DNA of 64,000 nucleotides, from NCBI GenBank assembly GCA_041652815.1, contig JBAZGN010000001.1, positions 445,855 to 509,854 on the forward strand, read 5' to 3'. Under the pieces are notes generated by a model. The model worked only from the letters and a program-made list of their open reading frames with translations, was not told where the DNA came from and did no database searches. Of this stretch, positions 1-64,000 are shown piece after piece; position 1 is the first letter of the stretch; every line of letters begins with the position of its first letter. The stretch is from Candidatus Omnitrophota bacterium (GTDB lineage: Bacteria > Omnitrophota > Gorgyraeia > Duberdicusellales > 4484-171). Both the position numbers and the translations under genes were made by a program.

Positions 1-58
1 CGTGTATGAAAATGGAGAAAAACTAATGACGAAAACGAATTCAAAAACGGAGGTCAAT

Positions 59-1318
59 ATGGCAGATACTATCGATATTGCACAATTAAAGGATATGAAG
101 ATTTCCGCTTTAAACAAGATAGCAAAAGAACTTGATATCAACGGTTTAAGCGGATTAAAAAAACAAGAACTTATTTTTAAAATACTCCAGGCAAAAGCCG
201 AAAAGGAAGGGCTAATGTTTGGTAGCGGAGTTTTGGAGGTTTTGCCGGAAGGTTTTGGTTTTTTGCGTTCGCCAAACTATAACTATCTTCCTTCGCCGGA
301 TGATATTTATGTTTCGCCATCGCAGATAAGGAAGTTTTCGTTAAAAACCGGAGATACCGTAAGCGGGCAAATCAGGCCCCCAAAAGACAATGAAAAATAT
401 TTTGCTCTGCTTAAAGTAGAAGCTGTTAACTTTGAAGACCCGGAAGGTTCCCGAAACAGGGTTCTTTTTGATAACCTTACTCCGGTATACCCAAGGGAAA
501 GATTTATCCTCGAAAGCACACCTGAAGAATGTTCCACCCGGATACTTGATTTGTTGTGCCCGATAGGCAAGGGCCAACGCGGCTTGATAGTTGCTCCTCC
601 TTACAGCGGTAAAACCGTGCTTTTGCAAAAAATAGCTAACGCAATAATGAAAAATTATCCCGATGTTATACTGATGGTGCTTCTTATAGATGAACGCCCT
701 GAAGAAGTAACCGAAATGAAGGCAATAGTTAAGGGCGAGGTTATAAGTTCTACTTTTGATGAGCCTGCTCAAAGGCACGTTCAGGTTGCGGAAATGGCGA
801 TTGAAAAAGCCAAAAGGCTTACTGAGCACAAAAAAGACGTGGTTATACTTCTGGATAGCATTACGCGTTTAGCGCGTGCTTACAACCTGGTTGAGCCTCA
901 TTCGGGAAGAATACTTTCTGGCGGTATAGATTCGAGTGCTTTGCATAAGCCGAAAAGATTCTTTGGAGCGGCGCGTGCGCTCGAAGAAGGCGGTTCCCTT
1001 ACAATTATGGCAACCGCGCTTGTCGATACTGGTTCGCGTATGGACGATGTAATTTTTGAAGAGTTTAAGGGAACGGGCAATATGGAAATTTCCTTGGACA
1101 GGAATATATTCCAGAGAAGAATATACCCATCCTTGGATATTAAGCGTTCAAATACACGAAGGGAAGAGCTTCTTATCCATCCGGATGAGCTACAGAGAAT
1201 CTGGATGTTAAGAAAAGCGCTTAACGAACTTAGCTCAATTGAGGCTTTAGAGCTTCTCATTGAAAAATTGACAAAAACCAAGAATAATGTAGAATTCTTA
1301 CTTACTTTGAACAAATAG
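59..1318 (+). CDS. rho: Transcription termination factor Rho
   Basis: ORF 2..1318. N-terminal RNA-binding domain and Walker A APPYSGKT are present, with an ATPase core of about 420 aa. Start set at ATG 59, 6 nt after GGAGG. Confidence 0.9.
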
Positions 1319-1418
1319 CAACGGTGGGGCCCCAGTGTCCCAGGCACCCAGCGTCCCAGTAAAAACTGGAGAGCTGGAGACTGGCGGCTGGAGCACTCAA
1401 CAAAGGAGGTATAAAAAA

Positions 1419-1628
1419 ATGAAGGAAAAAGGTCATCCAAAATATGAATTAGCTACAATTATGTGTGCTTGTGGACATGTGCTGCATACACGTTCAACCA
1501 GAAAGACCCTTAATGTGGATATCTGCTCAAACTGCCACCCTTTTTTTACGGGTAAACAAAAATTTGTTGACTCCGAAGGTAGAGTAGATAAGTTCATTAA
1601 GAAATACGCCAAAAAGGCCAAAAGCTGA
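1419..1628 (+). CDS. rpmE: 50S ribosomal protein L31
   Basis: 70-aa product [10 protein letters not shown]... with CxCGH...CSNCH zinc motif. ATG 1419 lies 7 nt after AGGAGG, and the ORF track extends it upstream. Confidence 0.85.
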
Positions 1629-1644
1629 AAGTTACAGGCTAATA

Positions 1645-1724
1645 GATGCTAGATACTCGATACCAGATGCTCGTAAAAATCACGACAACGAGTATCAAGT
1701 ATCGAGCATCAAGGATCTAGCATC
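1645..1724. repeat. ~80-nt imperfect palindrome downstream of rpmE (likely terminator/REP-like)
   Basis: GATGCTAGATACTCGATACCAGATGCTCG ... CGAGTATCAAGTATCGAGCATCAAGGATCTAGCATC. The arms are near reverse complements. Confidence 0.6.
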
Positions 1725-1760
1725 AAATATCCACTCCCGATTTTTATTTAATTTTGAGAT

Positions 1761-2831
1761 ATGCTTAATCTTGATAAATTAAAACAAGAACATCAAAAGA
1801 TATCTTCAGAGCTTTCACTGCCGGAAACCGTCAAAGACAGGGAGCGGTACCAGCAGCTTGCAAGGAGATTTTCTTTTCTTGAAAAAATACTTAACCTGGA
1901 AAAATTACGTAATGATTGCCTAAAAGAGAAAGAGCACCTCTCGCAAATTATCTCTAATACTAAAGAGGAAGAAGAGATAAGGAAAATGGCTAAAGAAGAA
2001 TCAGTTGCCTTAGAAGGAAAAATAAAATCCTTGCAAGATGAAATAGAAAATAAACTTTTTGAAAGCCAGGAACCGCAAAGGGATATTATCATAGAAATAA
2101 GGGCTGCCGCAGGCGGAGAAGAGTCAGCCTTATTTGTTGCAGACCTTTTAAAAATGTATTCCAAATATATTGAGAAAAACGGCTGGAAATTCGAAATGCT
2201 CAATTTAAGCCCTACAGATATAGGTGGATTTAAAGAAATAATTTTTTCAGTTTCCGGAGAAGGTGCATACTCTCATCTTAAGTTCGAAAGCGGAGTGCAC
2301 AGGGTGCAGCGCGTGCCTAATACAGAAGCAAGCGGCAGAATTCATACTTCAACCGTGACAGTTGCGGTGTTGATTGAGCCGAAAGAAATTGAAATCAATT
2401 TAAAGCCGGAGGATTTGGAAATCATAACTTGCCGCGCTTCAGGTGCTGGCGGGCAGCATGTCAATAAAACTGATTCGGCAGTGCGCATCACTCATCTACC
2501 GACGGGGCTTATGGCCGCCTGCCAGGACGAGCGTTCCCAGGGTAAAAATAAACAAAAAGCAATGCGAGTGCTTAAGGCCCGCATTTTAGAAAAAATGGAA
2601 AAAGACGCATCCAGCAAAGCTAAAACAGCAAAGCGCCTTTTGATAGGAACAGGCGAACGCAGCGAAAAAATACGCACCTATAACTTTTCGGAGCGCCGCG
2701 TTACCGACCACAGGGTAAATTTTACTATTTATCAGCTGGATAAAGTCCTTGAAGGTGAATTGGACGAAGTAATTAATAAACTTATTCAGGAAGAAAGAAA
2801 GAAGTTATACGAATTAAAAGGCCTGGTTTAA
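1761..2831 (+). CDS. prfA: Peptide chain release factor 1
   Basis: 356 aa with GGQ motif (SGAGGQHVNKTDSAVRITHLPTG) and RF-1 domain layout. It lies in the conserved rho-rpmE-prfA-prmC-murA order. Confidence 0.9.
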   Translation: MLNLDKLKQEHQKISSELSLPETVKDRERYQQLARRFSFLEKILNLEKLRNDCLKEKEHLSQIISNTKEEEEIRKMAKEESVALEGKIKSLQDEIENKLFESQEPQRDIIIEIRAAAGGEESALFVADLLKMYSKYIEKNGWKFEMLNLSPTDIGGFKEIIFSVSGEGAYSHLKFESGVHRVQRVPNTEASGRIHTSTVTVAVLIEPKEIEINLKPEDLEIITCRASGAGGQHVNKTDSAVRITHLPTGLMAACQDERSQGKNKQKAMRVLKARILEKMEKDASSKAKTAKRLLIGTGERSEKIRTYNFSERRVTDHRVNFTIYQLDKVLEGELDEVINKLIQEERKKLYELKGLV

Positions 2832-2845
2832 AGATTAATGCATTA

Positions 2846-3766
2846 ATGAATCATATGAAATTAAATGAGTGGATTAACAAAAGCGAAAATATTTTTACGC
2901 ATAGCGATTTACAATTTCTTTTAAGGCAATTTTTCTGCGACAAAGATATATTTCTGAAACAAAAAAGCATTTCTCTGGATGCAGGCAGGCTCGCATTTTT
3001 TTCGAAGATAAAAAAGGAATATAAAAAGGGAGTGCCGTTAGCCTATCTTTTAGGTAAAGAGGAATTCTTTGGCTTGGAATTTAATGTTAACCCGGATGTT
3101 TTAATACCGCGCCAGGACACGGAAGTTGTAACCGAGAAAGCCATAGAAGTAATCAGAAATCATAATTTAATCCCCTTACGGGGACGTCGCCCCACAGGGT
3201 TTGACAAGAAAGGATTCACGGGTACGCCTGCCTTTGGCAGTCAGGCTCGTTGGGCTCCAGCCGAGATGCTGGATTTATGCTGTGGTTCGGCAAATATAGC
3301 GATAACCATTAAGAAATTTTTTAGAGATAAGATAAAAATTTGGGCTTCGGATATAAGCACAGATGCCATAACCGTTGCTAAGAGTAATGTCAGGCGCCAC
3401 AAAGTAAAGATAAACTTACGCAAAGGAAACCTTTTCAGCGCTTTTTGCGGCAAGAAATTCGATATCATAGTTTCTAACCCGCCATATATAGGTAAGCCGG
3501 AAATAAAAGGCAGTTTAAAGTATGAACCGAGGATTGCCTTAGAAGCCGGCAATGACGGAATGTATTTTATAGAAAAAATAATAAAAAATGCGCATTCATA
3601 CTTAAAAGAAAGAGGATTTCTGGTAATTGAAGCAGGCTACAAACATAAAAAGCCCATTAACAGCATTCTTGAAAAAACAGGCAAATATGAGATTATAGAA
3701 TGGATTAAAGATTATGGGGGTAATTTTAGAGGAGTAGTTTTACAACACGCAGATGATCACGGATAG
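2846..3766 (+). CDS. prmC: Release factor glutamine N5-methyltransferase (HemK/PrmC), with a GC-rich internal insert
   Basis: NPPY motif (VSNPPYIGKPE) and SAM-binding LDLCCGS. About 32 aa (IPLRGRRPTGFDKKGFTGTPAFGSQARWAPAE) are inserted before motif I. Confidence 0.8.
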   Translation: MNHMKLNEWINKSENIFTHSDLQFLLRQFFCDKDIFLKQKSISLDAGRLAFFSKIKKEYKKGVPLAYLLGKEEFFGLEFNVNPDVLIPRQDTEVVTEKAIEVIRNHNLIPLRGRRPTGFDKKGFTGTPAFGSQARWAPAEMLDLCCGSANIAITIKKFFRDKIKIWASDISTDAITVAKSNVRRHKVKINLRKGNLFSAFCGKKFDIIVSNPPYIGKPEIKGSLKYEPRIALEAGNDGMYFIEKIIKNAHSYLKERGFLVIEAGYKHKKPINSILEKTGKYEIIEWIKDYGGNFRGVVLQHADDHG

Positions 3767-3810
3767 GAAATCGCAGATGATCACAGATAAATTCATCTGC
3801 GATCATCCGT
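3749..3810. repeat. CACAGAT/CGCAGAT inverted-repeat array (family B), copy 1
   Basis: GCAGATGATCAC x2 direct, then ATCTGCGATCATC inverted. Spans the prmC stop. Confidence 0.6.
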
Positions 3811-3874
3811 TTCCCCGCCACCTTGATATTTTTATTTAGGCGGGTCTGTGCTAATCTGTGCGGAGCGAAGCGAC

Positions 3875-5137
3875 ATGGATAAGTTCACCATACACAAATC
3901 AACTCTTTCCGGGGAAGTATCAGTAAGCGGCTCTAAGAATGCTGCGCTTCCTGTAATAGCTGCAACTATTCTTACTGACGAAGATTGTATCCTTCATAAT
4001 GTTCCTAACCTCATGGATATAAGGACAATGGCAAAAATTCTTGAGGGGCTTGGCAAGCAAATTACATACGATAACGGCACCATGGTTATAAAAGCAACCA
4101 AAAAATGCGGCTATGTTGCTCCTTACAGGTTAGTTAGAACTATGCGTGCTTCGTTTTGCTGTCTGGGGCCGCTACTTACGCGCCGAAAAAAAGCAAAGGT
4201 TTCACTTCCCGGGGGCTGTGTTATAGGCGTGCGTCCGGTTGATTTGCATATAAAAGGTTTAAAACTCCTCGGCGCAGATATTAAAATAGAAAAAGGATAT
4301 TGTATCGCCGATGGGAAAAATATGCGGGGTAATCACTTGTACCTTGGAGGACAATTTGGCTCCTCAGTCCTTGCCACAGATAACATTATGATGGCTGCAA
4401 CGCTAATTGACGGAGAAACAATTATTGAATACGCGGCTTGTGAGCCGGAAGTAGAAAGTTTAGGGCTATTTCTTAAAAAAATGGGCGCTGACATAACCGG
4501 GGAAGGCACGCCTCTAATAAGAGTAAGAGGCGTAAAGAAGCTTGGGGGGTGTGAATTTGATATCATCCCTGACAGAATAGAGGCAGGAACGTTTCTGGCC
4601 GCAAGTTTAGCTACCAATTCGCCCCTTGTGATTAAAGGAGCAAATCCGTTTCATCTTACTTCAGCTATAGAAATTGTAAAGGAAATGGGCGCAGAAGTGC
4701 AAATTGATAATGCGCGTTCAATAAAAGTAGTGCCCAAGGGTAGCCTCCGTCCGGTTAATATTACAACTCTTCCTTATCCGGGTTTTCCTACGGATTTACA
4801 GGCGCAATTTATGATATGCCTTTGTTTTGCAAAAGGAATTTCTTTGATTACGGAAAAGATTTATCCGGACAGGTTTATGCATGTAGCCGAGCTTAACCGT
4901 ATGGGCGCCGGCATTCAAAGAAATGGGCCTTACGCAATAATAGAAGGAAAAGAAAAGCTTTTCGGCGCTGAGGTAATGGCTTCTGACCTAAGGGCTTCAG
5001 CTGCTTTGATTATTGCGGGCTTGAGCGCGGAAGATAAGACAGAAGTTTTTAGGGTATACCACATTGACCGTGGATACGAGCATATCGAAGAGAAACTACG
5101 CAAATTGGGAGCAAAGATAAAGAGAGAGAGGCAATAA
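3875..5137 (+). CDS. murA: UDP-N-acetylglucosamine 1-carboxyvinyltransferase
   Basis: About 420 aa of EPSP-synthase-fold MurA (KNAALPVIAA, LPGGCVIGVRPVDLHIKGL). Start set at ATG 3875 (MDKFTIHKS). Confidence 0.9.
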   Translation: MDKFTIHKSTLSGEVSVSGSKNAALPVIAATILTDEDCILHNVPNLMDIRTMAKILEGLGKQITYDNGTMVIKATKKCGYVAPYRLVRTMRASFCCLGPLLTRRKKAKVSLPGGCVIGVRPVDLHIKGLKLLGADIKIEKGYCIADGKNMRGNHLYLGGQFGSSVLATDNIMMAATLIDGETIIEYAACEPEVESLGLFLKKMGADITGEGTPLIRVRGVKKLGGCEFDIIPDRIEAGTFLAASLATNSPLVIKGANPFHLTSAIEIVKEMGAEVQIDNARSIKVVPKGSLRPVNITTLPYPGFPTDLQAQFMICLCFAKGISLITEKIYPDRFMHVAELNRMGAGIQRNGPYAIIEGKEKLFGAEVMASDLRASAALIIAGLSAEDKTEVFRVYHIDRGYEHIEEKLRKLGAKIKRERQ

Positions 5138-5262
5138 ATATGTAACGCGTCACACGTAACCTCGCCACCACATAAAAACATTTAGGCGAGTCCACTGGGG
5201 TGGAGGTAACAAGTTTCTAAAACGTGTTACGTGCTACTTGATGCGTGATACCATTTAAAATT
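5138..5262 (+). promoter_or_regulatory. Structured leader between murA and trpG (inverted CACGTAAC...GTTACGTG repeats flanking GC-rich core)
   Basis: GTAACGCGTCACACGTAAC ... ACGTGTTACGTG, with CCTCGCCACC...GGGTGGAGG between them. Confidence 0.3.
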
Positions 5263-5826
5263 ATGGTTCTAGTAATCGATAACTACGACTCATTCACCTA
5301 TAATCTTGTCCAGTATATTGAAGAACTGGGTGCGCGTGTTGTCGTTTACAGGAATGATAAAATCAGTCTGGATAAGTTAAAGAAAATAAAAATAGATAGA
5401 ATTGTTATTTCTCCTGGCCCGGGTACCCCTAAAGACAGCGGCATAAGTTGTGACGTGATCAAGGAATTTTATACTAAGTTTCCGGTTTTAGGAGTATGTT
5501 TAGGCCATCAATGTATAGGTTATGTTTTTGGTGGCAAGATTAAGCGTGCCCCTTATATAATGCATGGGAAAACTTCTCTTATTTATCATAACAAAAGAGG
5601 CATATTCAAGGGGATTAAAAATCCTTTTTCTGCAACAAGATATCATTCCCTTATAATTGATAAAAAAACATTACCCGACAATTTGACGATAACTGCCCGC
5701 ACGAAAGACGCAACAATAATGGCAGTGCAGGATAAAAAATACCCCTTGTTTGGAGTGCAGTTTCATCCTGAATCAATACTTACGGGAGAGGGTAAGAAGA
5801 TATTGAAAAATTTTTTAAAGATATAA
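5263..5826 (+). CDS. trpG: Anthranilate synthase component II / glutamine amidotransferase (TrpG/PabA type)
   Basis: Class I GATase (MVLVIDNYDSFTYNL, GVCLGHQ) immediately upstream of trpD. Confidence 0.8.
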   Translation: MVLVIDNYDSFTYNLVQYIEELGARVVVYRNDKISLDKLKKIKIDRIVISPGPGTPKDSGISCDVIKEFYTKFPVLGVCLGHQCIGYVFGGKIKRAPYIMHGKTSLIYHNKRGIFKGIKNPFSATRYHSLIIDKKTLPDNLTITARTKDATIMAVQDKKYPLFGVQFHPESILTGEGKKILKNFLKI

Positions 5827-5829
5827 CCA

Positions 5830-6873
5830 ATGATAAAAGAAGCAATAAATAAACTTACACAAGCTGAAAGCCTTTCTTTTGAAGAGACAAAAGAAGTTTT
5901 CGAAGATATATTTGCACACAAGATAACACCTTCACAGGTAGCAGCTTTTCTTATCGCGTTGAAAATGAAAGGCGAATCCGAAGATGAAATTTTCGCAGCT
6001 GCAAGTGTCATCAGGCATTTGAGCAGAAAAGTTTCGGTAAAGAGTAATTTTGTCGGCATTGAACTTGAAGATGAGCAGATTTTGGATACTTGCGGAACCG
6101 GCGGAAGCGGGCTTAACAAGTTTAATATTTCAACTGCGGTCAGTTTCGTTGTGGCAGCAGCAGGAGTTAAAGTTGCAAAACACGGTAACCGCGCAATGAC
6201 ATCTCACTGTGGTAGCGCTGACGCCTTAGAGGCTCTAGGCATAAAAATTGACGTTGCCCCGGATATTATGGTTGAATCCATAAAAAAAACCGGCATAGGA
6301 TTTTTGTATGCCCCGTTATATCACCCTGTTTTAGCTGAAGTTGCAGCGATAAGAAAAGAAATAGGCGTGCGGACTATATTTAATATTTTGGGCCCGCTTT
6401 GTAACCCTGCATTTGCCACGCACCAGGTTTTAGGGGTTTACAGAAAAGATTTAGTTAAAACTATCGCTGTTGTTTTAAAAAAATTGGGCGTAAAAAAAGC
6501 TTTTGTCATTTACGGAAAAGATTTAAGAGATGAGGTTTCTTTAAGCGGAGAAACAGTTGCAGTTTTATTGAATAACCAGAAAATAAAAAATTTTTCCTTA
6601 AAGCCGTCCGATTTTGGATTAAAAAAAGTAAATATAAAAGATATAAAAGTCACAAGCGCGCAGGAAAGCGCAAAATTAATAAATGAAGTACTGGCCGCAA
6701 AAGCCGGCCCCGCGCGTGACATTGTGCTTGCTAACGCGAGCTGCTGTTTTTATATACTTGGAAAAGCCAGCACTTTCAAGGAAGGTGTAAGACTAGCCGC
6801 TGGTATCATAGATTCAGGAAGCGCCCAAAAGAAACTATCGGAATTCAAGAATTTTATAAACTCCTATAGATAA
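5830..6873 (+). CDS. trpD: Anthranilate phosphoribosyltransferase
   Basis: 347 aa with GTGGSGLNKFNISTA glycine-rich motif and KHGNRA motif. Confidence 0.9.
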   Translation: MIKEAINKLTQAESLSFEETKEVFEDIFAHKITPSQVAAFLIALKMKGESEDEIFAAASVIRHLSRKVSVKSNFVGIELEDEQILDTCGTGGSGLNKFNISTAVSFVVAAAGVKVAKHGNRAMTSHCGSADALEALGIKIDVAPDIMVESIKKTGIGFLYAPLYHPVLAEVAAIRKEIGVRTIFNILGPLCNPAFATHQVLGVYRKDLVKTIAVVLKKLGVKKAFVIYGKDLRDEVSLSGETVAVLLNNQKIKNFSLKPSDFGLKKVNIKDIKVTSAQESAKLINEVLAAKAGPARDIVLANASCCFYILGKASTFKEGVRLAAGIIDSGSAQKKLSEFKNFINSYR

Positions 6874-6876
6874 GAA

Positions 6877-7656
6877 ATGCATAACGTACTTTCATTAATA
6901 GTAGAGGCAAAGAAAAAGAAAGTTGAGATTTTGAAAAAGAACCGGGATGAACTCCTTTCTTTTGTAAAAAAAGCCCCTAAAGTCATTTCTTTTAATGAGG
7001 CAATAAAAAGAGAAGGCAAAATTTCTTTTATTGCAGAAATAAAACAAGCTTCACCTTCGGCTGGGGTACTCAGGAAAGATTTTTCGCACGTAGAGATTGC
7101 AAAAATTTACCGCGACGCCAAGGTAAATGCCCTGTCCGTAGTTACTGAAAGCGAATTTTTTTTAGGAAAAATTAATTACATAGAAGATATCAAAAAAGAA
7201 ATTGACCTTCCGGTTCTACGCAAAGACTTTATTATAGACGAAATACAAATTCTTGAATCCCGCGCAGTAGGAGCTGATGCAATTTTGCTGATAATGCGTA
7301 TACTCGACGAAGAAAAGCTCGTACGGCTTTACAGTTTCAGCAAAGAATTAGGTATGGATGTTATAGTTGAGATACACACCGAAAAAGAATTGAAAAAGGT
7401 GCTGGCAACAAACGTAAATATAATCGGGATAAATAACAGGAATTTAAATACGCTAAAAGTTGATTTGAAAACAACACAAAAATTAATCCCTTTTATACCG
7501 CAGACAATTACAAAGATGAGCGAAAGCGGCATAAATACGCTTAAGGATGTTTTGTTGATGAAAGGCTTAGGTGTTGATGCAATTTTAGTCGGCGAGAGCC
7601 TGATGAAGGCAGATGATATCGCAGAAAAAATAAAAGAATTACATATAGACGCGTAA
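6877..7656 (+). CDS. trpC: Indole-3-glycerol phosphate synthase
   Basis: 259-aa TIM-barrel with IAEIKQASPS and LIGINNRNL motifs. Confidence 0.85.
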   Translation: MHNVLSLIVEAKKKKVEILKKNRDELLSFVKKAPKVISFNEAIKREGKISFIAEIKQASPSAGVLRKDFSHVEIAKIYRDAKVNALSVVTESEFFLGKINYIEDIKKEIDLPVLRKDFIIDEIQILESRAVGADAILLIMRILDEEKLVRLYSFSKELGMDVIVEIHTEKELKKVLATNVNIIGINNRNLNTLKVDLKTTQKLIPFIPQTITKMSESGINTLKDVLLMKGLGVDAILVGESLMKADDIAEKIKELHIDA

Positions 7657-7657
7657 T

Positions 7658-7746
7658 GCACAGATAAGCGCAGATAAAAATCACAGATGACCACAGATAA
7701 AAGCATCTGTGACTATCCGCTTCCAAATCTGTGATTATCTGTGTGA
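7658..7746. repeat. CACAGAT inverted-repeat array (family B), copy 2
   Basis: Four direct (G/C)CACAGAT(A/G)A units followed by three inverted ATCTGTGA units, between trpC and trpF. Also contains ATCCGCTTCC. Confidence 0.6.
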
Positions 7747-7766
7747 GCCGAACGAAGTGAGGCGGC

Positions 7767-8399
7767 ATGATTAAAGTAAAAATTTGTGGAATAACTAACC
7801 TGGAAGATGCATTAGCTTGTTCAAACGAAGGCGCTGACGCTTTAGGCTTTATCTTTTCCAAGAAAAGCCCCCGCTATATAAACGAAAAAGAAGCAGCGAA
7901 AGTAATTTCCGGGCTTGACCCATACATAACAAAGGTAGGGGTATTCCTGGATGAAGAAAAAGAAAAAGTATTTGAAATAGCAAATATGCTTTCCTTGGAT
8001 ATTTTGCAGTTTCATGGGAAGGAAATCCCTTCTTATTGTTCAGCTTTTGCGCCAAAATTTAAAATTGTAAAAGTATTTTTCCCTGAAGATGCCCCGTTTA
8101 AAGTAAAGGTTCCGCGTTACAAAATAGATGCGGCAATGTTTGATATAAAATATGAACAAAAATCCAAAGGCAAAAATACTTTAGATAAAAATATACTTAA
8201 AGAGATATCAGCGCTGATTAAAGAAGGAAGTAGAGTAATAATATCGGGCGGCCTAAATGTAAAAAATATTTCGCAGATTACCCGATTAAAACCATACGCA
8301 GTTGATGTTTCAAGCGGATTGGAGAAATTTGTCGGTAAAAAAGATATTGAGCTTGTAAGGGAATTCATAAAAAAGGTGAAAAATGCTTCTTCCAAATAA
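7767..8399 (+). CDS. trpF: Phosphoribosylanthranilate isomerase
   Basis: 210 aa beginning [10 protein letters not shown], as in the PRAI family, positioned between trpC and trpB. Confidence 0.8.
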
Positions 8400-9564
8400 A
8401 AAAGGCTATTTCGGCGCATTCGGCGGTAAATTTATGCCGGAGACACTATTTTCCTGTCTTAAGGAGCTTGATTCCTTTTATGATAAGGCAAAAAAAGACA
8501 CTGCCTTTAAAAAAGAATTCCAATCTTACCTTAAAAACTATGCGGGGCGCCCTACTATGCTTTATTTTGCTAAAAATTTAAGCAAGCACCTTGGTATGAA
8601 GATTTATCTAAAAAGAGAAGACCTCCTTCATACCGGAGCGCATAAAATAAACAATTCTCTCGGCCAGGCTCTTCTTGCCCATACAATGGGTAAGAAGAGG
8701 GTAATTGCCGAAACCGGTGCCGGCCAGCACGGGGTGTCAGCAGCAACAGTCGCGCGGCTTTTTAATTTAAAATGTGATGTTTATATGGGAGAGGAAGATA
8801 TCGCGCGGCAGCGAATGAATGTTTTTAGAATGAAAATTCTGGGTGCCAATGTAATTGCCGTAAAAAGCGGTTCAAAAACGCTGAAAGACGCCTGCAATGA
8901 AGCAATGAGAGACTGGGTTACCAATGTAAGAGATACTTATTATCTTATCGGTTCAACTTTTGGCCCGCATCCGTATCCGATGATGGTAAGGGATTTCCAA
9001 TCGGTTATAGGTAAGGAAGCAAGAGCGCAAATTATTAAAGAACAAAAAAGGCTTCCGCATTTTCTTTTAGCTTGTGTTGGCGGCGGCAGTAATTCTATGG
9101 GGTTGTTTGCTCCATTTTTTAAAGATGCGAAGGTGAAATTTATCGGCGTTGAAGCAGGAGGCTTAAACAAAAGCTTAAACTCAGCTTCAATAAGTTTCGG
9201 CGATGTCGGTGTGTTGCATGGAGCAAAAACTTATATTCTGCAGGATAGGTTCGGACAAGTAAAAGGAACACATTCCATCGCCGCAGGCCTGGATTACCCG
9301 GGTGTCGGGCCGGAACACTCTTTTTATAACGACTCAAACCGCGCCAAGTATGTTGCCGTAAAGGACAAAGAAGCCTTGGAAGGTTTTAAGATGCTAAGTG
9401 AGCTTGAGGGAATAATTCCTGCGCTTGAAAGCGCGCATGCAATTTATTACTTAAAAAAATTGGCAAAGCGCGCCAAAGACGCCTTAGTTGTAGTTTGTTT
9501 ATCCGGCAGAGGAGATAAGGATTTGGAAATAATACAAGAGCATTTAGAAGCGGATCCTCGCTGA
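8383..9564 (+). CDS. trpB: Tryptophan synthase beta chain
   Basis: 393 aa with the PLP-binding lysine region HTGAHKINN and GGGSN motifs. Confidence 0.95.
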
Positions 9565-9583
9565 TAGTAGCGGATTTATACAA

Positions 9584-9838
9584 ATGAATAAGAAACAATT
9601 AATAGTAAGCCTTATAATGATCGGCTTAATTTTGGTTGCAATATTCGTCTTTTTAAATTATGAAATTCTTTATGGTAGAGGATTGGATGGTAAAAAAGAT
9701 TTATATTTTTCGCCATTGTCAAATCATCCCAGAATCTATGCTGTTAGATTGCAAATTTATAATTTCGCTAAATATGTTTTGCCTTTTATAGTTATGAGTG
9801 GTCTTTTGGTATACTTTTTGAAGGATAAAAGAAGGTAA
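9584..9838 (+). CDS. Small hypothetical membrane protein (2 predicted TM) inserted between trpB and trpA
   Basis: 84-aa ORF with two hydrophobic helices. No homology recognised. Confidence 0.35.
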   Translation: MNKKQLIVSLIMIGLILVAIFVFLNYEILYGRGLDGKKDLYFSPLSNHPRIYAVRLQIYNFAKYVLPFIVMSGLLVYFLKDKRR

Positions 9839-9841
9839 TAT

Positions 9842-10630
9842 ATGGCGACGATAAAAGAAAAATTTCAGCAACTTAAAAAACAGGGCAAAAAGGCGTTTAT
9901 TGCCTATGTGCCGTTTGGTTTTCCTTCTGTGCGGCACACAAAAGATATACTTTTGGCTCTTCAAGATTCCGGAGTGGATATTATTGAACTGGGTATTCCT
10001 TTTTCTGACCCGGTAGCTGATGGGCCTGTGATTCAGGAGGCAACTTCAATTGCATTAAAAAATGGGGCAAACACTCAGAATTTATTCATAACGTTAAATA
10101 AAATAAAAAAAGATATCAAGGTGCCGCTGGCTTTGATGACTTATTACAACCCAATTTTCAGGTTCGGCATCGATAACTTTTTTAAAAGTATGGATAAAGC
10201 CTGTGTTTCCGGCATTCTTACGGTAGATTTGCCTATTGATGAGGCATCCGAATATTTAAAAAAGGCTAAAAAATACAAGATAGAAACAGTATTTTTCATA
10301 ACCCCAGTTACCCCGCTTGCGCGCGCAAAAAAAATTATCGAAGCATCTGGAGGATTTGTTTATTACATTTCCGTAACTGGTACTACCGGAGTGCGTGAAA
10401 TTTCTTATGAAGCTTTGGCTAGCCACATAAGACAACTGAAAAAAAATACCACGCTTCCTATATGTGTGGGTTTCGGAGTGCATACAAAAGAGCAATTTGC
10501 AAATATCTGTAAATTCAGCGACGGAGCAATTATAGGAAGCGCGATAGTTAAATTTATAAGAGATAATCATTCAAAGCACGGGTTTTTGGATAAATTGAAA
10601 AAATATGTCATATCGTTGAGGGGTAGTTAA
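9842..10630 (+). CDS. trpA: Tryptophan synthase alpha chain
   Basis: 262 aa with the GIPFSDPVADGPVIQ motif and TIM-barrel TrpA architecture. Confidence 0.9.
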   Translation: MATIKEKFQQLKKQGKKAFIAYVPFGFPSVRHTKDILLALQDSGVDIIELGIPFSDPVADGPVIQEATSIALKNGANTQNLFITLNKIKKDIKVPLALMTYYNPIFRFGIDNFFKSMDKACVSGILTVDLPIDEASEYLKKAKKYKIETVFFITPVTPLARAKKIIEASGGFVYYISVTGTTGVREISYEALASHIRQLKKNTTLPICVGFGVHTKEQFANICKFSDGAIIGSAIVKFIRDNHSKHGFLDKLKKYVISLRGS

Positions 10631-10643
10631 TGAAACCGATATA

Positions 10644-10743
10644 CGATAGAAACACAATAGAAATACGGTAGATATACAATTGTATTTCTATTGTATCTCG
10701 CGAGCGTAGCGAGCGTATTTCAACTGTATTTCTATTACGGTAT
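10644..10743. repeat. Palindromic element with tandem GCGAGCGTA repeat downstream of trpA
   Basis: CGATAGAAACACAATAGAAATAC...GTATTTCTATTGTATCTCG hairpin, CGAGCGTAG x2, and a third GTATTTCTATT copy. Confidence 0.6.
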
Positions 10744-10757
10744 GAATCTATCAAAAT

Positions 10758-12026
10758 ATGTACAACATAGCCAACATAAACGGTGCAACTTTCATATTTT
10801 CTCCTTTTAAAAACCTGGAAACTGCATCCTTGGGTGTTTTTATCAAGATAGGTTCACGTTTTGAAGCTAAAAAATTGCGAGGTATTTCTCATTTCCTTGA
10901 ACATATGGTTTTTAAGGGCAGTAAAGATTATTCTTATCGGGAAATAAAGAGAGAAATTGAAGGCAGAGGTGGTGCGTTAAACGGTTTTACCTCCCAGGAA
11001 ACAACCGCCTATTATGCTCATTTTCTAAACAAAAATCTGCCGGTTACTTTGGACATACTTCTTGACATGGTATTTTGCCCCCGGTTAAACATAAACGATA
11101 TAACAAAGGAAAGAAATGTAATACTCGAAGAAATAAAAATGTATAATGACCTTCCTGCTTCGCGCGCCGCAAGCATTCTCGATAAGCTTGTCTGGCCGGA
11201 TAATTCTCTTGGCGAGGAGATTATAGGAGATTTTTCTACCGTAAGCCGGATAAAGAGGGCTGACCTTTCAAACTTTAGAGATATTTATTATAAGCCTTCA
11301 AATTTAGTAATTTCTTGTAGCGGAGATTATAACCGCGAAAAAGTATTAAATTTGCTTAAAGAAAAAATTAAGAAAATTCCCCAGAGTATTAATCTTAAAT
11401 ATACTGCTCCGCGGCCGCTTTACGGTATGCACGTTGAAATAGAAAATAAAAAGATTGAACAAACGCATCTTTGTATAGGTTTTAGAAGCGTTTCTTATTT
11501 AAGCCAGCAAAAATTTGTTGCCGAGCTTATAAACGTTATATTGGGCGCAAATATGAGCAGCCGTCTTTTTGAGGAAATAAGGGAAAAGAAAGCTCTTTGC
11601 TATGAAATTTCAACAGATGTAAGAAAATATAGAGATAGTGGAGTGTTTGTGGTGCACGCAGGCCTGAACAAGGATAAAATCAAAATAGCCATAGCAAGCA
11701 TTTTTAAAGAGCTTGAAAAGATTAAAGAAATAAAAGTTTCTGATTGTGAATTAATCCGGGCGAAGGACTATATATTGGGCCAGATAATAATGGGTTTGGA
11801 GCGCCCCCAGGGCCGGATGTTTTATCTTGCGGAAAATTACCTTTCTTTGGGTAAAATTTATTCTTTGGAAGAGATAAAAGAAGAAATAAAAAAGGTAACT
11901 GCCGAGGAGATAAGAAAATTATCCAGAGAAATATTCAAATTCAATAACTTATGTGTCTCCTGCGTGGGGGATGTGGATGGCAAGACCGAAAAATTAATCA
12001 GGAAAATATTAAGTTCATTCAAATAA
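10758..12026 (+). CDS. M16 family zinc peptidase (pitrilysin/insulinase-like)
   Basis: Inverted zinc motif HFLEHMVFKGS (HxxEH) near the N-terminus, 422 aa. Confidence 0.8.
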   Translation: MYNIANINGATFIFSPFKNLETASLGVFIKIGSRFEAKKLRGISHFLEHMVFKGSKDYSYREIKREIEGRGGALNGFTSQETTAYYAHFLNKNLPVTLDILLDMVFCPRLNINDITKERNVILEEIKMYNDLPASRAASILDKLVWPDNSLGEEIIGDFSTVSRIKRADLSNFRDIYYKPSNLVISCSGDYNREKVLNLLKEKIKKIPQSINLKYTAPRPLYGMHVEIENKKIEQTHLCIGFRSVSYLSQQKFVAELINVILGANMSSRLFEEIREKKALCYEISTDVRKYRDSGVFVVHAGLNKDKIKIAIASIFKELEKIKEIKVSDCELIRAKDYILGQIIMGLERPQGRMFYLAENYLSLGKIYSLEEIKEEIKKVTAEEIRKLSREIFKFNNLCVSCVGDVDGKTEKLIRKILSSFK

Positions 12027-12098
12027 GCTATCAGTCATCAGCTAAAAAGCTGACAGCTGATATCTGAAGACTGACAGCTTTGACAAAAGGAGGTAAAC

Positions 12099-12527
12099 AT
12101 TCCTAAAAAAACTTCACCAAACAAATTAAAAGCTTTAAAAATCGCGCAGTTTACCCTTGATAAAAAAGCGAAACATACTGTTATTCTTGATGTGAGTTCG
12201 CTTTCCGGCCTTTGCGATTATTTTGTTATCTGTAGCGCAGAAACCGGCACTCAGGCCGATGCTATCTTGAATTGGGTGGCTGCAAACGCCAAAGAGAATA
12301 ATCTTAAGATACATCACTACGAAAAAGACGAATTGTCTGACTGGGTTCTTGTTGATTTTTCTGATGTAATACTGCATGTATTCGTAAATGAGGCGAGAAA
12401 ATTTTATAACCTTGAGCATCTTTGGGCTGACGCTAAAAGAGTAAGAATCCCCAGGAAAGTAGAAGCGGATACCCGCGGATCAAAACACGGATTGCCGCCA
12501 GCGATTCGCTTGCGTAAATCCGCGTAG
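12099..12527 (+). CDS. rsfS: Ribosome silencing factor RsfS (Iojap), C-terminus extended by a repeat element
   Basis: Core VILDVSSLSGLCDYFVICSAETGTQADAI matches RsfS/DUF143. The true start is uncertain: the frame is open from 12084 with AGGAGG at 12086, and the ORF track starts at GTG 12192. The last ~23 aa (EADTRGSKHG...) are encoded by the palindromic repeat. Confidence 0.7.
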   Translation: MPKKTSPNKLKALKIAQFTLDKKAKHTVILDVSSLSGLCDYFVICSAETGTQADAILNWVAANAKENNLKIHHYEKDELSDWVLVDFSDVILHVFVNEARKFYNLEHLWADAKRVRIPRKVEADTRGSKHGLPPAIRLRKSA

Positions 12528-12552
12528 ATATCCGCGGTAATCCGCATCTATT
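12459..12552. repeat. ~95-bp GCGGAT-rich imperfect palindromic element (family A), copy 1
   Basis: GTAGAAGCGGATACCCGCGGAT...ATCCGCGGTAATCCGCATCTA. Terminal inverted repeats shared with copies at 14643, 22682 and 25563. Confidence 0.8.
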
Positions 12553-12567
12553 ATAAGGAGAAATCAT

Positions 12568-12825
12568 ATGCACGAGTATCACTTAGCCGAATCAGTCCTA
12601 AAAAGCATTTTAGAAAAAACGAAACATATGTCTGGCATAAAGAGCATAACGTTTATTCGCTTAAAAATAGGTAACCTAAAAATGGTAAGCAAAGAAACCT
12701 TTAGTGAAACTTTTAAACAGGTGGCAAAAGGAACGCTTTGCGAAAATGCAAAGCTGGACATAGAGGAAGTAATGGGAGATGTTCTTGTCGTGAAGGATAT
12801 TGAAGGGGAATTCTTGGGCAAATAA
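12568..12825 (+). CDS. HypA-like nickel-binding N-domain protein lacking the C-terminal zinc finger
   Basis: MHEYHLAESVL...GTLCENAKLDIEEV matches the HypA/HybF N-terminal MHE domain. The 85-aa ORF stops before any CxxC...CxxC module. Confidence 0.5.
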   Translation: MHEYHLAESVLKSILEKTKHMSGIKSITFIRLKIGNLKMVSKETFSETFKQVAKGTLCENAKLDIEEVMGDVLVVKDIEGEFLGK

Positions 12826-12828
12826 AGA

Positions 12829-13398
12829 ATGTTTACCGGAATAATAAAGGAATTAGGCAGCGTAGAAAAAATATCAAAAAACAGCGCCTTGACTAAAATA
12901 GGCGTAAAAACAAAGGCTGTTTTTGAGCAAGCGAATGTTTCGGACAGCATTTCTATAGACGGCGTTTGCCTGACGGTTACAGATAAAAAAAACGATATAC
13001 TTTTTTTTGATGCGGTCAAATCTACGATTGAAAAAACAAATCTCAAAAGGATAAAGCTAAGAGATTTTGTAAACCTTGAACCAGCGCTTAAAATGGGAGG
13101 CAGTCTTGGCGGCCACTTTGTCTTAGGGCATGTTGACTGTGAAGCCAAGGTAAAAAGAATAATTAAGAAAAATAATTATTGGCAACTAGAGGTAAACTTT
13201 CCGGTAAACTTTAGAAAATATGTCACAGATAATGGCTCAGTTTCTTTAAATGGCATTTCTCTTACTGTAAAAAAAGTTACACCGCGTTTTTTTACCGTTG
13301 ACATAATCCCTTTTACCTACGAGAATACGAATTTGAAATATAAAAGAGTAGGCGACTGGATTAATGTAGAGTTTGATTATTTATTGAAACGCAGATAA
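12829..13398 (+). CDS. ribE: Riboflavin synthase alpha subunit
   Basis: MFTGIIKELG start with internal duplication (GVCLTV / GISLTV lumazine-binding repeats), 189 aa. Confidence 0.85.
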   Translation: MFTGIIKELGSVEKISKNSALTKIGVKTKAVFEQANVSDSISIDGVCLTVTDKKNDILFFDAVKSTIEKTNLKRIKLRDFVNLEPALKMGGSLGGHFVLGHVDCEAKVKRIIKKNNYWQLEVNFPVNFRKYVTDNGSVSLNGISLTVKKVTPRFFTVDIIPFTYENTNLKYKRVGDWINVEFDYLLKRR

Positions 13399-13426
13399 TT
13401 TCAAATGAAATTACCTGTATTTAATT

Positions 13427-13504
13427 CGGGGCGTGGCTCAGCCCGGCTAGAGCGCTTGGTTCGGGACCAAGATGTCGGTGGTTCAAATCCACTCGCCCCG
13501 ACCA
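13427..13504 (+). tRNA. tRNA-Pro (anticodon CGG)
   Basis: Manual cloverleaf fold: acceptor CGGGGCG/CGCCCCG, D-arm GCTC/GAGC, anticodon stem CTTGG/CCAAG with loop TTCGGGA, T-arm GGTGG-TTCAAAT-CCACT, discriminator A, encoded CCA. Confidence 0.85.
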
Positions 13505-13635
13505 TTTCTTACTAACAAATGTCGGCAACGCCATAGGTTCAACCCCGAACCAGAACAAAGTTCGGCTCGGGGTTGCCCAGCACCGAACTTCGTTCTGGTG
13601 CTGGGCAAATCCCTCTCTCCCGACTCTGTTTTTAT

Positions 13636-13697
13636 CTGCTATTCCTTTGATACGGCCTTTGGCCAGGCTTAAGACTTCCTTCGGCCGCTGCCATCTG
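13636..13697. repeat. ~62-bp GC-rich element (family C), intergenic copy downstream of tRNA-Pro
   Basis: GCTATTCCTTTGATACGGCCTTTGGCCAGGCTTAAGACTTCCTTCGGCCGCTGCCATCTG, about 87% identical to the copy at 27528..27589. Confidence 0.75.
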
Positions 13698-13714
13698 TTT
13701 TCCCTACTTTTTCA

Positions 13715-13742
13715 TTGCAAATCAACGATTATCCGATAAAAT
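13715..13742 (+). promoter_or_regulatory. Putative promoter (TTGCAA-16-TAAAAT) upstream of ROK glucokinase
   Basis: TTGCAA at 13715-13720 and TAAAAT at 13737-13742, just upstream of the glk start. Confidence 0.35.
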
Positions 13743-13748
13743 ATTGTG

Positions 13749-14711
13749 ATGAAAGTTTTTTTGGGTATTGATTGGGGGGGTACCTATATAAAGGCCGGGA
13801 TAGTTAATTCGAGCGGCAAAATCCTAAAAAAAATAGTATATTCCTCGAGCCAGCTTAAAAGGCGGCAAGCGTTTACAGGCGAGATAAAAAGATTAAAAGA
13901 TACATTTAAAAAATATAATATCAAAGCCGTAGGCATAGGCGCTCCAGGTATAATTAATGTAGAGCGAGGCTCGATATACTACCTGCCAAATGTCCCGGGT
14001 TGGGAAAATTCCCCTCTTAAAACAATGCTCGAGAAAGAGCTTAAAATACCCGTGTTTATTGATAATGATGCAAATATTTTTGCCCTTGCTGAAGTACGTA
14101 AAGGCGCAGGGCGCGGAATGAGCCGCGCGATATTCTTAACCCTTGGCACAGGCCTTGGCGGCGCGGTTATTTTTAATGGGCAAATTATAGAAGGGAAAAC
14201 CAGCGCTTCTGAGCTCGGGCATGTGGTTATTGATGTAAACGGAAAAAAATGCGGCTGCGGAGGCTATGGGTGTATCGAAACTTTTACCGGAAGTAACCAT
14301 TTGCTCGAAAGGTACCGCCAGCTTAAAAAAATAAAAACTGCGCCAAAAGAAGTTAAAGAAATTTTTGATAAAGCAAAAACGGGAAAGAAAGAAGCATTAA
14401 TCGTTTGGCAGGAGTTTTCCAAATATTTAGGAAAATTTCTTGCAGGAATGATTAATATATTCAATCCGCAGGTCATAATTCTTGGAGGAGGAGTTTCAGG
14501 GGCATTTAACCTGTTTCGGCCTTTGCTTTGGCAGGCTATAAAAGCGCAAGCAATGTGGCCGCAGCTTACCGGCTTAAAATTAGTTAAAGCAAAGCTAAAA
14601 GATGCAGGAATTATAGGCGCAGCCTTGTTGGCTAAGGATAAACTAGAAGCGGATACCCGCGCAACTAACGCGGATAAACGCAAGCCAAGTCCCGTGCGGA
14701 TATCCGCGTAG
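13749..14711 (+). CDS. ROK-family glucokinase, C-terminus extended by a repeat element
   Basis: Has the DWGGT N-terminal motif and the ROK zinc motif GHVVID...CGCGGYGCIE. The tail LEADTRATNADKRKPSPVRISA is read from the repeat. Confidence 0.8.
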   Translation: MKVFLGIDWGGTYIKAGIVNSSGKILKKIVYSSSQLKRRQAFTGEIKRLKDTFKKYNIKAVGIGAPGIINVERGSIYYLPNVPGWENSPLKTMLEKELKIPVFIDNDANIFALAEVRKGAGRGMSRAIFLTLGTGLGGAVIFNGQIIEGKTSASELGHVVIDVNGKKCGCGGYGCIETFTGSNHLLERYRQLKKIKTAPKEVKEIFDKAKTGKKEALIVWQEFSKYLGKFLAGMINIFNPQVIILGGGVSGAFNLFRPLLWQAIKAQAMWPQLTGLKLVKAKLKDAGIIGAALLAKDKLEADTRATNADKRKPSPVRISA

Positions 14712-14736
14712 ATATCTGCGGCAATCCGCTTCTATA
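14643..14736. repeat. Family A palindromic element, copy 2
   Basis: CTAGAAGCGGATACCCGCG...GCGGCAATCCGCTTCTATA. Supplies the C-terminal 22 codons of the glucokinase ORF. Confidence 0.8.
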
Positions 14737-14749
14737 AATAAGGAGTGCG

Positions 14750-15397
14750 ATGAAATTATTTATCGACAGTGCAAACATCGAAGAAATAAAAAAGGCAAAT
14801 GCGCTTGGGGTTCTTGACGGAGTTACTACGAATCCTACTCTTCTTGCCAAAGAGAAACAAAAACCGCTTGAGCAACTTAAAAAAATATGCAAGGAAGTTA
14901 CCGGGCCTGTAAGCGCTGAAGTTATTGCGCTTAGTGCGCCGGATATGATAAAAGAAGCGCGGCAACTTTCTAAGCTATCAGATAATATTGTCATAAAAAT
15001 TCCTTCAACCGTTGAAGGCCTGAAAGCGACAAAAGAACTTACTTCCTTGGGTATTAAGACAAACCTTACTCTTTGTTTCTCGGCTTCTCAAAGCTTACTT
15101 GTTGCAAAGGCAGGTGCTACTTATGTTTCTCCTTTTGTGGGCAGGCTCGATGATATTTCCTTCGAAGGAATGGATTTAATAAAGGATATCAAGTTAATCT
15201 ATAATCAATATAATATTCCCACCCAGATTATCGTTGCCTCTATCCGGCACCCCTTGCATTTTGTTGAAGCCGCCCGAATAGGCGCGGATGTTGCAACGGT
15301 GCCCTATGCAGTCATCGAAAAACTTATGCAACACCCTTTAACCGATATAGGAATTAAAAGATTCCTTGAGGATTGGAAAACTTTGGATAAAAAATAG
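14750..15397 (+). CDS. tal: Short-type transaldolase / fructose-6-phosphate aldolase family protein
   Basis: 215 aa, [15 protein letters not shown]...GVTTNPTLL, as in TalC/FsaA. Confidence 0.8.
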
Positions 15398-15399
15398 AG

Positions 15400-17613
15400 A
15401 TGAAAGAAATATTTAACAAGATAATATTTACTATAGCTATCTTTGCTTTTCTTTCTTGTTTTCCTTTTCTTGCCTTTCCTCAGGAAAAAGTCCTCCCGGT
15501 TGAAATTAACGGAGATGAAATAAATTATGTACAGGCAGACGGCACGGTTCTTGTCAAAGGCCATGTCAAACTGAAATACAAGGAGATGGTGATTACATGC
15601 GATGAGGCAAGTTATAATGCGAATACCAACATTGCCAATTTAAAAAGCAACGTAAAAATAGTGAGAAAAGATACAACTATTTACGGCGAAACAGTAGTTT
15701 ATGATTTTAACAGCCAGAACGCAAAAATGGTAAATATGAGGATAGTATCGCCTCCGGTTTACGGTAAGGCAACTTCCGCCGGCAGCGAAGGCTCGAATAA
15801 ATATGTCTTAACTGGCGGATATATCACAACCTGTGACTTGGAGAAGCCTCACTATAAACTGATGGCAAAACAGATAATTGCTTATCCTAAGGTAAAGATT
15901 GTTGCCAAAAATGTCGTGATGAAAGTTGGCGAAATTCCTGTTTTTTATTTCCCTTACCTGGCAGTTCCGCTTAAAGATAAATCTTTTCCTTTTATGATAG
16001 TTCCAGGAAGTAGCAATGACTGGGGTTCTTATGTTTTAGGCCGCTGGCGTTATCATCTTAATGACCAGCAGCGTGGCCGCATTATACTTGATTGGTATGA
16101 GAAAAGAGGCGTTGGTTATGGTATAAGCCATCATGTTGAGAGCAAAAAATATGGCGAAGCCCTTGTTAACTATTACAATATAGAAGATGACCTTTATAAG
16201 CTGGGAAATCGGGAAGAACTTTTTGACAGGTATCCGGAAAGGAAAAGTATTGACCCTAAATATTTGCAAGATGACCGTTATAAAGCGCAATTCTCGCATA
16301 GTTGGCAGCCTACGGAAAATTTGTCTTTATTAAGCGAATTTAACAAATTCTCTGACGAATTTTTTATGAAAGATTTTTTCACCCGTGAATACGAAATAGA
16401 ACCGCACCCATTAAGCTATAATTTAACAACTTATTCTTTCCCGAATTCTTCTCTGTCACTTTTAACGCAGGCAAGGGCAAACCACTTTTTTTCTGAAGTA
16501 GAATATCTGCCTCAACTTGAATATGATTTTTACCAGCAGACCCTGGGTCAAACAGGCCTGTATTTTCAATCAAAGACAACTGCAGGAAGCCTTGCGCAAA
16601 AAACCGCAAACTCCGGGCTTGGTGAGTCTTCAGGAAGAGTTTATACCAATAATGTTCTAAGCCGCCCGCAAAACTTTTTTGGCTGGCTTTATATTAATCC
16701 TTATATAGGTAATTATAGTAGTTTTTATTCAAAAACTTTGGTTGACGAAGAAAATATTTGGCGTACTACCCCTACAGCAGGCGCTGACGTGAGCACAAAA
16801 CTATACAAAATATTTAACACTAATTTTAATTTTTTTGGCACACCCGTTAAAAATATGCGCCATATCGTTACCCCAACCATTACCTATGCTTATACCCGTC
16901 CGCCTACAGTAGCGAATAGCAAGATTATTCAGTTTGACGCAATTGATAATCTGGCGAGAAATGAAACAGTAACAGTCACCTTGTATAATAAATTGCAAGC
17001 GAGAAATAATGAAAAAGTCTGGGATTTTTTATATTTTAGCCCGTCTTTTGAATTTCAAATTAATCGAAAAGAAGGAGTAAGCTTTTTTGATGAAACTGGC
17101 AATACCGTAGAACGAAGGGGCACTTATCTTAACCGGATAAAATCTGATTTAGAAATTTATTTTGCCGATGGTGTTTCTTTTAACGGCAATACTGACTTTG
17201 ACGCTCTTACGAATGTTCTAAAAGAAGCAAATGCAGATTTAACTTTTCGTGACGTTAAAAAAGATAAATATTCGGTATCTGTTGGGCATAGATATGCCGT
17301 AGAATACGGTTCTGCCAGTGATCCTAGAATGTATAGCTCGCAAAGCACCTTGGATTTTGAATACCAGCTTACACAAAAATTGCGATTTAAGAATTACCTG
17401 CGCTATGAATATAAAACCGGAGCATTTGAAGAACAGCAATATGCTCTTCGGCAAGACTTGCATTGCTGGTGGATGGATGTCGGGGTAGATGTGGATAGGC
17501 AGAGAGAGGGTGTTACGGATTTAACCTTTTGGGTGGCTTTTACGCTTAAGGACTTTCCGGATCTTCATATTGGATTTGACCAAACTTACAGCGGTGCAAA
17601 GAAGACTTATTAA
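15400..17613 (+). CDS. lptD: LPS-assembly outer-membrane protein LptD (OstA) homolog
   Basis: 737 aa with a signal peptide, an OstA-like N-terminal beta-jellyroll and a large C-terminal beta-barrel region ending in aromatic residues. This implies a diderm envelope. Confidence 0.7.
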   Translation: MKEIFNKIIFTIAIFAFLSCFPFLAFPQEKVLPVEINGDEINYVQADGTVLVKGHVKLKYKEMVITCDEASYNANTNIANLKSNVKIVRKDTTIYGETVVYDFNSQNAKMVNMRIVSPPVYGKATSAGSEGSNKYVLTGGYITTCDLEKPHYKLMAKQIIAYPKVKIVAKNVVMKVGEIPVFYFPYLAVPLKDKSFPFMIVPGSSNDWGSYVLGRWRYHLNDQQRGRIILDWYEKRGVGYGISHHVESKKYGEALVNYYNIEDDLYKLGNREELFDRYPERKSIDPKYLQDDRYKAQFSHSWQPTENLSLLSEFNKFSDEFFMKDFFTREYEIEPHPLSYNLTTYSFPNSSLSLLTQARANHFFSEVEYLPQLEYDFYQQTLGQTGLYFQSKTTAGSLAQKTANSGLGESSGRVYTNNVLSRPQNFFGWLYINPYIGNYSSFYSKTLVDEENIWRTTPTAGADVSTKLYKIFNTNFNFFGTPVKNMRHIVTPTITYAYTRPPTVANSKIIQFDAIDNLARNETVTVTLYNKLQARNNEKVWDFLYFSPSFEFQINRKEGVSFFDETGNTVERRGTYLNRIKSDLEIYFADGVSFNGNTDFDALTNVLKEANADLTFRDVKKDKYSVSVGHRYAVEYGSASDPRMYSSQSTLDFEYQLTQKLRFKNYLRYEYKTGAFEEQQYALRQDLHCWWMDVGVDVDRQREGVTDLTFWVAFTLKDFPDLHIGFDQTYSGAKKTY

Positions 17614-18916
17614 GAAAAACTATAAGATTTGTGTAGTAGGCGCAGGCCATGTAGGGCTTGTAAGCGCGGCTTGTTTTTCTGAGCTTGGTTACCGGGTAAT
17701 TTGTGTTGACAACGATAAAAAGAAAATAAAATCCCTTAAGGAGAAAACCCTGCCTTTTTATGAACCTGGCCTGGATTCAATTGTGATAAAAAACATAAAT
17801 AGGGGAAACCTTGTTTTTACATCAGCGCTTCCACAAAGCGTAAAGAAATCAGACGTAATATTTATAGTTGTAGGAACGCCGCCGCTGCCTGACGGTTCGG
17901 CTGATTTAACCTCGATAGAAAATGTTGCCAGGGTAATTGCAAAGAATTTGAATTCCTACAAGCTTATTGTTGAAAAGTCAACCGTTCCGGTACAAACCGG
18001 AAGTAAGGTCAAGGAAACAATATGTCGATATAGAAAAAATAATACAGAATTCGATATAGCGTCTAACCCGGAATTTTTAAGAGAAGGAAAAGCTATATAT
18101 GATTTTTTTCATCCGGATAGAATAGTGATAGGCGTAGAGTACGAGCGTGCCGAAAAGATTTTAAAGAGCCTGTATTCTTCTATTAAGGCACCAATAGTTG
18201 TAACCGACATAAATACTTCAGAGCTGATAAAACATGCTTCAAATTCATTCCTGGCGACAAAAATTTCTTTTATAAATGCTGTAGCGCATATCTGTGATTT
18301 GGCAGGAGCAAATGTAAAAAAAGTTGCCTTAGGCATGGGATTGGATAAGCGCATCGGAAAAGATTTTTTGGATGCGGGTTTGGGCTACGGTGGTTTTTGT
18401 TTCCCAAAAGACCTGGAAGCCTTTATCTATATTTCTAAAAAGTTAGGCTATATTTTTGGCCTAATCCAGGAAGTTAAAAGCATAAATGACCAACAGAAAA
18501 AATATTTTGTCGAAAAAATAAAAGAACATTTATGGGTGTTAAAAAACAAAAAAATAGCAATATTGGGGCTTTCTTTTAAGCCTGATACCGACGATATGCG
18601 TTTTGCCCCTTCGATAGACATAGTTAATCTTCTTGTAAACGAAGGAGCGCACCTTAAGCTATATGACCCTCAGGCAAACAACGCAGCAAAAAAAATTTTA
18701 AGAAATAAGAAAATAACTTTTGCCAAAAATGCTTATGACGCGGTAAGAAATTGCGATTGTATCTGTGTTCTTACCGAATGGGAAGAGTTTAAGAAATTAG
18801 ATTTCTCGAAAATAAAAAAAATAATGCATTATCCTTTGCTTGCTGACGGAAGAAATATGTTCGATAAGAAACAAATTGAAGTATTGGGTTTTAAGTATAT
18901 AGGGATAGGCACTTGA
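17594..18916 (+). CDS. ugd: UDP-glucose 6-dehydrogenase
   Basis: KICVVGAGHVGLV Rossmann fold and catalytic GFCFPKD. The start is uncertain: TTG 17570 or GTG 17594, overlapping the lptD stop. Confidence 0.85.
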   Translation: MQRRLIKKNYKICVVGAGHVGLVSAACFSELGYRVICVDNDKKKIKSLKEKTLPFYEPGLDSIVIKNINRGNLVFTSALPQSVKKSDVIFIVVGTPPLPDGSADLTSIENVARVIAKNLNSYKLIVEKSTVPVQTGSKVKETICRYRKNNTEFDIASNPEFLREGKAIYDFFHPDRIVIGVEYERAEKILKSLYSSIKAPIVVTDINTSELIKHASNSFLATKISFINAVAHICDLAGANVKKVALGMGLDKRIGKDFLDAGLGYGGFCFPKDLEAFIYISKKLGYIFGLIQEVKSINDQQKKYFVEKIKEHLWVLKNKKIAILGLSFKPDTDDMRFAPSIDIVNLLVNEGAHLKLYDPQANNAAKKILRNKKITFAKNAYDAVRNCDCICVLTEWEEFKKLDFSKIKKIMHYPLLADGRNMFDKKQIEVLGFKYIGIGT

Positions 18917-18997
18917 TAGGCGCTAATTCCCACGAATTTGGAACGAATTTACACGAATAAATTCAGGATTTCATTTGTGGCAATTCGTTTGTAATTT

Positions 18998-19020
18998 CCC
19001 GCCTTTGGCGGGATCCCGCC
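18998..19020 (+). terminator. Overlapping GC hairpins downstream of ugd (CCCGCCTTTGGCGGG / GGCGGGATCCCGCC)
   Basis: 14-nt perfect palindrome GGCGGGATCCCGCC overlapping a 5-bp-stem hairpin, followed by an A-rich tract on the top strand. Confidence 0.4.
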
Positions 19021-19066
19021 AAATAAAATATTAAGGTGCGGGACGTGGCCATTCGTGCATCAATAT

Positions 19067-20368
19067 ATGGATACCTACGCGTTATTAAAAAATAAAATTC
19101 AGAACAAGAAAGCTAACATAGGAATTATTGGCTTGGGCTATGTCGGCCTTCCGCTGGCTATAGCTTTTTCAAAGAAAGGTTATCTCGTCTACGGTGTTGA
19201 CACGAATTCAAAACACATCGAGCGGTTAAATAAAGGAGAAAGATATATCGTTGATATTGACCCGCAAGAGGCGCTTAGCCTTATTCGTAAGAAAAGATTT
19301 GTGCCTACAATTGACGCAAGCGTGCTTGGCATTTGTGATTGTATAATAATATGCGTGCCTACTCCGCTTAGAAGAGTTAAAATGCCCGATGTTTCATATG
19401 TTTTAGCGGCAGCAAAAACGATAAAAAAATATCTTCAAAATCAGCTTATTATTTTAGAAAGCACTTCTTACCCCGCTACAACGAGAGAGGTAGTTTTGCC
19501 TGTCTTAAGGGGCACCGGGCAGCGTTTAGAAAAAGATTTTTTCCTCTGTTTTTCTTCCGAACGGGTTAATCCCGCAGATAAAAAGTTTCCTTTAACGAAA
19601 ATACCAAAAGTTGTAGGTGGATTTTCAGAAAAATCAACAGAGCTCGCATGTATTCTGTATTCAAGAATAATAAACAAAGTATTTCCTGTATCAAGTCCGG
19701 AAGTAGCCGAAACTGCAAAACTTCTGGAAAATACTTTTCGTCTTGTAAATATTGCTTTAGCCAATGAATTTGCTCTTGTTTGCAATAAGCTTGGAATAAG
19801 CGTGTGGGAAGTAATTGAAGCAGCAAAAACAAAACCTTTCGGTTTTATGCCATTCTATCCGGGGCCGGGCCTGGGAGGCCACTGTATTCCTATTGACCCT
19901 TTATATTTGTCCTGGAAGGCAAAAAAACTTGGTTTTAAAACTAAAATGATAGACCTAGCTTCTTATATAAACCATTTTATGCCGAAATATGTAATAGAAC
20001 GGCTTGAAAAATTATTAGGCAGCCGTGACGTGCGTTTAAAAGGTGCCAAAATATTAATTCTTGGCGTTGCTTACAAAAAAGACGTAAAAGATTTAAGGGA
20101 GTCCCCGGCAATAGAGATAATTGAAACATTGCAGAGCAAAGGTGCGAACGTAAGTTTTCATGACCCGTTTTTACCTTATCTGAAAATTGATGGAATTGAT
20201 TTAAAGCGCATTGAATTTAGCAAGAAGAACCTAAAAACATTTGATTGCGTAATTGTAGTTACCGACCATAGTAACATTGATTACAATTTTATAAAAAATA
20301 ATGCAAGGCTTATATTTGATACCCGTAATGTTTATAAGCGGGGCGGCGAAAATATAATAAGGCTATGA
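19067..20368 (+). CDS. UDP-N-acetyl-D-glucosamine/mannosamine 6-dehydrogenase (WbpA/WecC-like)
   Basis: Has the NIGIIGLGYVGLPLA Rossmann fold and the GGHCIPIDP catalytic Cys, at about 430 aa. The start is ambiguous between 19055, 19067 and 19112. Confidence 0.75.
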   Translation: MDTYALLKNKIQNKKANIGIIGLGYVGLPLAIAFSKKGYLVYGVDTNSKHIERLNKGERYIVDIDPQEALSLIRKKRFVPTIDASVLGICDCIIICVPTPLRRVKMPDVSYVLAAAKTIKKYLQNQLIILESTSYPATTREVVLPVLRGTGQRLEKDFFLCFSSERVNPADKKFPLTKIPKVVGGFSEKSTELACILYSRIINKVFPVSSPEVAETAKLLENTFRLVNIALANEFALVCNKLGISVWEVIEAAKTKPFGFMPFYPGPGLGGHCIPIDPLYLSWKAKKLGFKTKMIDLASYINHFMPKYVIERLEKLLGSRDVRLKGAKILILGVAYKKDVKDLRESPAIEIIETLQSKGANVSFHDPFLPYLKIDGIDLKRIEFSKKNLKTFDCVIVVTDHSNIDYNFIKNNARLIFDTRNVYKRGGENIIRL

Positions 20369-20811
20369 TTAAGGGTGTTGGAATAAAGAAATTAAAGGTA
20401 AATTACGATACAAGGGGCCATTTGATGGAAATCCTGCGCCGCGATGACAAAATCTTTAAAAGATTCGGCCAGGTTTATATAACGACTGCCAACCCAGGCG
20501 TTGTTAAAGCCTGGCATTACCATAAATTACAGGATGATTATTTCTGTTGTGTTTTTGGCAAAATGCGCCTGGCTTTATATGACGCCAGGAAAAAATCAGA
20601 AACATACGGCAAGGTTATGAATTTTGAGCTAGGGCTCAATAATCCAAAACTGGTAAAGATTCCCAAGGGTGTTTATCACGGTTTTAAGTGTATTTCAGAT
20701 GTAGCCGCAATAGTGGTAAATACGCCTACTCTGCCGTATAATAAGAAAAAACCAGACGAGTACAGGGTGGACGCGTTTAATAATGATATTCCATACAATT
20801 GGAAAAAATAA
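20365..20811 (+). CDS. Cupin-fold dTDP-4-keto-6-deoxy-sugar 3,4-ketoisomerase/epimerase (FdtA/WxcM/RmlC-like)
   Basis: 148-aa cupin with the TRGHL...WHYHK pattern seen in FdtA/QdtA. Start overlaps the upstream stop (ATGA). Confidence 0.55.
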   Translation: MIKGVGIKKLKVNYDTRGHLMEILRRDDKIFKRFGQVYITTANPGVVKAWHYHKLQDDYFCCVFGKMRLALYDARKKSETYGKVMNFELGLNNPKLVKIPKGVYHGFKCISDVAAIVVNTPTLPYNKKKPDEYRVDAFNNDIPYNWKK

Positions 20812-20950
20812 ACTCTAAACCCGAAATCCTAAATATTTATTTCAAGTTTGTGGTTTATTATTTGTGATTTGTTTAGAGTTTTCCGCCAGGGGCGGATCCG
20901 CCTTGTTTTTTCAAGGTGGCGGACGAGTTTAGGGTTTGTATAAAATAGGG
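20812..20950. repeat. Nested inverted repeats incl. GGCGGATCCGCC palindrome between cupin and rmlA-like genes
   Basis: ACTCTAAAC...GTTTAGAGT 9-bp IR pair, CCGCCAGGGGCGG and GGCGGATCCGCC palindromes, CAAGGTGGCGGA. Confidence 0.5.
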
Positions 20951-20961
20951 GGAAGAATAAA

Positions 20962-21699
20962 ATGAAGGGTGTAATTCTAGCGGGCGGGCTTGGAACAAGA
21001 CTATATCCGCTTACGAAAATTACAAATAAACATCTTTTGCCGGTTTTTGATAAGCCGATGATATATTACCCTTTAACAACACTTATGGATGCGGGAATAA
21101 AAGATGTACTTATAGTTACCGGCGGCAACCACGCAGGAGAATTCTTAAGGCTTTTAGGCAATGGTAAAGAACTTAACTTAAAAGAAATCCATTATACTTA
21201 TCAAACCGGAGAAAAAGGAATAGCTGACGCCCTTAGGCTTGCTGAAGATTTTGCTGATGGAGAAAGAATAGTTGTAATCTTAGGAGATAACTTATTCGGA
21301 GAATCAATTAAACCTTATACAGAAAAATTTGCCAAACAACGCGAAGGTGCAAAGATACTTATAAAAAAAGTACGCAACCCTCAAAGATTTGGCGTGGTAG
21401 ATTTTAAAGATGGCAAAGTTATTTCAATAGAAGAAAAACCTAAAAGTCCAAAATCAAGCTATGCGGTGGCCGGTTTATATATGTATGACTCAAAAGTATT
21501 TGATTTTATACGTAAATTAAAAGTTTCCCGTAGAGGAGAATATGAAATTACTGATATAAACAATATGTATATCAAAGAAGGAATTCTTACTTATGATATT
21601 TTAAAAGGCTACTGGACTGATTGTGGAACATGCGAATCACTGCTTCGGGCAAATATAATTGTTGCCAAAAAACAAGGCATTAACCTAAAAAATTTATAG
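20962..21699 (+). CDS. Sugar-1-phosphate nucleotidyltransferase (short RmlA-like)
   Basis: MKGVILAGGLGTRLYPLT nucleotidyltransferase signature, 245 aa. Confidence 0.7.
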   Translation: MKGVILAGGLGTRLYPLTKITNKHLLPVFDKPMIYYPLTTLMDAGIKDVLIVTGGNHAGEFLRLLGNGKELNLKEIHYTYQTGEKGIADALRLAEDFADGERIVVILGDNLFGESIKPYTEKFAKQREGAKILIKKVRNPQRFGVVDFKDGKVISIEEKPKSPKSSYAVAGLYMYDSKVFDFIRKLKVSRRGEYEITDINNMYIKEGILTYDILKGYWTDCGTCESLLRANIIVAKKQGINLKNL

Positions 21700-21722
21700 G
21701 GTGTTAACCTAAAAGGTTTATT

Positions 21723-22685
21723 ATGAAGTTACTTGTAACAGGCGGTTGTGGGTTTATAGGCTCTAATTTCATACACTATATTCTTGAAACATATCCGGAC
21801 TACAAAGTTACAAATCTGGATTGTTTAAATTATGCCGGTAATTTAGAAAATCTTTCGGATATCGCTAAGAATAAAAATTATAAGTTTGTAAAAGGTAACA
21901 TCAGAGACTTTAAGGTGATGAGCAAATTAATAAAAGAAAGCGATTATGTGGTCAATTTTGCCGCGCAAACCCATGTCGACAGGTCTATAAAAAAGGCCAG
22001 CGAGTTTATTGAAACAAATATAAACGGAGTATTTACTTTGCTTGAAGCCTGCCGTAATTCCAAAATAAAACTTTTCATACAGATAAGTACCGATGAAGTA
22101 TATGGCAGCACCTTGGAAGGCGCATTTATAGAAACAGATTTGCTTTGCCCCTCAAGCCCTTATTCGGCATCAAAGGCAGCAGCGGATTGTTTGTGCAATG
22201 CTTATGCGGCTACTTATAAAATCCCAGTGATAGTAACAAGGTGTACAAATAATTTTGGGCCTTATCAATACCCGGAAAAAGTAATACCACTTTTCGTAAC
22301 CAATCTTTTGCAAGGTAAGAAGGTGCCGCTTTACGGAGACGGGCTTAATGTCAGAGACTGGATTTATGTTTATGACCACGTGCGGGCGATTGATTTTCTG
22401 ATGCATAAAGGAAAGACAGGAGAAATATATAATATATCTTCGAATAACGAAGTCTCAAACATCGAATTGACAAAACTAATACTTAAAAAATTTGGCCTCG
22501 ACGAAAATTACATAAAATATGTGCAGGACCGCCCTGCTCATGACCGCCGCTATTCGCTGGATTCTTCAAGGTTACGTTTACTTGGCTGGAAGCCGGTTTA
22601 TGATTTCAGTACATCTCTGGACGCAACTATTGATTGGTATAAAGAAAACACTAAGTGGTGGACGAAAATAAAACAGCAAAAGTAG
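21723..22685 (+). CDS. rmlB: dTDP-glucose 4,6-dehydratase
   Basis: TGGCGFIGSNF, STDEVYG, YSASKAAAD and CTNNFGPYQYPEKVIP are canonical RmlB motifs. Confidence 0.9.
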   Translation: MKLLVTGGCGFIGSNFIHYILETYPDYKVTNLDCLNYAGNLENLSDIAKNKNYKFVKGNIRDFKVMSKLIKESDYVVNFAAQTHVDRSIKKASEFIETNINGVFTLLEACRNSKIKLFIQISTDEVYGSTLEGAFIETDLLCPSSPYSASKAAADCLCNAYAATYKIPVIVTRCTNNFGPYQYPEKVIPLFVTNLLQGKKVPLYGDGLNVRDWIYVYDHVRAIDFLMHKGKTGEIYNISSNNEVSNIELTKLILKKFGLDENYIKYVQDRPAHDRRYSLDSSRLRLLGWKPVYDFSTSLDATIDWYKENTKWWTKIKQQK

Positions 22686-22776
22686 AAGCGGATTACCGCG
22701 GATACTTACGCGGATTTCCGCACACGAACTCGCTTGCGTTTATCCGCGTTTAGATCCGCGGATATCCGCTTCTATA
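22682..22776. repeat. Family A palindromic element, copy 3
   Basis: GTAGAAGCGGATTACCGCGGATAC...GATCCGCGGATATCCGCTTCTATA between rmlB and rmlD. The rmlB stop is the TAG at the element start. Confidence 0.8.
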
Positions 22777-22786
22777 AAAGAAGCGA

Positions 22787-23647
22787 ATGCATAAGAAAAT
22801 CTTAGTTACCGGTTCACGCGGCATGCTTGGCGCAACGCTTCTGCCGTTGCTTAAAAACTACGACACTTTAGGAATAGATAAGGGTAATTGCGATATTACC
22901 AACAAAAGCTCTTTGGCAAAAACCATAGGGAATCTAAAATTCGATGTAGTGGTGCATTGTGCGGCTTACACCGATGTAGATGGTGCTGAAGGAAAGACAG
23001 GCAGCGCATTCCTGGTAAATGAAGAAGGAACAAGAAACGTAATTGAATCCATCAATAATAAAGACTGTTTTTTTATCTATATAAGTACAGACTATGTGTT
23101 TGATGGTAACAAAAAAACTGCATACACAGAGGAAGATATTGTTAATCCTCTAAGTATTTATGGCAAATCAAAACTGGCAGGAGAGAACTTAGTAGCGGGG
23201 TTAAATAAGTATATCATCATAAGGACAAGCTGGCTTTTTGGGCCCAATGGTAAAAATTTTATTTCTACGGTATTACGCCTTGCAAAAGAAAAAGAAACAA
23301 TCGAAGTAGCCGGTGACCAGATAGGTTCTCCCACGTATACACTGGATTTAGCCAAAGCGATATCGGATATAATTAATATATATTTCACAAAAGGTATTAC
23401 GTCAGGCATCTATAATATTACGAATACCGGTTTTTGCAGCTGGGCAGAGCTTGCCCGCTACATAATAAAAGAAGCAGGATTTAAAACGCATGTTGCAGAA
23501 ATTAAATCGAAAGAACTTAAGCGCGCAGCCCAGAGGCCAAAAAATTCTATGCTTTCAAAAGAAAAATTTAAAGGTTTAAGTGGATATTATTTACCCACGT
23601 GGCAGAAAGCAGTTCAACACTACTTGAAAAACTATTTACTTAACTGA
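22787..23647 (+). CDS. rmlD: dTDP-4-dehydrorhamnose reductase
   Basis: 286 aa with VTGSRGMLG, STDYVFDG, YGKSKLAGE and RTSWLFG motifs. Confidence 0.85.
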   Translation: MHKKILVTGSRGMLGATLLPLLKNYDTLGIDKGNCDITNKSSLAKTIGNLKFDVVVHCAAYTDVDGAEGKTGSAFLVNEEGTRNVIESINNKDCFFIYISTDYVFDGNKKTAYTEEDIVNPLSIYGKSKLAGENLVAGLNKYIIIRTSWLFGPNGKNFISTVLRLAKEKETIEVAGDQIGSPTYTLDLAKAISDIINIYFTKGITSGIYNITNTGFCSWAELARYIIKEAGFKTHVAEIKSKELKRAAQRPKNSMLSKEKFKGLSGYYLPTWQKAVQHYLKNYLLN

Positions 23648-23657
23648 TTGAACATTT

Positions 23658-24617
23658 ATGATTGAATTGAAAAATAAAAAAATTCTTGTAACCGGAGGAG
23701 CAGGATTCATCGGCTCCCATATTGTTGACAGGTTGATTGCCGAAGGCGTTTCAGTCGTTGTCCTTGATAATCTTTGTTCAGGTAGAATAGAAAACATTAC
23801 CCGCCATAAAGAAAAATTAAAATTTATTCAAAAAGACCTGCGAGATGATTCTGCCCTGGATGAGGCATTAGAAGGAATTGATTTGATATCGCATCAGGCA
23901 GCGCTGAGAAGCGTTCCAAAATCAATGAAAAAACCTTTGGAGTATCACGACGTAAATGTAACGGCCAGCCTAAAACTTTTTTTAAAAGCAAGAGAAAAAG
24001 GTATTAAACGTATAGTAATTGCATCCAGCAGCTCGATTTACGGCGAACGGTTTGATTTTCCTGAAAAAGAAAGTGATTATCCTAAGCCCATTTCTCCTTA
24101 TGCTGCGACCAAGCTCATAGATGAGCATTATGCTTATCTATTTAGCAAGCAATTTAGCCTTGGGGTGGTAGCACTACGTTATTTTAATGTCTATGGGCCA
24201 AGGCAATCTCTCGATGATGAATATGCTGTAGTCATCCCAAAGTTTATAACTTGCCTTTTAGAGGGAAAAAATCCCCCGATATACGGTGACGGCGAACAAG
24301 AGAGGGATTTTACTTATGTAGAAAATGTAGTTGAAGCAAATATCTTAGCTTTAACTAAGCCGGGCATAGAAGGGGAGGTCTTTAATATAGGTAACGGCGC
24401 ACCCAATTCAGTAAATGGATTATTAAAATCATTAAATAAGATTATGAATAAGAATATCAGCGCCACGTATTTACCGCTTCGTGCGGGCGATGTGCGCAAA
24501 ACCCATTCGGATATAAGCAAAGCAGCTAAGCTTTTAGGATGGCAGCCGGAGATTGGTTTTGAACAGGGGCTTACGAAAACAGTTGAGTGGTTTAAGAACG
24601 TGGGACGTAGAACGTAG
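23658..24617 (+). CDS. NAD-dependent nucleotide-sugar epimerase/dehydratase (GalE/WbpP-like)
   Basis: VTGGAGFIGSH, catalytic YAATKLIDE (YxxxK) and RYFNVYGPRQ. Confidence 0.7.
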   Translation: MIELKNKKILVTGGAGFIGSHIVDRLIAEGVSVVVLDNLCSGRIENITRHKEKLKFIQKDLRDDSALDEALEGIDLISHQAALRSVPKSMKKPLEYHDVNVTASLKLFLKAREKGIKRIVIASSSSIYGERFDFPEKESDYPKPISPYAATKLIDEHYAYLFSKQFSLGVVALRYFNVYGPRQSLDDEYAVVIPKFITCLLEGKNPPIYGDGEQERDFTYVENVVEANILALTKPGIEGEVFNIGNGAPNSVNGLLKSLNKIMNKNISATYLPLRAGDVRKTHSDISKAAKLLGWQPEIGFEQGLTKTVEWFKNVGRRT

Positions 24618-24638
24618 GATGTAGGACGTGGGACGAAA

Positions 24639-25598
24639 ATGAATATACTAATAACTGGCGGAGCAGGTTTCATCGGTTCGCATTTATGTAAAGCTTTCCT
24701 TCAAAGAGGAGATTATATAATTTGCGTTGATAACTTTATTACCGGCTCAAAAGATAACATTAAAGAGTTTCTAAATAGCCAAAATTTCCGGCTTATTGAG
24801 CATGATATTTCAACACCTTTATACATAAACGACAGCATAGATTGGGTGTTGCATTTTGCATCACTGGCTTCGCCCAAAGATTATATAACTTACCCGATAA
24901 AAACTTTAAAATCAGGGTTACTTGGAACACATAATTGTTTAGGTATCGCTAAAGCAAAGAATGCAAAATTTTTCTTTGCTTCAACCAGTGAAATTTATGG
25001 GGACCCGTTGATACATCCGCAAGTAGAAGAATATTGGGGCAATGTAAACTCTATAGGCGTGCGTAGCTGCTATGATGAGAGTAAAAGAGGCGGAGAGGCC
25101 CTTGTTTATGCCTATAACCGCCAGCATTCAATAGATGTAAGAATAGTCAGAATATTTAATACTTATGGACCCAATATGCAGATAGAAGACGGAAGAGTTG
25201 TTTCCAATTTTATTGTTCAGGCCTTAAGGGGAGAAGATTTGACTATTTACGGCCGTGGCAACCAAACCAGGTCTTTTTGTTATGTTGATGATCTTGTGGC
25301 TGGTCTGTTAAGAATAATGGAGGTTAATTATAAATTACCGTTAAATCTTGGGAATCCTTCTGAGTTTATGGTAAGTGAGTTGGCAAAGTTAGTTCTAAAA
25401 CTGACAAAATCAAAATCAAAAATAAAATTCTTGCCTTTGCCGGAAGATGACCCCAAGAAAAGAAAACCGGATATCACAAAAGCAAAGAAAATTCTTTCAT
25501 GGCAACCGCAAATACGATTGGAGGAAGGCCTTAAAAAGACTATAGAATATTTTAGGAGAAAACTAGAGGCGGATACCCGCGGATCCATACGCGGATAA
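24639..25598 (+). CDS. uxs: UDP-glucuronate decarboxylase (UDP-xylose synthase), C-terminus extended by a repeat element
   Basis: RIFNTYGPNM, DGRVVSNFIVQALRGEDLTIYGRGNQTRSF and CYVDDLV match the UXS family closely. The tail LEADTRGSIRG is read from the repeat. Confidence 0.8.
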   Translation: MNILITGGAGFIGSHLCKAFLQRGDYIICVDNFITGSKDNIKEFLNSQNFRLIEHDISTPLYINDSIDWVLHFASLASPKDYITYPIKTLKSGLLGTHNCLGIAKAKNAKFFFASTSEIYGDPLIHPQVEEYWGNVNSIGVRSCYDESKRGGEALVYAYNRQHSIDVRIVRIFNTYGPNMQIEDGRVVSNFIVQALRGEDLTIYGRGNQTRSFCYVDDLVAGLLRIMEVNYKLPLNLGNPSEFMVSELAKLVLKLTKSKSKIKFLPLPEDDPKKRKPDITKAKKILSWQPQIRLEEGLKKTIEYFRRKLEADTRGSIRG

Positions 25599-25655
25599 AC
25601 ACAAACGAATTGTTTGCGTAAATCCGCGTTACTATCCGCGGTAATCCGCTTCTAC
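25563..25655. repeat. Family A palindromic element, copy 4
   Basis: CTAGAGGCGGATACCCGCGGATCC...ATCCGCGGTAATCCGCTTCTACA between uxs and the gmd-like gene. Supplies the uxs tail. Confidence 0.8.
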
Positions 25656-25671
25656 AACAAAATAAACACAT

Positions 25672-26625
25672 ATGAAAGTTCTAATTACAGGCATAACCGG
25701 ATTTGCCGGCTCGCATCTTGCAGAATATCTATTAAGTAAAATCAATATAAATATATATGGCACAACTTTTCTTGATTTAGAAATAAAAAATATAAATCAT
25801 ATAAAGGAAAACATAAATCTTTACGAAACAGACATCAAAGACTATAAAAACATAGAATCTATCATCGCGGAAGTTATGCCAGATAGGATTTTTCATCTGG
25901 CCGGGCGGACATCTGTTGGTGATTCATTCTCTAGCCCGCAGGAAACCCTGGTTACAAATATCACGGGGCAATTGAATATTTTTGAGGCCGTAAGAAAACT
26001 TAAGTTGAACCCTTGTATACATATTGCTTGCTCTTCCGATGAATATGGATTTGTTTATGAGAATGAATTGCCCATAAAAGAAACAAATCCATTCCGGCCG
26101 CTTTCTCCTTACGCTGTTAGCAAAGTAACGCAGGATTTGCTGGCTTGGCAATATTTTAAAAACTATGGCTTAAACATAATAATTACGCGGGCATTTAATC
26201 ATACCGGTGTCCGTAGCAGCGAAGCATTTGTGTGCTCAAGTTTTGCAAAGCAGATTGCTATGATTGAAAAACAGAAACAACCGCCGGTCATATATACAGG
26301 TAACCTTGACTCCATCAGGGATTTTAGCGATGTAAAAGATGTGGCAAGGGCTTATTGGCTTGCCTTAGAAAAGTGCAGGCCGGGAGAGGCTTATAATATA
26401 TGCAGCGGCAAAGGTTATAAGATAAGAGAAATTTTAGATATACTTGTTTCATACGCAACAACTAAAGTGGAGATAAAACAAGACCCAAAAAGATTAAGGC
26501 CATCAGATACATCTGTTATCGTCGGCGATTCTACTAAATTCAGAAAGGTAACGGGATGGCAACCAGAAATCCCCCTTGAGAGAACTCTTGAAGATTTGTT
26601 AGATTACTGGCGGCAAAATGTGTAA
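25672..26625 (+). CDS. NAD-dependent sugar-nucleotide dehydratase/reductase (GDP-mannose 4,6-dehydratase / Rmd-like)
   Basis: ITGITGFAGSHLAEYLL N-terminus as in the Gmd/Rmd subfamily, plus SPYAVSKV (YxxxK). Confidence 0.6.
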   Translation: MKVLITGITGFAGSHLAEYLLSKININIYGTTFLDLEIKNINHIKENINLYETDIKDYKNIESIIAEVMPDRIFHLAGRTSVGDSFSSPQETLVTNITGQLNIFEAVRKLKLNPCIHIACSSDEYGFVYENELPIKETNPFRPLSPYAVSKVTQDLLAWQYFKNYGLNIIITRAFNHTGVRSSEAFVCSSFAKQIAMIEKQKQPPVIYTGNLDSIRDFSDVKDVARAYWLALEKCRPGEAYNICSGKGYKIREILDILVSYATTKVEIKQDPKRLRPSDTSVIVGDSTKFRKVTGWQPEIPLERTLEDLLDYWRQNV

Positions 26626-26644
26626 AAGCTGAAAGCTTTAAAAA

Positions 26645-27877
26645 ATGAAAAAACTCACCATACCACTAGTTGACCTTAAAAGAGAATACGCGTTTCTCAA
26701 AAAAGGAATCGGCAGGCAGATAAAAGACTGCTTAGCCAGCCAGCATTGGATTCTGGGCGAAAAAGTAACGCAATTTGAAAAAGAACTTTCAAAATATTTA
26801 AAGTCTAAATACATAATAGGCTTAAATTCAGGAACAGACGCCATCATTCTTTCCTTACGAGCGCAAGCAATGAAGCTTAAGGGTAAGGAATATTTTGATA
26901 AAGAAGATGAAATAATTACAACCCCTTTTACTTTTATCGCAACCGCAGAGGCCATAATAAGAAGCGGTGCAACCGTTGTTTTTGTTGATATCGACCCAGA
27001 AACTTTCAATATTAACCCTCAATGCATCAGAGAAGCTATCAATAAAAATACAGTTGGAATTTTACCAGTACATCTTTTTGGCCTTGCCTGCGATATGGAA
27101 AATATCGTTGAAATCGCCAAGGAAAACGATTTGTTTATCGTTGAGGACGTTGCCCAGGCTTTTGGGGCAGGGTATGTATCAGAGGACAGAGGACAAAAGA
27201 TAGAAGACAGAAAAAAACTGGGAACGATAGGCAACTGTGGGGCTTTTAGTTTTTTCCCTTCAAAGAATTTAGGCTCATACGGAGATGCCGGCGCCATTTC
27301 AACAGATGACAGGAAAGTAGCTGAACTCATAGTAACATTGAGGAATCACGGCCAAACCCATCAATACGATGCAAATTACATAGGTTATAACTCGCGCCTT
27401 GATTCTATCCAGGCAGCCATTCTTTTGGCAAAGCTGAAATATGTCGATAAATTTAATAATTTACGCATCAAGATAGCTCAAAAATACCACGATGGCCTAA
27501 AGAATATTAAAAACATTTATCTGCCATCCGCCATTCCTTCGACACGGCCTTCGGCCAGGCTCAGGACTTCCTTTGGTCGCTGCCATATGCCATCTTCAAC
27601 GCCTCAGCATGTCTATAACCTCTACACAATTAAAGTTGCAGCGAACATCCGCGATGGAATGCTCAAATTTCTGAATAGTGCCGGTATTCAGGCGCGCAGC
27701 TATTACCCTCTGCCGTTGCATAAAATGGAAGCATTCAAAACGGCAAAAATTTCTGGAAATCTTATTAATACAGAAGAAGCTTCAAGGGGCGTATTATCTC
27801 TTCCAGTAAACCCTTTTTTAAAGAATAGAGAAATCGACTATATCATTGAAAATATTAGAGTTTTAGCAAAAAAATAG
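26645..27877 (+). CDS. DegT/DnrJ/EryC1/StrS family sugar aminotransferase carrying an in-frame ~20-aa repeat-derived insertion
   Basis: PLP-dependent fold (FFPSKNLGSYGDAGAI, LRNHGQ). The segment STRPSARLRTSFGRCHMPSS interrupts the conserved P...VYHLY region. Confidence 0.8.
   Translation: MKKLTIPLVDLKREYAFLKKGIGRQIKDCLASQHWILGEKVTQFEKELSKYLKSKYIIGLNSGTDAIILSLRAQAMKLKGKEYFDKEDEIITTPFTFIATAEAIIRSGATVVFVDIDPETFNINPQCIREAINKNTVGILPVHLFGLACDMENIVEIAKENDLFIVEDVAQAFGAGYVSEDRGQKIEDRKKLGTIGNCGAFSFFPSKNLGSYGDAGAISTDDRKVAELIVTLRNHGQTHQYDANYIGYNSRLDSIQAAILLAKLKYVDKFNNLRIKIAQKYHDGLKNIKNIYLPSAIPSTRPSARLRTSFGRCHMPSSTPQHVYNLYTIKVAANIRDGMLKFLNSAGIQARSYYPLPLHKMEAFKTAKISGNLINTEEASRGVLSLPVNPFLKNREIDYIIENIRVLAKK
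27528..27589. repeat. Family C element, copy inside the DegT aminotransferase coding sequence (in-frame)
   Basis: GCCATTCCTTCGACACGGCCTTCGGCCAGGCTCAGGACTTCCTTTGGTCGCTGCCATATG. Reading frame is maintained and GC content is elevated against AT-rich surroundings. Confidence 0.75.
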
Positions 27878-27903
27878 CCAATTCTGCTACATAAAGAAGC
27901 GCC

Positions 27904-27931
27904 TTGACACTTCTTGATACATTGTTATAAT
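27904..27931 (+). promoter_or_regulatory. Consensus sigma70-type promoter (TTGACA-16 nt-TATAAT) upstream of HTH gene
   Basis: TTGACA at 27904-27909 and TATAAT at 27926-27931 with a 16-nt spacer, seen directly in the sequence. Confidence 0.55.
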
Positions 27932-27959
27932 CATTCCGTTGTTTTAATGGAAGCTTATT

Positions 27960-28139
27960 ATGCAAGTCATTCCTAACGAAATTTATACCCTCAAAGAAAC
28001 TGAAGAAATACTAAAATTGAGCCGTTCAACTATCCTCAGGCTTATCAAAAAAAGTGAACTTAAAACCGTAAAAATCGGGCGTCAGCATAGAATTTTAGGC
28101 CGGGAAATTCTAAAAATGGTAAGATACATAGAAAATTAA
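27960..28139 (+). CDS. Small helix-turn-helix DNA-binding protein (excisionase/MerR-like HTH_17)
   Basis: 59-aa ORF that is not in the supplied track. LKETEEILKLSRSTILRLIKKSELKTVKIGRQHRI matches the excisionase-type HTH. A consensus sigma70 promoter precedes it. Confidence 0.55.
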   Translation: MQVIPNEIYTLKETEEILKLSRSTILRLIKKSELKTVKIGRQHRILGREILKMVRYIEN

Positions 28140-28148
28140 TAGTAGATA

Positions 28149-28250
28149 ATGCTGAACAATAAGAAAGCTATAGTTACGGGTGGCTGCGGGTTTACCCAGC
28201 CCCTTACATATGGGCTAATGGAAATACAAATAAGTTGGAGGTTTAGGTGA
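28149..28250 (+). pseudogene. Remnant 5' fragment of an SDR epimerase gene (33 codons)
   Basis: MLNNKKAIVTGGCGF reproduces an epimerase N-terminus, then diverges and stops. It overlaps the GTG start of the intact epimerase at 28247. Confidence 0.4.
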
Positions 28251-29233
28251 AGGCGCTTGTAACGGGAGGGGCCGGGTTTATAGGCAGCCATATGGTCGAT
28301 AAGCTTATTGGCGAAGGTTATGAGGTTACGGTTTTGGATAATTTTTCAAACGGCAGGCTGCAAAATTTAGCTAACCACAAGAATAATAAAAACCTTAAGA
28401 CAATTGAAATTGATATATCTGATTTTGATAACATTAAAAAGTATTTTAACGGCATAGACGTAGTATTTCATTTCGCCGCCTTGGCGGATATCGTCCCATC
28501 GATAGTCAACCCGTTAGACTATTACAAGTCAAACGTAACAGGAACTGCTGCAGTTTGTGAAGCTTCCAGATTGGCTAAAATCAAAAAATTAATTTACGCA
28601 GCATCATCTTCCTGCTACGGTATACCGGATAATTTTCCAACACCGGAAACCGCTGAAATCCGGCCCCAATACCCTTACGCTCTAACCAAATATTTAGGAG
28701 AACAAATTATCATGCATTGGGGCAAAGTCTACAAACTTCCCGTTGTATCTTTAAGGCTTTTTAACGTTTATGGCCCGCGCTCAAGAACATCCGGCACGTA
28801 TGGCGCAGTTTTTGGAGTATTTTTAGCACAAAAATTAAACAATAAACCATTTACTGTAGTGGGCAGTGGCAATCAGACCAGGGATTTTACTTTTGTTACG
28901 GATGTGGTAAATGCTTTTTTTACGGCTGCACAAATTGATTGTAAAAATGAAATTATGAACGTCGGCTCAGGAAATACTTACAGCATAAATGAATTAGTTA
29001 AGCTTTTGGGAGGGGAAGTTACTTACATTCCTAAGCGGCCGGGTGAGCCTGACTGTACATTTGCGGACATTTCGAAAATAAAAAAAATATTGGGCTGGCA
29101 GCCGAAAGTATCTTTCGAGAAAGGTGTACGCAAAATGCTTGATAGCATAGAATATTGGAGGCAAGCTCCGCTATGGGCGCCTGACACAATAGAAGAGGCA
29201 ACAAAAGATTGGTTTAGGTATCTTGCAAGGTGA
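28247..29233 (+). CDS. NAD-dependent nucleotide-sugar epimerase/dehydratase
   Basis: GTG start 8 nt after GGAGG, then VTGGAGFIGSH, YALTKYLGE (YxxxK) and RLFNVYGPR. Confidence 0.75.
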   Translation: MKALVTGGAGFIGSHMVDKLIGEGYEVTVLDNFSNGRLQNLANHKNNKNLKTIEIDISDFDNIKKYFNGIDVVFHFAALADIVPSIVNPLDYYKSNVTGTAAVCEASRLAKIKKLIYAASSSCYGIPDNFPTPETAEIRPQYPYALTKYLGEQIIMHWGKVYKLPVVSLRLFNVYGPRSRTSGTYGAVFGVFLAQKLNNKPFTVVGSGNQTRDFTFVTDVVNAFFTAAQIDCKNEIMNVGSGNTYSINELVKLLGGEVTYIPKRPGEPDCTFADISKIKKILGWQPKVSFEKGVRKMLDSIEYWRQAPLWAPDTIEEATKDWFRYLAR

Positions 29234-30771
29234 CTATGAGCACAAAAGTACTTTCAAAGATAAAAACAATTGACGAGTTAGGCAAAACACTTGCCTTTGA
29301 ACGTAAACAAGGCAAAAAAATAGTTCATTGCCATGGAGTATTTGACCTGCTGCATCCGGGGCACATAAAACATTTCCAGGCAGCAAAGAAAAAAGGGGAT
29401 ATCCTGGTAGTTACATTAACAAAAGATGAATTCGTAAACCGTGGGCCGGGAAGGCCGATATTTGGCGAGCACTTACGTGCAGAAAGCATAGCAGCGCTTG
29501 AGTGTGTTGATTTCGTTGCAATTAACAAGTGGCCTACGGCAGTTGAAGCCATAAAAAAATTAAAGCCCAATTTTTACGTAAAAGGAAACGAATATGCAAA
29601 AAAAGATGAGGATGTAACGGGAAAAATTTATGAAGAAGAAGAAGCGGTTAAATCGGTAGGGGGCACTTTGCACTTTACCGATGAAATAACATTTAGTTCC
29701 TCATCGCTTATTAATGCATTTTTTTCTCCCTATCCGGAAGAAGCCAAAGAATTCTTTTCGGGCTTCAAAAAAAAATACACGAGTAAGGATATTTTAGGTT
29801 CGCTTAAATCGCTCGAAGACTTAAAGGTGCTTGTAATTGGCGATATTATCATCGATGAATACCATTATTGCAGCGGAATGGGCAAATCCCAGAAAGATAA
29901 CATTATCGCAACCAAATATAATAGCGAAGAAATCTTTGCCGGAGGCGTACTTGCTGCCGCAAACCATATAGCTGGTTTTTGTAAAGAGGTTATGTTGGTA
30001 AGTTGTGTAGGCACCAAGAATGATTACATGAATTTTATCGTAAATCATCTAAAGCCTAACATAAAAACCATATTCCATTATTGTAAAGACATTCACACAG
30101 TTGTTAAACGCAGATTTGTTGACCCGGCATTCTTAAACAAATTATTTGAAATATGTTACCTTGAAGACGCCGGCCATATTTCTGCTTCCGTCGAAAAAGA
30201 CATATCGGAATGCATCGAATCTATAATAAAACAATTTGACATGGTTATAGTTACCGATTTTGGCCACGGGATGATTACGCCGAAAATCGTAAAAATACTT
30301 TGCGATAAGGCAAAGTTTCTGGCAATAAACGTCCAAACCAATTCCGCCAACATCGGTTTTAACCTGATTACGAAATTTCACCGTGCGGATTATATTTGTA
30401 TAGACGAACCGGAAATCCGCCTGGCATGCCATGATAAATTTTCAAATCTGGAAAAACTCATTTCTCATGTCAGCGAAAAATTATCCTGCGATAAAATGAT
30501 AATAACCCGAGGGCATAAAGGCGCGCTTGCCTATTCAAGAAAAGATGGGTTTTCCCACATTCCCGTATTCTCCAAGGAAGTTCTGGACAGAATCGGCGCA
30601 GGCGATGCATTCTTTTCGATAACCGCGCCCTGCGTATATAAAAATAATCCCATGGAAACCGTAGGTTTCATCGGTAACGCTGTGGGGGCAATGAAAGTTT
30701 TAATCGTGGGTAACCGTTCATCCGTTGAACCGGCGCCTTTATCTAAATATATTACTACGCTTTTAAAGTAA
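29230..30771 (+). CDS. Bifunctional heptose-7-phosphate kinase / heptose-1-phosphate nucleotidyltransferase (HldE/RfaE-like) with reversed domain order
   Basis: N-terminal cytidylyltransferase-like domain (HGVFDLLHPGHIKHF). C-terminal PfkB carbohydrate kinase (VIGDIIIDEY, DRIGAGDAFFS). gmhA lies directly downstream. Confidence 0.7.
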   Translation: MTMSTKVLSKIKTIDELGKTLAFERKQGKKIVHCHGVFDLLHPGHIKHFQAAKKKGDILVVTLTKDEFVNRGPGRPIFGEHLRAESIAALECVDFVAINKWPTAVEAIKKLKPNFYVKGNEYAKKDEDVTGKIYEEEEAVKSVGGTLHFTDEITFSSSSLINAFFSPYPEEAKEFFSGFKKKYTSKDILGSLKSLEDLKVLVIGDIIIDEYHYCSGMGKSQKDNIIATKYNSEEIFAGGVLAAANHIAGFCKEVMLVSCVGTKNDYMNFIVNHLKPNIKTIFHYCKDIHTVVKRRFVDPAFLNKLFEICYLEDAGHISASVEKDISECIESIIKQFDMVIVTDFGHGMITPKIVKILCDKAKFLAINVQTNSANIGFNLITKFHRADYICIDEPEIRLACHDKFSNLEKLISHVSEKLSCDKMIITRGHKGALAYSRKDGFSHIPVFSKEVLDRIGAGDAFFSITAPCVYKNNPMETVGFIGNAVGAMKVLIVGNRSSVEPAPLSKYITTLLK

Positions 30772-30775
30772 ATAT

Positions 30776-31345
30776 ATGCAGTATTTCAGAGAATTAAATA
30801 ACATCATAAACAAGGTTGAGGTTAATTGCCATAAAGGAAAAAATATCCTGCTTGAGAAGGCCATAACGGATATTGTAAATTCAATTATTAATTGCAGCAA
30901 AAAAGGGAACAAGGTGATATTGACAGGTAACGGCGGCAGCGCCTCTATTGCCAGTCACACCGCAACCGACTTATTAAAAAACGCAAAAATTCCCGCATTG
31001 GCCTTTAGCGATTCAAGCTTGCTTACCTGCCTTTCGAATGATTTGGGCTACGAGAACGTTTTTAAAAAACCAATAGAGATGCTGGCAAAAAAAGGCGATA
31101 TCGTGTTTGCCATAAGCAGCTCCGGCAGCTCAAAGAACATCTTAAACGCTGCGAATATGGCTAAAGACAAAAATTGTTTTTTAGCTACCCTGTCGGGTTT
31201 TAAGAAATATAATCCTTTACAAAAATTGGGCGATATTAATTTTTATGTGCCTTCGCAGTCTTACGGTTACGTAGAGCTTACACATTCCATAATTTGCCAC
31301 TGCATTACTGATCGTTTGGTTGAAAAAATGAAAGGAGGCCATTAA
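30776..31345 (+). CDS. gmhA: Phosphoheptose isomerase (sedoheptulose-7-phosphate isomerase)
   Basis: 189-aa SIS-domain protein (ILTGNGGSASIASH, DIVFAISSSGSSKN). Confidence 0.85.
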   Translation: MQYFRELNNIINKVEVNCHKGKNILLEKAITDIVNSIINCSKKGNKVILTGNGGSASIASHTATDLLKNAKIPALAFSDSSLLTCLSNDLGYENVFKKPIEMLAKKGDIVFAISSSGSSKNILNAANMAKDKNCFLATLSGFKKYNPLQKLGDINFYVPSQSYGYVELTHSIICHCITDRLVEKMKGGH

Positions 31346-31350
31346 AAAAT

Positions 31351-32349
31351 ATGCGCAAGATCAATAATGTATTAGTGACCGGAGGGGCAGGTTATGTCGG
31401 CTCCATGCTTATCCCTAAACTTCTTGCCAACGGATATAACGTCAAAGTAATAGATTTATATATGTTTGGAGATAATGTTTTGGATTGTGTAAAGAATAAC
31501 CCAAACTTAAAACAAATCAAAGGCGATATCAGAGACAAAGAATTATTGGCAAAAGAAATACCGGGAACGGATGCAATAATCCATTTAGCTTGTATTTCTA
31601 ATGATCCGAGTTTTGAATTAAATCCTACCCTTGGCAAATCCATTAATTACGATGCTTTCCTTCCTTTAGTAAGAATCGCCAAAAAAAATCGGGTCAAAAG
31701 ATTTATCTATGCCTCCAGTTCGAGCGTCTATGGCATAAAAGAAGAGGATAAAGTTACCGAAGAGCTTCCCCTAAAGCCCTTAACGGATTATTCTAAATAT
31801 AAAATGCTTTGTGAGGAAGTTTTGGCGAAAGAAAGAATGCCCGGATTTACTACGCTGATATTACGGCCATCTACGGTTTGCGGTTATTCTCCCAGATTGC
31901 GTTTAGATTTAACCGTAAACATTCTGACCAACCACGCTATCAACAAAGGAAAAATTACTGTTTTTGGCGGAAGCCAAAAAAGGCCGAATATTCACATGGA
32001 AGATATGACTGACCTTTATGTAAAAACATTGGAATATCCCGATGAATTAATCGACGGAAAGATATTTAACGCAGGTTATGAGAATTTCACAGTAATGGAG
32101 CTTGCGGAAAAAGTAAGAAAAATTATCGGTAAAAACATACCCATTGAAGTAACCGCAACCGATGATAATAGGTCCTATAAAGTTTGCAGCGAAAAGATTA
32201 AGAGAGAACTTGGCTTTAGCGCAAAGCGCAGCGTAGAAGAAGCAATCGAAGGCCTCCAGGGTGCTTACCAGCAGGGTAAAATACCAAATCCTATGGAAGA
32301 CAGCCGGTATTATAATATTAAAACAATGAAAACCATAAATCTTAAATGA
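31351..32349 (+). CDS. NAD-dependent epimerase/dehydratase family protein
   Basis: VTGGAGYVGS Rossmann fold and YSKYKMLCE (YxxxK), 332 aa. Confidence 0.7.
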   Translation: MRKINNVLVTGGAGYVGSMLIPKLLANGYNVKVIDLYMFGDNVLDCVKNNPNLKQIKGDIRDKELLAKEIPGTDAIIHLACISNDPSFELNPTLGKSINYDAFLPLVRIAKKNRVKRFIYASSSSVYGIKEEDKVTEELPLKPLTDYSKYKMLCEEVLAKERMPGFTTLILRPSTVCGYSPRLRLDLTVNILTNHAINKGKITVFGGSQKRPNIHMEDMTDLYVKTLEYPDELIDGKIFNAGYENFTVMELAEKVRKIIGKNIPIEVTATDDNRSYKVCSEKIKRELGFSAKRSVEEAIEGLQGAYQQGKIPNPMEDSRYYNIKTMKTINLK

Positions 32350-33449
32350 ATATTCCTTATGTAAACCTTGCCGGGCAAAATAGAGTAGTAAAAAAAGAAA
32401 TCTTGCAGGCAATAGGAAAGGTTTTAGAGAGCGGGCAATTTATTCTTGGCAAAGAGGTTGAAGCCTTTGAACGTTCTTTTGCTAATCTTTGCGGTACAGA
32501 ATATGCTTTAGGCGTAGGCACGGGAACGGATGCTCTTGTTCTCGCACTTCGCGTATTAAATATAGGGCCCGGCGATAGTGTAATTACGGTTGCGAATTCT
32601 TTTATTTCTACCGCAAGCTCTATTGTTTTAGTCGGTGCGAAACCGGTATTCGTTGATGTGGGTGAAGATTATAATATAAACCCTCGGTTAATTGAAAAAG
32701 CAATAAATTCCCGCACAAAGGCAATACTACCGGTTCATCTAACCGGCCGGCCGGCAGATATGAAATCTATATTAGAAATAGCAAAAAAACATAAATTAAC
32801 AGTGATTGAAGATTGCGCCCAGGCGGTTGGTGCAGAATATAGAGAAAAATGTGTTGGTTCATTCGGCACAATAGGTTGTTTCAGCCTCCACCCTTTAAAA
32901 AATCTAAATGCCTGCGGTGATGGAGGGGCGTTGACAACCAACGACAGGAATCTCTATAGAAAATTGCAGATTTTACGTAACAACGGTTTTAGCACTCGCG
33001 ACAATTGCGCCGCTTGGAGCGATAATTCAAGACTGGATACCATACAGGCGGCATTATTACTCGTTAAGCTTAATTACCTGAAAAAATGGACTGACAGGCG
33101 CCGGGAGAATGCCGAATTTTACCAAAAACATTTATCCTGCCTTACACAAGTCAAAGTTCCTGTTGAAAGGCCTTATGAAAAAAGCGTCTATCATACTTTT
33201 GTTATCCAGGCGCAGGACCGTGATAGGTTAAGCAACTTCTTGGGCCGTAAAGGCATTGGTACAAAAATACATTATCCTATCCCCATACATTTACAGCCAG
33301 CGGCAAAAAGCTTAAAACAAAAGAGTGGTTCTTTGCTTATGACTGAAAAGCAGGCAAAAATGATTTTGAGTTTGCCGATTTATCCCGAACTTACTACTAA
33401 GCAATTAAGTTATATAGTAAATTGTATCTACGATTTTTATAATCAATAG
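32346..33449 (+). CDS. DegT/DnrJ/EryC1/StrS family sugar aminotransferase
   Basis: PLP-dependent fold (FSLHPLKNLNACGDGGAL, LRNNG), 367 aa. Confidence 0.8.
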   Translation: MNIPYVNLAGQNRVVKKEILQAIGKVLESGQFILGKEVEAFERSFANLCGTEYALGVGTGTDALVLALRVLNIGPGDSVITVANSFISTASSIVLVGAKPVFVDVGEDYNINPRLIEKAINSRTKAILPVHLTGRPADMKSILEIAKKHKLTVIEDCAQAVGAEYREKCVGSFGTIGCFSLHPLKNLNACGDGGALTTNDRNLYRKLQILRNNGFSTRDNCAAWSDNSRLDTIQAALLLVKLNYLKKWTDRRRENAEFYQKHLSCLTQVKVPVERPYEKSVYHTFVIQAQDRDRLSNFLGRKGIGTKIHYPIPIHLQPAAKSLKQKSGSLLMTEKQAKMILSLPIYPELTTKQLSYIVNCIYDFYNQ

Positions 33450-33514
33450 AATTACCATAGATTATACAGATAAATAATATTTGCGTAATCTTATCCAAAA
33501 AGGAGGATCCGGAA

Positions 33515-34617
33515 TGAAAATTTCCTATTCTTATTTGGCCAGGCAATTTAAAAATATTGACCCCTATCTTAAAGATATAAAAAAATTAGTAAAAAGCGGC
33601 GATTTTACTTTAGGTAAGGATGTAGCAAAGTTTGAAGAAAATTTTGCCAAGCTTTGTAAGATACCTTTTGCTTTGGGGGTCAGCTCCGGAACAGATGCCC
33701 TTATCCTTTCTTTGGAAATTTTAGGCATAGGCCATAACGACGAAGTTATTACCGCGCCCAACACCTTTATTGCCACTGTTGGTGCAATTGCAATGACCGG
33801 AGCACGACCGGTATTTGTAGATAATAACGAGGAATATACTATTGATGTGAACAAGATTGAGAAAGCAATTACGCCTAAGACTAAGGCGATACTTCCGGTT
33901 CATCTTTCCGGATGCCCTGCGGACATGCCTAAAATTATGGAAATTGCCAAAAAATATAATTTATTGGTAGTGGAAGATGCGGCCCAGTCCATACTTGCTA
34001 CAATTGACGGAAAACATGTTGGTTCGTGGGGCCAGACTGCTTGTTTTAGCATGCACCCTTTAAAAAATTTAAATGTCTGGGGAGATGCGGGGATAATTGT
34101 TACTCGCTCAAAGGAATTATGCGAAAAATTAAAATTATTTCGTAACCATGGCTTAGCCACCCGCGATGAAATCGAAATATTCGGCCATAATAGCCGGTTG
34201 GATTCTCTACAGGCCCTGGTTGCGAACCGGCTGATTAAAGATACCGTTTCCATTACCGATAAGCGTATTGAAAATGCTATGCGTTTTGACGAAGCTTTTA
34301 AAAAACTTAAGGGTTATATTACAATTCCACCCCGCAGGCCCAATGTAAAACAGGTGTATCATACTTATGTAATCCAGGCAAAAAATCGAGATGGTTTATA
34401 CGCGCATATGCTTAAAAAGGGGGTAGAGGTAAAAATTCATTACCCTATACCTTTACATTTACAAAAGGCCGCGGCTTATTTAGGGTATAAGGCCGGAGAT
34501 TTTCCGGTTTGCGAAGAACATTGCCGTACAATCATTACTTTACCGGTCCATCAACATCTGACTTCGAAAGAGATCGATTACATGATTAAATGCGTACGTG
34601 AGTTTTATTTGGGATAG
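33515..34617 (+). CDS. DegT/DnrJ/EryC1/StrS family sugar aminotransferase
   Basis: Start set at ATG 33515, 6 nt after AGGAGG. FSMHPLKNLNVWGDAGII and LFRNHG motifs. Paralog of 32346..33449. Confidence 0.8.
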
Positions 34618-34626
34618 GAATTAAGT

Positions 34627-35445
34627 ATGAGCAAAAATACTACATTAAGAGATAAAGCTAATTATATCAGAGCAAATGTTGTTAAGGTTTCCGTGCGAAA
34701 TCGAGCCGGACACATCGCTCCATCTCTATCATGCGTTGATATCCTTGTTGCTTTATATTACAGCGTAATGGATTATCAAGAAACAAATCCTTTGTGGGAA
34801 GAGCGGGACAGGCTAATTTTTTCCAAGGCACATGGTTGTTATGCTTTATATGCTATTTTAGCTGACAAGGGTATTATCCCTGAAAAAGAATGGGAGGCTT
34901 TTTATACTAACGAAAGCAGTTTGCTCGGGTGTATGGAGCGAAGAATAGAGTTTGGCCTTGAAGCCGGCTGTGGTTCACTTGGCCACGGTATACCGATAGC
35001 TACAGGTGTTGCTTTCGGAGCAAAGTTACAGAATAAAAAATATCATACTTTTTGTGTTGTTGGAGACGGAGAATTACAGGAAGGTTCTACCTGGGAAGCT
35101 ATACAATTTGCCATTAAACACGAGGTTGGCAATCTTACGATTATAATTGATGCTAACAGGCTTCAGGCAATGGACTTTATTGTTAATATTTTAGACAAGG
35201 AAACTAAAGATATTGTAAATAGGCTTAAAGGTTTCGGCCTCTCTCCAGTTATTTGTTCAGGCCATGGCGTAGAAGCTTTAGCCAAACATTTACAAAAAGC
35301 AAAAGTAAGCATAAATAACAGGCCAAATGTAATAATCGCTGAAACCATAAAAGGATTTGGGCTAAAATGTATGGAAAACATTCCCAAATTTCATTTCAGG
35401 ATACCTACTGAAGAAGAATTAGCGCAGGGCAAGAATTATGAGTGA
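34627..35445 (+). CDS. Transketolase N-terminal (thiamine-diphosphate-binding) subunit
   Basis: ThDP-binding GDGELQEGSTWEA motif and PP domain, 272 aa, split-type. Confidence 0.75.
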   Translation: MSKNTTLRDKANYIRANVVKVSVRNRAGHIAPSLSCVDILVALYYSVMDYQETNPLWEERDRLIFSKAHGCYALYAILADKGIIPEKEWEAFYTNESSLLGCMERRIEFGLEAGCGSLGHGIPIATGVAFGAKLQNKKYHTFCVVGDGELQEGSTWEAIQFAIKHEVGNLTIIIDANRLQAMDFIVNILDKETKDIVNRLKGFGLSPVICSGHGVEALAKHLQKAKVSINNRPNVIIAETIKGFGLKCMENIPKFHFRIPTEEELAQGKNYE

Positions 35446-35929
35446 AGCAATTAATTTTCGAAGAGAAATCATAGACACCGTTATTCCCTATTTTCGTAAG
35501 GACCCCCGGTACTATTTGTTAGTTTGCGACATGGGTTTTGGAGTAATTGATAAAGCGAAAAAGGAATTCCCGGAAAGGGTAATTAACTGCGGTATTATGG
35601 AGCAAGGTACCGTTGGTATCGCAAGTGGTATGAGCATAAGCGGGCTTATTCCGGTTGTTTATTCGATAGTTAATTTTTTAGCCTTTCGGGCGCTTGAACA
35701 GATAAGAAACGATGTAATTTTACAAGAATTGAACGTTAAATTTATTGCAACCGGCGTAAACGATTATTTTGAGTTCCTGGGGCCTTCGCATTGCTGCGGC
35801 CAGGATGATATAGTGGCAATGGAACTAGTTAAGATGAAAGTCTACGACCCTTATACCGACAAAAAACCTTTCAGCAAAATTGTAGATGAATGGATAACGA
35901 GCAGCAACGCAGGCTATATAAGGGTTTGA
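35438..35929 (+). CDS. Transketolase pyrimidine-binding domain protein (short C-terminal subunit)
   Basis: 163 aa covering only the Pyr domain (GIMEQGTVGIASGMS). It overlaps the upstream stop and is shorter than typical C-subunits of about 310 aa. Confidence 0.6.
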   Translation: MSEAINFRREIIDTVIPYFRKDPRYYLLVCDMGFGVIDKAKKEFPERVINCGIMEQGTVGIASGMSISGLIPVVYSIVNFLAFRALEQIRNDVILQELNVKFIATGVNDYFEFLGPSHCCGQDDIVAMELVKMKVYDPYTDKKPFSKIVDEWITSSNAGYIRV

Positions 35930-35930
35930 C

Positions 35931-36707
35931 ATGAATAATAAAATCGATATTTCCGTGATAATGCCTGCCTTAAACGAAGAAAAAAATATTCGTCCAGCCA
36001 TTAATAATACCCTTAAAGCCTTTGATGAGTTTAAAATAAATGGGGAGATTGTTGTCGTAAACGACGGTAGTGATGATAAAACAGAAGAAATTATTCTAGA
36101 ATTAAAGGAAAAAGAAAAACGCCTGAAATTAATTAAACATACAACACCTCGGGGGATAGGCGCGTCATTTTGGGAAGGCGTTGATTGCGCGTCAGGTGAC
36201 GCTGTAGTGATGCTTCCCGGAGATAATGAAAATGACCCGTGGGAAACTTTTCGCTATGCAAGTTTACTTAATCATGTAGATGCAGTCATTCCTTTTGTTT
36301 TTAACCGGCAAGTACGCTCCTTTTTTAGAAACGCTTTATCATGCGCTTATAGATTTATTGTAAATTCAACCTTTGGGGTTAATTTTAACTATACTAACGG
36401 CACTATATTGTATAGAAAATCAATTTTATCCGAAATAAATTGTAAAAGTACAGGCTTTTTCTTCCAGACGGAAATCCTTATTAAGGTTGCGAAAAGAGGC
36501 TATCTTTTTGCAGAAGTGCCTTACAGGTTAGGGTTGCGTCCGGAAGGAATATCCAAGGCTGTAACGTTCCCGTCTTTTCTGAAGGTAGCAAAAGGCTATT
36601 TAAGATTAGTAAAAGATATTTATTTTGATAAGAATGTGAAAGCGGAGCGCGGTAATTTTAGCAAGGATTCCCAATCGGCAAAAAGATACAATTCGATTAA
36701 TAATTAA
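35931..36707 (+). CDS. GT2 family glycosyltransferase (dolichyl/polyprenyl-phosphate sugar synthase-like)
   Basis: ISVIMPALNEE...VVVNDGSDD...LPGDNEND match GT-A DxD-type motifs. 258 aa with no C-terminal TM. Confidence 0.7.
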   Translation: MNNKIDISVIMPALNEEKNIRPAINNTLKAFDEFKINGEIVVVNDGSDDKTEEIILELKEKEKRLKLIKHTTPRGIGASFWEGVDCASGDAVVMLPGDNENDPWETFRYASLLNHVDAVIPFVFNRQVRSFFRNALSCAYRFIVNSTFGVNFNYTNGTILYRKSILSEINCKSTGFFFQTEILIKVAKRGYLFAEVPYRLGLRPEGISKAVTFPSFLKVAKGYLRLVKDIYFDKNVKAERGNFSKDSQSAKRYNSINN

Positions 36708-36716
36708 ATATTACAA

Positions 36717-37820
36717 ATGGCTGATTTAATATTAGACGGGCACAAATTGCTTTGGCATAAAAAGCGTCTTGAAATGTGGCTTCGCGGAGAGCGAATCGCC
36801 CCCATCACTATAGACTGCGCTTTAACTAGGGCTTGCACTTACAAATGCGTTTATTGCTATGGCCAACTTCAGTCTAATGACATAAAGAAAATGACCAAGG
36901 ATGTAATTTTTAGATTTCTTGACGATGCTGCTGAGATCGGCGTAAAAGCTATAAGCTTTGTAAGCGACGGAGAAAGTACCTGTTCGCCGCATTTGTATGA
37001 TGCGATATCAAGGGGAAAAAGCAACGGTCTTGATATGGCTCTTGGCACAAATGGCTATCTTCTTAAGGATGATAAATTAGGAGAGATATTGCCGGTTCTT
37101 ACCTATCTTAGATTTAATATATCCGCAGCTGATCAGTTGAGTTACGCGAAGATAATGGGTTGTAAAAAAGACTGCTTTGACAAGGTAATTGAAACAATCA
37201 AAAAAAGCGTAGCGATAAAGAAAAAAAATAAGCTTAAGGTTACCTTGGGGCTTCAAATGGTGCTTCTTCCTCAATTTGCCGACCAGGTTATTCCTTTGGT
37301 TAAGCTTGGCAAAGAACTGGGCGTTGATTATCTGGTGATTAAGCATTGCAGTGATGATGAAGCAGGAAGCCTGGGTGTGCAATATGATAAATATTTTGAT
37401 TTGGTGAATATCTTAAAAGAAGCAGAAAGATACTCCGATAACAATTATCTGGTAAAGGTAAAATGGTCAAAAATATTAAGCGGCGGAAAACGTAAATATT
37501 CCCGTTGCTTTGGCCCCGCCTTTATTATGCAATTTTCAGGTTCGGGTTTGGTTGCTCCCTGCGGAATGCTTTTTAACGATAAATACAAGAAGCATCATAT
37601 CGGTAATATTGCCGAAAAATCTTTTAAGGAAATCTGGCAGAGTGAACGTTATTGGCAGGTGCTTAACGGGATTGCAAGTGAAAATTTTAACGCCTGCACG
37701 ATGTGCGGTTCCCTTTGCCTGCAGCATAAAGTAAATGAGTTTTTATGGGATTTAAAAACCAAATCCGCAGCGCTAGATGCGCCTGTAGGCTTAAAACCAA
37801 TGCATTTAAATTTCATTTAA
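36717..37820 (+). CDS. Radical SAM protein with C-terminal SPASM/twitch domain
   Basis: CTYKCVYCYG (Cx3Cx2C) and a C-terminal Cys cluster (CFGP...C...CTMCGSLC). Confidence 0.75.
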   Translation: MADLILDGHKLLWHKKRLEMWLRGERIAPITIDCALTRACTYKCVYCYGQLQSNDIKKMTKDVIFRFLDDAAEIGVKAISFVSDGESTCSPHLYDAISRGKSNGLDMALGTNGYLLKDDKLGEILPVLTYLRFNISAADQLSYAKIMGCKKDCFDKVIETIKKSVAIKKKNKLKVTLGLQMVLLPQFADQVIPLVKLGKELGVDYLVIKHCSDDEAGSLGVQYDKYFDLVNILKEAERYSDNNYLVKVKWSKILSGGKRKYSRCFGPAFIMQFSGSGLVAPCGMLFNDKYKKHHIGNIAEKSFKEIWQSERYWQVLNGIASENFNACTMCGSLCLQHKVNEFLWDLKTKSAALDAPVGLKPMHLNFI

Positions 37821-37823
37821 TCT

Positions 37824-39332
37824 ATGGAAGACATTATATTTATAAATCCAAAGGCGGACGAACTGGGGCCCGTTGATTTTTTAGTGCCAAAGAGCGTTCC
37901 TCTGGGACTGGGGTCGCTCGCCGCTTATTTGATGGAAAAAAAATATAGCGTCAAAATAATTGACGAAGAGGTTGAAAGGTTAACGGTAAAAAAGATAAAA
38001 AAACTCACGCAAAACAGCCGGCAATTATTCGGCATCAGCTGCATGACGCCCACCGCAAGCCGCGGTTATGAGCTCGCAGATTTAATTAAATCAACATACC
38101 CTGATTCAACTATTGTTTTTGGAGGAATCCATCCAACCGTCCTGCCTGAGGAGGTCTTAAGCAACAAATCTATTGACCTTGTAGTTAAGGGCGAGGCTGA
38201 ACCGGTGATTGAGCGGATAGTTATTAACCATAAAAATGGTGCGGGATTTAAGGATATACCTTCTTGCTCTTATAGAGACGGCGCAAATTTTATCCATAAT
38301 CCAAGGGCCCCGCTAATTGACATAAATGTTTTGCCCGACATCCCGTATCATTTATTTGACCCAAAACTCTATGATATGGGTTTTGTTATATCTTCAAGAG
38401 GCTGCCCTTATAATTGTGTTTTCTGCAGCCAGCGCGCAATTAACGGAAATACTTATCGTTATCGGGCGACAGATAAAGTAATTAAAGAAATAGAAACATT
38501 AATTTCACTCTATAAGCCATCTAACATTGTTTTTTTTGACGACATTTTTACTCTTAACAAAAAAAGAATCCATGAACTTTGTAGCGGGATAATAGATAGG
38601 GGATTGAATTTGAAAGCCGAATTTACGATGGTGACTCGCGGAGATAGTATCGATGAAGATCTTTTGTGCAAGCTAAGAGCCGCTAATTTTACCGGGCTGG
38701 CTATCGGGGCAGAAACTGCCAGCGAAGAACTTATGAAAATGATTGATAAAAAGGAAACAGTTAAGGATGTCGTAAAAGGTATTACTTTAGCTAAACAGCA
38801 TGGGTTTTTGGTAGACGTAGTATTTATCTATGGCCTTCCCGGAGAAACAAGAGAAGATAGGGTCGCGGCATTTAGATTGGCGCAGGCGTTAGACGTAGCC
38901 AAGGCGCGTTTTAATAACGCAACGCCATATCCCGGCACCAGGCTATGTAATATTGCCAAAGATGAAAATAACCTTAATATAGTCGGCGCATGGAAAAATT
39001 TTACGCCGACCGGCGCTTTAGCTGCAGCGCGGCCTTTTAAATGGGTTTTGCCATATTACCCTAAAGGCTCAACGCAGCAAGACATAATTATGGATGTCAT
39101 CCAGGCAAATATGCTCTATTTTCTGCAGCCGCACCGCCTGCGCGTACTTATCAAAAACTCTATTGACCGCCGGGGCACAAAATGGCTGGTTTTACCCCCG
39201 AAATGGTGGCTTAGTATTCGCTATATTTATGGCCTTATCAGCGTAATTTTTATAAATTTAAGCAGGCTAATGCTATTGGCTAAGTGGGGGTTGCAGGGAA
39301 AACTTCTGATTCAATGTAAATACGACAAATAA
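37824..39332 (+). CDS. B12-binding domain radical SAM protein (class B)
   Basis: N-terminal cobalamin-binding Rossmann fold plus SSRGCPYNCVFCSQ radical SAM core. Paralog of 62363..63916. Confidence 0.8.
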   Translation: MEDIIFINPKADELGPVDFLVPKSVPLGLGSLAAYLMEKKYSVKIIDEEVERLTVKKIKKLTQNSRQLFGISCMTPTASRGYELADLIKSTYPDSTIVFGGIHPTVLPEEVLSNKSIDLVVKGEAEPVIERIVINHKNGAGFKDIPSCSYRDGANFIHNPRAPLIDINVLPDIPYHLFDPKLYDMGFVISSRGCPYNCVFCSQRAINGNTYRYRATDKVIKEIETLISLYKPSNIVFFDDIFTLNKKRIHELCSGIIDRGLNLKAEFTMVTRGDSIDEDLLCKLRAANFTGLAIGAETASEELMKMIDKKETVKDVVKGITLAKQHGFLVDVVFIYGLPGETREDRVAAFRLAQALDVAKARFNNATPYPGTRLCNIAKDENNLNIVGAWKNFTPTGALAAARPFKWVLPYYPKGSTQQDIIMDVIQANMLYFLQPHRLRVLIKNSIDRRGTKWLVLPPKWWLSIRYIYGLISVIFINLSRLMLLAKWGLQGKLLIQCKYDK

Positions 39333-39357
39333 TTATTCAATCAGGATTTTAAATAAA

Positions 39358-40854
39358 ATGAACACTTTTGGCAGAGAGAAATTTGTTACTTTTTTTTATA
39401 ACGATTATGAATCTCTTGGCATAGAATACATTTCAGCTGTTCTTAGGAAGGAAGGCGTAAAAACAAAACTGATTTATAAAAATCTTATAGATTATTACGC
39501 CTTTGATTCATCCAGGAAGATAGACGGGAAACTTTATCAAAAAATTGCTTCTGAAATATGCAGCCACAACCCCGACGTTTTAGCGCTATCATTATTGACC
39601 GATACTTTTAAGGCCAATATGCTTATTGCCAGTTTTGTTAAAGAGTTAAATCCTAAGATTAAGATATTAGCCGGCGGGGTTCATGCAAGTTTACTACCCC
39701 AATTGACCCTAAGTTACCCGCAAATCGATGCTATATCGATAGGGGAGGGGGAATTTTCGGTATTAGCTTATATGCAAAGCCTTGATGCCATCTATGGCGG
39801 CGAATTCCCCCTTTTAAAAGGCATCGTCTACAAGCAAAACGAAAGATTAATAGGAAGCTTTTTGGATTATACGATCAATGAAGAATTAGACAAAATTCCT
39901 TTCCCCGATAAGGATTTGTTTTACAACGAGGATCCGTCAATGAAGTCGCACTATTTTGTCCAATGCTCAAGAGGTTGTCCATTTGCTTGCTCCTTTTGCA
40001 TTAATGATTATTTGAATTCCAAGGTAGGAGGGAAACGGTTTCGTTACCGTTCTCCGGAAAATATAATAGAAGAACTCATGCTTGCTAAGCAAAAATATTC
40101 TCCGTCCTTTGTGGCGTTTCTGGATGAATGTTTTGGATTCGATAAGGAATGGATAACTAAGTTTCTTAATCTATATAAAGATAAAATTGCGCTACCTTTC
40201 TTGGCCTCTATACATCCTAATATAGTAACGCCGCAATTAGCGGATTTGATGCAAGATGCCAACTGTGCTTATGTGGCTATGGGTGTTCAATCCTTAAATG
40301 AGAATATATCCAAGACTGTTTTAAAAAGAAGTATAAAGCGGGATAAAGTAGCTAAGGCGATAGAATTAATTCGCTCAAGGAACATGATACTTCAATGCGA
40401 CCATATTTTTGGCATTCCCGGCGAAAACCGCAGCGACATGCTGGATACCTTGTCTTTTTACAATGAAAACCGCCCGAGCCTGGTGAGCGTATATTGGCTA
40501 AGTTTCTATCCGAAGGCATATATAACAGAGTTTGCCAGAGAAAAAGGTATTATTTCTGAGCAGGATATCGAAGATATTGAGAATGGGAAGATTTCTTCGG
40601 GAATAAAAAGAGTATACGGTTATTACGATATTAATTTCTGGATGAATTATTTTATTTTTCTCAATAAAAACTTCATACGCTGGGTTATAAATTCCGGTTT
40701 TTTGAGTCTTTTTAAAATAAAGAATATCTTTATTTCAAGCGCCTTCCCGCGGGCGCTTTTCGCGCTGTTGCATAAAAGAGATTGGAATAGATATTATATG
40801 AGAAGAGTTATTATGAAAAAAATAAACAATTTAAAGGTATGGGGGCCTTCTTGA
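39358..40854 (+). CDS. B12-binding domain radical SAM protein (class B)
   Basis: CSRGCPFACSFC cluster preceded by a B12-like domain, 498 aa. Confidence 0.75.
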   Translation: MNTFGREKFVTFFYNDYESLGIEYISAVLRKEGVKTKLIYKNLIDYYAFDSSRKIDGKLYQKIASEICSHNPDVLALSLLTDTFKANMLIASFVKELNPKIKILAGGVHASLLPQLTLSYPQIDAISIGEGEFSVLAYMQSLDAIYGGEFPLLKGIVYKQNERLIGSFLDYTINEELDKIPFPDKDLFYNEDPSMKSHYFVQCSRGCPFACSFCINDYLNSKVGGKRFRYRSPENIIEELMLAKQKYSPSFVAFLDECFGFDKEWITKFLNLYKDKIALPFLASIHPNIVTPQLADLMQDANCAYVAMGVQSLNENISKTVLKRSIKRDKVAKAIELIRSRNMILQCDHIFGIPGENRSDMLDTLSFYNENRPSLVSVYWLSFYPKAYITEFAREKGIISEQDIEDIENGKISSGIKRVYGYYDINFWMNYFIFLNKNFIRWVINSGFLSLFKIKNIFISSAFPRALFALLHKRDWNRYYMRRVIMKKINNLKVWGPS

Positions 40855-40861
40855 ATTCGTT

Positions 40862-42421
40862 ATGGCACAGTATTTAAAGTTACCGCAGCTGCATAGCCGC
40901 GTATTTCTTTACGGCATTGTTTTGATAATAATTATTTCCGGAACCTTAAAGATAAACCAAAATATAGCTAATAAAGGACAAGGCTATTTTGTGCTAAAAA
41001 ATATAGACCAGGCAAATGAGGCGGCCCGGCTTGGGTATATTAAATACGAGGTCAATGATTATGCTGAAGCTTTTGGTTTAAAATGGGAATCAAAGCCGGG
41101 AATTAGAAGAATAATTCGTTCCGGCCCGGACGATTTTGATGATATAGGCTATATATCAATGTTAGAATTAATCGCGCTTGGCGGCAAAAAGATGACGCTT
41201 GGGCTCGTAGAGCAATTGCATAATATCGTTTTTATACTTTCTCTGGTAATGCTTGCTTTTGCGGTAAGGAAACTGTGCAATAATATATTTGCCGGATGGT
41301 TATTTTTAATCTTAGCTTTAATATTTAAAAAAAACATTCTTTCCTTAGTCTACGGCTCGCCGGATAGCCGCACTTTCGTAATATCTTTTTCTTGCGCGGT
41401 AATGTTTATTATATTTTCATTAAATTGGCTAAAAAAATATTTTTTTACGGCTAAAGGATCAATGGCAATATTATTTTTCGGCATGATAGTCGGGATAATG
41501 ATGCTGTTTAGATCTTCCGAAGGGTTGGCGGCAACTTGTGCTATTTATTTTTGCATAATTTTTTTAAATGTTAAACTCCGGGAAAAAATTACCTCAGCGC
41601 TTATTATATTTTTAGGAATTTTTTTCGTGACGATTATATTACCTATAGGGTTTGCTTTGCATAGAGATATTAAAACAGGGGAATTTACAGGCGACCTTAA
41701 ACCTTATCTGCAGACCACCGGCCGGCACGCCGCATGGCATTCTCTTGTTGCGGGTTTAGGCAGATACCCCAATAGCTTGGGCATGAGATACAGTGATATA
41801 GTTTTGTATGATCTTGTTCGGGCTAAATACCCTAAAGCCATGCACCCTAAGCTTAATATTCAGGGAGAAGGATATTACGATGTTTTACAAAAAATTTATT
41901 TTCAATACGTCGCCAATCACCCTATTGAGTATATTAAAAATGTTGCTCAAGGATATCTTGAATTATTTTACGTTATACCCTATGTTACCAGTGTAGGGAA
42001 TCTACCCTGGTTTTATGGATATCTTCCAATAAAACCGGGAGTTATCCCTTATGAAAGAGATAAAGCTTGGAACGTAAATGGCCTTGTCTGTTTAAGGTTA
42101 TTTTATTTGCGGCTCAGTTCTACTGAATGGATAACATTTTTTCTTGCTTTTTTCAGCATTGCCGCTGCGGTTGTTTCGACGTTTTTTGGCGTCCCCGCGA
42201 AAACATACCGCGGTGTTTTTTTGGCAATTGTTTTTTATTTATTCTTACTTGCCACGCAGCGCGCCTTAATTCCTAATCATGGGCTAAACTTTATCGTTGC
42301 CTTTTGGATATTTTCTATCATATCTTTTCTATATATATGTTTTACTGATAATGTAGCAAGATATTTTTTCTGCCATAAATTAAAAGTTTTAATAAAAAAC
42401 TACAAAATTAGGAGATTATAG
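40862..42421 (+). CDS. Polytopic integral membrane protein (GT-C-like, uncharacterised), paralog of 48922..51021
   Basis: At least 10 predicted TM helices. Its periplasmic region resembles that of 48922..51021. Confidence 0.4.
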   Translation: MAQYLKLPQLHSRVFLYGIVLIIIISGTLKINQNIANKGQGYFVLKNIDQANEAARLGYIKYEVNDYAEAFGLKWESKPGIRRIIRSGPDDFDDIGYISMLELIALGGKKMTLGLVEQLHNIVFILSLVMLAFAVRKLCNNIFAGWLFLILALIFKKNILSLVYGSPDSRTFVISFSCAVMFIIFSLNWLKKYFFTAKGSMAILFFGMIVGIMMLFRSSEGLAATCAIYFCIIFLNVKLREKITSALIIFLGIFFVTIILPIGFALHRDIKTGEFTGDLKPYLQTTGRHAAWHSLVAGLGRYPNSLGMRYSDIVLYDLVRAKYPKAMHPKLNIQGEGYYDVLQKIYFQYVANHPIEYIKNVAQGYLELFYVIPYVTSVGNLPWFYGYLPIKPGVIPYERDKAWNVNGLVCLRLFYLRLSSTEWITFFLAFFSIAAAVVSTFFGVPAKTYRGVFLAIVFYLFLLATQRALIPNHGLNFIVAFWIFSIISFLYICFTDNVARYFFCHKLKVLIKNYKIRRL

Positions 42422-43222
42422 ATGCCTAAAAAGTCATCTATTCGCGCCGAAGATTACAATTTAGTTTCTTCTACAAGAAACGAGAAAGTATCTACCGATG
42501 CTATTGCCATAATCATTCCGTGTTATAACGAAGAAAAAAGGCTTAAAAGGGATGCCTTTGTGGATGAGCTTTCAAACTATTCCAATCTAACTTTTTTATT
42601 TGTAAACGATGGCAGTAAAGATAATACTTTATCAGTTATACAAAAAATATGTACCGTCAATCCCGAGAGGGCTTTATGTTTTTCGCTTGAGGCAAATAAA
42701 GGTAAAGCAGAAGCGGTAAGGCAGGGCATGCTTTATTTATTAGAAAAGGATAAATACGATATTATTGGTTTCTGGGACGCTGATTTGGCAGTACCACTTT
42801 CAGAAATTTGGGATTTTGTTGAAATTTTTAAGAAGAATTCGAATATAAAAGCAGTAATTGGCAGCCGCGTTCATCTTGCCGGCAGGTCAATTGAACGTGT
42901 GCACCTGCGACATTATTTTGGCAGACTGTTTGCCACTGTTGTTGATTTGACTTTTGACATTCATGTTTATGACACTCAATGCGGAGCTAAACTTTTTGAC
43001 AGTAGAATACTCGCTGCCGTAGCTAGAGAGCCTTTCTGTTCTCGGTGGATATTCGATGTAGAGATTATTATACGCATATCAAGGTTAATCGGAACTCGTG
43101 ATTGGTTATATGAGGTTCCGGTAGAGGAATGGAAGAATATTTCCGGGACAAAACGTTCTATTTCCGCTTACACCCAAGCCTTATTTGATTATATGAGTTT
43201 AATGATGGAGTATCGGCGTTGA
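42422..43222 (+). CDS. GT2 family glycosyltransferase (polyprenyl-phosphate sugar synthase-like)
   Basis: IIIPCYNEEKRL...FVNDGSKDNT...WDADLA, 266 aa. Overlaps the start of the downstream YfhO-like gene. Confidence 0.7.
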   Translation: MPKKSSIRAEDYNLVSSTRNEKVSTDAIAIIIPCYNEEKRLKRDAFVDELSNYSNLTFLFVNDGSKDNTLSVIQKICTVNPERALCFSLEANKGKAEAVRQGMLYLLEKDKYDIIGFWDADLAVPLSEIWDFVEIFKKNSNIKAVIGSRVHLAGRSIERVHLRHYFGRLFATVVDLTFDIHVYDTQCGAKLFDSRILAAVAREPFCSRWIFDVEIIIRISRLIGTRDWLYEVPVEEWKNISGTKRSISAYTQALFDYMSLMMEYRR

Positions 43223-45690
43223 AATTATTAAAAATTAATATATTTAGGTTGAAAAATTATCTTATCGCAAAATTTAATTTCCCTTTGGTTCTATTATTCC
43301 TGTTCCCTTTTTATTTTGCTTATAACTTATATCGCGGCAAGGTTTTCTTTTCGCATAATGATTTTGCGGGAATGTATTATCCTTTTCGGCAGTGGTTCCT
43401 TGGCCGCCTTATGAATTTTAAATTCCCCCTCTGGAATCCCTACTGGGGTACAGGCCATGAAGCAGTTATATGGTCTACGGTACCCCTTGACCCTTATACA
43501 TTTTTTGAACTTATTATAGGGCCTCAATATAGATACTTTTATCTTATACAATGCATGGCGCTTGTTTTAGCCGGATATTATATATTTAGAAAAATGAAAC
43601 TTGATTCATGGGCGGCAACAACATGTTCTTTGCTTTTCTTTTTGTCCCCTTTAATCACGTATTGGTATTTTGAATTTATCAATACCAATACCTTTATAGC
43701 GCATATGTTTACTTTTTTATTTATAATTAAATGGCTTGAAACGGGCAAATGGCGGTATGTTTTATTGATAGGCTGGTCATTCTTTTTGGGAATGTTTGGA
43801 ACAAAGTTAGAATTCTGGTTTTTTGAATTTATTTTTTTTACTTTATTACTGATAACTGCCTTTTTCGTCATAAAGCCCAAGAGGCCTTCAATGATTATTT
43901 TTGCCTGGCTGAGCATTTTAGTTGCGATTTTAGCACAAAGCTGGCAAATAAATCTTTTATTAAATGCATTAAGTAATTCCGGACGTATGCTTGTACCGCA
44001 CAGCTTAGCAAACCTTTTTTCTTTTGAATTATATAAGAATCTTTTTCTAAGCCTGAGCGATTCAGAACTAATTCCACTTACGCTGATTTGCGTTTTTGCA
44101 TTTATCGGGCTATACAACAGGTCTCGTTACCGCTGGGATTTTATTTTTTTAGGTTTAATCGTACTTTTTTTATTTAAATCTTGGGAATTCACCTTTTTGC
44201 CATTATTTCTACGTAGTCCCGTTTTCTTCGGTGCCTTACTTGCTTTTTTACTTTCAATTCGTAAAACCTCACAGAAACATTTGTTATCTGCCTGGATTAT
44301 TTTTATGCTTGGTGCTTACTATTGGTATAAACCGCTGGTTAATTTTGATGAGCTATATTTACTTCGCACAGCCCCGTTTCTTTTTAAATTAGTATGGGGA
44401 TTCTTTGTTTGGTTGGGATGCTTAGAAGCGCATAGCAATAAAATAGTTAGATGGGCATATCTGTCTATTTTTATAGTTTTTCTACTAGAAACTCAAGGGC
44501 AGATTATTTTAACTCACCTCTTTGGCCTTGTTTGGATTCCGGGACGGGACAATTATTTAATAGATTTTTCTTTTGTTCTTATGGCTGCCTTTGGGGTTAT
44601 GCGTAATTTTAGATTCAAATCAGTTATTTTAAAACTCGCCCCTTTTATTATCGTGTTCTCTGCATATAATAATTTATACTATACCCTGCCTCGTCAGTCA
44701 GTTCCGGGGTATGCAAACCCCCTGTTGCGCTCGGGACTCAATTACGATCCTTTTAAGGAAGTCCCGGACTTGAAAACAATTATCGAAAAATTTAGCTATA
44801 TACCTTATCGCAGAGCGCTTGACCCCGATATTGAAAAACAGCTTCCTCAAAACCAAGGGACATTTCTTCTTGAAAAAACAGATAATGTCACATTTTATGG
44901 CAGTATGAAACCATCGCGATATACTGAATTAGTAAATTTTTATAATTATGGTATTACCCCGGAAGATAAGATATCGGGTTATCCTTCGGTCTATTCAGAA
45001 AAAACAATCTCACGGCTTCCCAAATTAAAAACTAAAGGGTTTACTAATAATATAATTTATTATTTTACGGTTTGGACCATCCCGCCCTTAGATTCAGATT
45101 TACTTAAATTGCTGGGGGTGGACTATATTGTGACTAGAGATAATAATTTGCTGCTTTCGTCAGCGCAGAAATTAGGGCTTAAGAATATTACAAAATACGG
45201 AGATTTTAATGTGGCAGAGCTATCTGAAACGTTGCCGCGCTCATTTTTAGTCTCTAATGTAACTGGAGATAATTTTGATGATTTCAAAAATAATATGCGC
45301 CCCTCTATTAAATTAGAGAACCAACACTTATCGAGGGCATCAAATACCTATCTTGTTAAACCCGCACACATTCTTAAGTATGAACCCGAATATGTTGAAA
45401 TATCGGTAGAATCTTCTCGTGGAGGATATTTGGTTTTGACTGATATTTTTCATCCCTACTGGTCAGCTTTTGTTGACGGAAAGCTTACGGAGATTGTTCC
45501 GGCATTTTATGCTTTTCGTGCAATTAAGGTGCCCGACGGTATACATAAAGTCGAATTTCTTTGTAGGGTACCGCATTTTGCCGTAGCATCTTTCACATCG
45601 ATTACATTAGTCATAATATTTCTGATTGCAACCTTGTATCTCTGGAATAAAGAATATAATTTTAATGTCAGGCAAGCGCAGAAGAAATAA
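43219..45690 (+). CDS. YfhO-like polytopic membrane glycosyltransferase (GT-C fold) with C-terminal extracytoplasmic domain
   Basis: 823 aa with multi-TM N-terminal half and YYPFRQW...FPLWNPYWGTGHEA motif as in the YfhO family. C-terminal 300 aa are soluble. Confidence 0.5.
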   Translation: MKLLKINIFRLKNYLIAKFNFPLVLLFLFPFYFAYNLYRGKVFFSHNDFAGMYYPFRQWFLGRLMNFKFPLWNPYWGTGHEAVIWSTVPLDPYTFFELIIGPQYRYFYLIQCMALVLAGYYIFRKMKLDSWAATTCSLLFFLSPLITYWYFEFINTNTFIAHMFTFLFIIKWLETGKWRYVLLIGWSFFLGMFGTKLEFWFFEFIFFTLLLITAFFVIKPKRPSMIIFAWLSILVAILAQSWQINLLLNALSNSGRMLVPHSLANLFSFELYKNLFLSLSDSELIPLTLICVFAFIGLYNRSRYRWDFIFLGLIVLFLFKSWEFTFLPLFLRSPVFFGALLAFLLSIRKTSQKHLLSAWIIFMLGAYYWYKPLVNFDELYLLRTAPFLFKLVWGFFVWLGCLEAHSNKIVRWAYLSIFIVFLLETQGQIILTHLFGLVWIPGRDNYLIDFSFVLMAAFGVMRNFRFKSVILKLAPFIIVFSAYNNLYYTLPRQSVPGYANPLLRSGLNYDPFKEVPDLKTIIEKFSYIPYRRALDPDIEKQLPQNQGTFLLEKTDNVTFYGSMKPSRYTELVNFYNYGITPEDKISGYPSVYSEKTISRLPKLKTKGFTNNIIYYFTVWTIPPLDSDLLKLLGVDYIVTRDNNLLLSSAQKLGLKNITKYGDFNVAELSETLPRSFLVSNVTGDNFDDFKNNMRPSIKLENQHLSRASNTYLVKPAHILKYEPEYVEISVESSRGGYLVLTDIFHPYWSAFVDGKLTEIVPAFYAFRAIKVPDGIHKVEFLCRVPHFAVASFTSITLVIIFLIATLYLWNKEYNFNVRQAQKK

Positions 45691-45751
45691 TATGAAAAGG
45701 CCCCTTTACTTTATAGATTATATTAAAAACGAAAAGATAAAATAGGGTAGT

Positions 45752-48700
45752 ATGTTAACAAATAGAATGAAAAATATTATATATATTGCCTTGCTGGTTG
45801 TCATAGCTTTTTATCTTATTTATCCGTTGCTGGCAGGAAATTATATGTATGTTACCGGAGAATATGATATTTATAAATCTTTTATGGTTAATTTTATAGA
45901 TTCCTTAAAAAAAGGAGTATTGCCCACTTGGAATGAATACGTAGGATGCGGTTCTCCCGCAATGCTCTTTGGGCATTATCCGATCAGCCAAAATACGATA
46001 TTCTACATGCTTTTTGGATATAATGAGTTTAATTCTTATTTTGTGCGATTTTTAAATTTGTTAATTTTGCTTTCTACTTTTATATATGCCTGTAAATTTT
46101 TAAAGTTTAGCTATTGGCTTGCCTTGCTCGGCGCACTTGTTTATTTCAGCGTTAATTTCGTTACGCGATTTATTATTACTGACACAATAGGCAATGTGCA
46201 CCTGGTTTACCCGCTTCTGGCGATTTTAATTATAAAGATTATCCAAGATTATAACAAAAAAGATATATTGATTTTCAGCCTTTTTTATATTCTTTGGTTA
46301 AGCGGAGCCCATATCACTTATTTTTTTATGCCCTTGACAATGCTTTTCTTCTTCTATTGGGTTGCCATATTCGTTCTCCATAAACCTAAAATATTTAAAT
46401 TACAGGAGTTAAGAAAGTATATAGGACTGTGTTTTATGTTATTTATTGTTCCTTTATCGGCAGTACTATATCAGTATTATTATATTTATGATGTGTTAGT
46501 TATTTCAAATAGAATTAAGCAGGGATTAATCGTCAGTCCCTTTCAGCCCGTAGCCTGGGAGCAGCTGGCGGTTTCGTTTAGGTCTTCTTCGTATATTTGG
46601 GTAGGAGTATCTTTATTCATAATTTATATAGTTTTTAAAGTAATAATTTCAAAATATAAATCTTTCCAGAACAAGAAGTTAAATATTTTTTTTATATGGT
46701 TAGTAGCATTAACAGGCATTCTTTTGCTATTTTTTCCAGAAAAGAGTTTAAGCCTGCTCCGCCCACTAGGCCTAGATTATACGATAACAGCTTCTAACGG
46801 CAGCAATAGCAACTATAGATTGGTGAAACTGTTAAAAGAAAATCTTATCCCCGGCGGCGGTTTTTCAGGAAACGCAAACGGATGGAAAACTAATCTCGCA
46901 GCCTTATCGATTATCCCTGATGGGCAATCCGGAAGCTGCCTTAAGATCACGACGACGGATGATGCAATAGGTTACGCTTATTATGCCTTTGCCACTAAAC
47001 CTAAACAGATGTATAAAATTTCAGTTTTTTACAAAAAAGGCACGGCAGCAAACGGTCAAATTAAGGTAGGAACTTCGATTGACGACACATCTTTATATTA
47101 TTCCGATGTTATTTCTAACGCTGAGTGGAGACGATATGATGGTTCCTTCCAGGCCACAGGTCCCGTTACCTATCTTACCTTGGTCGATCTCACTTCTTTA
47201 AAAGGTGAAACTTCTTATTTTGATACGGTTGCTCTTTATGAGCTAAAGCCATCTGTTCTTTCCGACGGCATCCCTCTTTTAAAATCCACTGTTTTTAAAA
47301 TTTCATTGTTTTTATTCTTTTTGATAAACACGATTATTCTTTATAAGAAAAGGAAAAGTTTTGCTATTTCGCTTCCGGAAATCTTCAGCCTGCTCGTTAT
47401 TTTTATTATATATATTTCTATGTTGTCGTACTATTTCTTTTCTCCAGAGAACATAATCGGTGATGTAAATGGGTATGATTTTGATTTATTTAGAGAGATG
47501 AGCTTTGCTTTTCAGATTATTTTTACCTTTTGCGTGTTATATTCTATAAAAGCATATAGAAATAATAAAATAATGAAAATTATGTTAGCGTTATTGATTA
47601 TTCTGTATTTAATGCGTTCACATTTTACAATATTGCTATTACGCTTTACGGGTTTTGTTTGGTATGCTACAAGGGATGGAGTAATTTTCAGCCTCATTTT
47701 CTCTGTTTTATTTATGTTTGGTCTAAAACAATTATTCAAAGATTTCTTGCAGTTTTTTAAATATAACAATAAAGAGAATGCTGTCTTTATCAAAAATTGT
47801 TTCCTCGCCTCTCTTATTATCCTTTTTGTGTGGGATTGCGGACATAAATTCTACAAAGGTACATCGCACCGCTATGTTTTTGGCGCGAAAGATAAAATTT
47901 GCAGTACTGCAAGAGAAAGGGGGTATCTGGCTGGCAAGCGTGAGATTGTCTTATTAAATAATGAACTGCTAGAATTGGATAAATTGACAAAGCATTTTTA
48001 TCGAACATTTACCCCTGAGAATAATTTTCTTTATTTAGCCGGCGAGTTGCAGCAATATAAAATTTACGAAGCTGCTATTTATGAGTCTAGTATTTCAAAA
48101 GAAATGTATGATTTTTTCAACTACACTATCTTGGGGAAAAACCGATCAAATGCTGCGGAGCTTAAAGATGTATTACCGTATTTTTTATTCACAAAACATG
48201 TTCATGCTGGTTTAGGGCTTACTCATAAAGAAATTATGTATAGCGATTTCTTTATGTTTAATCCAAAAACCGACGCCGAATATCTAAAAAATCAAAATAT
48301 TGAGTTCTTGTGGGATATTGCCCAGGTAAAATATTTGATTATCGGTCCAGAATTTTCAGATGCTTTGGATAATTTTAATGATAAGGAAAATTATAAATTA
48401 CTTGGTAGATATAGAGAGTTAAGGTTAAATTTGTACGAAATTATTAAAAATAAAAATTATTCAAAATTAGCTGTTTATCCGTTAGCCGATAAAGAAAATC
48501 AAAACGAAATAATTGAAAATATGAATTCAACGGATATCAAGATATTAAAAAGCATATATTCAAAGTTAATATTCTTGGATCAATACAATGCAGACTTTGA
48601 GTTATCAAAAAATTTATCCGGTGATAATACGAGATATTACAAAATTGATTCAAAAAAACGGGGTATTCTAATTGACTTTGAAAGTTATAATCGCAATTGG

Positions 48701-48904
48701 CGGCTGAACGTTAACAACAAAAATCAAAAACTTAATAAAGCGTTTCAAATTTTTAAAGCAGTAAGTATAAACCCGGGCATTAATGAAATTAAATTAGAAT
48801 ATAAAGTCAAATATTTCAAAGAGCTATTTTTATTATCCATTATTGTAATTTTTATATATGTCAGCTTATTAATCCGGATCAAATATGTGGAAAATAATCA
48901 ATAA
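45752..48904 (+). CDS. YfhO-like polytopic membrane protein with internal CBM4/9-like carbohydrate-binding domain
   Basis: 1050 aa. N-terminal LPTWNEYVGCGSPAML resembles the upstream YfhO-like protein. Residues about 365-500 (GGFSGNANGW...DAIGYAY...GQIKVGTS) form a CBM-like domain. More TM helices follow. Confidence 0.45.
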   Translation: MLTNRMKNIIYIALLVVIAFYLIYPLLAGNYMYVTGEYDIYKSFMVNFIDSLKKGVLPTWNEYVGCGSPAMLFGHYPISQNTIFYMLFGYNEFNSYFVRFLNLLILLSTFIYACKFLKFSYWLALLGALVYFSVNFVTRFIITDTIGNVHLVYPLLAILIIKIIQDYNKKDILIFSLFYILWLSGAHITYFFMPLTMLFFFYWVAIFVLHKPKIFKLQELRKYIGLCFMLFIVPLSAVLYQYYYIYDVLVISNRIKQGLIVSPFQPVAWEQLAVSFRSSSYIWVGVSLFIIYIVFKVIISKYKSFQNKKLNIFFIWLVALTGILLLFFPEKSLSLLRPLGLDYTITASNGSNSNYRLVKLLKENLIPGGGFSGNANGWKTNLAALSIIPDGQSGSCLKITTTDDAIGYAYYAFATKPKQMYKISVFYKKGTAANGQIKVGTSIDDTSLYYSDVISNAEWRRYDGSFQATGPVTYLTLVDLTSLKGETSYFDTVALYELKPSVLSDGIPLLKSTVFKISLFLFFLINTIILYKKRKSFAISLPEIFSLLVIFIIYISMLSYYFFSPENIIGDVNGYDFDLFREMSFAFQIIFTFCVLYSIKAYRNNKIMKIMLALLIILYLMRSHFTILLLRFTGFVWYATRDGVIFSLIFSVLFMFGLKQLFKDFLQFFKYNNKENAVFIKNCFLASLIILFVWDCGHKFYKGTSHRYVFGAKDKICSTARERGYLAGKREIVLLNNELLELDKLTKHFYRTFTPENNFLYLAGELQQYKIYEAAIYESSISKEMYDFFNYTILGKNRSNAAELKDVLPYFLFTKHVHAGLGLTHKEIMYSDFFMFNPKTDAEYLKNQNIEFLWDIAQVKYLIIGPEFSDALDNFNDKENYKLLGRYRELRLNLYEIIKNKNYSKLAVYPLADKENQNEIIENMNSTDIKILKSIYSKLIFLDQYNADFELSKNLSGDNTRYYKIDSKKRGILIDFESYNRNWRLNVNNKNQKLNKAFQIFKAVSINPGINEIKLEYKVKYFKELFLLSIIVIFIYVSLLIRIKYVENNQ

Positions 48905-48921
48905 GCTCATTTGCTAATATT

Positions 48922-51021
48922 ATGGACAACGCGATTAAAAATTTTGTAACTAAATATAACAGGTTTGTTTATTTTATTACAGCACTGTTGTTTGTTGTGG
49001 TTATATTTATTTTGATTAACTCTTTTTTTATCGATAAAAGAGTAGTTAATCAGACATGCTTGTGGGATATGGCCGGTAGGCCATACAAAACATTTTTGTA
49101 CGAACTAAACTTACCTCATCAAGTAGGTGCTATCTTTGTTGGAGGAACGCCAAAAAAATTATTCCCAACAGAAAGATGTTATGGTGCACATAACATAGGT
49201 GACATTTTTACAAGTCAATTACGCTCTCTTTTATTTGGCACCAAAATAACAGAATTTTCAATAGCTTCTTACATTAATTTTATATTCGTTATCTCTGCTA
49301 TACTTTTTTCTCTTCTGGCCGGTTATTTGATATTTAAGAATGGTTATGTTTCAATACCCCTATTTTTGTTAATCGCTTTTTTCAGGTATTTTGACCAGGG
49401 ATTGATCTATGGGCTTCCCTTGAGGCACGCCTATGCGGTTTTTAATCCCCCGCTAATATTCTGTATTTTCATGACAATTATTTTATCTTTTAGAAATCTA
49501 AAGAAAAAGCATTGTCTAATTTTCATTTTAGCTGGATTTATAGTTGGTTATATACAACACTGTAGAACCTCTGAAGGCTACATTGCTATTGTTTCATTGT
49601 TATCCGTTGCCCTTATGATCATTGGGGGGTATTTGATATTTCAACGGCATAATCTTAAGAAAATATTTATTAATTTATTAATTATTTTCATAGCTATGTA
49701 TGTCGGCTATTTAGGATACCAAAAAATGATTAGCGCATTTAAATATGATAGAGCCAAAAAATTTAATTTTGCTGTGGCTAAAGAAAAATTAATGTCTAAT
49801 CAGGCTTCTTTTCATAGCCTTTACATCAGTTTATTCCGTTATGAAAAGCCAAATAAATTTGGTGATAAAATAGGTTATGAAGCTGTTTACAATAAATATC
49901 CAGAGATGAAAAATAGATTTGCTGCTGACATTAATTATGTTGAGTTAGCGAAGTCAAGAGAATATTATGCAAATATAAGAGAAATTTATTTTGATTATTT
50001 TCTGCATAATCCTAAACATTTTTTAGCTTACGTTGCTAAAAGTATTTATGATTATATCTTATTTTTGCCGTACTACAGTTGGACAGGAAATAAATCAGCT
50101 CATGCTTATCTTCCTAAAATTAATGAAGATGTAGAAATCGAACCACAGGATTTAGCGCCGGACTTTAAAGATAGCGCTTTTAATTGGATAATTAATCTAA
50201 AATTGAAATATTTGCCAAAAAACCCATTATTTTTGATTTATTTTGTATGTGCCTATGCTTTGCTTATTGAAGCTATATATGCGTCTTTTGTTAAATTTAA
50301 AGAAATTTGTAAGCCCCGCCACAAAAGTTTTGAAAATAATTTACCAATTTATTTACTCGGCTGTATGCTAATATATTTCCTTTTTACCTCCATTGTAAGA
50401 ATACTTATTCCCACTCATGGGCAATCTGCCGTGGTAACATTCAATATGATTATTATTTATAATTTAGTTAGAATAGTTGTTTCAAAAAATCCATTGAGGA
50501 TAAAAAAGATAATCGTGCCTGCCTGGGTTATATTGTCTATAGTAGCAATTTTATTCTTTCTTAGCATAAAAGGCATTGCTTTATTGAGTAAACCTCTTTC
50601 TCTTGTGAAGAACGGCACCTTTGAACTAAATACCGAAGGATGGACAGCATATCAAGCTAATTTAGCTAATGCTAATAATGGCGAAGAGGAGGGGTGCCTG
50701 CGAGTTACAACATCACAGGATGCAATTGGCTACGCTTATATTGGAATTCCTACTAAGGTAGGGGAAATGTATAAGATTAGTGCTTACTTTAGAAGAGGAA
50801 GTTCTCATGACGGTCAAATCAAAGTGGGAACATCAGTTGACGATACTACTTTATATTATTCCGGTGTCCTTTTCGATAATCAATGGACACATTATAGTGG
50901 GGTATTCAAAGCCGCCACCCCCATTACCTATATTACATTAGTTAATCTTTCTGATAGTAAAGAAAAAACTTGTTTTTTCGATAGTATTGTCGTTACGAAA
51001 TCTGAATATTATTCCGAATAA
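48922..51021 (+). CDS. Polytopic membrane protein with C-terminal CBM4/9-like domain
   Basis: 699 aa. Membrane part is paralogous to 40862..42421. The C-terminal 135 aa (NGTFELNTEGW...DAIGYAY...GQIKVGTS) are paralogous to the domain in 45752..48904. Confidence 0.45.
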   Translation: MDNAIKNFVTKYNRFVYFITALLFVVVIFILINSFFIDKRVVNQTCLWDMAGRPYKTFLYELNLPHQVGAIFVGGTPKKLFPTERCYGAHNIGDIFTSQLRSLLFGTKITEFSIASYINFIFVISAILFSLLAGYLIFKNGYVSIPLFLLIAFFRYFDQGLIYGLPLRHAYAVFNPPLIFCIFMTIILSFRNLKKKHCLIFILAGFIVGYIQHCRTSEGYIAIVSLLSVALMIIGGYLIFQRHNLKKIFINLLIIFIAMYVGYLGYQKMISAFKYDRAKKFNFAVAKEKLMSNQASFHSLYISLFRYEKPNKFGDKIGYEAVYNKYPEMKNRFAADINYVELAKSREYYANIREIYFDYFLHNPKHFLAYVAKSIYDYILFLPYYSWTGNKSAHAYLPKINEDVEIEPQDLAPDFKDSAFNWIINLKLKYLPKNPLFLIYFVCAYALLIEAIYASFVKFKEICKPRHKSFENNLPIYLLGCMLIYFLFTSIVRILIPTHGQSAVVTFNMIIIYNLVRIVVSKNPLRIKKIIVPAWVILSIVAILFFLSIKGIALLSKPLSLVKNGTFELNTEGWTAYQANLANANNGEEEGCLRVTTSQDAIGYAYIGIPTKVGEMYKISAYFRRGSSHDGQIKVGTSVDDTTLYYSGVLFDNQWTHYSGVFKAATPITYITLVNLSDSKEKTCFFDSIVVTKSEYYSE

Positions 51022-51034
51022 TAAATTTAACACA

Positions 51035-52171
51035 ATGATACCCTTTAGTAAACCTGTAATATTTAAAAGTGCTGAAAAGTATATAAAAGATGTTCTTCAT
51101 AGTGGAAAGTTATCTGGCGATCATGATTTTACAAAGAGATGTAATGCTTGGCTTGAGAACAGAGCTAAGACGAAAAAAGTTTTTTTAACTACCTCATGTA
51201 CCCATGCCCTTGAAATGGCCGCACTTTTGATAAATATAAAAGAAGGTGACGAGGTTATAATGCCTTCTTACTCTTTCTCTTCCACCCCAAATGCGTTTGT
51301 TTTAAGGGGGGCAACAATAGTATTCGTTGATATCAGGCCAGACACGATGAATATAGATGAGACTTTAATAGAACCTGCTATAACCAACAAGACAAAAGCT
51401 ATCGTGCCTGTTCACTATGCGGGAGTGGGTTGTGCAATGGACGCTATTATAGAAATTGCTAAGAAGTATAATCTTTTCGTAATAGAAGATGCTGCTCAAG
51501 GATTAATGTCTACTTACAAGGGTAGAACTTTAGGAGCTATAGGCAATATTGGTGCTTATAGTTTTCATGAAACTAAGAATTATAGCAGCGGTGAAGGAGG
51601 GGCGATACTTATAAATGATGATAAGTTTATTAAAAGGGCTGAAATTATTAGAGAAAAAGGGACAAATCGTTCACAATTTTTTAGAGGAGAGATAGATAAA
51701 TATAGCTGGCAAGATGTCGGCTCATCTTATTTGCCCAGCGAATTAAATGCTGCTTTGCTTTTTTCGCAATTGGAAATGGCCGATAAAATAAATAAGAACA
51801 GGTTAAAAAGTTGGAACTATTATTATACAACTTTAAAGCCTTTAGAGAAGAAGGGGCACTTAGAGCTTCCCAAAATACCGGCAGAATGTAAACATAATGC
51901 GCATATATTTTATATAAAAGTAAATAATATAACCGAAAGGTCAAAATTAATTAAATATTTAAAGGATAAAAATATTAATGCTTTATTCCATTACGTGCCA
52001 TTGCATGGCAGCAAGGCGGGGAAAAATTATGGAAGGTTTTCTGGTCAAGACAAGTTTACAACTATAGAGAGTGAGAGGCTTTTACGTTTGCCGTTATATT
52101 ATAATATGTCACTGTCGGAGGCAGAGCTGGTTTGCGAAATAATTAAAAAGTATTTTGTAAAGGGTGGCTGA
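51035..52171 (+). CDS. DegT/WecE/ArnB-type sugar aminotransferase (dTDP-4-amino-4,6-dideoxy-sugar transaminase-like)
   Basis: MIPFSKP start and YSFHETKNYSSGEGGAI motif, as in WecE/RffA. Start set at ATG 51035; the track start overlaps the upstream gene. Confidence 0.8.
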   Translation: MIPFSKPVIFKSAEKYIKDVLHSGKLSGDHDFTKRCNAWLENRAKTKKVFLTTSCTHALEMAALLINIKEGDEVIMPSYSFSSTPNAFVLRGATIVFVDIRPDTMNIDETLIEPAITNKTKAIVPVHYAGVGCAMDAIIEIAKKYNLFVIEDAAQGLMSTYKGRTLGAIGNIGAYSFHETKNYSSGEGGAILINDDKFIKRAEIIREKGTNRSQFFRGEIDKYSWQDVGSSYLPSELNAALLFSQLEMADKINKNRLKSWNYYYTTLKPLEKKGHLELPKIPAECKHNAHIFYIKVNNITERSKLIKYLKDKNINALFHYVPLHGSKAGKNYGRFSGQDKFTTIESERLLRLPLYYNMSLSEAELVCEIIKKYFVKGG

Positions 52172-53139
52172 TGGGTAATTTAAAACAATATGGCTTTTAT
52201 GATTATTTAAGGTCGGAGTTTCCGTCGCAGATTATCGTAGAGAATACCGAACTTTGTAATTATTCCTGTATTCATTGCCCGCATCATATTTTTGAAAAAT
52301 CCAGTAAATATAGAGGCAGAAACTTGGATTTAAGTTTACACAAGAAACTCATAGATGAAATAGCCAGTGCCGGTAAAGGATATTGTCAATATATAAGGTA
52401 TGCTGCTCTCGGGGAAACATTATTGCAATCTAATTTTATTGAGATGATTGAATATGCCGGAAAATATAGCGGGGCCCTATTAAATATTACTACTAATGGA
52501 TTGTTACTTACAGAGAAAAAAGCATATAGTTTGCTTAACGCAGGTGTTAATACGTTCGATGTTAGTATAGACGCGTATTCAGAAAAGGTGTATCGAAAAA
52601 TAAGAAAAAATGGTGACTTAATTAAGGTACGAAACAATTGTTTGAAACTTATCAAAATAATTAAAAGGGGAAAGTATAAAGCTAAAATGATTGTTAGTTT
52701 TGTTGAGCAACCCTTTAATCATAAAGAAAAGAATAAGTTTGTTAAATTCTGGAAAAACGCTGGAGCTAATTTTGTAGTAATAAGGCCCATGCATTCTGCA
52801 AGCGGAAGCATAAAAGAAATCGCTCAGAAAATACGAAAAAATGCTCAAAAGCGGACTCCTTGTATATATCCTTGGGAAAGACTTGTTTTAAACCCCCGAG
52901 GCCTGGTCAGCTATTGTCCAGCAGAATGGGGATATCAAGGGTGTTTTGCAGATTTACGCAAGACAACGATAAAGAAAATTTGGCAAGGTAGCTTTATGGA
53001 AAGATTAAGAAAGGCTCATTTAGAGAATAATTTCTCAAAGTTTCCATTTTGTCGACAATGCCCGGATTGGCGATTAGTGATTTGGCCGGGTAGAGGCAGA
53101 AATTATTCTGAAATGATGGAGAAGATAGTGAAAAAATAA
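52171..53139 (+). CDS. Radical SAM protein with SPASM domain
   Basis: CNYSCIHCPHH radical SAM cluster. C-terminal CIYPW...CP...FPFCRQCPDW is SPASM-type. Confidence 0.75.
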   Translation: MGNLKQYGFYDYLRSEFPSQIIVENTELCNYSCIHCPHHIFEKSSKYRGRNLDLSLHKKLIDEIASAGKGYCQYIRYAALGETLLQSNFIEMIEYAGKYSGALLNITTNGLLLTEKKAYSLLNAGVNTFDVSIDAYSEKVYRKIRKNGDLIKVRNNCLKLIKIIKRGKYKAKMIVSFVEQPFNHKEKNKFVKFWKNAGANFVVIRPMHSASGSIKEIAQKIRKNAQKRTPCIYPWERLVLNPRGLVSYCPAEWGYQGCFADLRKTTIKKIWQGSFMERLRKAHLENNFSKFPFCRQCPDWRLVIWPGRGRNYSEMMEKIVKK

Positions 53140-53420
53140 GACTGATTAATTCTGTATTTTAGCGTGCTATGAGGCTATATATTGGAACTATTTCTAAAAT
53201 AGGTTAATTATATGACTGTTTGGCAACAATTGAGAACATGATCGAAGATACTGCAATTTCTTTAGTGAGAGTAAATTGTGCAAGATGCGGTGATTGCGAA
53301 TCGATTGCTGTCGTTAATACTATTGACTACGAAAGGTCGGGACCAGGGGAGTTTGAAGTTGTCAAGTGCCTAAAATATAGAGGCAATAGTAATTCAATTT
53401 GACACACATAAGGGAGTTTA

Positions 53421-54122
53421 ATGAAAGTCGGTTTAATCCAATCTAATTTTATCCCGTGGAGAGGATATTTTGATTTTATTGACGAAGCGGATTTGTTTAT
53501 TTATCATGACGATTTGCAATACACTAAAGGAGATTGGAGGAACAGAAATAAGATAAAAACTGAAAAAGGAATGGCTTGGATTACAGTGCCTGTTTCTTAC
53601 AAAACAACTAATCAGTTGATTTATGGTACTTATATAGATTATACTCAGGATTGGACAAAAAGAATTATTAATAAATTATACAATTATTATAAAGACGCCC
53701 CATATTTTAAGGTTTATGCTGACGTTTTTTTTGCCATTCTAAATAGCAAATATAAAACTATTTCGGAACTTAATATCCATGTTAATAATTGGGTGATGAG
53801 TATTTTAGGGATAAAGACAGTAATTAGAATGTCGTATGAATTAAATCCTGTAGGTAGAAAAACCGATCGAATTATAGATATTTTACAAAAAGTCGGTGCC
53901 GATACCTATTTATCAGGGCCTTCGGCAAAAAACTATTTGGAAGAAAATAAGTTTAGCGAACATGGGATAGCTTTGGAGTATAAAAATTATGAATATAAGG
54001 AATATAGCCAGCTTTTCGGCAAATTTGAGCCTAATGTGTCTATACTGGATATGATTTTTAATATAGGAGCGGATAAGAAAGAATATTGGAAAAGCATTAA
54101 ACCAAATATAAAGGAGTTATAA
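53421..54122 (+). CDS. WbqC-like family protein
   Basis: MKVGLIQSNFIPWRGYFDFI N-terminus is typical of the WbqC-like family found in O-antigen clusters. Confidence 0.6.
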   Translation: MKVGLIQSNFIPWRGYFDFIDEADLFIYHDDLQYTKGDWRNRNKIKTEKGMAWITVPVSYKTTNQLIYGTYIDYTQDWTKRIINKLYNYYKDAPYFKVYADVFFAILNSKYKTISELNIHVNNWVMSILGIKTVIRMSYELNPVGRKTDRIIDILQKVGADTYLSGPSAKNYLEENKFSEHGIALEYKNYEYKEYSQLFGKFEPNVSILDMIFNIGADKKEYWKSIKPNIKEL

Positions 54123-55072
54123 TGAGCAATAATCGTATATTTTCTATTGTTATACCGATTTATCAAAATGCGGATAATTTAAACGAGACCATTCCCGCGC
54201 TATTAGATCTTCAGAAAAAGTTGATAGGATATAAGTTAGAATTAATCTTTGTTGATGATGGCTCAACTGATGGTTCTTATGGCATTCTGCGTAAATACTT
54301 TGAAATACATAGAGATAAAATAATAATAATCAAACTAACAAAGAATTTTGGCCAAATTTCTGCTATACAGGTAGGGTTGAGGGTTGCAAAGGGTGATTGT
54401 ATTGGCATCATCTCGGCCGACATGCAAGATCCTCATGAACTTTTCATAGATATGATTAAGAGATGGGAGACAGGAGTGAAATTGGTTATTGGCGAACGCG
54501 CAGGCAGAGAAGAAGAAGCTAGAAAAAGTATTCTATCTAGATTTTGCTGGGGTATGGTAAACAGATTCGCTGTAAATAATTATCCTCTTGGTGGATATGA
54601 TTTTTGCTTGATCGATAGACAAATCGTGAATGAAGTAAATAATATAAATGAAAAGAATACACATATATTCATTCTAATATTTTCTTTAGGTTATAAGTAT
54701 GAAATTATTCCATATATTAGGAAAGAACGGACTGCAGGTAAGTCTAGATGGACTTTTCCTAAAAAAATAAAACTTTTCATAGATATATTTATTTCATTTT
54801 CTTACACACCGATTAGAGCTATAGCTTGTTTAGGTTTAATATTAGCTATTTTGAGTTTTATCTATGGCTTTTTTATGATTGTGAATACAATTATTTTCGG
54901 CAATAAATATCCCGGTTGGACGACGATAGTGGTTTTAATCACTTTTTTTGGAGGAATTATTCTTATAACATTAGGGATAATCGGTGAATATTTATGGAGA
55001 ATACTTGATGAAGTAAGGAAAAGGCCTAATTATGTGATAGAAGAAATAGTGGAGAACAAACAAGGTATATAG
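54122..55072 (+). CDS. GT2 polyprenyl-phosphate glycosyltransferase (GtrB/ArnC-like) with two C-terminal TM helices
   Basis: FSIVIPIYQN...FVDDGSTDGS GT-A motifs. C-terminal hydrophobic pair (ACLGLILAILSFIYGFF / IVVLITFFGGIILITLGII) is the GtrB hallmark. Confidence 0.7.
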   Translation: MSNNRIFSIVIPIYQNADNLNETIPALLDLQKKLIGYKLELIFVDDGSTDGSYGILRKYFEIHRDKIIIIKLTKNFGQISAIQVGLRVAKGDCIGIISADMQDPHELFIDMIKRWETGVKLVIGERAGREEEARKSILSRFCWGMVNRFAVNNYPLGGYDFCLIDRQIVNEVNNINEKNTHIFILIFSLGYKYEIIPYIRKERTAGKSRWTFPKKIKLFIDIFISFSYTPIRAIACLGLILAILSFIYGFFMIVNTIIFGNKYPGWTTIVVLITFFGGIILITLGIIGEYLWRILDEVRKRPNYVIEEIVENKQGI

Positions 55073-55073
55073 A

Positions 55074-55955
55074 ATGATAGAATGCACTAAGTGCAGGCAA
55101 GGGCATTTTATAGAAAATACTGAAAGAAATAGATATATTTGTGTTGTTTGTGGGTTTGAAATTTTAACACATAATGATTTAACAATATTTCATCCAGAAG
55201 ATTCCGTTACGCAAGATAACATAGAGCCATGCATTCTTGATGATTTAGTTTCTTTTGAAGATAAGCATTTCTGGATAAAAGCCAGACGGAATATCATAGG
55301 GGATATTTTTAAAAAATTTGTTAATTATACGGACAAAATAATAGAGATCGATGCTGGCACTGGAAATTTCGCAGCTTATTTAAGCAAAATCGGATATAAA
55401 GATATTTCAGTCGGCGAAATTCATTTACGTGGCCTTGAGTATGCGAAGCGTTATGGAATAAAAAAATTATATCAATTTGACCTTACAAAAACTCCGTTTT
55501 CAGAATATTTCGATATTGTGGGAATGTTTGACGTTCTTGAACATATTGATGATGATGATTTGGCCGTAAAAAGTATTTATAAGATGCTTAAGCATGGCGG
55601 TAAGGTTATCATAACTGTTCCGGCTCACAAATGGCTTTGGTCAAAACAGGATGCAATAGCTTATCATAGAAGAAGGTATTGCATTGAGCAGCTAAAAAAA
55701 ATGTTTCAGGAAAATAATTTTAAGATAATCAAAATAAATACATTTTTTGTATCAATGTTACCCTTTTTATTTATTAGAAAATTGATTAATAAAGATACTG
55801 GTGTTATAAAGGAAAATGATTTCAAAAATAGATTTAAAGTGAACCCAATACTTAATTATATTTTGTCTAAAATATTAGAAATCGAAAATATATTCTTATC
55901 AAATGTGCCTTTAAAATGTGGAACCAGTATAATATTGATAGCTGAGCGACTGTAA
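55074..55955 (+). CDS. Class I SAM-dependent methyltransferase with N-terminal zinc ribbon
   Basis: CTKCRQGHF...CVVCGFE zinc ribbon, then IIEIDAGTGNFAAYL (motif I) and MFDVLEHIDDDD. Confidence 0.7.
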   Translation: MIECTKCRQGHFIENTERNRYICVVCGFEILTHNDLTIFHPEDSVTQDNIEPCILDDLVSFEDKHFWIKARRNIIGDIFKKFVNYTDKIIEIDAGTGNFAAYLSKIGYKDISVGEIHLRGLEYAKRYGIKKLYQFDLTKTPFSEYFDIVGMFDVLEHIDDDDLAVKSIYKMLKHGGKVIITVPAHKWLWSKQDAIAYHRRRYCIEQLKKMFQENNFKIIKINTFFVSMLPFLFIRKLINKDTGVIKENDFKNRFKVNPILNYILSKILEIENIFLSNVPLKCGTSIILIAERL

Positions 55956-56042
55956 AAATATAGGATACTATATTGACTTATCTGATTAAAAGTTTATAAC
56001 CGGAAGAATAATATCAATTATAAGGAAGGATAATGTTTTAAG

Positions 56043-57341
56043 ATGAAAATAACACTACTTAATGTAGAAAAGACAGGCGACAATAAAGACTTTAACGCAG
56101 GCTTTGGCACCGCCTTTCAGGTAGGCAGTTCCTTTGGGGCAAAGTTTTTAGAACGAATGAGATACGAAAGGGAATATTTGCCTTTATTGTCTTACGGATA
56201 TTTAGCGGCGATATTAAAACAAAACGGCCATACGGTTAGCTATGCGATAAACACTATACCAAAAGACGCAGATTTAATAATTATGCAGTGTTCGTTAATC
56301 CGGCACAATGCAGAACTTGATTTTATTAAAGCTATCAAAAAAAATACTAAAGCTAAAATAGGGTTGATAGGCCCTTTTGTCTCTGTTAGGCCGGATTTGT
56401 TCATTGAGCATGCAGATTTTATTGTTAAGGGAGAGTTTGAAGAAGTTGTTCTTAGGATGAAAGGCAGCTATATACCCGAAGGTATAGTTGAAGGCACCCC
56501 AATACAAAATTTAGATATTTTGCCTTTTCCCAATTGGAGCATTTTCCCTGTAAAGCTTTACTCCTGTAGGCCGCTACTACCTAAGATGCCTTTTATCTTT
56601 ATTCAGAGTTCACGAGGCTGTTCATATTCCTGTAATTATTGTCCATATAAAGTAGTTGGTACCTACAGAGAAAGAAGCATAGGAAATGTTATTGAGGAAA
56701 TCCAGTATCTCATAAAAGATTACGGGATACGTAGTTTCATGTTCAGGGACCCCTGTTTTTCTTTTAATACCCAAAGAACAATTGCTTTCGCTGAAGGGAT
56801 AGTAAAAAATAAAATTAAATTTGAATGGTGCTGCGAAACTCGATTAGATAGATTAGATAAAAAATTGGTTGATTTATTATATGCGTCCGGATTAAGGGCC
56901 CTTAAAGTAGGAATTGAATCAATAGATGACAACGTTTTGAAATTTCAGAAACGAAAACCAATCAACATAAAACATCAGGAAAATATTATTAATTATTGTG
57001 ATAAAAAGGGTATTAGCGTGCTTGCTTTATACCAATTAGGGCTTGAAGAAGATACAAAAGAATCAATCCTTAAGACTATTAAGTATGCTAAAAAACTAAA
57101 TACAGATTTTGCCAATTTTACGATATGTACCCCAATACCCGGTACGGAATATTATGATCAGATAAAAGACAGGATATGCGAAAAAGACTGGGAAAAATTC
57201 AATAATTTTTATCCAGTCTTTAAACATAAAAATCTTTCCAAGGATGAGCTTATCGCGTTTCAGGAAAAGGCAATTGTTTCTTACTATATAAGGCCGAAGC
57301 TTATATTTAGGCATTTATTAAGGAGTTTTAAATGCTATTAG
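56043..57341 (+). CDS. B12-binding domain radical SAM protein (class B)
   Basis: QSSRGCSYSCNYCPY cluster after an N-terminal B12-like domain, 432 aa. Confidence 0.75.
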   Translation: MKITLLNVEKTGDNKDFNAGFGTAFQVGSSFGAKFLERMRYEREYLPLLSYGYLAAILKQNGHTVSYAINTIPKDADLIIMQCSLIRHNAELDFIKAIKKNTKAKIGLIGPFVSVRPDLFIEHADFIVKGEFEEVVLRMKGSYIPEGIVEGTPIQNLDILPFPNWSIFPVKLYSCRPLLPKMPFIFIQSSRGCSYSCNYCPYKVVGTYRERSIGNVIEEIQYLIKDYGIRSFMFRDPCFSFNTQRTIAFAEGIVKNKIKFEWCCETRLDRLDKKLVDLLYASGLRALKVGIESIDDNVLKFQKRKPINIKHQENIINYCDKKGISVLALYQLGLEEDTKESILKTIKYAKKLNTDFANFTICTPIPGTEYYDQIKDRICEKDWEKFNNFYPVFKHKNLSKDELIAFQEKAIVSYYIRPKLIFRHLLRSFKCY

Positions 57342-58216
57342 TGACGGGCGCCAGCGGATTTGTCGGACGGCATCTTTTAGAAAAACTAATTAAAAAGGGA
57401 GTAAAAGTAAGATGTCTGGTCAGGAATAGGAATAAGGTTAATTTAACGAATCCTAACTTAGAAATTATTGAAGGTGATATTTTAGATCAACATATTATAG
57501 ATAAAGCCACAGAAAACATTGATTTAGTAATTCATCTTGCAGCTGTAATAAAATCTTCAAATCCGGAGAGAATTAGAGAGGTAAATATTGGGGGTACGAC
57601 AAAAATAATTTCAGCCTGCCGTAAGAATAAAGTAAAGAAAATAATCCATATTAGTTCTTTAGATGCCGCCTTAGGCATTACTAACCTTTACGGTACTACA
57701 AAAAAAATTAGCGAAGAAATTGTTAAGAAATCAGATATTAAGTATATAATATTAAGGCCATCATTAATATATGGAGAAGGCTCTAAAGATATAACTGCAT
57801 TAGCGCGAATTGTTAAAAAATATCCTATAATTCCCATAATAGGCAATGGCAAATTGCAGCCGCTATATATTGATGATTTTTGTGAACTGATAGTTAAAAT
57901 GATTGATGGCGATGTGCAGGATAAGGTTTATTTTGTAGGAGGCAAAGAACAGCTTACCTTGGGACAATTAGCGGATAAGATAGCAGCTTTAAATGGCAAA
58001 AAAATAATAAAAATTTATATACCATTAGAAATATTTTGGCTACCGCTCAAAATATTTAACATATTTTCGAGAAATTCGCAGTTAAGTTATGATTCTTTAA
58101 AATTACTTAAGTTTAATAAAATCTGTGATATAGGCGAGGCAAAAAGAGATTTTAATTTTACACCGATGAGCATAGATGAGGGTTTGCGTTTAATGGCGCA
58201 ATTAGGCTTTAATTGA
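57332..58216 (+). CDS. NAD(P)-dependent SDR-family epimerase/reductase
   Basis: MLLVTGASGFVGRHLLEKL Rossmann fold, 294 aa. Overlaps the upstream gene end. Confidence 0.65.
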   Translation: MLLVTGASGFVGRHLLEKLIKKGVKVRCLVRNRNKVNLTNPNLEIIEGDILDQHIIDKATENIDLVIHLAAVIKSSNPERIREVNIGGTTKIISACRKNKVKKIIHISSLDAALGITNLYGTTKKISEEIVKKSDIKYIILRPSLIYGEGSKDITALARIVKKYPIIPIIGNGKLQPLYIDDFCELIVKMIDGDVQDKVYFVGGKEQLTLGQLADKIAALNGKKIIKIYIPLEIFWLPLKIFNIFSRNSQLSYDSLKLLKFNKICDIGEAKRDFNFTPMSIDEGLRLMAQLGFN

Positions 58217-58231
58217 ATTTAGCAGAAAATT

Positions 58232-59659
58232 ATGGCGAAGATATTACTTATTAATCCTTCCTGGCGGCCGACATATAAGAATATACTTGGTTCTATCGGC
58301 GTTCCTTTTTTCCCTGTCTTGGGTTTATCTACCATAGCAGCCGAAGCGAAAAATAAAGGACATAAAGTAGAAATTCTAGACCTTTCATATAGAGAATATA
58401 ATCCCGATTTGGTATACGAGCGCGTCAGAAATAACTCTTATGATATTGTTGGTTTTACCGGAACAACGCCTTTGTTTGCTCAGGTGATACAGCTTTCCAA
58501 GGGTATTAAGAAAATAAGTAAAAATATATTTACTATAGGTGGAGGCTCGCATTGTTCTGCTTTGCCTGAAAGGTCAGTAGAAGAGGCAGATTTAAATGCT
58601 GTTTGCGTAGGGGAAGGAGATTTTATATTAACTAAAATAGCAGATGGAATGCCTCTTTCAAAAATTCCCGGCTTAGTCTACAGAGACGTTAACGGACAAA
58701 TTATCAGAAATCCAGCGAGTGAATGGATAGATGATTTAGACAAACTTCCTCTGCCTGCCTGGGATTTATTTGATATTAAAGAATATCTTCCTTATACTTC
58801 ACGTTTATTGGGTAAACGACCGCCTGTCTGTTTTTTTGAAACTACGAGAGGCTGCTTATTCCAATGTGACTATTGCGCAAGCAAATTAACGAAAGGAAGA
58901 GGATTACGGAAAAAATCCGTAAACAGAGTAATTGAAGAAATACACTATATGAAATCTTTAGGTTTTAATGAATTTTTTATCTGTGATGATATATTTACAA
59001 CCGATGTCGAACGTACAAAAGAAATTTCAAGAAGAATAATCAGTGAAAAAATAGATATGGCGTGGCAATGCCAAAACGGCATTCGTGTAGATTCAGGAGA
59101 TGATGAGATGTTTAAGCTTATGCGTAAGGCCGGTTGCTATAAGGTTGCCTTTGGTTTTGAATCCGGAAATGATAAGGTGCTAAAGGAATTCGGCAAAGGT
59201 GGAAGGGCTTCAATTGAAAAAGCTTTTGCAACGGTAAAAATGGCGAGAAAAGCAAATATAGATGTATTTGGTTACTTTATGATCGGCCTTTTAAACGACA
59301 CGGAAGAAACCATGCGCGATACTATTGAATTTGGCAGAAGATTACAGCCGGACATATTAAAAATAAGCACCTGTATCCCTTTCCCTGGTACAAAAATGTT
59401 TAACGAACTGAAAGAACGCAATCTTTTAAAAGTTTATGACTGGGAATGCTATAACATATACAGAGCACAGGATTTCTTCGAACATCCCAATCTTAAGTGG
59501 GAAACTGTCGAAAAATATTACAAGTTGGCATATAAGCGTATGATTTATACTAACCCTGGTTTTATCATGCGCCGGTTGATAAAGTCTATCAAGAGAGGAG
59601 AATTATTTTACGATATTTATTATTTTTTTAAATTTATGCTGGCAGGCGGAAAAATCTAA
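58232..59659 (+). CDS. B12-binding domain radical SAM protein (class B)
   Basis: ETTRGCLFQCDYCAS cluster with N-terminal B12-binding fold, 475 aa. Confidence 0.8.
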   Translation: MAKILLINPSWRPTYKNILGSIGVPFFPVLGLSTIAAEAKNKGHKVEILDLSYREYNPDLVYERVRNNSYDIVGFTGTTPLFAQVIQLSKGIKKISKNIFTIGGGSHCSALPERSVEEADLNAVCVGEGDFILTKIADGMPLSKIPGLVYRDVNGQIIRNPASEWIDDLDKLPLPAWDLFDIKEYLPYTSRLLGKRPPVCFFETTRGCLFQCDYCASKLTKGRGLRKKSVNRVIEEIHYMKSLGFNEFFICDDIFTTDVERTKEISRRIISEKIDMAWQCQNGIRVDSGDDEMFKLMRKAGCYKVAFGFESGNDKVLKEFGKGGRASIEKAFATVKMARKANIDVFGYFMIGLLNDTEETMRDTIEFGRRLQPDILKISTCIPFPGTKMFNELKERNLLKVYDWECYNIYRAQDFFEHPNLKWETVEKYYKLAYKRMIYTNPGFIMRRLIKSIKRGELFYDIYYFFKFMLAGGKI

Positions 59660-59706
59660 TCATAAAATTAATTATATATTGATAGTAAAATAAGGACTTT
59701 AATCGG

Positions 59707-60864
59707 ATGAAGAAAGTAAACTGGGACACTTTTAACAATGACGAGGAAATCATAACTTATTTGCGCAGTCTTTCTCGCTATAGAAATACTGCTTTTAAGT
59801 CAGCGTTTAGCCGGGGAAAATTCTTTTTTAAACTTTTATACTGCCGATTATTTAAAATCGATAAGCCCCTATTTATTGTTTTGGTTACCAATAATAAATG
59901 TAATTTAAAATGCAGATATTGTTATGGAGATTATGGAAACCGCACCGACGATAAAGATTATTCTACGAAAGAATTGTTAAAGTTGATAGATGAATTAAAA
60001 GAAATAGGAACTCAGCTGATTACAATGCATGGAGGAGAATCTTTGTTGCGTAAAGATATAGGTGAGATAATTAATTACGCAAAACATAAAGGATTCTATA
60101 TAAGTTTCAATACTAATGGTTACCTTGTTCCTAATAGAATAGCGGACTTAGAATGTCTAGATACCATGGTGTTTAGTTTAGATGGAATGGAAGAAAGTAA
60201 TGATAAAAATAGAGGAAGGGGATGTTTTAAAAAAGTTATGGAAGCCATAAGTATAGCTCAGCAGAATAACATACCCTGTGTTATCTCGGCAACCTTAACA
60301 AGGGATAATATGCAAGATATGGAATTTCTTGCAGAGTTGGGATTAATGAAAAATATCAGAATACAATACAGCATACTTTATAATTCGCCTGTTCTCAAAG
60401 ACAAATGTTCCGATATGGTTATGTCTGATAAAGAAATTAGAGAAGTTGTCAGAAAGATATTATCCCTTAAAAAGAAAGGGCATCCAATTTATTATTCCGA
60501 TAATGTTTTGGCGGCAGCGATTAACTGGCCCGTTCCTATCGATGAAAAACCATACTTTGCCACCAAGGATAAAGCAATATATAAAAACCATAAATTAGTA
60601 TATTGTTATCATGGCAAATTAAAATACCAGATAGACGCTGACGGCCGCGTAATTACCTGCTGGGTCCATGATAACGCCCATGCTCCTAACGTGAAAGAAC
60701 TTGGCGTTGCGAAAGCAATAAAAAAGTGCCACAGTGACAATAATTGTAAGCATTGCGCTTTTTTAGCGAATAACGAGCATAACGCGCTTATGCATTTGAG
60801 CCCCAGAAATATTTTGAATAATTTTTTTATCCAGGTTAGCGACGCTTTTAAAATAAAAAATTAA
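59707..60864 (+). CDS. Radical SAM protein with C-terminal SPASM/twitch-like Cys cluster
   Basis: VTNNKCNLKCRYCYG core. C-terminal CWVHD...CHSDNNCKHCAF cluster. Confidence 0.7.
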   Translation: MKKVNWDTFNNDEEIITYLRSLSRYRNTAFKSAFSRGKFFFKLLYCRLFKIDKPLFIVLVTNNKCNLKCRYCYGDYGNRTDDKDYSTKELLKLIDELKEIGTQLITMHGGESLLRKDIGEIINYAKHKGFYISFNTNGYLVPNRIADLECLDTMVFSLDGMEESNDKNRGRGCFKKVMEAISIAQQNNIPCVISATLTRDNMQDMEFLAELGLMKNIRIQYSILYNSPVLKDKCSDMVMSDKEIREVVRKILSLKKKGHPIYYSDNVLAAAINWPVPIDEKPYFATKDKAIYKNHKLVYCYHGKLKYQIDADGRVITCWVHDNAHAPNVKELGVAKAIKKCHSDNNCKHCAFLANNEHNALMHLSPRNILNNFFIQVSDAFKIKN

Positions 60865-60876
60865 TATATTAAAAAT

Positions 60877-61680
60877 ATGATTTATTATATTGTGATAGGT
60901 TCATCTAGGGGGTTGGGGTCGGCATTGGTTGAGGAATTGCTGAGGCAAGAGCATTGCCAGGTTATCGGGGTAGCCCGAACAACACTCAAAGACATAAAAG
61001 GTCACGAAAAATGGATAGCTTCAGGAAGGTATCGTCATGTCGAAGCGGATATATCTTCTTCTCGATGCCACCAGATTCTAAGTTCTGTTGCCAGGAACTT
61101 ATCCCCTAGCCCCATATGTATAATTTTCAATTCCGCACACATAGAAAAGGATATTAATCCAGATAATAAATCTATTAATTATGTTGCTTTTGAGCGAGTA
61201 AACCGCGTAGGAATTGATGGTCTGGGAAATATTCTTTTTATTTTCCAGGAGCATTTATTAAGATACGGGGGGGTTTTTGTAGGTATTTCTTCTTTTTGGG
61301 GTACCATTCCCCCTCTTTTTTTACCATGGGTAGCTTATCCAGCTTCCAAAGCCTATTTAAATATAGCCCTACGCTGTCTTAGGGTGTGGTGGCGTGGACG
61401 CATTAAAGTATTGATTGTAAACATAGGTAACATTGGTAAAGACACTTCATTGCCTAAGTGGATAGTGCCGACCTATTCTATGGCAGCCAGAAAAATTATT
61501 TATTCTCTCTCGATAAAGAAAATACCCAGGGTGATTAATTATCCCTTTTGGCACGCAGTAGTTTATCTATATATTTTAAGATTTATTCCTGAAATATTTT
61601 ATTTATGGATATTTAAATTATACTTTAGGTTCCAGCCACCCCAAAAGAAATCAGAGAAAAGTAACAAGATAGATGTTTAA
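60877..61680 (+). CDS. Short-chain dehydrogenase/reductase family protein (divergent)
   Basis: IGSSRGLGSALVEEL matches the glycine-rich SDR motif. The C-terminal half is hydrophobic and atypical. Confidence 0.55.
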   Translation: MIYYIVIGSSRGLGSALVEELLRQEHCQVIGVARTTLKDIKGHEKWIASGRYRHVEADISSSRCHQILSSVARNLSPSPICIIFNSAHIEKDINPDNKSINYVAFERVNRVGIDGLGNILFIFQEHLLRYGGVFVGISSFWGTIPPLFLPWVAYPASKAYLNIALRCLRVWWRGRIKVLIVNIGNIGKDTSLPKWIVPTYSMAARKIIYSLSIKKIPRVINYPFWHAVVYLYILRFIPEIFYLWIFKLYFRFQPPQKKSEKSNKIDV

Positions 61681-61750
61681 GGAATCCGAGAGAATAGAGT
61701 TCGGAACAAGGATAATATTATTAAGATGAGTTATGTTGCAACTAAAAAGG

Positions 61751-62329
61751 AGGAAGGCAATGGATAAAGAGGTTGATTTGGAACATTTTAAGAATTTTAA
61801 ATATGATGTAGTGATAAAAAAAAGAGGAAAAAAATTCGTTTTAGTTATTCCTGAATTAGGTATTATCGAAGAAGATGATAATCTCGAAAAAGCATATCAA
61901 AGAGTAGAGGCCGGAAAAGAAAAACATTTTCAAAAAATTATACAGTTTGACTTACAGGATGAAATCGTGGAACCTAAAAAAGTAATAGCAGAGAAGCTGG
62001 ATAGCAAAAAAATATTTATTACGAATATTGCTATTTTTGTAACTAAAGTCATAATAATTCTTTTTATAGCTACTTTAGCTGTGAATTTTATATCAGACCG
62101 TATAGGAAATATCACAAGTGTCTCCATAAGCCAATTTGTTAACGAGAAAGCGAAGAGTTGTTACAACAGATTGCACGATATCCCGGATGAAAAAATTGAA
62201 AAAACAAAGCTTCAGGTGCGCAATGCGATAAAAAAGTTTAAACCGATTCTTAACGAGTTTAAGGTTTTACTGCATGATGATGCTCAGCAAAACGCCGCTG
62301 CTGTTTCCCCGGGAAATAGCAATGAATAA
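61751..62329 (+). CDS. Hypothetical single-pass membrane protein
   Basis: ATG 61751 after AAGGAGGAAGG. One hydrophobic helix (IFITNIAIFVTKVIIILFIATLAV). No recognised domain. Confidence 0.4.
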   Translation, partial: RKAMDKEVDLEHFKNFKYDVVIKKRGKKFVLVIPELGIIEEDDNLEKAYQRVEAGKEKHFQKIIQFDLQDEIVEPKKVIAEKLDSKKIFITNIAIFVTKVIIILFIATLAVNFISDRIGNITSVSISQFVNEKAKSCYNRLHDIPDEKIEKTKLQVRNAIKKFKPILNEFKVLLHDDAQQNAAAVSPGNSNE

Positions 62330-62362
62330 GTAATTATAAATTAAAGCCGATACTTCAAAGTT

Positions 62363-63916
62363 ATGATTTTAATTAATTCATCGCCAAAAGATGCTTTAAA
62401 AATATTCCAGCCGTTTTTACCCATATTTGTGCCGGTAGGCATTGGATGTTTACTTTCTGCTGCCGAAAAAGAAAAGATCGCGGTTAAATACATAGACGAG
62501 CAGGTAGAGGATGACACTTTGGCTTTAGTAGAAAAATATACCAAAGAAATGCAACCGCCATATATCTTTGGTTTTAGTGTTTTAACCGCCGCGTTTAAGG
62601 AAGCGCTTTTTATATCTCGTGAATTAAAAAAAAGATATCCCGATTCTTTTATAGTATTCGGCGGCGTTCATCCGACCGCAATGCCGCAAGAAGTATTGTG
62701 GCATAAACACATAGATATTGTTATAACCGGAGAGGGCGAGAAAACGTTAATTGAACTATATAAACATATCAAAAACAAAAAAGAATTTACGCACCTGGAA
62801 AATATTTCTTTTAGAAATAATGGCAGTATTGTTAATAATAAACGCGCTTTCAAATTGGATAATCTTGATACTTATCCGAAGTTTCCCTATCATCTTTTTT
62901 CTACTAAAAAATATGATTTAGGCTTTGTCTTAAGTTCTCGAGGTTGTCCTTATGAATGTATCTTTTGCAGTAATCGCGTTACAACCGGCAGACAATATAG
63001 GTATAGGTCAGCCGGAGTTATCGTTGAAGACTTGGAAATGTTATATAGGCAATATAATAAAAGGTCGATACTATTTTTGGACGACAACTTCTTGGTAAAT
63101 AAAGAAAGGATATATTTGCTCATAGATGAAATAAAAAAGAAAGGATTAGATAAAAAAATGATATTTAATTTCCAGGCCAGAGGAGATAATGTTAATTACG
63201 GAATTTTAAAAGATTTACATGATTGCGGATTCAAAAGTATTTTTTTTGGTATAGAAACTTCTAACGAAGAAATTATGAAGATAATCAAAAAGAATGAAAC
63301 GGTTACTCAGTGTGTAGATGCTGCCAAGCTGGCGAAGAAAATCGGTTTTCATGTGAGCGCGACATTCATTTACGGTTTACCTAAAGAGACCCGTGAAGAT
63401 AGGTTAAATTGTGTTAAATTAAGCAAAGAGATAGGTTTAGATATGGTTAGGTATAATAATGCAACCCCTTATCCGGGAACGGAGTTGTATGAGCTTGCAA
63501 AGAAAGAAGGCCGCCTGAACGTCCAGGGTGTATATGAGAATTTTAATTCCGTATCTACGTTTATTGAAAACCCTTTTAAAAAAATACCTTTTTCTTATGT
63601 TCCGCAGTGCTCTAGCGAAGAAGAAATCCGCAGAGATATATTGTTCAGCTATTTTAGTTATTACCTTGACTGGCGAAGGATTAAACAGATATTTGCAAGG
63701 CCTGATTTAGGTGTTGGATGGTTTAATGCCGGCAGTAATTTGATGGAATTTTTAAAGAAATTACCTTCGCTTGTCTTTTTGGGCGCAATGATTATAAGTA
63801 AATTCTGCCAATTGTTTTACTTTATAGTTTTAAGAAAAAATACGCGTATTTCTTTAAAATGTTTTTTTAAAGTTTTCGACGGTCTTTTGTGCAAAGAAGT
63901 CGAAAGTAATCCTTAA
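62363..63916 (+). CDS. B12-binding domain radical SAM protein (class B), paralog of 37824..39332
   Basis: SSRGCPYECIFCSN with KFPYHLF...RYRSAGVIVEDLE, closely parallel to 37824..39332. Confidence 0.8.
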   Translation: MILINSSPKDALKIFQPFLPIFVPVGIGCLLSAAEKEKIAVKYIDEQVEDDTLALVEKYTKEMQPPYIFGFSVLTAAFKEALFISRELKKRYPDSFIVFGGVHPTAMPQEVLWHKHIDIVITGEGEKTLIELYKHIKNKKEFTHLENISFRNNGSIVNNKRAFKLDNLDTYPKFPYHLFSTKKYDLGFVLSSRGCPYECIFCSNRVTTGRQYRYRSAGVIVEDLEMLYRQYNKRSILFLDDNFLVNKERIYLLIDEIKKKGLDKKMIFNFQARGDNVNYGILKDLHDCGFKSIFFGIETSNEEIMKIIKKNETVTQCVDAAKLAKKIGFHVSATFIYGLPKETREDRLNCVKLSKEIGLDMVRYNNATPYPGTELYELAKKEGRLNVQGVYENFNSVSTFIENPFKKIPFSYVPQCSSEEEIRRDILFSYFSYYLDWRRIKQIFARPDLGVGWFNAGSNLMEFLKKLPSLVFLGAMIISKFCQLFYFIVLRKNTRISLKCFFKVFDGLLCKEVESNP

Positions 63917-64000
63917 CCGGCCCAAGCCTTATGAGCGTTTTTATTTTTAGCTTACTTTTAACCGTAACTGCTTTTGTTGCTCACTTCATCGTCTGGAAAA

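Follow-up and report, generated by a model that had tools for sequence, protein, structure and literature searches.

Several genes in a 64,000-nucleotide stretch of an Omnitrophota genome (the window, by which the whole of the DNA analysed is meant) end at or inside a short G+C-rich palindrome, and some of the proteins that they encode have a C-terminal tail in common. This raises the question of what the palindromes are, how they came to lie between the genes and whether the tails belong to the proteins that carry them. The initial annotation took the palindromes for REP/MITE-like terminators that also remodel protein C-termini.

Anatomy of the elements and of the protein tails

Four canonical copies, entered without a strand, lie in the window: at the rsfS/hypA junction (12460..12550, orientation A, 97.6 bits), the ROK kinase/transaldolase junction (14644..14734, orientation A, 87.3 bits), the rmlB/rmlD junction (22683..22774, orientation B, 110.5 bits on the minus strand) and the junction of a uxs-like with a gmd-like gene (25564..25654, orientation A, 98.5 bits). 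The copy at 14644..14734 is the one on which the initial annotation was centred. All four copies that had been described are real palindromes, although each starts one base further in than was noted, because the base before the TAG varies. The TAG itself is constant, and the preceding base is A in 14 of 24 copies and G, C or T in the others.

The window elements are 91-92 bp long, have no ORF of their own and carry terminal inverted repeats, with termini that read TA-GAAGCGGAT...ATCCGCTTC-TA. Their arms of 43-45 nt are 76-77% complementary, as befits MITE-type terminal inverted repeats. Each arm consists of the TA-GAA end followed by three GCGGAT-type units approximately 10-13 nt apart, and one arm repeats the other in inverted form across an apex that varies. 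The four elements show a mean column identity of 80% in an alignment of 122 columns, the copy at 22683 being internally inverted relative to the other three. The arm motif GAAGCGGATACCCGCGGAT occurs nine times in the window, allowing up to 3 mismatches, against 0.02 expected occurrences; these matches account for both arms of the four elements and for one extra arm at 9547. The latter belongs to a solo left arm (TAGAAGCGGAT-CCTCGCTGAT-AGTAGCGGAT; 9544..9580, plus strand), identified by its match to the arm motif at the 3' end of trpB, where it gives the TrpB C-terminus ...HLEADPR before the stop. An 84-aa ORF with two TM segments (9584-9838) follows directly, between trpB and trpA.

Three diverged relatives of the elements are present as well, again without an assigned strand. 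The spacer between trpC and trpF contains a hairpin with four CACAGAT/CGCAGAT units per arm (7656..7745; covariance model 23 bits, E = 0.006). Weaker matches are a hairpin of mixed CACGGAT, CGCAGAT and CACAGAT units that overlaps the 3' end of the ORF at 2846-3766 (3750..3815; 16 bits, E = 0.27) and another, built from ACGAAT/ATTCGT units, in the spacer 18916-19055 (18935..18996; 15.8 bits).

With regard to the proteins, the translations confirm that three ORFs read into an element and that a fourth stops at one. The rsfS gene (12192-12527) runs 22 codons into copy 1 and its product ends in ...RKVEADTRGSKHGLPPAIRLRKSA, the ROK gene (13746-14711) runs 22 codons into copy 2 (...DKLEADTRATNADKRKPSPVRISA) and uxs (24639-25598) runs 11 codons into copy 4 (...RKLEADTRGSIRG), each followed by the stop; the stop codon of rmlB is the first TAG of copy 3. 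The element-derived part of RsfS is KVEADTRGSKHGLPPAIRLRKSA (12456..12527, plus strand), the Pfam RsfS domain ending at residue 78 of 111. Comparison with orthologues delimits the corresponding tails of the ROK kinase, (L)EADTRATNADKRKPSPVRISA (14640..14711, plus strand), and of the Uxs-like dehydratase, (L)EADTRGSIRG (25560..25598, plus strand). Orthologues without the element (80-89% identity) end earlier and differently: the ROK kinase in ...KEKLEERK, RmlB in ...KKY, and Uxs in ...KLG or ...KLGIKE. When the element and one TA are deleted in silico, ROK ends in ...KDKL (TAA), RsfS in ...PRKVL (TAA) and Uxs in ...KLQQNKHI, with an ATGA overlap onto gmd. Since this removal restores short native ends, the ...LEADTR... 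tails come from the element, in agreement with the earlier proposal that the elements supply them, and the tails are not conserved in orthologues that lack the repeat.

The ...(L/V)EADTR... tails, which are predicted and known from sequence, appear to be by-products of insertion. Tail donation is not a property of the element family: in a related MAG, none of the ORFs upstream extends through an element, and 2 of 20 use the element TAG as their stop. A search with the concatenated tail peptides returned no database candidate sharing three words, although the window's own proteins, which were expected as matches, were also absent from it. Three or four housekeeping proteins of this genome would have predicted C-terminal tails that are repeat-derived and not native. 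The same would apply wherever the element family occurs, which calls for caution with gene ends, and with C-termini assigned by homology, in Omnitrophota MAGs.

Empty sites and dispersed copies

Two relatives, L118 and L119, are syntenic with the window at 74-80% nucleotide identity and contain no copy: the covariance model finds no element in either of them, as against 87-110 bits for the window copies. The genes at the ROK-tal, rmlB-rmlD and uxs-gmd junctions overlap or abut in these relatives, the element being missing at all three comparable junctions in both. Compared with its close relatives, the window carries the elements as insertions, and these would have uncoupled genes that overlap in the relatives. 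By parsimony only, this would be a gain in the present lineage and not a loss in the relatives, whose overlapping genes show no scar. For 3 of 3 junctions, at least one relative has a TA at the position that corresponds to the insertion, and a TA target site may have been duplicated, but a 2-bp duplication is indistinguishable from the TA of the inverted repeat, and at the rmlB junction a reading without TA duplication works equally well. Copies at different sites all differ from one another in sequence, which gives no sign of recent movement. An assembly artefact, which had been considered earlier, is ruled out by the presence of elements at identical sites in a Logan contig and in an independent ENA contig, the latter 99.5% identical over 20 kb.

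The elements are not confined to the window either. At least 20 further matches, 19 of them distinct because two represent one element on overlapping contigs, were found at 16 loci in two Omnitrophota MAGs. They have the same ends, TA-GAAGCGGAT...ATCCGCTTC-TA, and unrelated flanks, and the 16 loci share nothing with the window except the element. Nearly all of 24 matches have TA at both ends, the exceptions being a CA start (L042) and an ATATA end (L110). Copy numbers and taxa are lower bounds, coming from a scan of a contig collection that yielded at least 115 stretches. Terminal inverted repeats, TA ends, dispersed copies and empty sites in syntenic relatives bear out the description of the elements as REP/MITE-like interspersed palindromes.

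The placement of the copies is uniform. Most of those with two callable neighbours (20 of 22) sit between genes of the same direction, typically 2-8 nt after a stop codon and 12-20 nt before the next start, and the neighbours are ordinary housekeeping genes that are functionally unrelated. Both orientations occur among 23 copies, 15 being A-sense and 8 B-sense. The window genome is very compact, with 56 of 56 genes on one strand and spacers of a few bases, and a selfish element would persist in it by inserting precisely in the gap that separates a stop codon from the ribosome-binding site of the following gene. As to a source of mobility, a Pfam search of 104 neighbouring ORFs gave no transposase and no Y1-transposase family among the 25 families that ranked highest. 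No autonomous element with matching ends and a transposase was found in the window or in the Omnitrophota loci examined, the search for arm pairs 0.5-3 kb apart giving noisy output.

Hairpins, binding sites or mobile repeats

The elements are quite probably a short non-coding palindromic interspersed repeat, that is, a non-autonomous MITE/REPIN-like selfish element that targets TA and generates the tails as by-products. Its copies lie at TA dinucleotides in the last codons of genes or in the short spacers between co-transcribed genes, where the native stop codon, or the overlap of stop and start, has been displaced to the far side of the element; the upstream ORF now terminates within the element or with its TAG. 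Spread would depend on a trans-acting enzyme that recognises the units, for which the GxxExxY nuclease discussed below is a candidate partner, and effects on mRNA processing or stability would be secondary.

RNA folding agrees with the long hairpin that had been anticipated: each window element is predicted to form a single long interrupted hairpin (-46 to -57 kcal/mol, z = -6.6 to -10.6), and 0 of 200 shuffles were as stable for each of the four. G+C-rich hairpins just after gene 3' ends would suit Rho-independent transcription terminators, as first proposed, but no T-tract follows any of the four window copies, whose flanks are TTATAAGG, TAAATAAGG, TAAAAGAAG and CAACAAAA, and a terminator scan calls none at the elements. 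Moreover, a co-oriented gene of the same pathway starts 12-20 nt downstream, for instance at rmlB/rmlD and uxs/gmd, and the elements lie within operons, in both orientations and usually with the antisense strand as the better folder; termination is a highly improbable function for them. It is also unlikely that they are host-selected intercistronic RNA elements, serving as an RNase III/exonuclease barrier or processing site in polycistronic mRNA, whose hairpin would govern how stable the neighbouring cistrons are relative to one another, or how well they are translated, an effect that REPs of E. coli and Correia elements can have. Their great stability, their conserved stems and their precise position inside operons, after a stop and before the next ribosome-binding site, would fit such a role, and secondary effects of this kind are known for repeat families (PMC2649163). 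Against it, syntenic relatives lack the elements and have translationally coupled genes instead, the neighbouring genes are functionally unrelated and both orientations are found. Of the 23 copies, 17 fold better as the antisense strand and 5 as the mRNA strand, and selection on the hairpin at the mRNA level was rejected on this count. The unit stems are invariant across the 23 copies, in which only the internal loops and the apex vary. A covariation test within the element family found 0 compensatory pairs, and mismatches such as that at column 5/88 are never compensated. Since the stems are sequence-invariant, conservation of structure cannot be argued from covariation; the invariant units could reflect a host function rather than recognition by a transposase. 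At gathering thresholds, Rfam matched only a tRNA-Pro in the window, leaving the elements unmatched, and no family in 18 loci from other phyla.

The same invariance would be expected of arrays bound as double-stranded DNA by a regulator or nucleoid protein, with no hairpin in vivo, each element then presenting three direct and three inverted 7-bp sites about one helical turn apart. The unit spacing of 9-13 nt agrees with this, as do the conservation of the unit sequence, and not of pairing alone, and its occurrence in several phyla; furthermore, when the unit variant changes, it does so in both arms of a whole element at once, as would follow automatically from inverted protein sites. Such arrays are nonetheless a very unlikely explanation for insertions that are scattered among unrelated housekeeping operons and missing in close relatives, and the idea is compatible with the selfish repeat should the binding protein itself mobilise the elements. 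That enzyme might instead be a RAYT, an IS200-like tyrosine transposase, which would make the elements REPINs mobilised neither by a TA-targeting nor by a PD-(D/E)XK enzyme. Each arm starts with NTAG followed by a small self-complementary GCGG-N4-CCGC, which resembles GTAG-tagged REPs such as GTAGGAGCGGGTTTACCCGCGAA of P. putida, and, like REPINs, the elements combine two inverted arms in one long hairpin. REPs with a GTAG tag have also been reported from PVC bacteria and Chloroflexi (PMC3733652). However, the base before the TAG is variable, no RAYT was seen at any locus examined, the text and supplements of the published REP survey (PMC3733652) contain no GCGGAT-type family and, in three genomes, the gene flanked by hairpins or arms is a PD-(D/E)XK gene and not a Y1 transposase gene, all of which makes mobilisation by a RAYT decidedly unlikely.

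Unit arrays in other phyla and known repeat systems

An intergenic hairpin of 3+3 CGCGGAT units is found in at least about ten phyla. Its Chloroflexota type (ATAGACCGCGGAT) and Acidobacteriota type (TTAGCCGCGGAT) have a TAG-type end in common, and the window copies fit the same layout, with at least three C[G/A]CGGAT units per arm at a period of about 10 nt and the arms inverted. "CGCGGAT-unit arms associated with GxxExxY (PF13366)" is a grouping proposed here and not a described family; literature on the string CGCGGAT yielded only unrelated primer and CRISPR papers. At all 12 GxxExxY gene sites examined, unit arrays lie within about 50 nt of the gene, counting CGCGGAT or its close variants CACGGAT, CACAGAT, CGCGGAG and ACGGAG; 10 of the 12 were scored with one uniform regex, and the upstream array in L113 and that of the second gene in L201 were recognised by eye from less strict matches. 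In unrelated loci totalling 717 kb, which served as a control, there was one array and no GxxExxY gene. GxxExxY genes bracketed by unit arms occur in genomes of Deltaproteobacteria, Ignavibacteriales, Verrucomicrobiota and Phycisphaerae, the gene at L051 is flanked by two hairpins and, in the leu operon of L203, PF05635 and GxxExxY genes are found in corresponding positions between cistrons, each framed by inverted arms of its own. The AlphaFold model of GxxExxY (pLDDT 94) has a PD-(D/E)XK fold, in which D71 and K83 are invariant and E81 is conserved in at least 90%. The family has at least 8000 database candidates, its function is listed as "Unknown" and its name is seldom mentioned in the literature. 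No homologue or fragment was detected in about 150 kb of Omnitrophota sequence, window included, using six-frame translation and an HMM built from 120 homologues, and the search for further GxxExxY loci in viral contigs confirmed none.

A tentative reading of these associations is that the hairpins are the cargo-less form of undescribed pan-bacterial intercistronic cassettes, bounded by arrays of 7-nt units (CGCGGAT and co-varying variants) and with a GxxExxY nuclease as their signature gene. The window family would then correspond to the unit arms that bracket these small nuclease genes elsewhere. The nuclease would recognise the unit arrays, whether in duplex, hairpin or cruciform form, and drive insertion or homing, playing for these hairpins the part that RAYT plays for REPINs; its gene might instead be a homing parasite with the hairpin loop as its target. 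If the link were causal, it would give that family a role and provide a new repeat-enzyme system testable in vitro.

Among known systems, the Rickettsia palindromic elements (Ogata et al. 2000), which belong with other MITEs that become part of ORFs, reportedly supply residues to housekeeping proteins, which survive the insertion. They insert in frame inside genes, unlike the elements described here, which lie at the very 3' end of a gene and exchange its final 1-10 residues for 11-22 that the element encodes, up to a stop codon within it. The IVS elements of Coxiella and Leptospira 23S rRNA combine a small selfish ORF (S23p, PF05635) with an inverted-repeat stem (PMC4990558), whereas the window copies are without an ORF and located in mRNA spacers. 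The Correia elements (CREE) of Neisseria are non-coding, measure approximately 100-150 bp and have terminal inverted repeats, hairpins and TA ends and target, with no known transposase; they differ in presence between strains and often lie beside or inside gene ends (PMC2649163). Size class, terminal inverted repeats, TA ends, hairpins and gene-end placement are all shared with the elements described here. The published Correia end TATAG[CT]GGATTAAC also has GCGGATTA in common with TAGAAGCGGATTAC, a post hoc match of 8 nt that may be due to chance. Conversely, Correia ends carry one such motif instead of three tandem units per arm, and Correia elements, which are restricted to Neisseria, contain an IHF site in a core that is conserved.

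The REP/REPIN-RAYT systems of Enterobacteria and Pseudomonas resemble the present elements in their short G+C-rich palindromes, in the inverted doublets that form long hairpins and in their position after genes, where the flanking ORFs run in the same direction or converge. The arms described here are tandem arrays of one 7-nt unit without a fixed GTAG tag, since the TAG pairs with CTA in the hairpin and the preceding base varies, and the unit sequence is common to several phyla, whereas REP sequences are lineage-specific. REPs occur in tens to hundreds of copies, and they flank a single-copy enzyme gene, an arrangement comparable to that of the L051 gene between two hairpins, although the flanked gene found here has the PD-(D/E)XK (GxxExxY) fold in place of the HUH/Y1 transposase fold of RAYT.

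Copies of the element and their anatomy

Four copies of a hairpin-forming palindrome of 91–92 bp are found in the window: at 12460-12550 and 14644-14734, adjoining the 3' ends of rsfS and of the ROK gene, and at 22683-22774 and 25564-25654, at the rmlB/rmlD and uxs/gmd junctions (gene identities by Pfam: RsfS, ROK, NAD-dependent sugar dehydratases or epimerases). The motif that makes up an arm, three GCGGAT-type units, has 9 matches in the window where shuffling predicts 0.02, which confirms the repeats described in the initial annotation; these matches are both arms of the four elements and one extra arm. With their immediate flanks included, the elements align with a mean column identity of 80%, the copy at 22683 being inverted relative to the other three, as judged from the asymmetric internal loops. 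RNA folding, proposed earlier as a check, predicts a single long interrupted hairpin for each copy on either strand (-46 to -57 kcal/mol, z -6.6 to -10.6). The same elements occupy the same sites in a Logan contig and in an independent ENA assembly, which is 99.5% identical across 20 kb, and thus they are not assembly artefacts.

The family is not restricted to the window. An exact-pattern scan of GTDB representative genomes returned at least 115 stretches, and the matches listed include 15 contigs of the Omnitrophota MAG JBAZGZ01 and one more of JAQVOZ01. These two hold at least 20 matches (19 distinct, one element being present on two overlapping contigs) with element-type ends and unrelated flanks, the element being all that these loci have in common with the window. 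Copies are dispersed and lie in both orientations relative to transcription (A-sense 15, B-sense 8).

The consensus of 23 distinct copies reads TAGAAGCGGAT-nn-CCGCGGAT-CnAAA-CGCGGAT-AAA-CGC-(variable apex)-GCG-TAA-ATCCGCG-TAnAT-ATCCGCGG-TA-ATCCGCTTCTA. Across these copies, the stems formed by the units show little or no variation, and the apex and internal loops vary freely. No compensatory double changes are present, and an A/T polymorphism between columns 5 and 88 stays uncompensated throughout, which argues that the constraint acts on the unit sequence itself and not merely on pairing.

A covariance model trained on the 23 copies detected weaker relatives in the window, namely diverged unit-hairpins at 7656-7745 (CACAGAT/ATCTGTG, four units per arm), 3750-3815 (mixed units) and 18935-18996 (ACGAAT units). 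Two intergenic hairpins at 1637-1732 (AGATGCT/AGCATC) and 10646-10736 (ATAGAAA(C/T)AC/GTATTTCTAT) have the same design, with 3-4 tandem short units, a loop and inverted units, but their units are unrelated in sequence; several such families appear to be present in this genome. Other repeats in the window include a G+C-rich inverted repeat of unrelated sequence (13543-13605, 30+30 nt) just downstream of tRNA-Pro (13427-13504), and an 82-nt direct repeat (32846-32927 and 34011-34092, 76% identity, spacing 1165 nt), probably a conserved motif of two adjacent paralogous genes.

Empty sites, C-terminal tails and placement

Two syntenic relatives, L118 and L119, were recovered by a protein-guided metagenome scan with RmlD as query (RmlD 79-80% identical; DNA 74-80% identical over about 20 kb). 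Neither contains a unit cluster or an element detectable by the covariance model, and their genes abut or overlap at all three comparable junctions: ROK-tal through AATGA, rmlB-rmlD by overlap and uxs-gmd through TAATG. Relative to these genomes, the window copies are insertions. At each of the three empty sites, one or both relatives have a TA at the homologous position, and the element-plus-TA pattern is as expected for insertion at TA accompanied by duplication, although a duplication of 2 bp is not provable.

The tails that the initial annotation had predicted, sharing ...(L)EADTR(G/A)..., proved exactly right on translation, and in the window they are donated by three of the four copies as well as by the extra arm, a solo left arm overlooked in that annotation (9544-9580), through which the TrpB end becomes ...HLEADPR. 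The orthologues in L118 and L119, 80-89% identical at the protein level, end differently (ROK in ...AKEKLEERK, RmlB in ...KKIKKY, Uxs in ...KLGIKE or ...KLG); where the repeat is lacking, the orthologues thus have no such tails, and the C-termini have been remodelled by the element from which the tails derive. When the element and one TA are removed in silico, short native-looking ends return: ROK ends in ...KDKL (TAA), RsfS in ...PRKVL (TAA) and Uxs in ...RRKLQQNKHI, with an ATGA overlap onto gmd, and RmlB would run on to overlap rmlD as in the relatives. Directly 3' of the solo arm, between trpB and trpA, lies an 84-aa predicted two-TM ORF (9584-9838) with no Pfam match on record, which could be decayed-cassette cargo or a lineage-specific gene.

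With regard to placement, 22 copies have a callable gene on both sides, and 20 of these are flanked by same-direction gene pairs. The neighbours are ordinary housekeeping genes, and the element typically sits 2-8 nt past the upstream stop and 12-20 nt ahead of the next start. The window itself is extremely compact and co-directional; in a greedy longest-ORF pass over 1-64000, all 56 ORFs lie on the + strand, separated by spacers just a few bases long. Among the upstream ORFs in the related Omnitrophota MAG none reads through into an element, so tail donation is an occasional outcome that is, by chance, common in the window; in two cases in the MAG, the TAG of the element is the upstream stop codon.

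Hence the earlier interpretation stands in part, as a REP/MITE-like repeat that remodels C-termini, and fails as regards termination. None of the elements is an intrinsic terminator: no copy is followed by a T-tract, none was flagged by a terminator scan, and a co-oriented gene of the same pathway lies just downstream of each. Nor is there any sign of selection for an mRNA hairpin, the antisense strand having the more stable RNA fold in 17 of 23 copies and the sense strand in 5 (window and L005-L110, which include the further Omnitrophota copies). No Rfam family is matched by the elements of the window or of 18 loci from other phyla.

Related hairpins in other phyla and the GxxExxY nuclease genes

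In other phyla, the GTDB scan also returned intergenic hairpins of like design, in which a loop joins three CGCGGAT units to three ATCCGCG units and the units have a period of 9-10 nt. Carriers among the matches listed, often with several hairpins per genome, belong to Verrucomicrobiota, Planctomycetota, Chloroflexota, Acidobacteriota, Gemmatimonadota, Xanthomonadales and other Pseudomonadota, 'Deltaproteobacteria', Bacteroidota and Ignavibacteriales. The context among these matches is tandem in 32, convergent in 20, divergent in 12 and 'inside ORFs' in 17, the last mostly without multi-unit structure and looking like chance matches. Chloroflexota copies end in ATAGACCGCGGAT...ATCCGCGGTCTAT and Acidobacteriota copies in TTAGCCGCGGAT...ATCCGCGGCTAA; they have TAG/CTA ends in common with the window family. 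In a G+C-rich IMG/VR contig with phage baseplate and NlpC/P60 genes (L199, identical to L046; 3600-14220), CGCGGAT hairpins occupy nearly all intergenic spacers (about 3613, 5348, 8910, 10290, 11169 and 14155).

On the Deltaproteobacteria contig L051, a 145-aa ORF lies directly between two hairpins and matches PF13366 (PDDEXK_3, E = 3e-35) and TIGR04256 'GxxExxY protein'. Twelve GxxExxY gene sites were examined, six from pattern-derived loci (L051, L076, L102/L200, L113, L054 and L011, with a truncated gene) and six through protein look-ups. All 12 have CGCGGAT arrays or close variants (CACGGAT, CACAGAT, CGCAGAT, CGCGGAG, ACGGAG) within about 50 nt of the gene; 10 pass one uniform regex, and the two others (L113 on its upstream side, L201 at its second gene) are looser matches made by eye. 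In a 717-kb control of unrelated RmlD loci, the same regex found one array and no GxxExxY gene. At locus L214, inverted arms surround the gene, which occupies the 'loop'; its left-arm units are all three CACAGAT and its right-arm units ATCCGTG, giving G.T wobbles on one strand only. The leu operon of Phycisphaerae and Sedimentisphaerales reads leuD-[3 units]-GxxExxY-[3 units]-ORFX-[3 inverted units]-leuB. All GxxExxY genes examined are co-oriented inserts in housekeeping operons, the same niche as that of the window hairpins.

Phycisphaerae-type leu operons (L203, L206, L201, L213) carry several small inserted genes. Along with the GxxExxY gene, these include a 237-281-aa ORF (a weak HepT-like match in L201, no Pfam match in L203 and L206), further ORFs without a Pfam match and, in L203, 23S_rRNA_IVP (PF05635) genes at 3876-4247 and 7669-8043, both with A+T-rich inverted repeats of their own on either side.

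The GxxExxY family comprises at least 8000 scored candidates, and a PD-(D/E)XK census lists its function as 'Unknown', with 'multiple transfers' (PMC3424549). A search of the PDB gave zero sequence matches, and a structure model (pLDDT 94) predicts a minimal PD-(D/E)XK nuclease fold; D71 and K83 never vary, and at least 90% of sequences keep E81. Mobilisation of the arms by the candidate nuclease is one reading; in a second, its gene would home into pre-existing hairpins, and in a third, the unit arrays would serve as signals for expression of the gene. Co-location alone gives no direction among these readings. No homologue was found in the Omnitrophota sequence examined, so the apparent link to the window family is one of shared unit sequence, architecture and niche.

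Class of the element and known systems

The element is most likely a non-autonomous, palindromic, TA-associated interspersed repeat of the MITE/REPIN kind, the way in which it transposes, the duplication of TA and the enzyme involved being what we infer. It would survive in a very compact genome by occupying the sole tolerated sites, that is, the final few codons of a gene or the few bases separating a stop codon from the ribosome-binding site that follows. Insertion upstream of a stop would extend the ORF into the element, to end, depending on the frame, at a stop (GCG-TAG or GGA-TAA) in the internal loop or past the third unit, or at once at the terminal TAG. RAYT-type mobilisation is possible, given that every arm has an NTAG together with a short palindrome, GCGG-N4-CCGC. 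Against it, conservation of the tag is lacking, and the loci examined showed no RAYT gene. Beyond an ordinary MITE, the interest of the family lies in its tandem-unit architecture, the conservation of the unit across phyla and the association with an uncharacterised nuclease family.

The end of the Correia repeat, TATAG[CT]GGATTAAC, resembles that of the element, a likeness that may serve as a lead only. The right end of the first window copy with its flank (12525-12554) gives a sigma-70-like match (TAGATA-18-TATTAT) reminiscent of the promoters created by Correia ends, but promoter-like matches in that region are no commoner than in shuffles.

Follow-up and report, generated by a model that had tools for sequence, protein, structure and literature searches.

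To our knowledge, textbooks describe repeat DNA that colonises protein genes in frame only for Rickettsia. The small dispersed repeats (SDRs) of Nostoc/Anabaena are reportedly cyanobacterial families (SDR1–8) of 21–27 nt. They are said to have neither coding capacity nor terminal inverted repeats, to be present or absent at orthologous sites, and to occur in tandem heptamers and nested in other repeats. The insertion of SDRs is precise, SDR5 being found between fixed nucleotides of HIP1 (PMC4390886), and the SDR work of Elhai et al. (2008) is cited both there and in PMC3116915. The Rickettsia palindromic elements (RPEs; Ogata et al. 2000) are palindromes of ~100–150 bp in families restricted to Rickettsia; they lie in frame in unrelated housekeeping genes, where their translation adds a peptide that the fold can accommodate, and intergenic copies occur too (PMC10969869). 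REP/REPIN elements are mobilised by RAYT transposases (PMC3116915), and MITEs (ERIC, Nezha and others) are non-autonomous elements for which in-frame fusions with host ORFs are known (PMC10969869).

Here we analyse a GC-rich segment that lies inside an aminotransferase gene and recurs in a spacer 14 kb away. The window, that is the whole stretch of DNA analysed, is 64 kb long and its host is a Candidatus Omnitrophica MAG. We put the probability at roughly two in three that a very small, non-autonomous, GC-rich repeat of 45 nt was inserted in tandem heptamers at two Omnitrophica sites, at one of them in frame in the DegT gene.

Two copies of a 45-nt body

The features of the two loci are the following.

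26645–27877, plus strand: coding sequence of a DegT/DnrJ/EryC1-family sugar aminotransferase of 410 aa, host of the insert (PF01041, DegT_DnrJ_EryC1, E = 2.9e-103)
27176–27205, plus strand: the other variable insert in this DegT (VSEDRGQKIE), rich in purines and resembling heptamers (GGACAGA); context, outside the element
27521–27534, plus strand: left flank of copy A, tandem heptamers CTGCCAT CCGCCAT, as read from the sequence
27535–27579, plus strand: element body, copy A, TCCTTCGACACG GCCTTCGGCCAG GCTCAGGAC TTCCTTTGGTCG; 45 nt, 15 codons, encoding PSTRPSARLRTSFGR
27580–27593, plus strand: right flank of copy A, tandem heptamers CTGCCAT ATGCCAT
27536–27604, plus strand: codons of residues 298–320, a low-confidence loop before strand 327–331 (AlphaFold2 pLDDT <50)
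13427–13504, plus strand: tRNA-Pro(CGG), upstream neighbour of copy B
13636–13642, plus strand: left heptamer of copy B, CTGCTAT
13643–13687, plus strand: element body, copy B, intergenic, 45 nt, TCCTTTGATACGGCCTTTGGCCAGGCTTAAGACTTCCTTCGGCCG; the copy A version decayed by transitions
13688–13694, plus strand: right heptamer of copy B, CTGCCAT
13715–13742: promoter-like site between copy B and the ROK gene
13749–14711, plus strand: ROK-family kinase gene, downstream neighbour of copy B

Each copy consists of a 45-nt body bracketed by CTGCYAT heptamers. The best ungapped local alignment pairs 27526–27589 with 13634–13697, where 54 of the 64 bases are the same (84%) without gaps; the reading of a pseudogene fragment was rejected on this alignment. 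BLAST gave 87% over 54 nt, so that the match of ~87% to an intergenic copy by tRNA-Pro described in the first-pass annotation stands. The similarity ends at both borders and the flanks are unrelated. Including the flanking heptamers the shared segment measures 64–74 nt, and if a 7-nt gap is allowed the similarity of copy B to copy A runs on into the TAT-CTG-CC codons.

The body of copy A is built of three YCCTTYGR modules around a GCTCAGGAC core. Both the 8-mer CCTTCGAC and the 9-mer GCTCAGGAC are found only once in the 64 kb, in copy A and in that order. A 30-nt degenerate core matched twice in the 64 kb, both times on the plus strand (0 matches in 100 shuffles). Besides copies A and B no further copy was found in the window, nor was an inverted partner of either; both are solitary on the plus strand. 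The GC content is 0.60 in 27530–27589 and 0.37 in the whole window. The flanks of copy A show a period-7 signal of 0.46, compared with at most 0.30 at other periods, and the first left heptamer provides conserved Leu-Pro codons of the gene.

The RNA fold of both copies was evaluated on both strands and was no better than that of shuffled sequences (z between -0.26 and +0.39, 200 shuffles). The element body is not palindromic, and the palindromic nature that the comparison with RPEs had implied has to be given up. Terminal inverted repeats were not found; the ends of the body are direct repeats instead (TCCTTCGAC ... TTCCTTTGGTCG). An Rfam match for the element was found neither in the whole window at the gathering threshold, nor in 13380–13800 by E-value, nor in 14 motif-bearing loci at the gathering threshold, tRNA-Pro being the only hit. 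Searches of the literature by the DNA string and by the peptide string gave no paper matching the element.

Since JGI and ENA contigs that were assembled separately (L001, L002) carry the identical gene with the identical element, an assembly artefact was rejected. Nine of the ten differences between the copies are transitions (C/T or G/A). Copy A has kept the family consensus, can be aligned with the family members and differs from the family 21-mer by one mismatch. Copy B departs from the consensus mostly by C-to-T and G-to-A changes, as would be expected for neutral decay in an AT-rich genome. The copies have diverged by 15%; therefore neither is a fresh copy of the other and they do not form a direct donor–recipient pair.

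A coding copy accompanied by a non-coding near-copy could also be the VR/TR pair of a diversity-generating retroelement. Such a pair is excluded by the substitution pattern, with only one of the ten differences at an adenine of either putative template and nine ordinary transitions. Furthermore, a 64-nt pair is too short and no reverse transcriptase was seen among the scanned ORFs, and we give this explanation virtually no chance.

The DegT loop and the intergenic empty sites

The DegT protein has a 100% identical counterpart in a Candidatus Omnitrophica MAG. Copy A keeps the reading frame of the ORF and adds no stop; with the ORF intact, the PF01041 domain recognised and the locally raised GC content, the repeated GC-rich segment inside 26645–27877 is as it had been annotated. 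The insert makes the protein 16 residues longer at this point than its two DegT paralogues from the window. The earlier figure of ~20 additional amino acids over a baseline of ~7 is right in its baseline as far as the paralogues are concerned, but the loop of the orthologues is hypervariable.

For this comparison 34 DegT orthologues were aligned and the loop was extracted from 120. It lies between '..IQLP' or '..IYLP' and 'HVYNLYTIKV' and varies from ~4 to ~60 residues among the 120 orthologues, the basal length being ~7; often it is filled with tandem heptanucleotide repeats. In 117 of the 120 loops nothing resembles the element. The closest orthologue, L003 (82% aa identity), has the identical 30-nt right flank, yet its loop is made up of five tandem ACTTAnA heptamers without the element. 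The proposed indel is borne out by the orthologue alignment. A more distant orthologue, L004 (73% aa), contains a shorter relative of the element in the same loop, ATTCCTTCGAC-CCAGCTCAGGAC-..GCAGCCAT (ATTCCTTCGAC-CCAGCTCAGGAC-AAGCAGCCAT). L004 leaves it ambiguous in which direction the DegT locus changed: insertions may have struck the loop repeatedly, or an old insertion may have been replaced later in L003. For the same reason the insertion in DegT, judged by these loops, may be old or recurrent rather than one recent event.

An AlphaFold2 model built on the DegT orthologue alignment had a mean pLDDT of 83, with values below 50 for residues 298–320. The insert is accordingly predicted to be a disordered surface loop.

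The 45-nt body and three extra heptamers (21 nt) together add 66 nt, or 22 codons, to DegT, and therefore the frame is kept. Judged from the sequence, deletion of 27528–27593 (66 nt) would leave LPSSTPQHVY, a loop of basal length as in close relatives. A simple excision between target-site duplications was considered and rejected: the frame is lost when the 59 nt separating the CTGCCAT copies are taken out, and it is kept only if 66 nt or the 45-nt body alone are removed. A pairing of the two DegT insert sites with each other was dropped as well, being true in L005 and not in the window.

Copy B is situated between tRNA-Pro and the ROK-family kinase gene and is part of no credible ORF. Syntenic relatives of this locus (L091, L092 and L093) were recovered by way of the adjacent transaldolase cluster (aa identity of 90% or more). 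All three have the same gene order of riboflavin synthase, tRNA-Pro, ROK, transaldolase and LptD, and they have kept both the left flank of the spacer (ACAAATCCnTCTyTCyCGA) and the right flank (TTTTTCATTGCAAATCAAsGATwATCCGATAAAATATTGTGATGAAAG). L091 and L092 are nearly identical, and L093 stems from the same sequencing run as L004. The 45-nt body is absent from the tRNA-Pro/ROK spacer in all three relatives. The intergenic copy is an insertion too, relative to the three syntenic relatives; in principle, L091 could instead have lost the body through deletion between direct repeats.

At its empty site L091 reads CTACCAT CTGAAAT CTGCTAT CTGTTTT, a degenerate heptamer array, and at the same site the window has CTGCTAT [45 nt] CTGCCAT CTGTTTT. 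CTGCYAT thus borders both copies, while the empty site contains CTGCTAT once and is itself a heptamer array. The right heptamer of copy B may be a target-site duplication or a piece of a pre-existing heptamer array, and the CTGCYAT direct repeats in general could be pre-existing heptamers rather than target-site duplications.

We considered whether the insert could instead be an ancestral, possibly functional DegT loop that was inherited vertically, the intergenic copy being a stray fragment derived from the gene. The relative of the element in the loop of L004 fits this idea, as does the gapped similarity of copy B that reaches into the TAT-CTG-CC codons. However, the closest orthologue and nearly all of the loops extracted do not have the element, the peptide is predicted to be disordered, and no other similarity to DegT is found beside copy B. 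Moreover, ATCTGCTAT is already present in the empty site of L091 without the body; therefore that part is target and not derived from DegT. An ancestral loop appears quite improbable to us.

A family of related sequences in other genomes

The element follows a family pattern, TCCYTCGAC-n-GCTCAGGAC-TTCCTTYGGTCG, that is also present in unrelated metagenome contigs. With the 3' half (CTYARGACTTCCTTYGGYCG) as query, 20 metagenome contigs were matched, and about 12 of these also have the 5' module (among them L104, L101, L103, L097, L108, L113 and L100). L098 is organised like the window element, a pair of 5' modules being followed by the core and then the 3' module; in simple family members the units are 32–33 nt long. 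The 17-mer TTCGACAAGCTCAGGAC (core YCC-TTCGACAAGCTCA-GGAC) was found in 83 contigs of a viral collection, nearly all of these matches having CC directly upstream, which had not been selected for, and many forming inverted pairs or short hairpins. The core also recurs, unannotated, between the genes of plasmids and chromids from Comamonas, Sphingobium and Methylobacter, where it takes the form of a hairpin, CCGTTCATCC-TTCGACAAGCTCA-GGACGAACGG, in up to 17 places per replicon.

Coding sequences are affected as well. L097 carries a haem-biosynthesis operon with two family copies embedded in (CGTCGTT)n heptamers. One is just 3' of hemB; the second, inside hemC, contains a nested insert and has these heptamers on its flanks. 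Compared with solved HemC structures the hemC copy is an in-frame insert of 37 residues. The family core was also found in long ORFs of AT-rich contigs, namely those of a PIF1-like helicase, a phage portal protein and the N-terminus of a dehydrogenase. Flanks with a strong period of 7 are seen in L097, L108 and L107 (0.58–0.71); other family members have none, so the association with heptamers is a partial one.

Exact and degenerate pattern scans of genome and metagenome contig collections, from which the host contigs (L001, L002) are absent, did not find the element itself. When the concatenated six-frame peptides were compared with 5.8 billion proteins, DegT itself was the only hit, at 34 bits; diverged copies would fall below the limit of E = 10. 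A transposase or RAYT (Y1_Tnp) was not found by Pfam among 14 of the ~57 ORFs of the window. The family is apparently widespread and unnamed. The first-pass annotation had spoken of a dispersed element, which is true of the family with its many unrelated contigs including hemC, but within this genome only the two copies in the 64-kb window were found.

These data bear on two further explanations. First, about 50 nt could have passed a single time from one locus to the other, or come from a third locus, when template switching or ectopic gene conversion started at the CTGCYAT/ATCTGC microhomology, with no dedicated mobility machinery. Microhomology of 7–12 nt is shared by both junctions (TTTATCTGCYAT ... 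CTGCCAT), and a patch of this kind would suit the two copies in the window and the scanned ORFs that include no transposase. However, the same body is found in many unrelated contigs with different flanks, twice in L097, and at 15% divergence the two copies are no direct donor–recipient pair; we consider a one-off patch unlikely. Second, a functional cis-element, such as a protein-binding site in RNA or DNA, an RNase III signal or a terminator-like signal, could have been recruited in the two places. This would agree with the strong cross-phylum conservation of the family core, with its hairpin in the proteobacterial copies and with the location of copy B in a 5' leader or promoter region. Against this, the window copies do not fold better than their shuffles and have no Rfam match, copy B has lost the core by transitions, and the contexts are a mixture of coding loops, gene ends and spacers. 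Recruitment of a cis-element is in our opinion very improbable.

Proposed insertion into heptamer arrays and comparison with known small repeats

The insertion of a small mobile repeat is preferred over a private accident or an ancestral loop because of the presence or absence at both loci, the shared heptamer flanks and the occurrence of the family in unrelated genomes including insertions in coding sequences. The element behaves like miniature mobile DNA, as close relatives are without it at both sites. The sites of insertion would be short tandem heptanucleotide repeats in the DegT gene and in the tRNA-Pro/ROK spacer. In DegT the landing site would be a disordered loop of variable length that repeatedly gathers heptamer arrays in this lineage. 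There the 15-codon body would bring in 66 nt together with three extra CNGCCAT heptamers, keeping the frame without a stop, and the enzyme would tolerate a floppy surface loop of 22 residues. The 7-nt direct repeats could be target-site duplications, or the element may home into pre-existing heptamer arrays. It would have no coding or RNA-structural role of its own and would represent selfish or neutral DNA. We infer that the element reached its sites through a transposition-like process by which 7-nt units are targeted or duplicated, that the rest of the genome contains further copies, that the element is functionally neutral, and that the DegT loop is translated and tolerated by the enzyme.

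A broader proposal is tentative, and the odds are rather against it: the element could belong to an undescribed cross-phylum class of mobile modules of ~32–45 nt (YCCTTCGR units and a GCTCAGGAC core) that home into heptamer arrays and in this way enter disordered loops, termini and linkers of housekeeping proteins in frame (DegT; HemC and CobA-HemD in L097). Perhaps this would happen by the same machinery as spreads the heptamer arrays and the 23S-IVS-protein (four-helix-bundle) cassettes that such arrays flank in L005 and L107.

If the preferred reading of a small mobile repeat is correct, the outcome known from RPEs is reached in a free-living candidate phylum by an element that is three times smaller, non-palindromic and tied to heptamer arrays. 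Presence and absence at two loci with respect to close relatives would then be a clean natural experiment on the movement of very small DNA. The occurrence of the family in unrelated metagenomes and in hemC suggests a general source of loop insertions that has gone unnoticed; in gene calling and structure prediction such insertions would turn up as low-confidence segments. Should the link to heptamer arrays hold, it would offer a handle on how heptamer repeats of the cyanobacterial type and small dispersed repeats spread.

With MITEs the element shares its non-autonomous nature and possibly a 7-nt target-site duplication; unlike them it has no terminal inverted repeats, is below the typical MITE size and cannot be traced to a parent IS. 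The core shared by the family, CCGTTCRTCC-TTCGACAAGCTCA-GGACGAACGG, resembles REP/REPIN elements in that it is a short GC-rich multi-copy intergenic hairpin, often in inverted doublets, on proteobacterial replicons and metagenome contigs. In contrast, the window copies are single, have no stem arms, are not palindromic and include an intragenic one, and no RAYT is encoded among the ORFs scanned. Furthermore, classical REPs are species-specific, whereas the family core recurs across distant taxa.

The resemblance to RPEs that had been suggested initially is borne out by the in-frame position in a surface loop of a housekeeping enzyme and by the additional intergenic copy. On the other hand, the element lacks significant self-complementarity and belongs to a different phylum. 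For all its RPE-like behaviour it is no RPE, because it is not palindromic and measures 45 nt rather than 100–150 nt.

In its behaviour the element appears, by analogy, to most resemble the cyanobacterial SDRs. It differs from them in its length of 45 nt, with family units of ~32–33 nt as compared with 21–27 nt, in its occurrence in Omnitrophota and other uncultured lineages, and in its probably different sequence of YCCTTCGR modules and GCTCAGGAC. Like the SDRs, it is well under 100 nt, non-coding by itself and without terminal inverted repeats; it is present or absent in comparison with relatives, both in the DegT loop (L003) and in the spacer (L091, L092 and L093); and copy A is embedded in tandem heptamers, two on each side.

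Heptanucleotide repeats in the DegT aminotransferase gene

The loop between IQLP and HVY of the DegT protein, into which the 45-nt element is inserted, was compared among the orthologues P0002-P0120. In many Omnitrophota this loop consists of peptides with a period of seven residues, for example LNTQYSILNT, FGLRTLDLGL and LSQEPRAKSQEP. Such peptides are the signature of tandem heptanucleotide repeats translated across all three frames, and the heptamer itself differs from lineage to lineage. As the gain or loss of one unit would shift the reading frame, the repeats could put a surface-sugar gene under phase-variable control.

The second variable insert of DegT, VSEDRGQKIE (window 27176-27205), is encoded by purine-rich heptamers of the GGACAGA type. 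In the orthologue on contig L005 the heptamers at this first site are the reverse complement of an array of about 150 nt in the loop studied here. The heptamer stretches concerned are:

L005:10526-10576
L005:10886-11038

The duplex between the site-1 heptamers and the loop array was calculated at -57 kcal/mol, compared with -31 kcal/mol for shuffled sequences. The site-1 heptamers also match arrays on either side of a neighbouring gene for a 23S-IVS-protein-like product (L005:6003-6398). Heptamer pairing of this type between site 1 and the loop is absent from the DegT gene of the window.

Upstream of the orthologous cluster, the UDP-glucose dehydrogenase gene of the same contig (L005:1-1950) has matches to an intein (PF14890) and to LAGLIDADG (PF14528). 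Downstream of DegT, the window genome and L003, which carries the closest DegT orthologue, share a 59-residue HTH_17 (excisionase/MerR-like) ORF (window about 27960-28139) within a nucleotide-sugar biosynthesis cluster.

Members of the element family on metagenome contigs

On contig L107 a family member (L107:387-406) has heptamer arrays of the form (TTTACAG/TTTTCAG)n as immediate neighbours, together with the beginning of an ORF. The N-terminus of this ORF, MSDYKKLKVWEDAHKF, looks typical of 23S-IVS four-helix-bundle proteins. This arrangement ties together the element, the heptamer arrays and the 23S-IVS-type cassettes. On contig L097 the family is found in-frame in hemC (L097:2788-3573) as a 37-residue insert, and the REP-like core is present as an inverted pair (PSTSLRVNG ... 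SPEFIEGRS) in the cobA-hemD gene (L097:1295-2788), which encodes a uroporphyrinogen methyltransferase/synthase fusion protein.

The ROK gene region and a second, palindromic repeat family

Just 3' of tRNA-Pro two inverted repeats are interleaved, with the potential to fold into a pseudoknot or into alternative hairpins:

13536-13610, CCAGAACAAAGTTCGG/CCGAACTTCGTTCTGG and TTGCCCAGCACC/GGTGCTGGGCAA

The three syntenic relatives, L091-L093, differ in sequence at this place. Relative to the window and L093, L091 (about 4915-5024) and L092 (same place) carry about 110 extra nt immediately 3' of the conserved ROK gene start ATGAAAGTTTTTT; this stretch holds the inverted repeat GTGTATCGGAT/ATCCGATACAC, and the annotated ROK start is shifted downstream.

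A second repeat family of the window, about 95 nt long and truly palindromic (TAGAAGCGGAT...ATCCGCTTCTA), is located at gene boundaries:

12453-12570, copy
14637-14754, copy
22679-22778, copy
25557-25674, copy
9545-9584, partial copy

The copy at 14637 forms the 3' end of the ROK coding sequence, about 17 codons (…LEADTRATNADKRKPSPVRISA). In all three relatives the ROK gene ends earlier than in the window, and BLASTN matched the palindromic repeat at none of these loci. Compared with the 45-nt element, the palindromic family resembles the Rickettsia palindromic elements (RPEs) more closely.

Follow-up and report, generated by a model that had tools for sequence, protein, structure and literature searches.

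The 64,000-nucleotide stretch of DNA analysed here (the window) carries what is, in our judgement with moderate confidence, a horizontally mobile cell-envelope glycan island, in which activated sugars would be tailored by radical chemistry and then transferred to the envelope by polyprenyl-phosphate and GT-C enzymes. What the analysis shows directly is which genes are present, their domain architectures and folds, and their recurrence and fusions; the catalytic roles, the substrates and the acceptor are all proposed. The chromosome itself belongs to Omnitrophota, as the MurA matches (70-85%) are all named Omnitrophota. Genes are named by their start coordinates and related loci by our own L numbers. 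The first-pass annotation had described eight radical SAM genes within about 28 kb (35931-63916), and all eight open reading frames are present at the starts it gave, on the plus strand, each with an intact CX3CX2C motif and a PF04055 match above the Pfam gathering cut-off. They account for 8 of the 21 island genes versus 0 of the 34 annotated upstream genes (Fisher p = 1.7e-4); at an assumed radical SAM background of 2%, the binomial probability of at least 8 in 21 is 4e-9.

The island genes form one tightly spaced array on a single strand, and the feature exceeds these limits at both ends. Nucleotide-sugar genes begin at about 17.5 kb, and the island continues beyond the window because the open reading frame cut at 63931 is orthologous to a downstream gene in L086, where YfhO-like, DAO, GT2 and PMT_2 genes lie further on.

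61733..62329, plus strand: 198-aa protein with one TM helix and no family (identical copies in L166-L170)
63931..64000, plus strand: first part of a small membrane protein truncated at the end of the window (its 23 N-terminal residues align with L086:5495-6019)

The 61733 protein had no homolog in the related loci fetched, its identical copies being in independent assemblies of the same population. GC content falls past ~40 kb, and a Cys-containing ORF of 60 aa, for which neither homolog nor domain was found, sits in a 281-bp gap. Searches for cobalamin and SAM riboswitches found none, and the window holds no initiating phosphoglycosyltransferase, Wzx/Wzy or ABC exporter.

We give almost no credence to the idea that the clustering is a chimeric assembly or a set of coincidental neighbours, RiPP or cofactor maturases among them. 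The short-read contigs all break inside 62363, and the GC drop and the 60-aa ORF could be read in the same direction, but the gene order is found again, with 100% identity over 48.9-63 kb, in four independent assemblies, the modules recur across phyla, and radical SAM density is far above background; the island is no assembly artefact or chimera. The island contains no RiPP genes, in agreement with the first-pass annotation, and no RiPP family cut-off was reached in NCBIfam. In fact, none of the eight radical SAMs reached any curated NCBIfam cut-off (housekeeping, RiPP, cofactor or lipid families), and they are therefore not housekeeping enzymes.

Homologous loci do recur: sub-modules of the island are present in contigs from groundwater, in a Nitrospirota MAG and in Candidatus Scalindua. 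The module 56043-57332-58232-(37824-39358)-59707-60877 is found in L001-L003, beside HldE-like and SIS genes, and a trio of a 35931-type GT2, 36717 and a class B enzyme of the 62363 or 37824 type is found in at least nine contigs (L088, L091, L097-L100, L104, L105, L124). At 45-66% identity, the Nitrospirota and Scalindua loci have in common with the island the membrane proteins, twitch radical SAM genes and WbqC, along with DegT, SDR and class B genes. GT2s, polytopic membrane proteins and SDRs are enriched at loci with several radical SAM genes, and the same association occurs in Nanoarchaeia and in L112.

The upstream genes would provide the first step of the proposed pathway, the synthesis of nucleotide-activated sugars (dTDP-6-deoxyhexose, heptose-type and amino sugars).

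17570..20368, plus strand: two sugar dehydrogenases of the UDP-glucose/GDP-mannose type, with which the sugar locus begins (N, central and C domains of Pfam UDPG_MGDP_dh)
20365..23647, plus strand: RmlC-like cupin, RmlA, RmlB-like 4,6-dehydratase and RmlD of a dTDP-6-deoxyhexose pathway (NCBIfam rmlA 271 bits, rmlC-like; Pfam GDP_Man_Dehyd, RmlD_sub_bind)
23658..29233, plus strand: four SDR epimerase/dehydratases and one DegT aminotransferase (26645-27877) (Pfam)
29230..31345, plus strand: domain-swapped HldE-like nucleotidyltransferase/kinase and a SIS isomerase resembling GmhA, for heptose-type activation (below the NCBIfam cut-offs for HldE and for rfaE domains I/II; Pfam SIS_2)
31351..34617, plus strand: one SDR epimerase and two DegT aminotransferases (Pfam)
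34627..35929, plus strand: split minimal transketolase-like ThDP enzyme, 272 + 163 aa (Pfam Transketolase_N, Transket_pyr)

The HldE-like and SIS pair is also embedded within the radical SAM module of L001/L003, and orthologs of the ThDP enzyme (58-67%) adjoin a 62363 ortholog in L096.

In the second step, the eight radical SAMs and their conventional partners would remodel these sugars without O2, by oxidation and amination, deoxygenation and C-C chemistry. Candidates for the oxidation are found among the following genes.

36717..37820, plus strand: SPASM/twitch radical SAM, putative dehydrogenase converting sugar C-OH to C=O (over the cut-offs of both PF04055 and PF13186)
50987..52171, plus strand: DegT-family aminotransferase, start/stop-overlapped with 52171 (Pfam 287 bits)
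52171..53139, plus strand: BtrN-like twitch/SPASM radical SAM, proposed sugar dehydrogenase feeding an aminotransferase (best PDB match BtrN, E 1.8e-9, over the N-terminal half only)
53421..54122, plus strand: WbqC-like protein (Pfam 245 bits)
59707..60864, plus strand: radical SAM with a C-terminal Cys cluster (Pfam Radical_SAM, Fer4_12; best PDB matches SkfB, CteB, BlsE)
60877..61680, plus strand: classical SDR (adh_short), conserved neighbour of 59707 (Pfam; adjacent in L001-L003)

Three SPASM/twitch enzymes had been expected. The assignment holds for 36717 and 52171, the only genes with PF13186 (SPASM) above cut-off, and does not extend to 59707, which has a C-terminal Cys cluster (C300, C318, C341, C347, C350) and no PF13186 match in the Pfam search. 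The cysteines of 36717 (C264-x17-C282-x44-C327-x2-C330) and 52171 (C231-x17-C249-x44-C294-x2-C297) look BtrN-like in spacing when set against what we take to be the BtrN cysteine numbers. Among the sequences compared, the twitch enzymes are tied by gene fusions to DegT aminotransferases, ThDP enzymes and nucleotidyltransferases: in relatives of 36717 the fusion partner is a DegT, ThDP enzyme, cytidylyltransferase or MT domain, and in L002 a DegT aminotransferase and a 52171-type radical SAM form one 713-aa protein. Both enzymes may thus turn a sugar C-OH into a ketone, which would pass to aminotransferase 50987 or to the ThDP enzyme at 34627-35929. The WbqC-like gene adjoins a twitch radical SAM gene in L001, L002, L172 and L173 as well, and in L173 the 60877 ortholog (46%) adjoins a class B enzyme.

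The remaining radical SAMs and their neighbours are the following.

37824..39332, plus strand: class B (B12-domain) radical SAM (Pfam; 40% identical to 62363; 72% ortholog in L001)
39358..40854, plus strand: class B (B12-domain) radical SAM (Pfam; orthologs 68% in L001-L003, 66% in Scalindua L173)
55074..55955, plus strand: class I SAM methyltransferase (Pfam Methyltransf_23/11)
56043..57341, plus strand: AprD4-like radical SAM with a degenerate N-terminal Rossmann domain (best PDB match AprD4, E 1.8e-26)
57332..58216, plus strand: extended SDR of the NmrA/epimerase type, which may serve as reductase for the radical SAMs on either side (Pfam)
58232..59659, plus strand: class B (B12-domain) radical SAM of a widespread conserved family (Pfam; 665 homologs; matches in at least 587 genomes)
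62363..63916, plus strand: class B (B12-domain) radical SAM (Pfam; relatives adjoin a GT2 and twitch pair)

Four of the five genes previously called class B carry PF02310 (B12-binding) above cut-off (37824, 39358, 58232, 62363). The fifth, 56043, is AprD4-like, with PF02310 sub-threshold (18.4 bits vs 32.1) and an NCBIfam AprD4 score of 117 bits vs a cut-off of 500; AprD4 is described in the literature as lacking cobalamin binding, and partners with the reductase AprD3 (PMC5461906). Among solved structures, AprD4 is the best match for both 56043 and 58232, and an SDR of the 57332 type accompanies 58232 orthologs across phyla, lying near them on the same strand in seven distant lineages. These two radical SAMs would pair with SDR 57332, and 59707 with SDR 60877, such that a radical step followed by NAD(P)H reduction might give net deoxygenation or epimerisation. 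Overall, at least three or four of the eight resemble dehydrogenases or dehydratases of sugars more than methylases. None of the enzymes is close to a characterized one (PDB E-values of 1e-9 to 1e-26; NCBIfam scores at 20-35% of cut-offs).

Class B enzymes 37824, 39358 and 62363 may carry out C-methylation, which is plausible, or another C-C rearrangement. The "extensively C-methylated" product proposed earlier was not established: among curated families, the class B genes score best against HpnJ, BchE and ApyD, and the AF2 model of 58232 (pLDDT 86) aligns equally well with the diol dehydratase AprD4 and with methylases (TM ~0.7 to AprD4, TsrM, MgmA and TokK). Judged from this model, the fold cannot tell methylase from dehydratase or rearrangement chemistry.

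Within the same glycan framework, it is possible, if rather unlikely, that the class B enzymes do not methylate at all and perform an HpnJ- or BchE-type rearrangement or cyclisation of a sugar linked to a lipid or a nucleotide, such as contraction of the ring to a carbocycle, yielding a carbasugar or rearranged sugar. The substrate of HpnJ is a GT2-installed sugar attached to lipid, which parallels the recurrent GT2 and radical SAM trio, and the island already has a conventional SAM methyltransferase, 55074. HpnJ is the top curated family for 58232 (204 bits), 62363 (162 bits) and 56043 (158 bits), as is BchE for 37824 (170 bits), and both are listed as non-methylating (PMC12931638); however, these scores fall far short of the family cut-offs (578 and 481), C-methylases make up the majority of the class B enzymes characterized (PMC12931638), and the methylases TsrM, MgmA, TokK and CysS equal AprD4 in TM-score among the structural neighbours of 58232.

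The weak NCBIfam matches to HpnJ, HpnR, a ladderane-associated B12 radical SAM family and Tes, and the occurrence of the island in an anammox genus, could also suggest that the radical SAMs act on membrane lipids (hopanoid, ladderane or ether-lipid type) while the glycosyltransferases build a glycolipid head group. We consider this highly improbable: every lipid-family score is far under its cut-off, squalene/hopene cyclase, polyprenyl and fatty-acid genes are absent from the window and related loci, and the twitch family is found fused to nucleotide-sugar enzymes.

The last two steps of the glycan pathway we favour would fall to glycosyltransferases and membrane proteins.

35931..36707, plus strand: GT2 glycosyltransferase without TM helix (Pfam; TM scan)
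40862..42421, plus strand: polytopic membrane protein with ~10 TM, paralog of 48922, putative GT-C (BLAST to 48922)
42422..43222, plus strand: GT2 glycosyltransferase without TM helix (Pfam; TM scan)
43219..45690, plus strand: YfhO-like polytopic membrane protein, 823 aa (Pfam YfhO 23.8 bits, cut-off 28.5)
45752..48904, plus strand: polytopic membrane protein of 1050 aa with an internal CBM-like insert, distant relative of 43219 (aligned with it by BLAST in three collinear segments)
48922..51021, plus strand: membrane glycosyltransferase of GT-C fold, with CBM_4_9 at its C-terminus
54122..55072, plus strand: ArnC/PgfS-type polyprenyl-phosphate sugar synthase (GT2 with C-terminal TM helices; NCBIfam, TM scan)

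Three polyprenol-phosphate GT2s had been proposed, but only 54122 combines C-terminal TM helices with full-length ArnC/PgfS-type alignments (PgfS 184 bits, ArnC 159 bits, both under equivalog cut-offs); no TM helix is predicted for either 35931 or 42422. As for the four GT-C-like membrane proteins, the description fits 48922 by fold and 40862 by paralogy (25% over 460 aa, E 1e-14 to 1e-16; 50% ortholog in L173), and is weakly supported for 43219 and 45752, through sub-threshold YfhO similarity and transitive BLAST links to YfhO-positive ORFs. The YfhO match of 43219 reaches the C-terminal end of the profile only, its C-terminus matches YfhO-positive ORFs of L086/L087, and it has a 59% ortholog in L173; 45752 has orthologs in L172 and L173 (51-54%), and its residues 284-495 are 36% identical to the CBM of 48922. 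The other gene types named earlier, a DegT aminotransferase, a SAM methyltransferase, WbqC and two SDRs, were confirmed by Pfam.

We infer that 54122 would load finished sugars onto polyprenyl phosphate, and that the four GT-C-type enzymes, two with carbohydrate-binding modules, would transfer them to an envelope acceptor at the outer face of the inner membrane. Extracytoplasmic glycan assembly, as first proposed, is indicated by the presence of the ArnC-type GT2 and GT-C fold enzymes. A secondary-metabolite cluster, aminoglycoside- or aminocyclitol-like, would share with aminoglycoside pathways the BtrN-like dehydrogenase with a DegT aminotransferase and the AprD4-like enzyme with a reductase, besides class B enzymes comparable to GenK and GenD1 and several aminotransferases. 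Nevertheless, we think such a cluster very unlikely. The locus has neither a resistance gene nor an exporter, and it lacks a GT-B glycosyltransferase and a sugar-phosphate cyclase of the 2-deoxy-scyllo-inosose synthase type. It is dominated instead by the ArnC-type GT2 together with four large polytopic proteins of GT-C type with CBMs, the rml and heptose-type genes are contiguous with it, and its relatives lie in O-antigen-like clusters.

Literature searches found no O-antigen or capsule architecture comparable to the island, which bears out the first-pass annotation, and no described precedent for a radical SAM and surface-glycan combination of this kind. In cultured Magnetospirillum, the ortholog of 58232 lies within a polysaccharide cluster of the WbpB/D/E/I type.

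The window is a segment of a bacterial chromosome and encodes Rho, RF1, PrmC, MurA, the trp operon, a tRNA-Pro and an LptD-like protein. The named relatives of its MurA at 70-85% identity all belong to Candidatus Omnitrophota, and a protein (P0241) 100% identical to the product of 48922 (genes are named by their start coordinate) occurs in an Omnitrophica MAG contig. An exact look-up of the 62363 product gave no record, probably owing to a different gene call. All sizeable ORFs lie on the + strand from about 17.5 kb to the end of the window, and the intergenic gaps among the 21 genes of the island are mostly shorter than 61 bp. An Rfam search of the whole window returned the tRNA-Pro only, with no cobalamin or SAM riboswitch. 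The island genes discussed here, all on the + strand, start as follows:

Radical SAM enzymes: 36717, 37824, 39358, 52171, 56043, 58232, 59707, 62363
GT2 glycosyltransferases: 35931, 42422, 54122
Large membrane proteins: 40862, 43219, 45752, 48922
DegT aminotransferase: 50987
WbqC-like protein: 53421
Methyltransferase: 55074
SDR enzymes: 57332, 60877

Upstream of the island lie nucleotide-sugar genes, comprising two UDP-sugar dehydrogenases, rmlA, rmlC-like, rmlB-like and rmlD genes, six more SDR epimerase/dehydratases and three DegT aminotransferases, along with a domain-swapped HldE-like kinase/nucleotidyltransferase with a GmhA-like isomerase and a split, minimal transketolase-like ThDP enzyme. 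The HldE-like protein (29230-30771) carries its nucleotidyltransferase at the N-terminus and its PfkB kinase at the C-terminus, the reverse of the order in E. coli HldE; the same reversed architecture (511-513 aa) also occurs inside the radical SAM module of the related locus L001. Past about 40 kb (window 40000-64000), GC content drops from about 0.39 to 0.29-0.35, as would fit a cassette that evolves fast or was acquired horizontally.

All eight radical SAM genes reported in the first-pass annotation were confirmed. Each ORF begins at the listed start, contains a CX3CX2C motif and scores 56.7-95.5 bits with PF04055, against a gathering cut-off of 29.5. They make up 8 of the 21 island genes versus 0 of 34 upstream genes (Fisher's exact p = 1.7e-4), and the binomial probability of at least eight in 21 is 4e-9 with an assumed background of 2%. 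None of the eight reached a curated NCBIfam cut-off for housekeeping, RiPP, cofactor or lipid families, the best scores amounting to 20-35% of the cut-offs; matches to the HemN/HemW, MiaB/RimO, MoaA, BioB and NrdG families were 20-75 bits against equivalog cut-offs of 131-357. This result removes the main scenario that the first-pass annotation had named against itself, that of ordinary housekeeping enzymes.

The sub-types were borne out in part. Five genes had been called class B, and the B12-binding domain PF02310 exceeds its cut-off of 32.1 in four of them (37824, 63.4; 39358, 64.1; 58232, 53.6; 62363, 58.4), whereas 56043 reaches 18.4 bits and falls outside class B by this domain. Two of the three genes called SPASM/twitch exceed the PF13186 cut-off of 21.5 (36717, 37.5; 52171, 41.1); 59707 has no PF13186 match but only a C-terminal Cys cluster, with its alignment to the NCBIfam model TIGR04084 extending to residue 352. 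The paralogs are old, with identities among them of 24-30%, except for 37824 and 62363 (40%). Two homologs of 36717 (P0317 and P0300) contain inteins, with Hint and LAGLIDADG domains, within the radical SAM core.

Three other accounts of the locus, as a RiPP cluster, a coincidental gathering of genes or a chimera, are contradicted by scores that reach no family cut-off, by a density far above background, by independent assemblies that are 100% identical, and by a small ORF that has no homolog. RiPP maturase families score far below their cut-offs, in line with the earlier remark that no precursor-peptide or RiPP transporter genes are apparent, and the only small Cys-containing ORF lacks both domain and homolog. 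This 60-aa ORF with a CARCGDC motif (53220-53402), located in the island's only long gap (281 bp), was considered as a precursor and rejected: no Pfam domain matches it, none of the fetched loci contains a homolog, and L001 and L002, two related loci, lack the gap. The ORF probably does not represent a gene. A promoter and terminator scan around the gap gave nothing above shuffled expectation.

Contigs 100% identical to the window were found in four independent assemblies (Logan twice, ENA, JGI), and the longest of them keeps the gene order from 48922 into 62363; the locus is thus not the chimeric assembly against which the first-pass annotation had cautioned. Every 100%-matching short-read contig ends inside 62363 (62363-63916), at 62,960-63,300, a 340-bp stretch of the radical SAM core. 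In two contigs from a sister population (L121 and L107) the break falls at the corresponding place, and L086, a related contig, carries an 86%-identical ortholog of 62363 with a different upstream but the same downstream context. These shared contig ends, including those of the sister population, point to a strain-variable cassette boundary, and the break looks like a strain-variable glycan-cassette or recombination boundary inside the gene.

Homologous loci recur, as the first-pass annotation had proposed to check, in the form of three sub-modules. The first, in the order 56043-57332-58232-(37824-39358)-59707-60877 and then a class B gene, is found in the groundwater contigs L001-L003 at 41-79% identity, where it is directly followed by a nucleotidyltransferase, an HldE-like gene, a SIS gene and another SPASM radical SAM gene. 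The second (48922-DegT-52171-WbqC-54122-methyltransferase) is found in L002. At least nine contigs contain the third, in which the GT2 gene 35931 and 36717 are joined by a class B gene of the 62363 type (60-77% identity). A Candidatus Scalindua contig encodes orthologs of all four membrane proteins (45-59% identity), of 39358 (66%) and of 60877 (46%), together with two twitch radical SAM genes, WbqC, DegT, GT2 and a methyltransferase, and a Nitrospirota MAG has a similar gene set. The cassette crosses phylum boundaries. Of the fetched loci, 110 span 10 kb or more, and among these we compared 53 that contain two or more radical SAM homologs with 57 that contain one:

Gene types in loci with at least two radical SAM homologs versus one
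GT2: 22 of 53 versus 9 of 57
Large polytopic membrane protein: 42 of 53 versus 25 of 57
SDR: 26 of 53 versus 6 of 57

One related locus is denser than the window, with nine class B paralogs in 21.5 kb (L112 1-21500, Ga0116142_10000572) beside a GT2, a PMT_2-like 762-aa protein and an ABC-2 exporter. In Nanoarchaeia loci, class B paralogs occur together with GT2, PMT_2 and methyltransferases. Radical-SAM-rich loci of Elusimicrobia were set aside as a different system, since they adjoin nitrogenase paralogs.

The island had been described as carrying three polyprenol-phosphate GT2 enzymes, and this description held for one of them. Protein 54122 aligns over residues 7-313 with positions 8-315 of the 316 in ArnC, and also end-to-end with PgfS, in both cases below equivalog cut-offs; with its two to three C-terminal TM helices it is of the ArnC/GtrB/PgfS type. 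The other two, 35931 and 42422, are GT2 proteins with no TM helix and with partial alignments only, and do not belong to this type. The four polytopic proteins form two families, the paralogs 40862 and 48922 and the distant relatives 43219 and 45752. The polytopic membrane domain of 48922 has the GT-C fold, 40862 is a probable GT-C protein as its paralog, and 43219 and 45752 are weaker candidates. YfhO (PF09586) scores 23.8 bits in 43219, below the cut-off of 28.5 and over the C-terminal 90 residues only, and BLAST links this protein to YfhO-positive ORFs in related loci; 45752 has no PF09586 match but aligns to 43219 in three collinear BLAST segments. Within the 1050-aa protein 45752 (45752-48904), residues 284-495 form a mid-protein CBM-like insert, which shares 36% identity with the CBM_4_9 domain at the C-terminus of 48922. 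A genome scan with 45752 found no relative, and PDB sequence searches with the membrane proteins gave no membrane-domain match.

Enzymes of the GT-C superfamily use polyprenyl-phosphate-linked donors on the extracytoplasmic side, so the periplasmic-side assembly suggested in the first reading is well supported. The ArnC-type GT2 and the GT-C set would deliver the tailored sugars outside the cytoplasm. No initiating transferase, Wzx/Wzy or ABC exporter is encoded in the window; the island runs on beyond it, and L086 carries additional YfhO-like, GT2 and PMT_2 genes downstream. A literature search for WbqC returned no functional data.

The two SPASM enzymes 52171 and 36717 share the Cys spacing C-x17-C-x44-C-x2-C, which we take to match the auxiliary cluster of BtrN. 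BtrN is also the best PDB match of 52171 (E 1.8e-9, spanning the N-terminal half only), and converts an aminocyclitol C-OH to a ketone (PMC13598754). In the window, DegT (50987) and 52171 overlap by one base at the stop and start, and in L002 (2134-4275) a DegT and a twitch/SPASM radical SAM enzyme are naturally fused into one 713-aa protein. The fusion partners in the 36717 family are DegT, an acetolactate-synthase/YerE-type ThDP enzyme, cytidylyltransferase domains and a methyltransferase; every partner of 36717 and 52171 uses up a keto-sugar or else activates a sugar phosphate. These fusions support a role in which both twitch enzymes would act as sugar dehydrogenases (C-OH to ketone). In the window 36717 is preceded by a ThDP enzyme and a GT2. 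The genes for this split transketolase-like ThDP enzyme (34627-35929; 272 + 163 aa) immediately precede those for the GT2 and the twitch radical SAM enzyme, and P0410, a homolog of 36717, is a fusion of the radical SAM enzyme with a ThDP enzyme of the acetolactate-synthase/YerE type. This position and this fusion hint at two-carbon branching of the keto-sugar.

For 56043 (E 1.8e-26) and 58232, the best solved relative by both sequence and fold is AprD4, an enzyme described as not binding cobalamin (PMC12931638), which deoxygenates a sugar jointly with the NADPH reductase AprD3 (PMC5461906). Their scores for the AprD4 family NF033070 (117.5 and 92.7) fall below its cut-off of 500 bits. The SDR gene 57332 sits between the two, and is the same-strand companion of 58232 orthologs in seven distant lineages; 59707 and 60877 form a second conserved radical SAM and SDR pair. 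Paired in this way, 56043/58232 with 57332 and 59707 with 60877 may carry out a radical step followed by an SDR in the manner of AprD4/AprD3. Such enzyme types would also fit a cluster for an aminoglycoside-like metabolite, a reading that we consider improbable because the GT-C/ArnC machinery does not fit it and the locus has no cyclase, GT-B enzyme, resistance gene or export gene.

The best curated-family scores of the class B genes were for HpnJ and BchE, both non-methylating class B enzymes (PMC12931638). The highest score for HpnJ (TIGR03471), 203.6 for 58232, is below the cut-off of 577.6, and no hopanoid genes were found in the window or in the related loci. Modification of lipids by the radical SAM enzymes is improbable, with weak family matches and no lipid genes present. 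For the remaining class B enzymes, C-methylation of the GenK/GenD1 kind is plausible by analogy. The predicted structure of 58232 superposes with TM of about 0.7 on TsrM, TokK, OxsB and CysS, and this modelled fold fits several chemistries and does not discriminate among them. The 58232 family is present in at least 587 reference genomes from many phyla. In the cultured Magnetospirillum moscoviense BB-1 (L013 2500-18300, NZ_LWQU01000104.1), a 50%-identical ortholog lies inside a WbpB/D/E/I-like polysaccharide cluster, whose members include UDP-GlcNAc 2-epimerase, WbpB/WbpD-like proteins, DegT, GT2 and two Asn-synthase-type amidotransferases.

In the literature searched, no O-antigen, capsule or envelope glycan locus was described as rich in radical SAM genes or as containing cobalamin radical SAM genes, in Omnitrophota or elsewhere, which agrees with the earlier statement that this is not a described O-antigen or capsule architecture. 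The words sugar, glycan and polysaccharide are absent from the main text of a 2026 review of B12-dependent radical SAM enzymes (PMC12931638). The framework of surface glycan assembly via polyprenyl-phosphate sugars and GT-C enzymes is already known; the set of radical tailoring enzymes and the fact that it is conserved across phyla are new. We tentatively propose, as a possibility of low confidence, a previously unrecognised pathway class that is widespread in uncultured anaerobes, both DPANN archaea and members of several bacterial phyla. Radical SAM batteries of this class would build heavily remodelled surface sugars (aminated, deoxygenated, C-alkylated, chain-branched or carbocyclic), perhaps on polyprenyl-phosphate-linked sugars, which dedicated GT-C enzymes would install. 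Nearly all known radical SAM chemistry on sugars comes from a small number of antibiotic pathways (BtrN, AprD4, GenK/GenD1, DesII). If the proposal is true, the radical enzymes that act on sugars, so far known from actinomycete antibiotics alone, would above all be tools with which anaerobes build envelope glycans. The occurrence of BtrN-, AprD4-, Gen- and DesII-type homologs in cross-phylum modules wired to polyprenyl-phosphate/GT-C machinery suggests that anaerobes routinely diversify their surface glycans by oxygen-independent radical chemistry.

The locus offers several well-conserved, uncharacterized enzyme families with defined partner proteins, and cultured handles exist in Magnetospirillum moscoviense, Methylomonas rosea WSC-7 and Scalindua enrichments with contig QQTZ01000063.1. 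The island may be the genetic basis of modified sugars in anammox and other envelope glycans. The S-layer O-glycan of Kuenenia has an unidentified unit of 174 Da as well as HexNAc that is methylated, at positions deduced from mass alone (PMC5088730). A link between this glycan and the island is only a lead. Omnitrophota are thought to depend on host contact, and a surface glycan is therefore likely to be ecologically important for them.

Among known systems, the aminoglycoside tailoring pathways (BtrN with BtrR/S, AprD4 with AprD3, GenK/GenD1) share with the island their best solved relatives (BtrN for 52171, AprD4 for 56043 and 58232), the pairing of radical SAM genes with an aminotransferase or SDR, and the presence of class B enzymes. 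The island sequences are, however, distant (AprD4 family score 117 versus a cut-off of 500), their host is an uncultured anaerobic diderm rather than an actinomycete or Bacillus, and their context is envelope glycan assembly rather than an antibiotic cluster, with no cyclitol synthase. In the HpnI/HpnK/HpnJ pathway, glucosamine is installed on a hopanoid by a GT2 and then remodelled by the B12-type radical SAM enzyme HpnJ. The island likewise has a GT2 adjoining B12-domain radical SAM enzymes, and HpnJ is the top-scoring curated family for 58232, 62363 and 56043; unlike that pathway, it scores 158-204 against a cut-off of 578, contains no hopanoid genes, and adds a twitch radical SAM enzyme and GT-C proteins. 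As in DesI/DesII, an aminotransferase is paired with a radical SAM enzyme, but with a DesII family cut-off of 450 bits the score here is only 36. As in YerE pathways, a ThDP enzyme stands next to a twitch radical SAM enzyme, and is fused to it in P0410, as would be expected if the keto-sugar is branched; YerE is of the acetolactate-synthase type, whereas the ThDP enzyme of the island is of a split transketolase type.

Decoration with undecaprenyl-phosphate sugars is carried out by ArnC/ArnT (Ara4N of lipid A) and by CsbB/GtrB with YfhO/GtrC (teichoic acid or O-antigen glycosylation), and, within the literature searched, none of the described systems is known to contain a radical SAM enzyme. 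The island resembles them in its ArnC/PgfS-type GT2 with C-terminal TM helices (54122), in its GT-C fold and YfhO-like membrane transferases, and in its DegT, with a formyltransferase in related loci. It differs from them in that four of its large proteins are of the GT-C type, two carrying CBMs, and that eight radical SAM enzymes are interleaved with these four.
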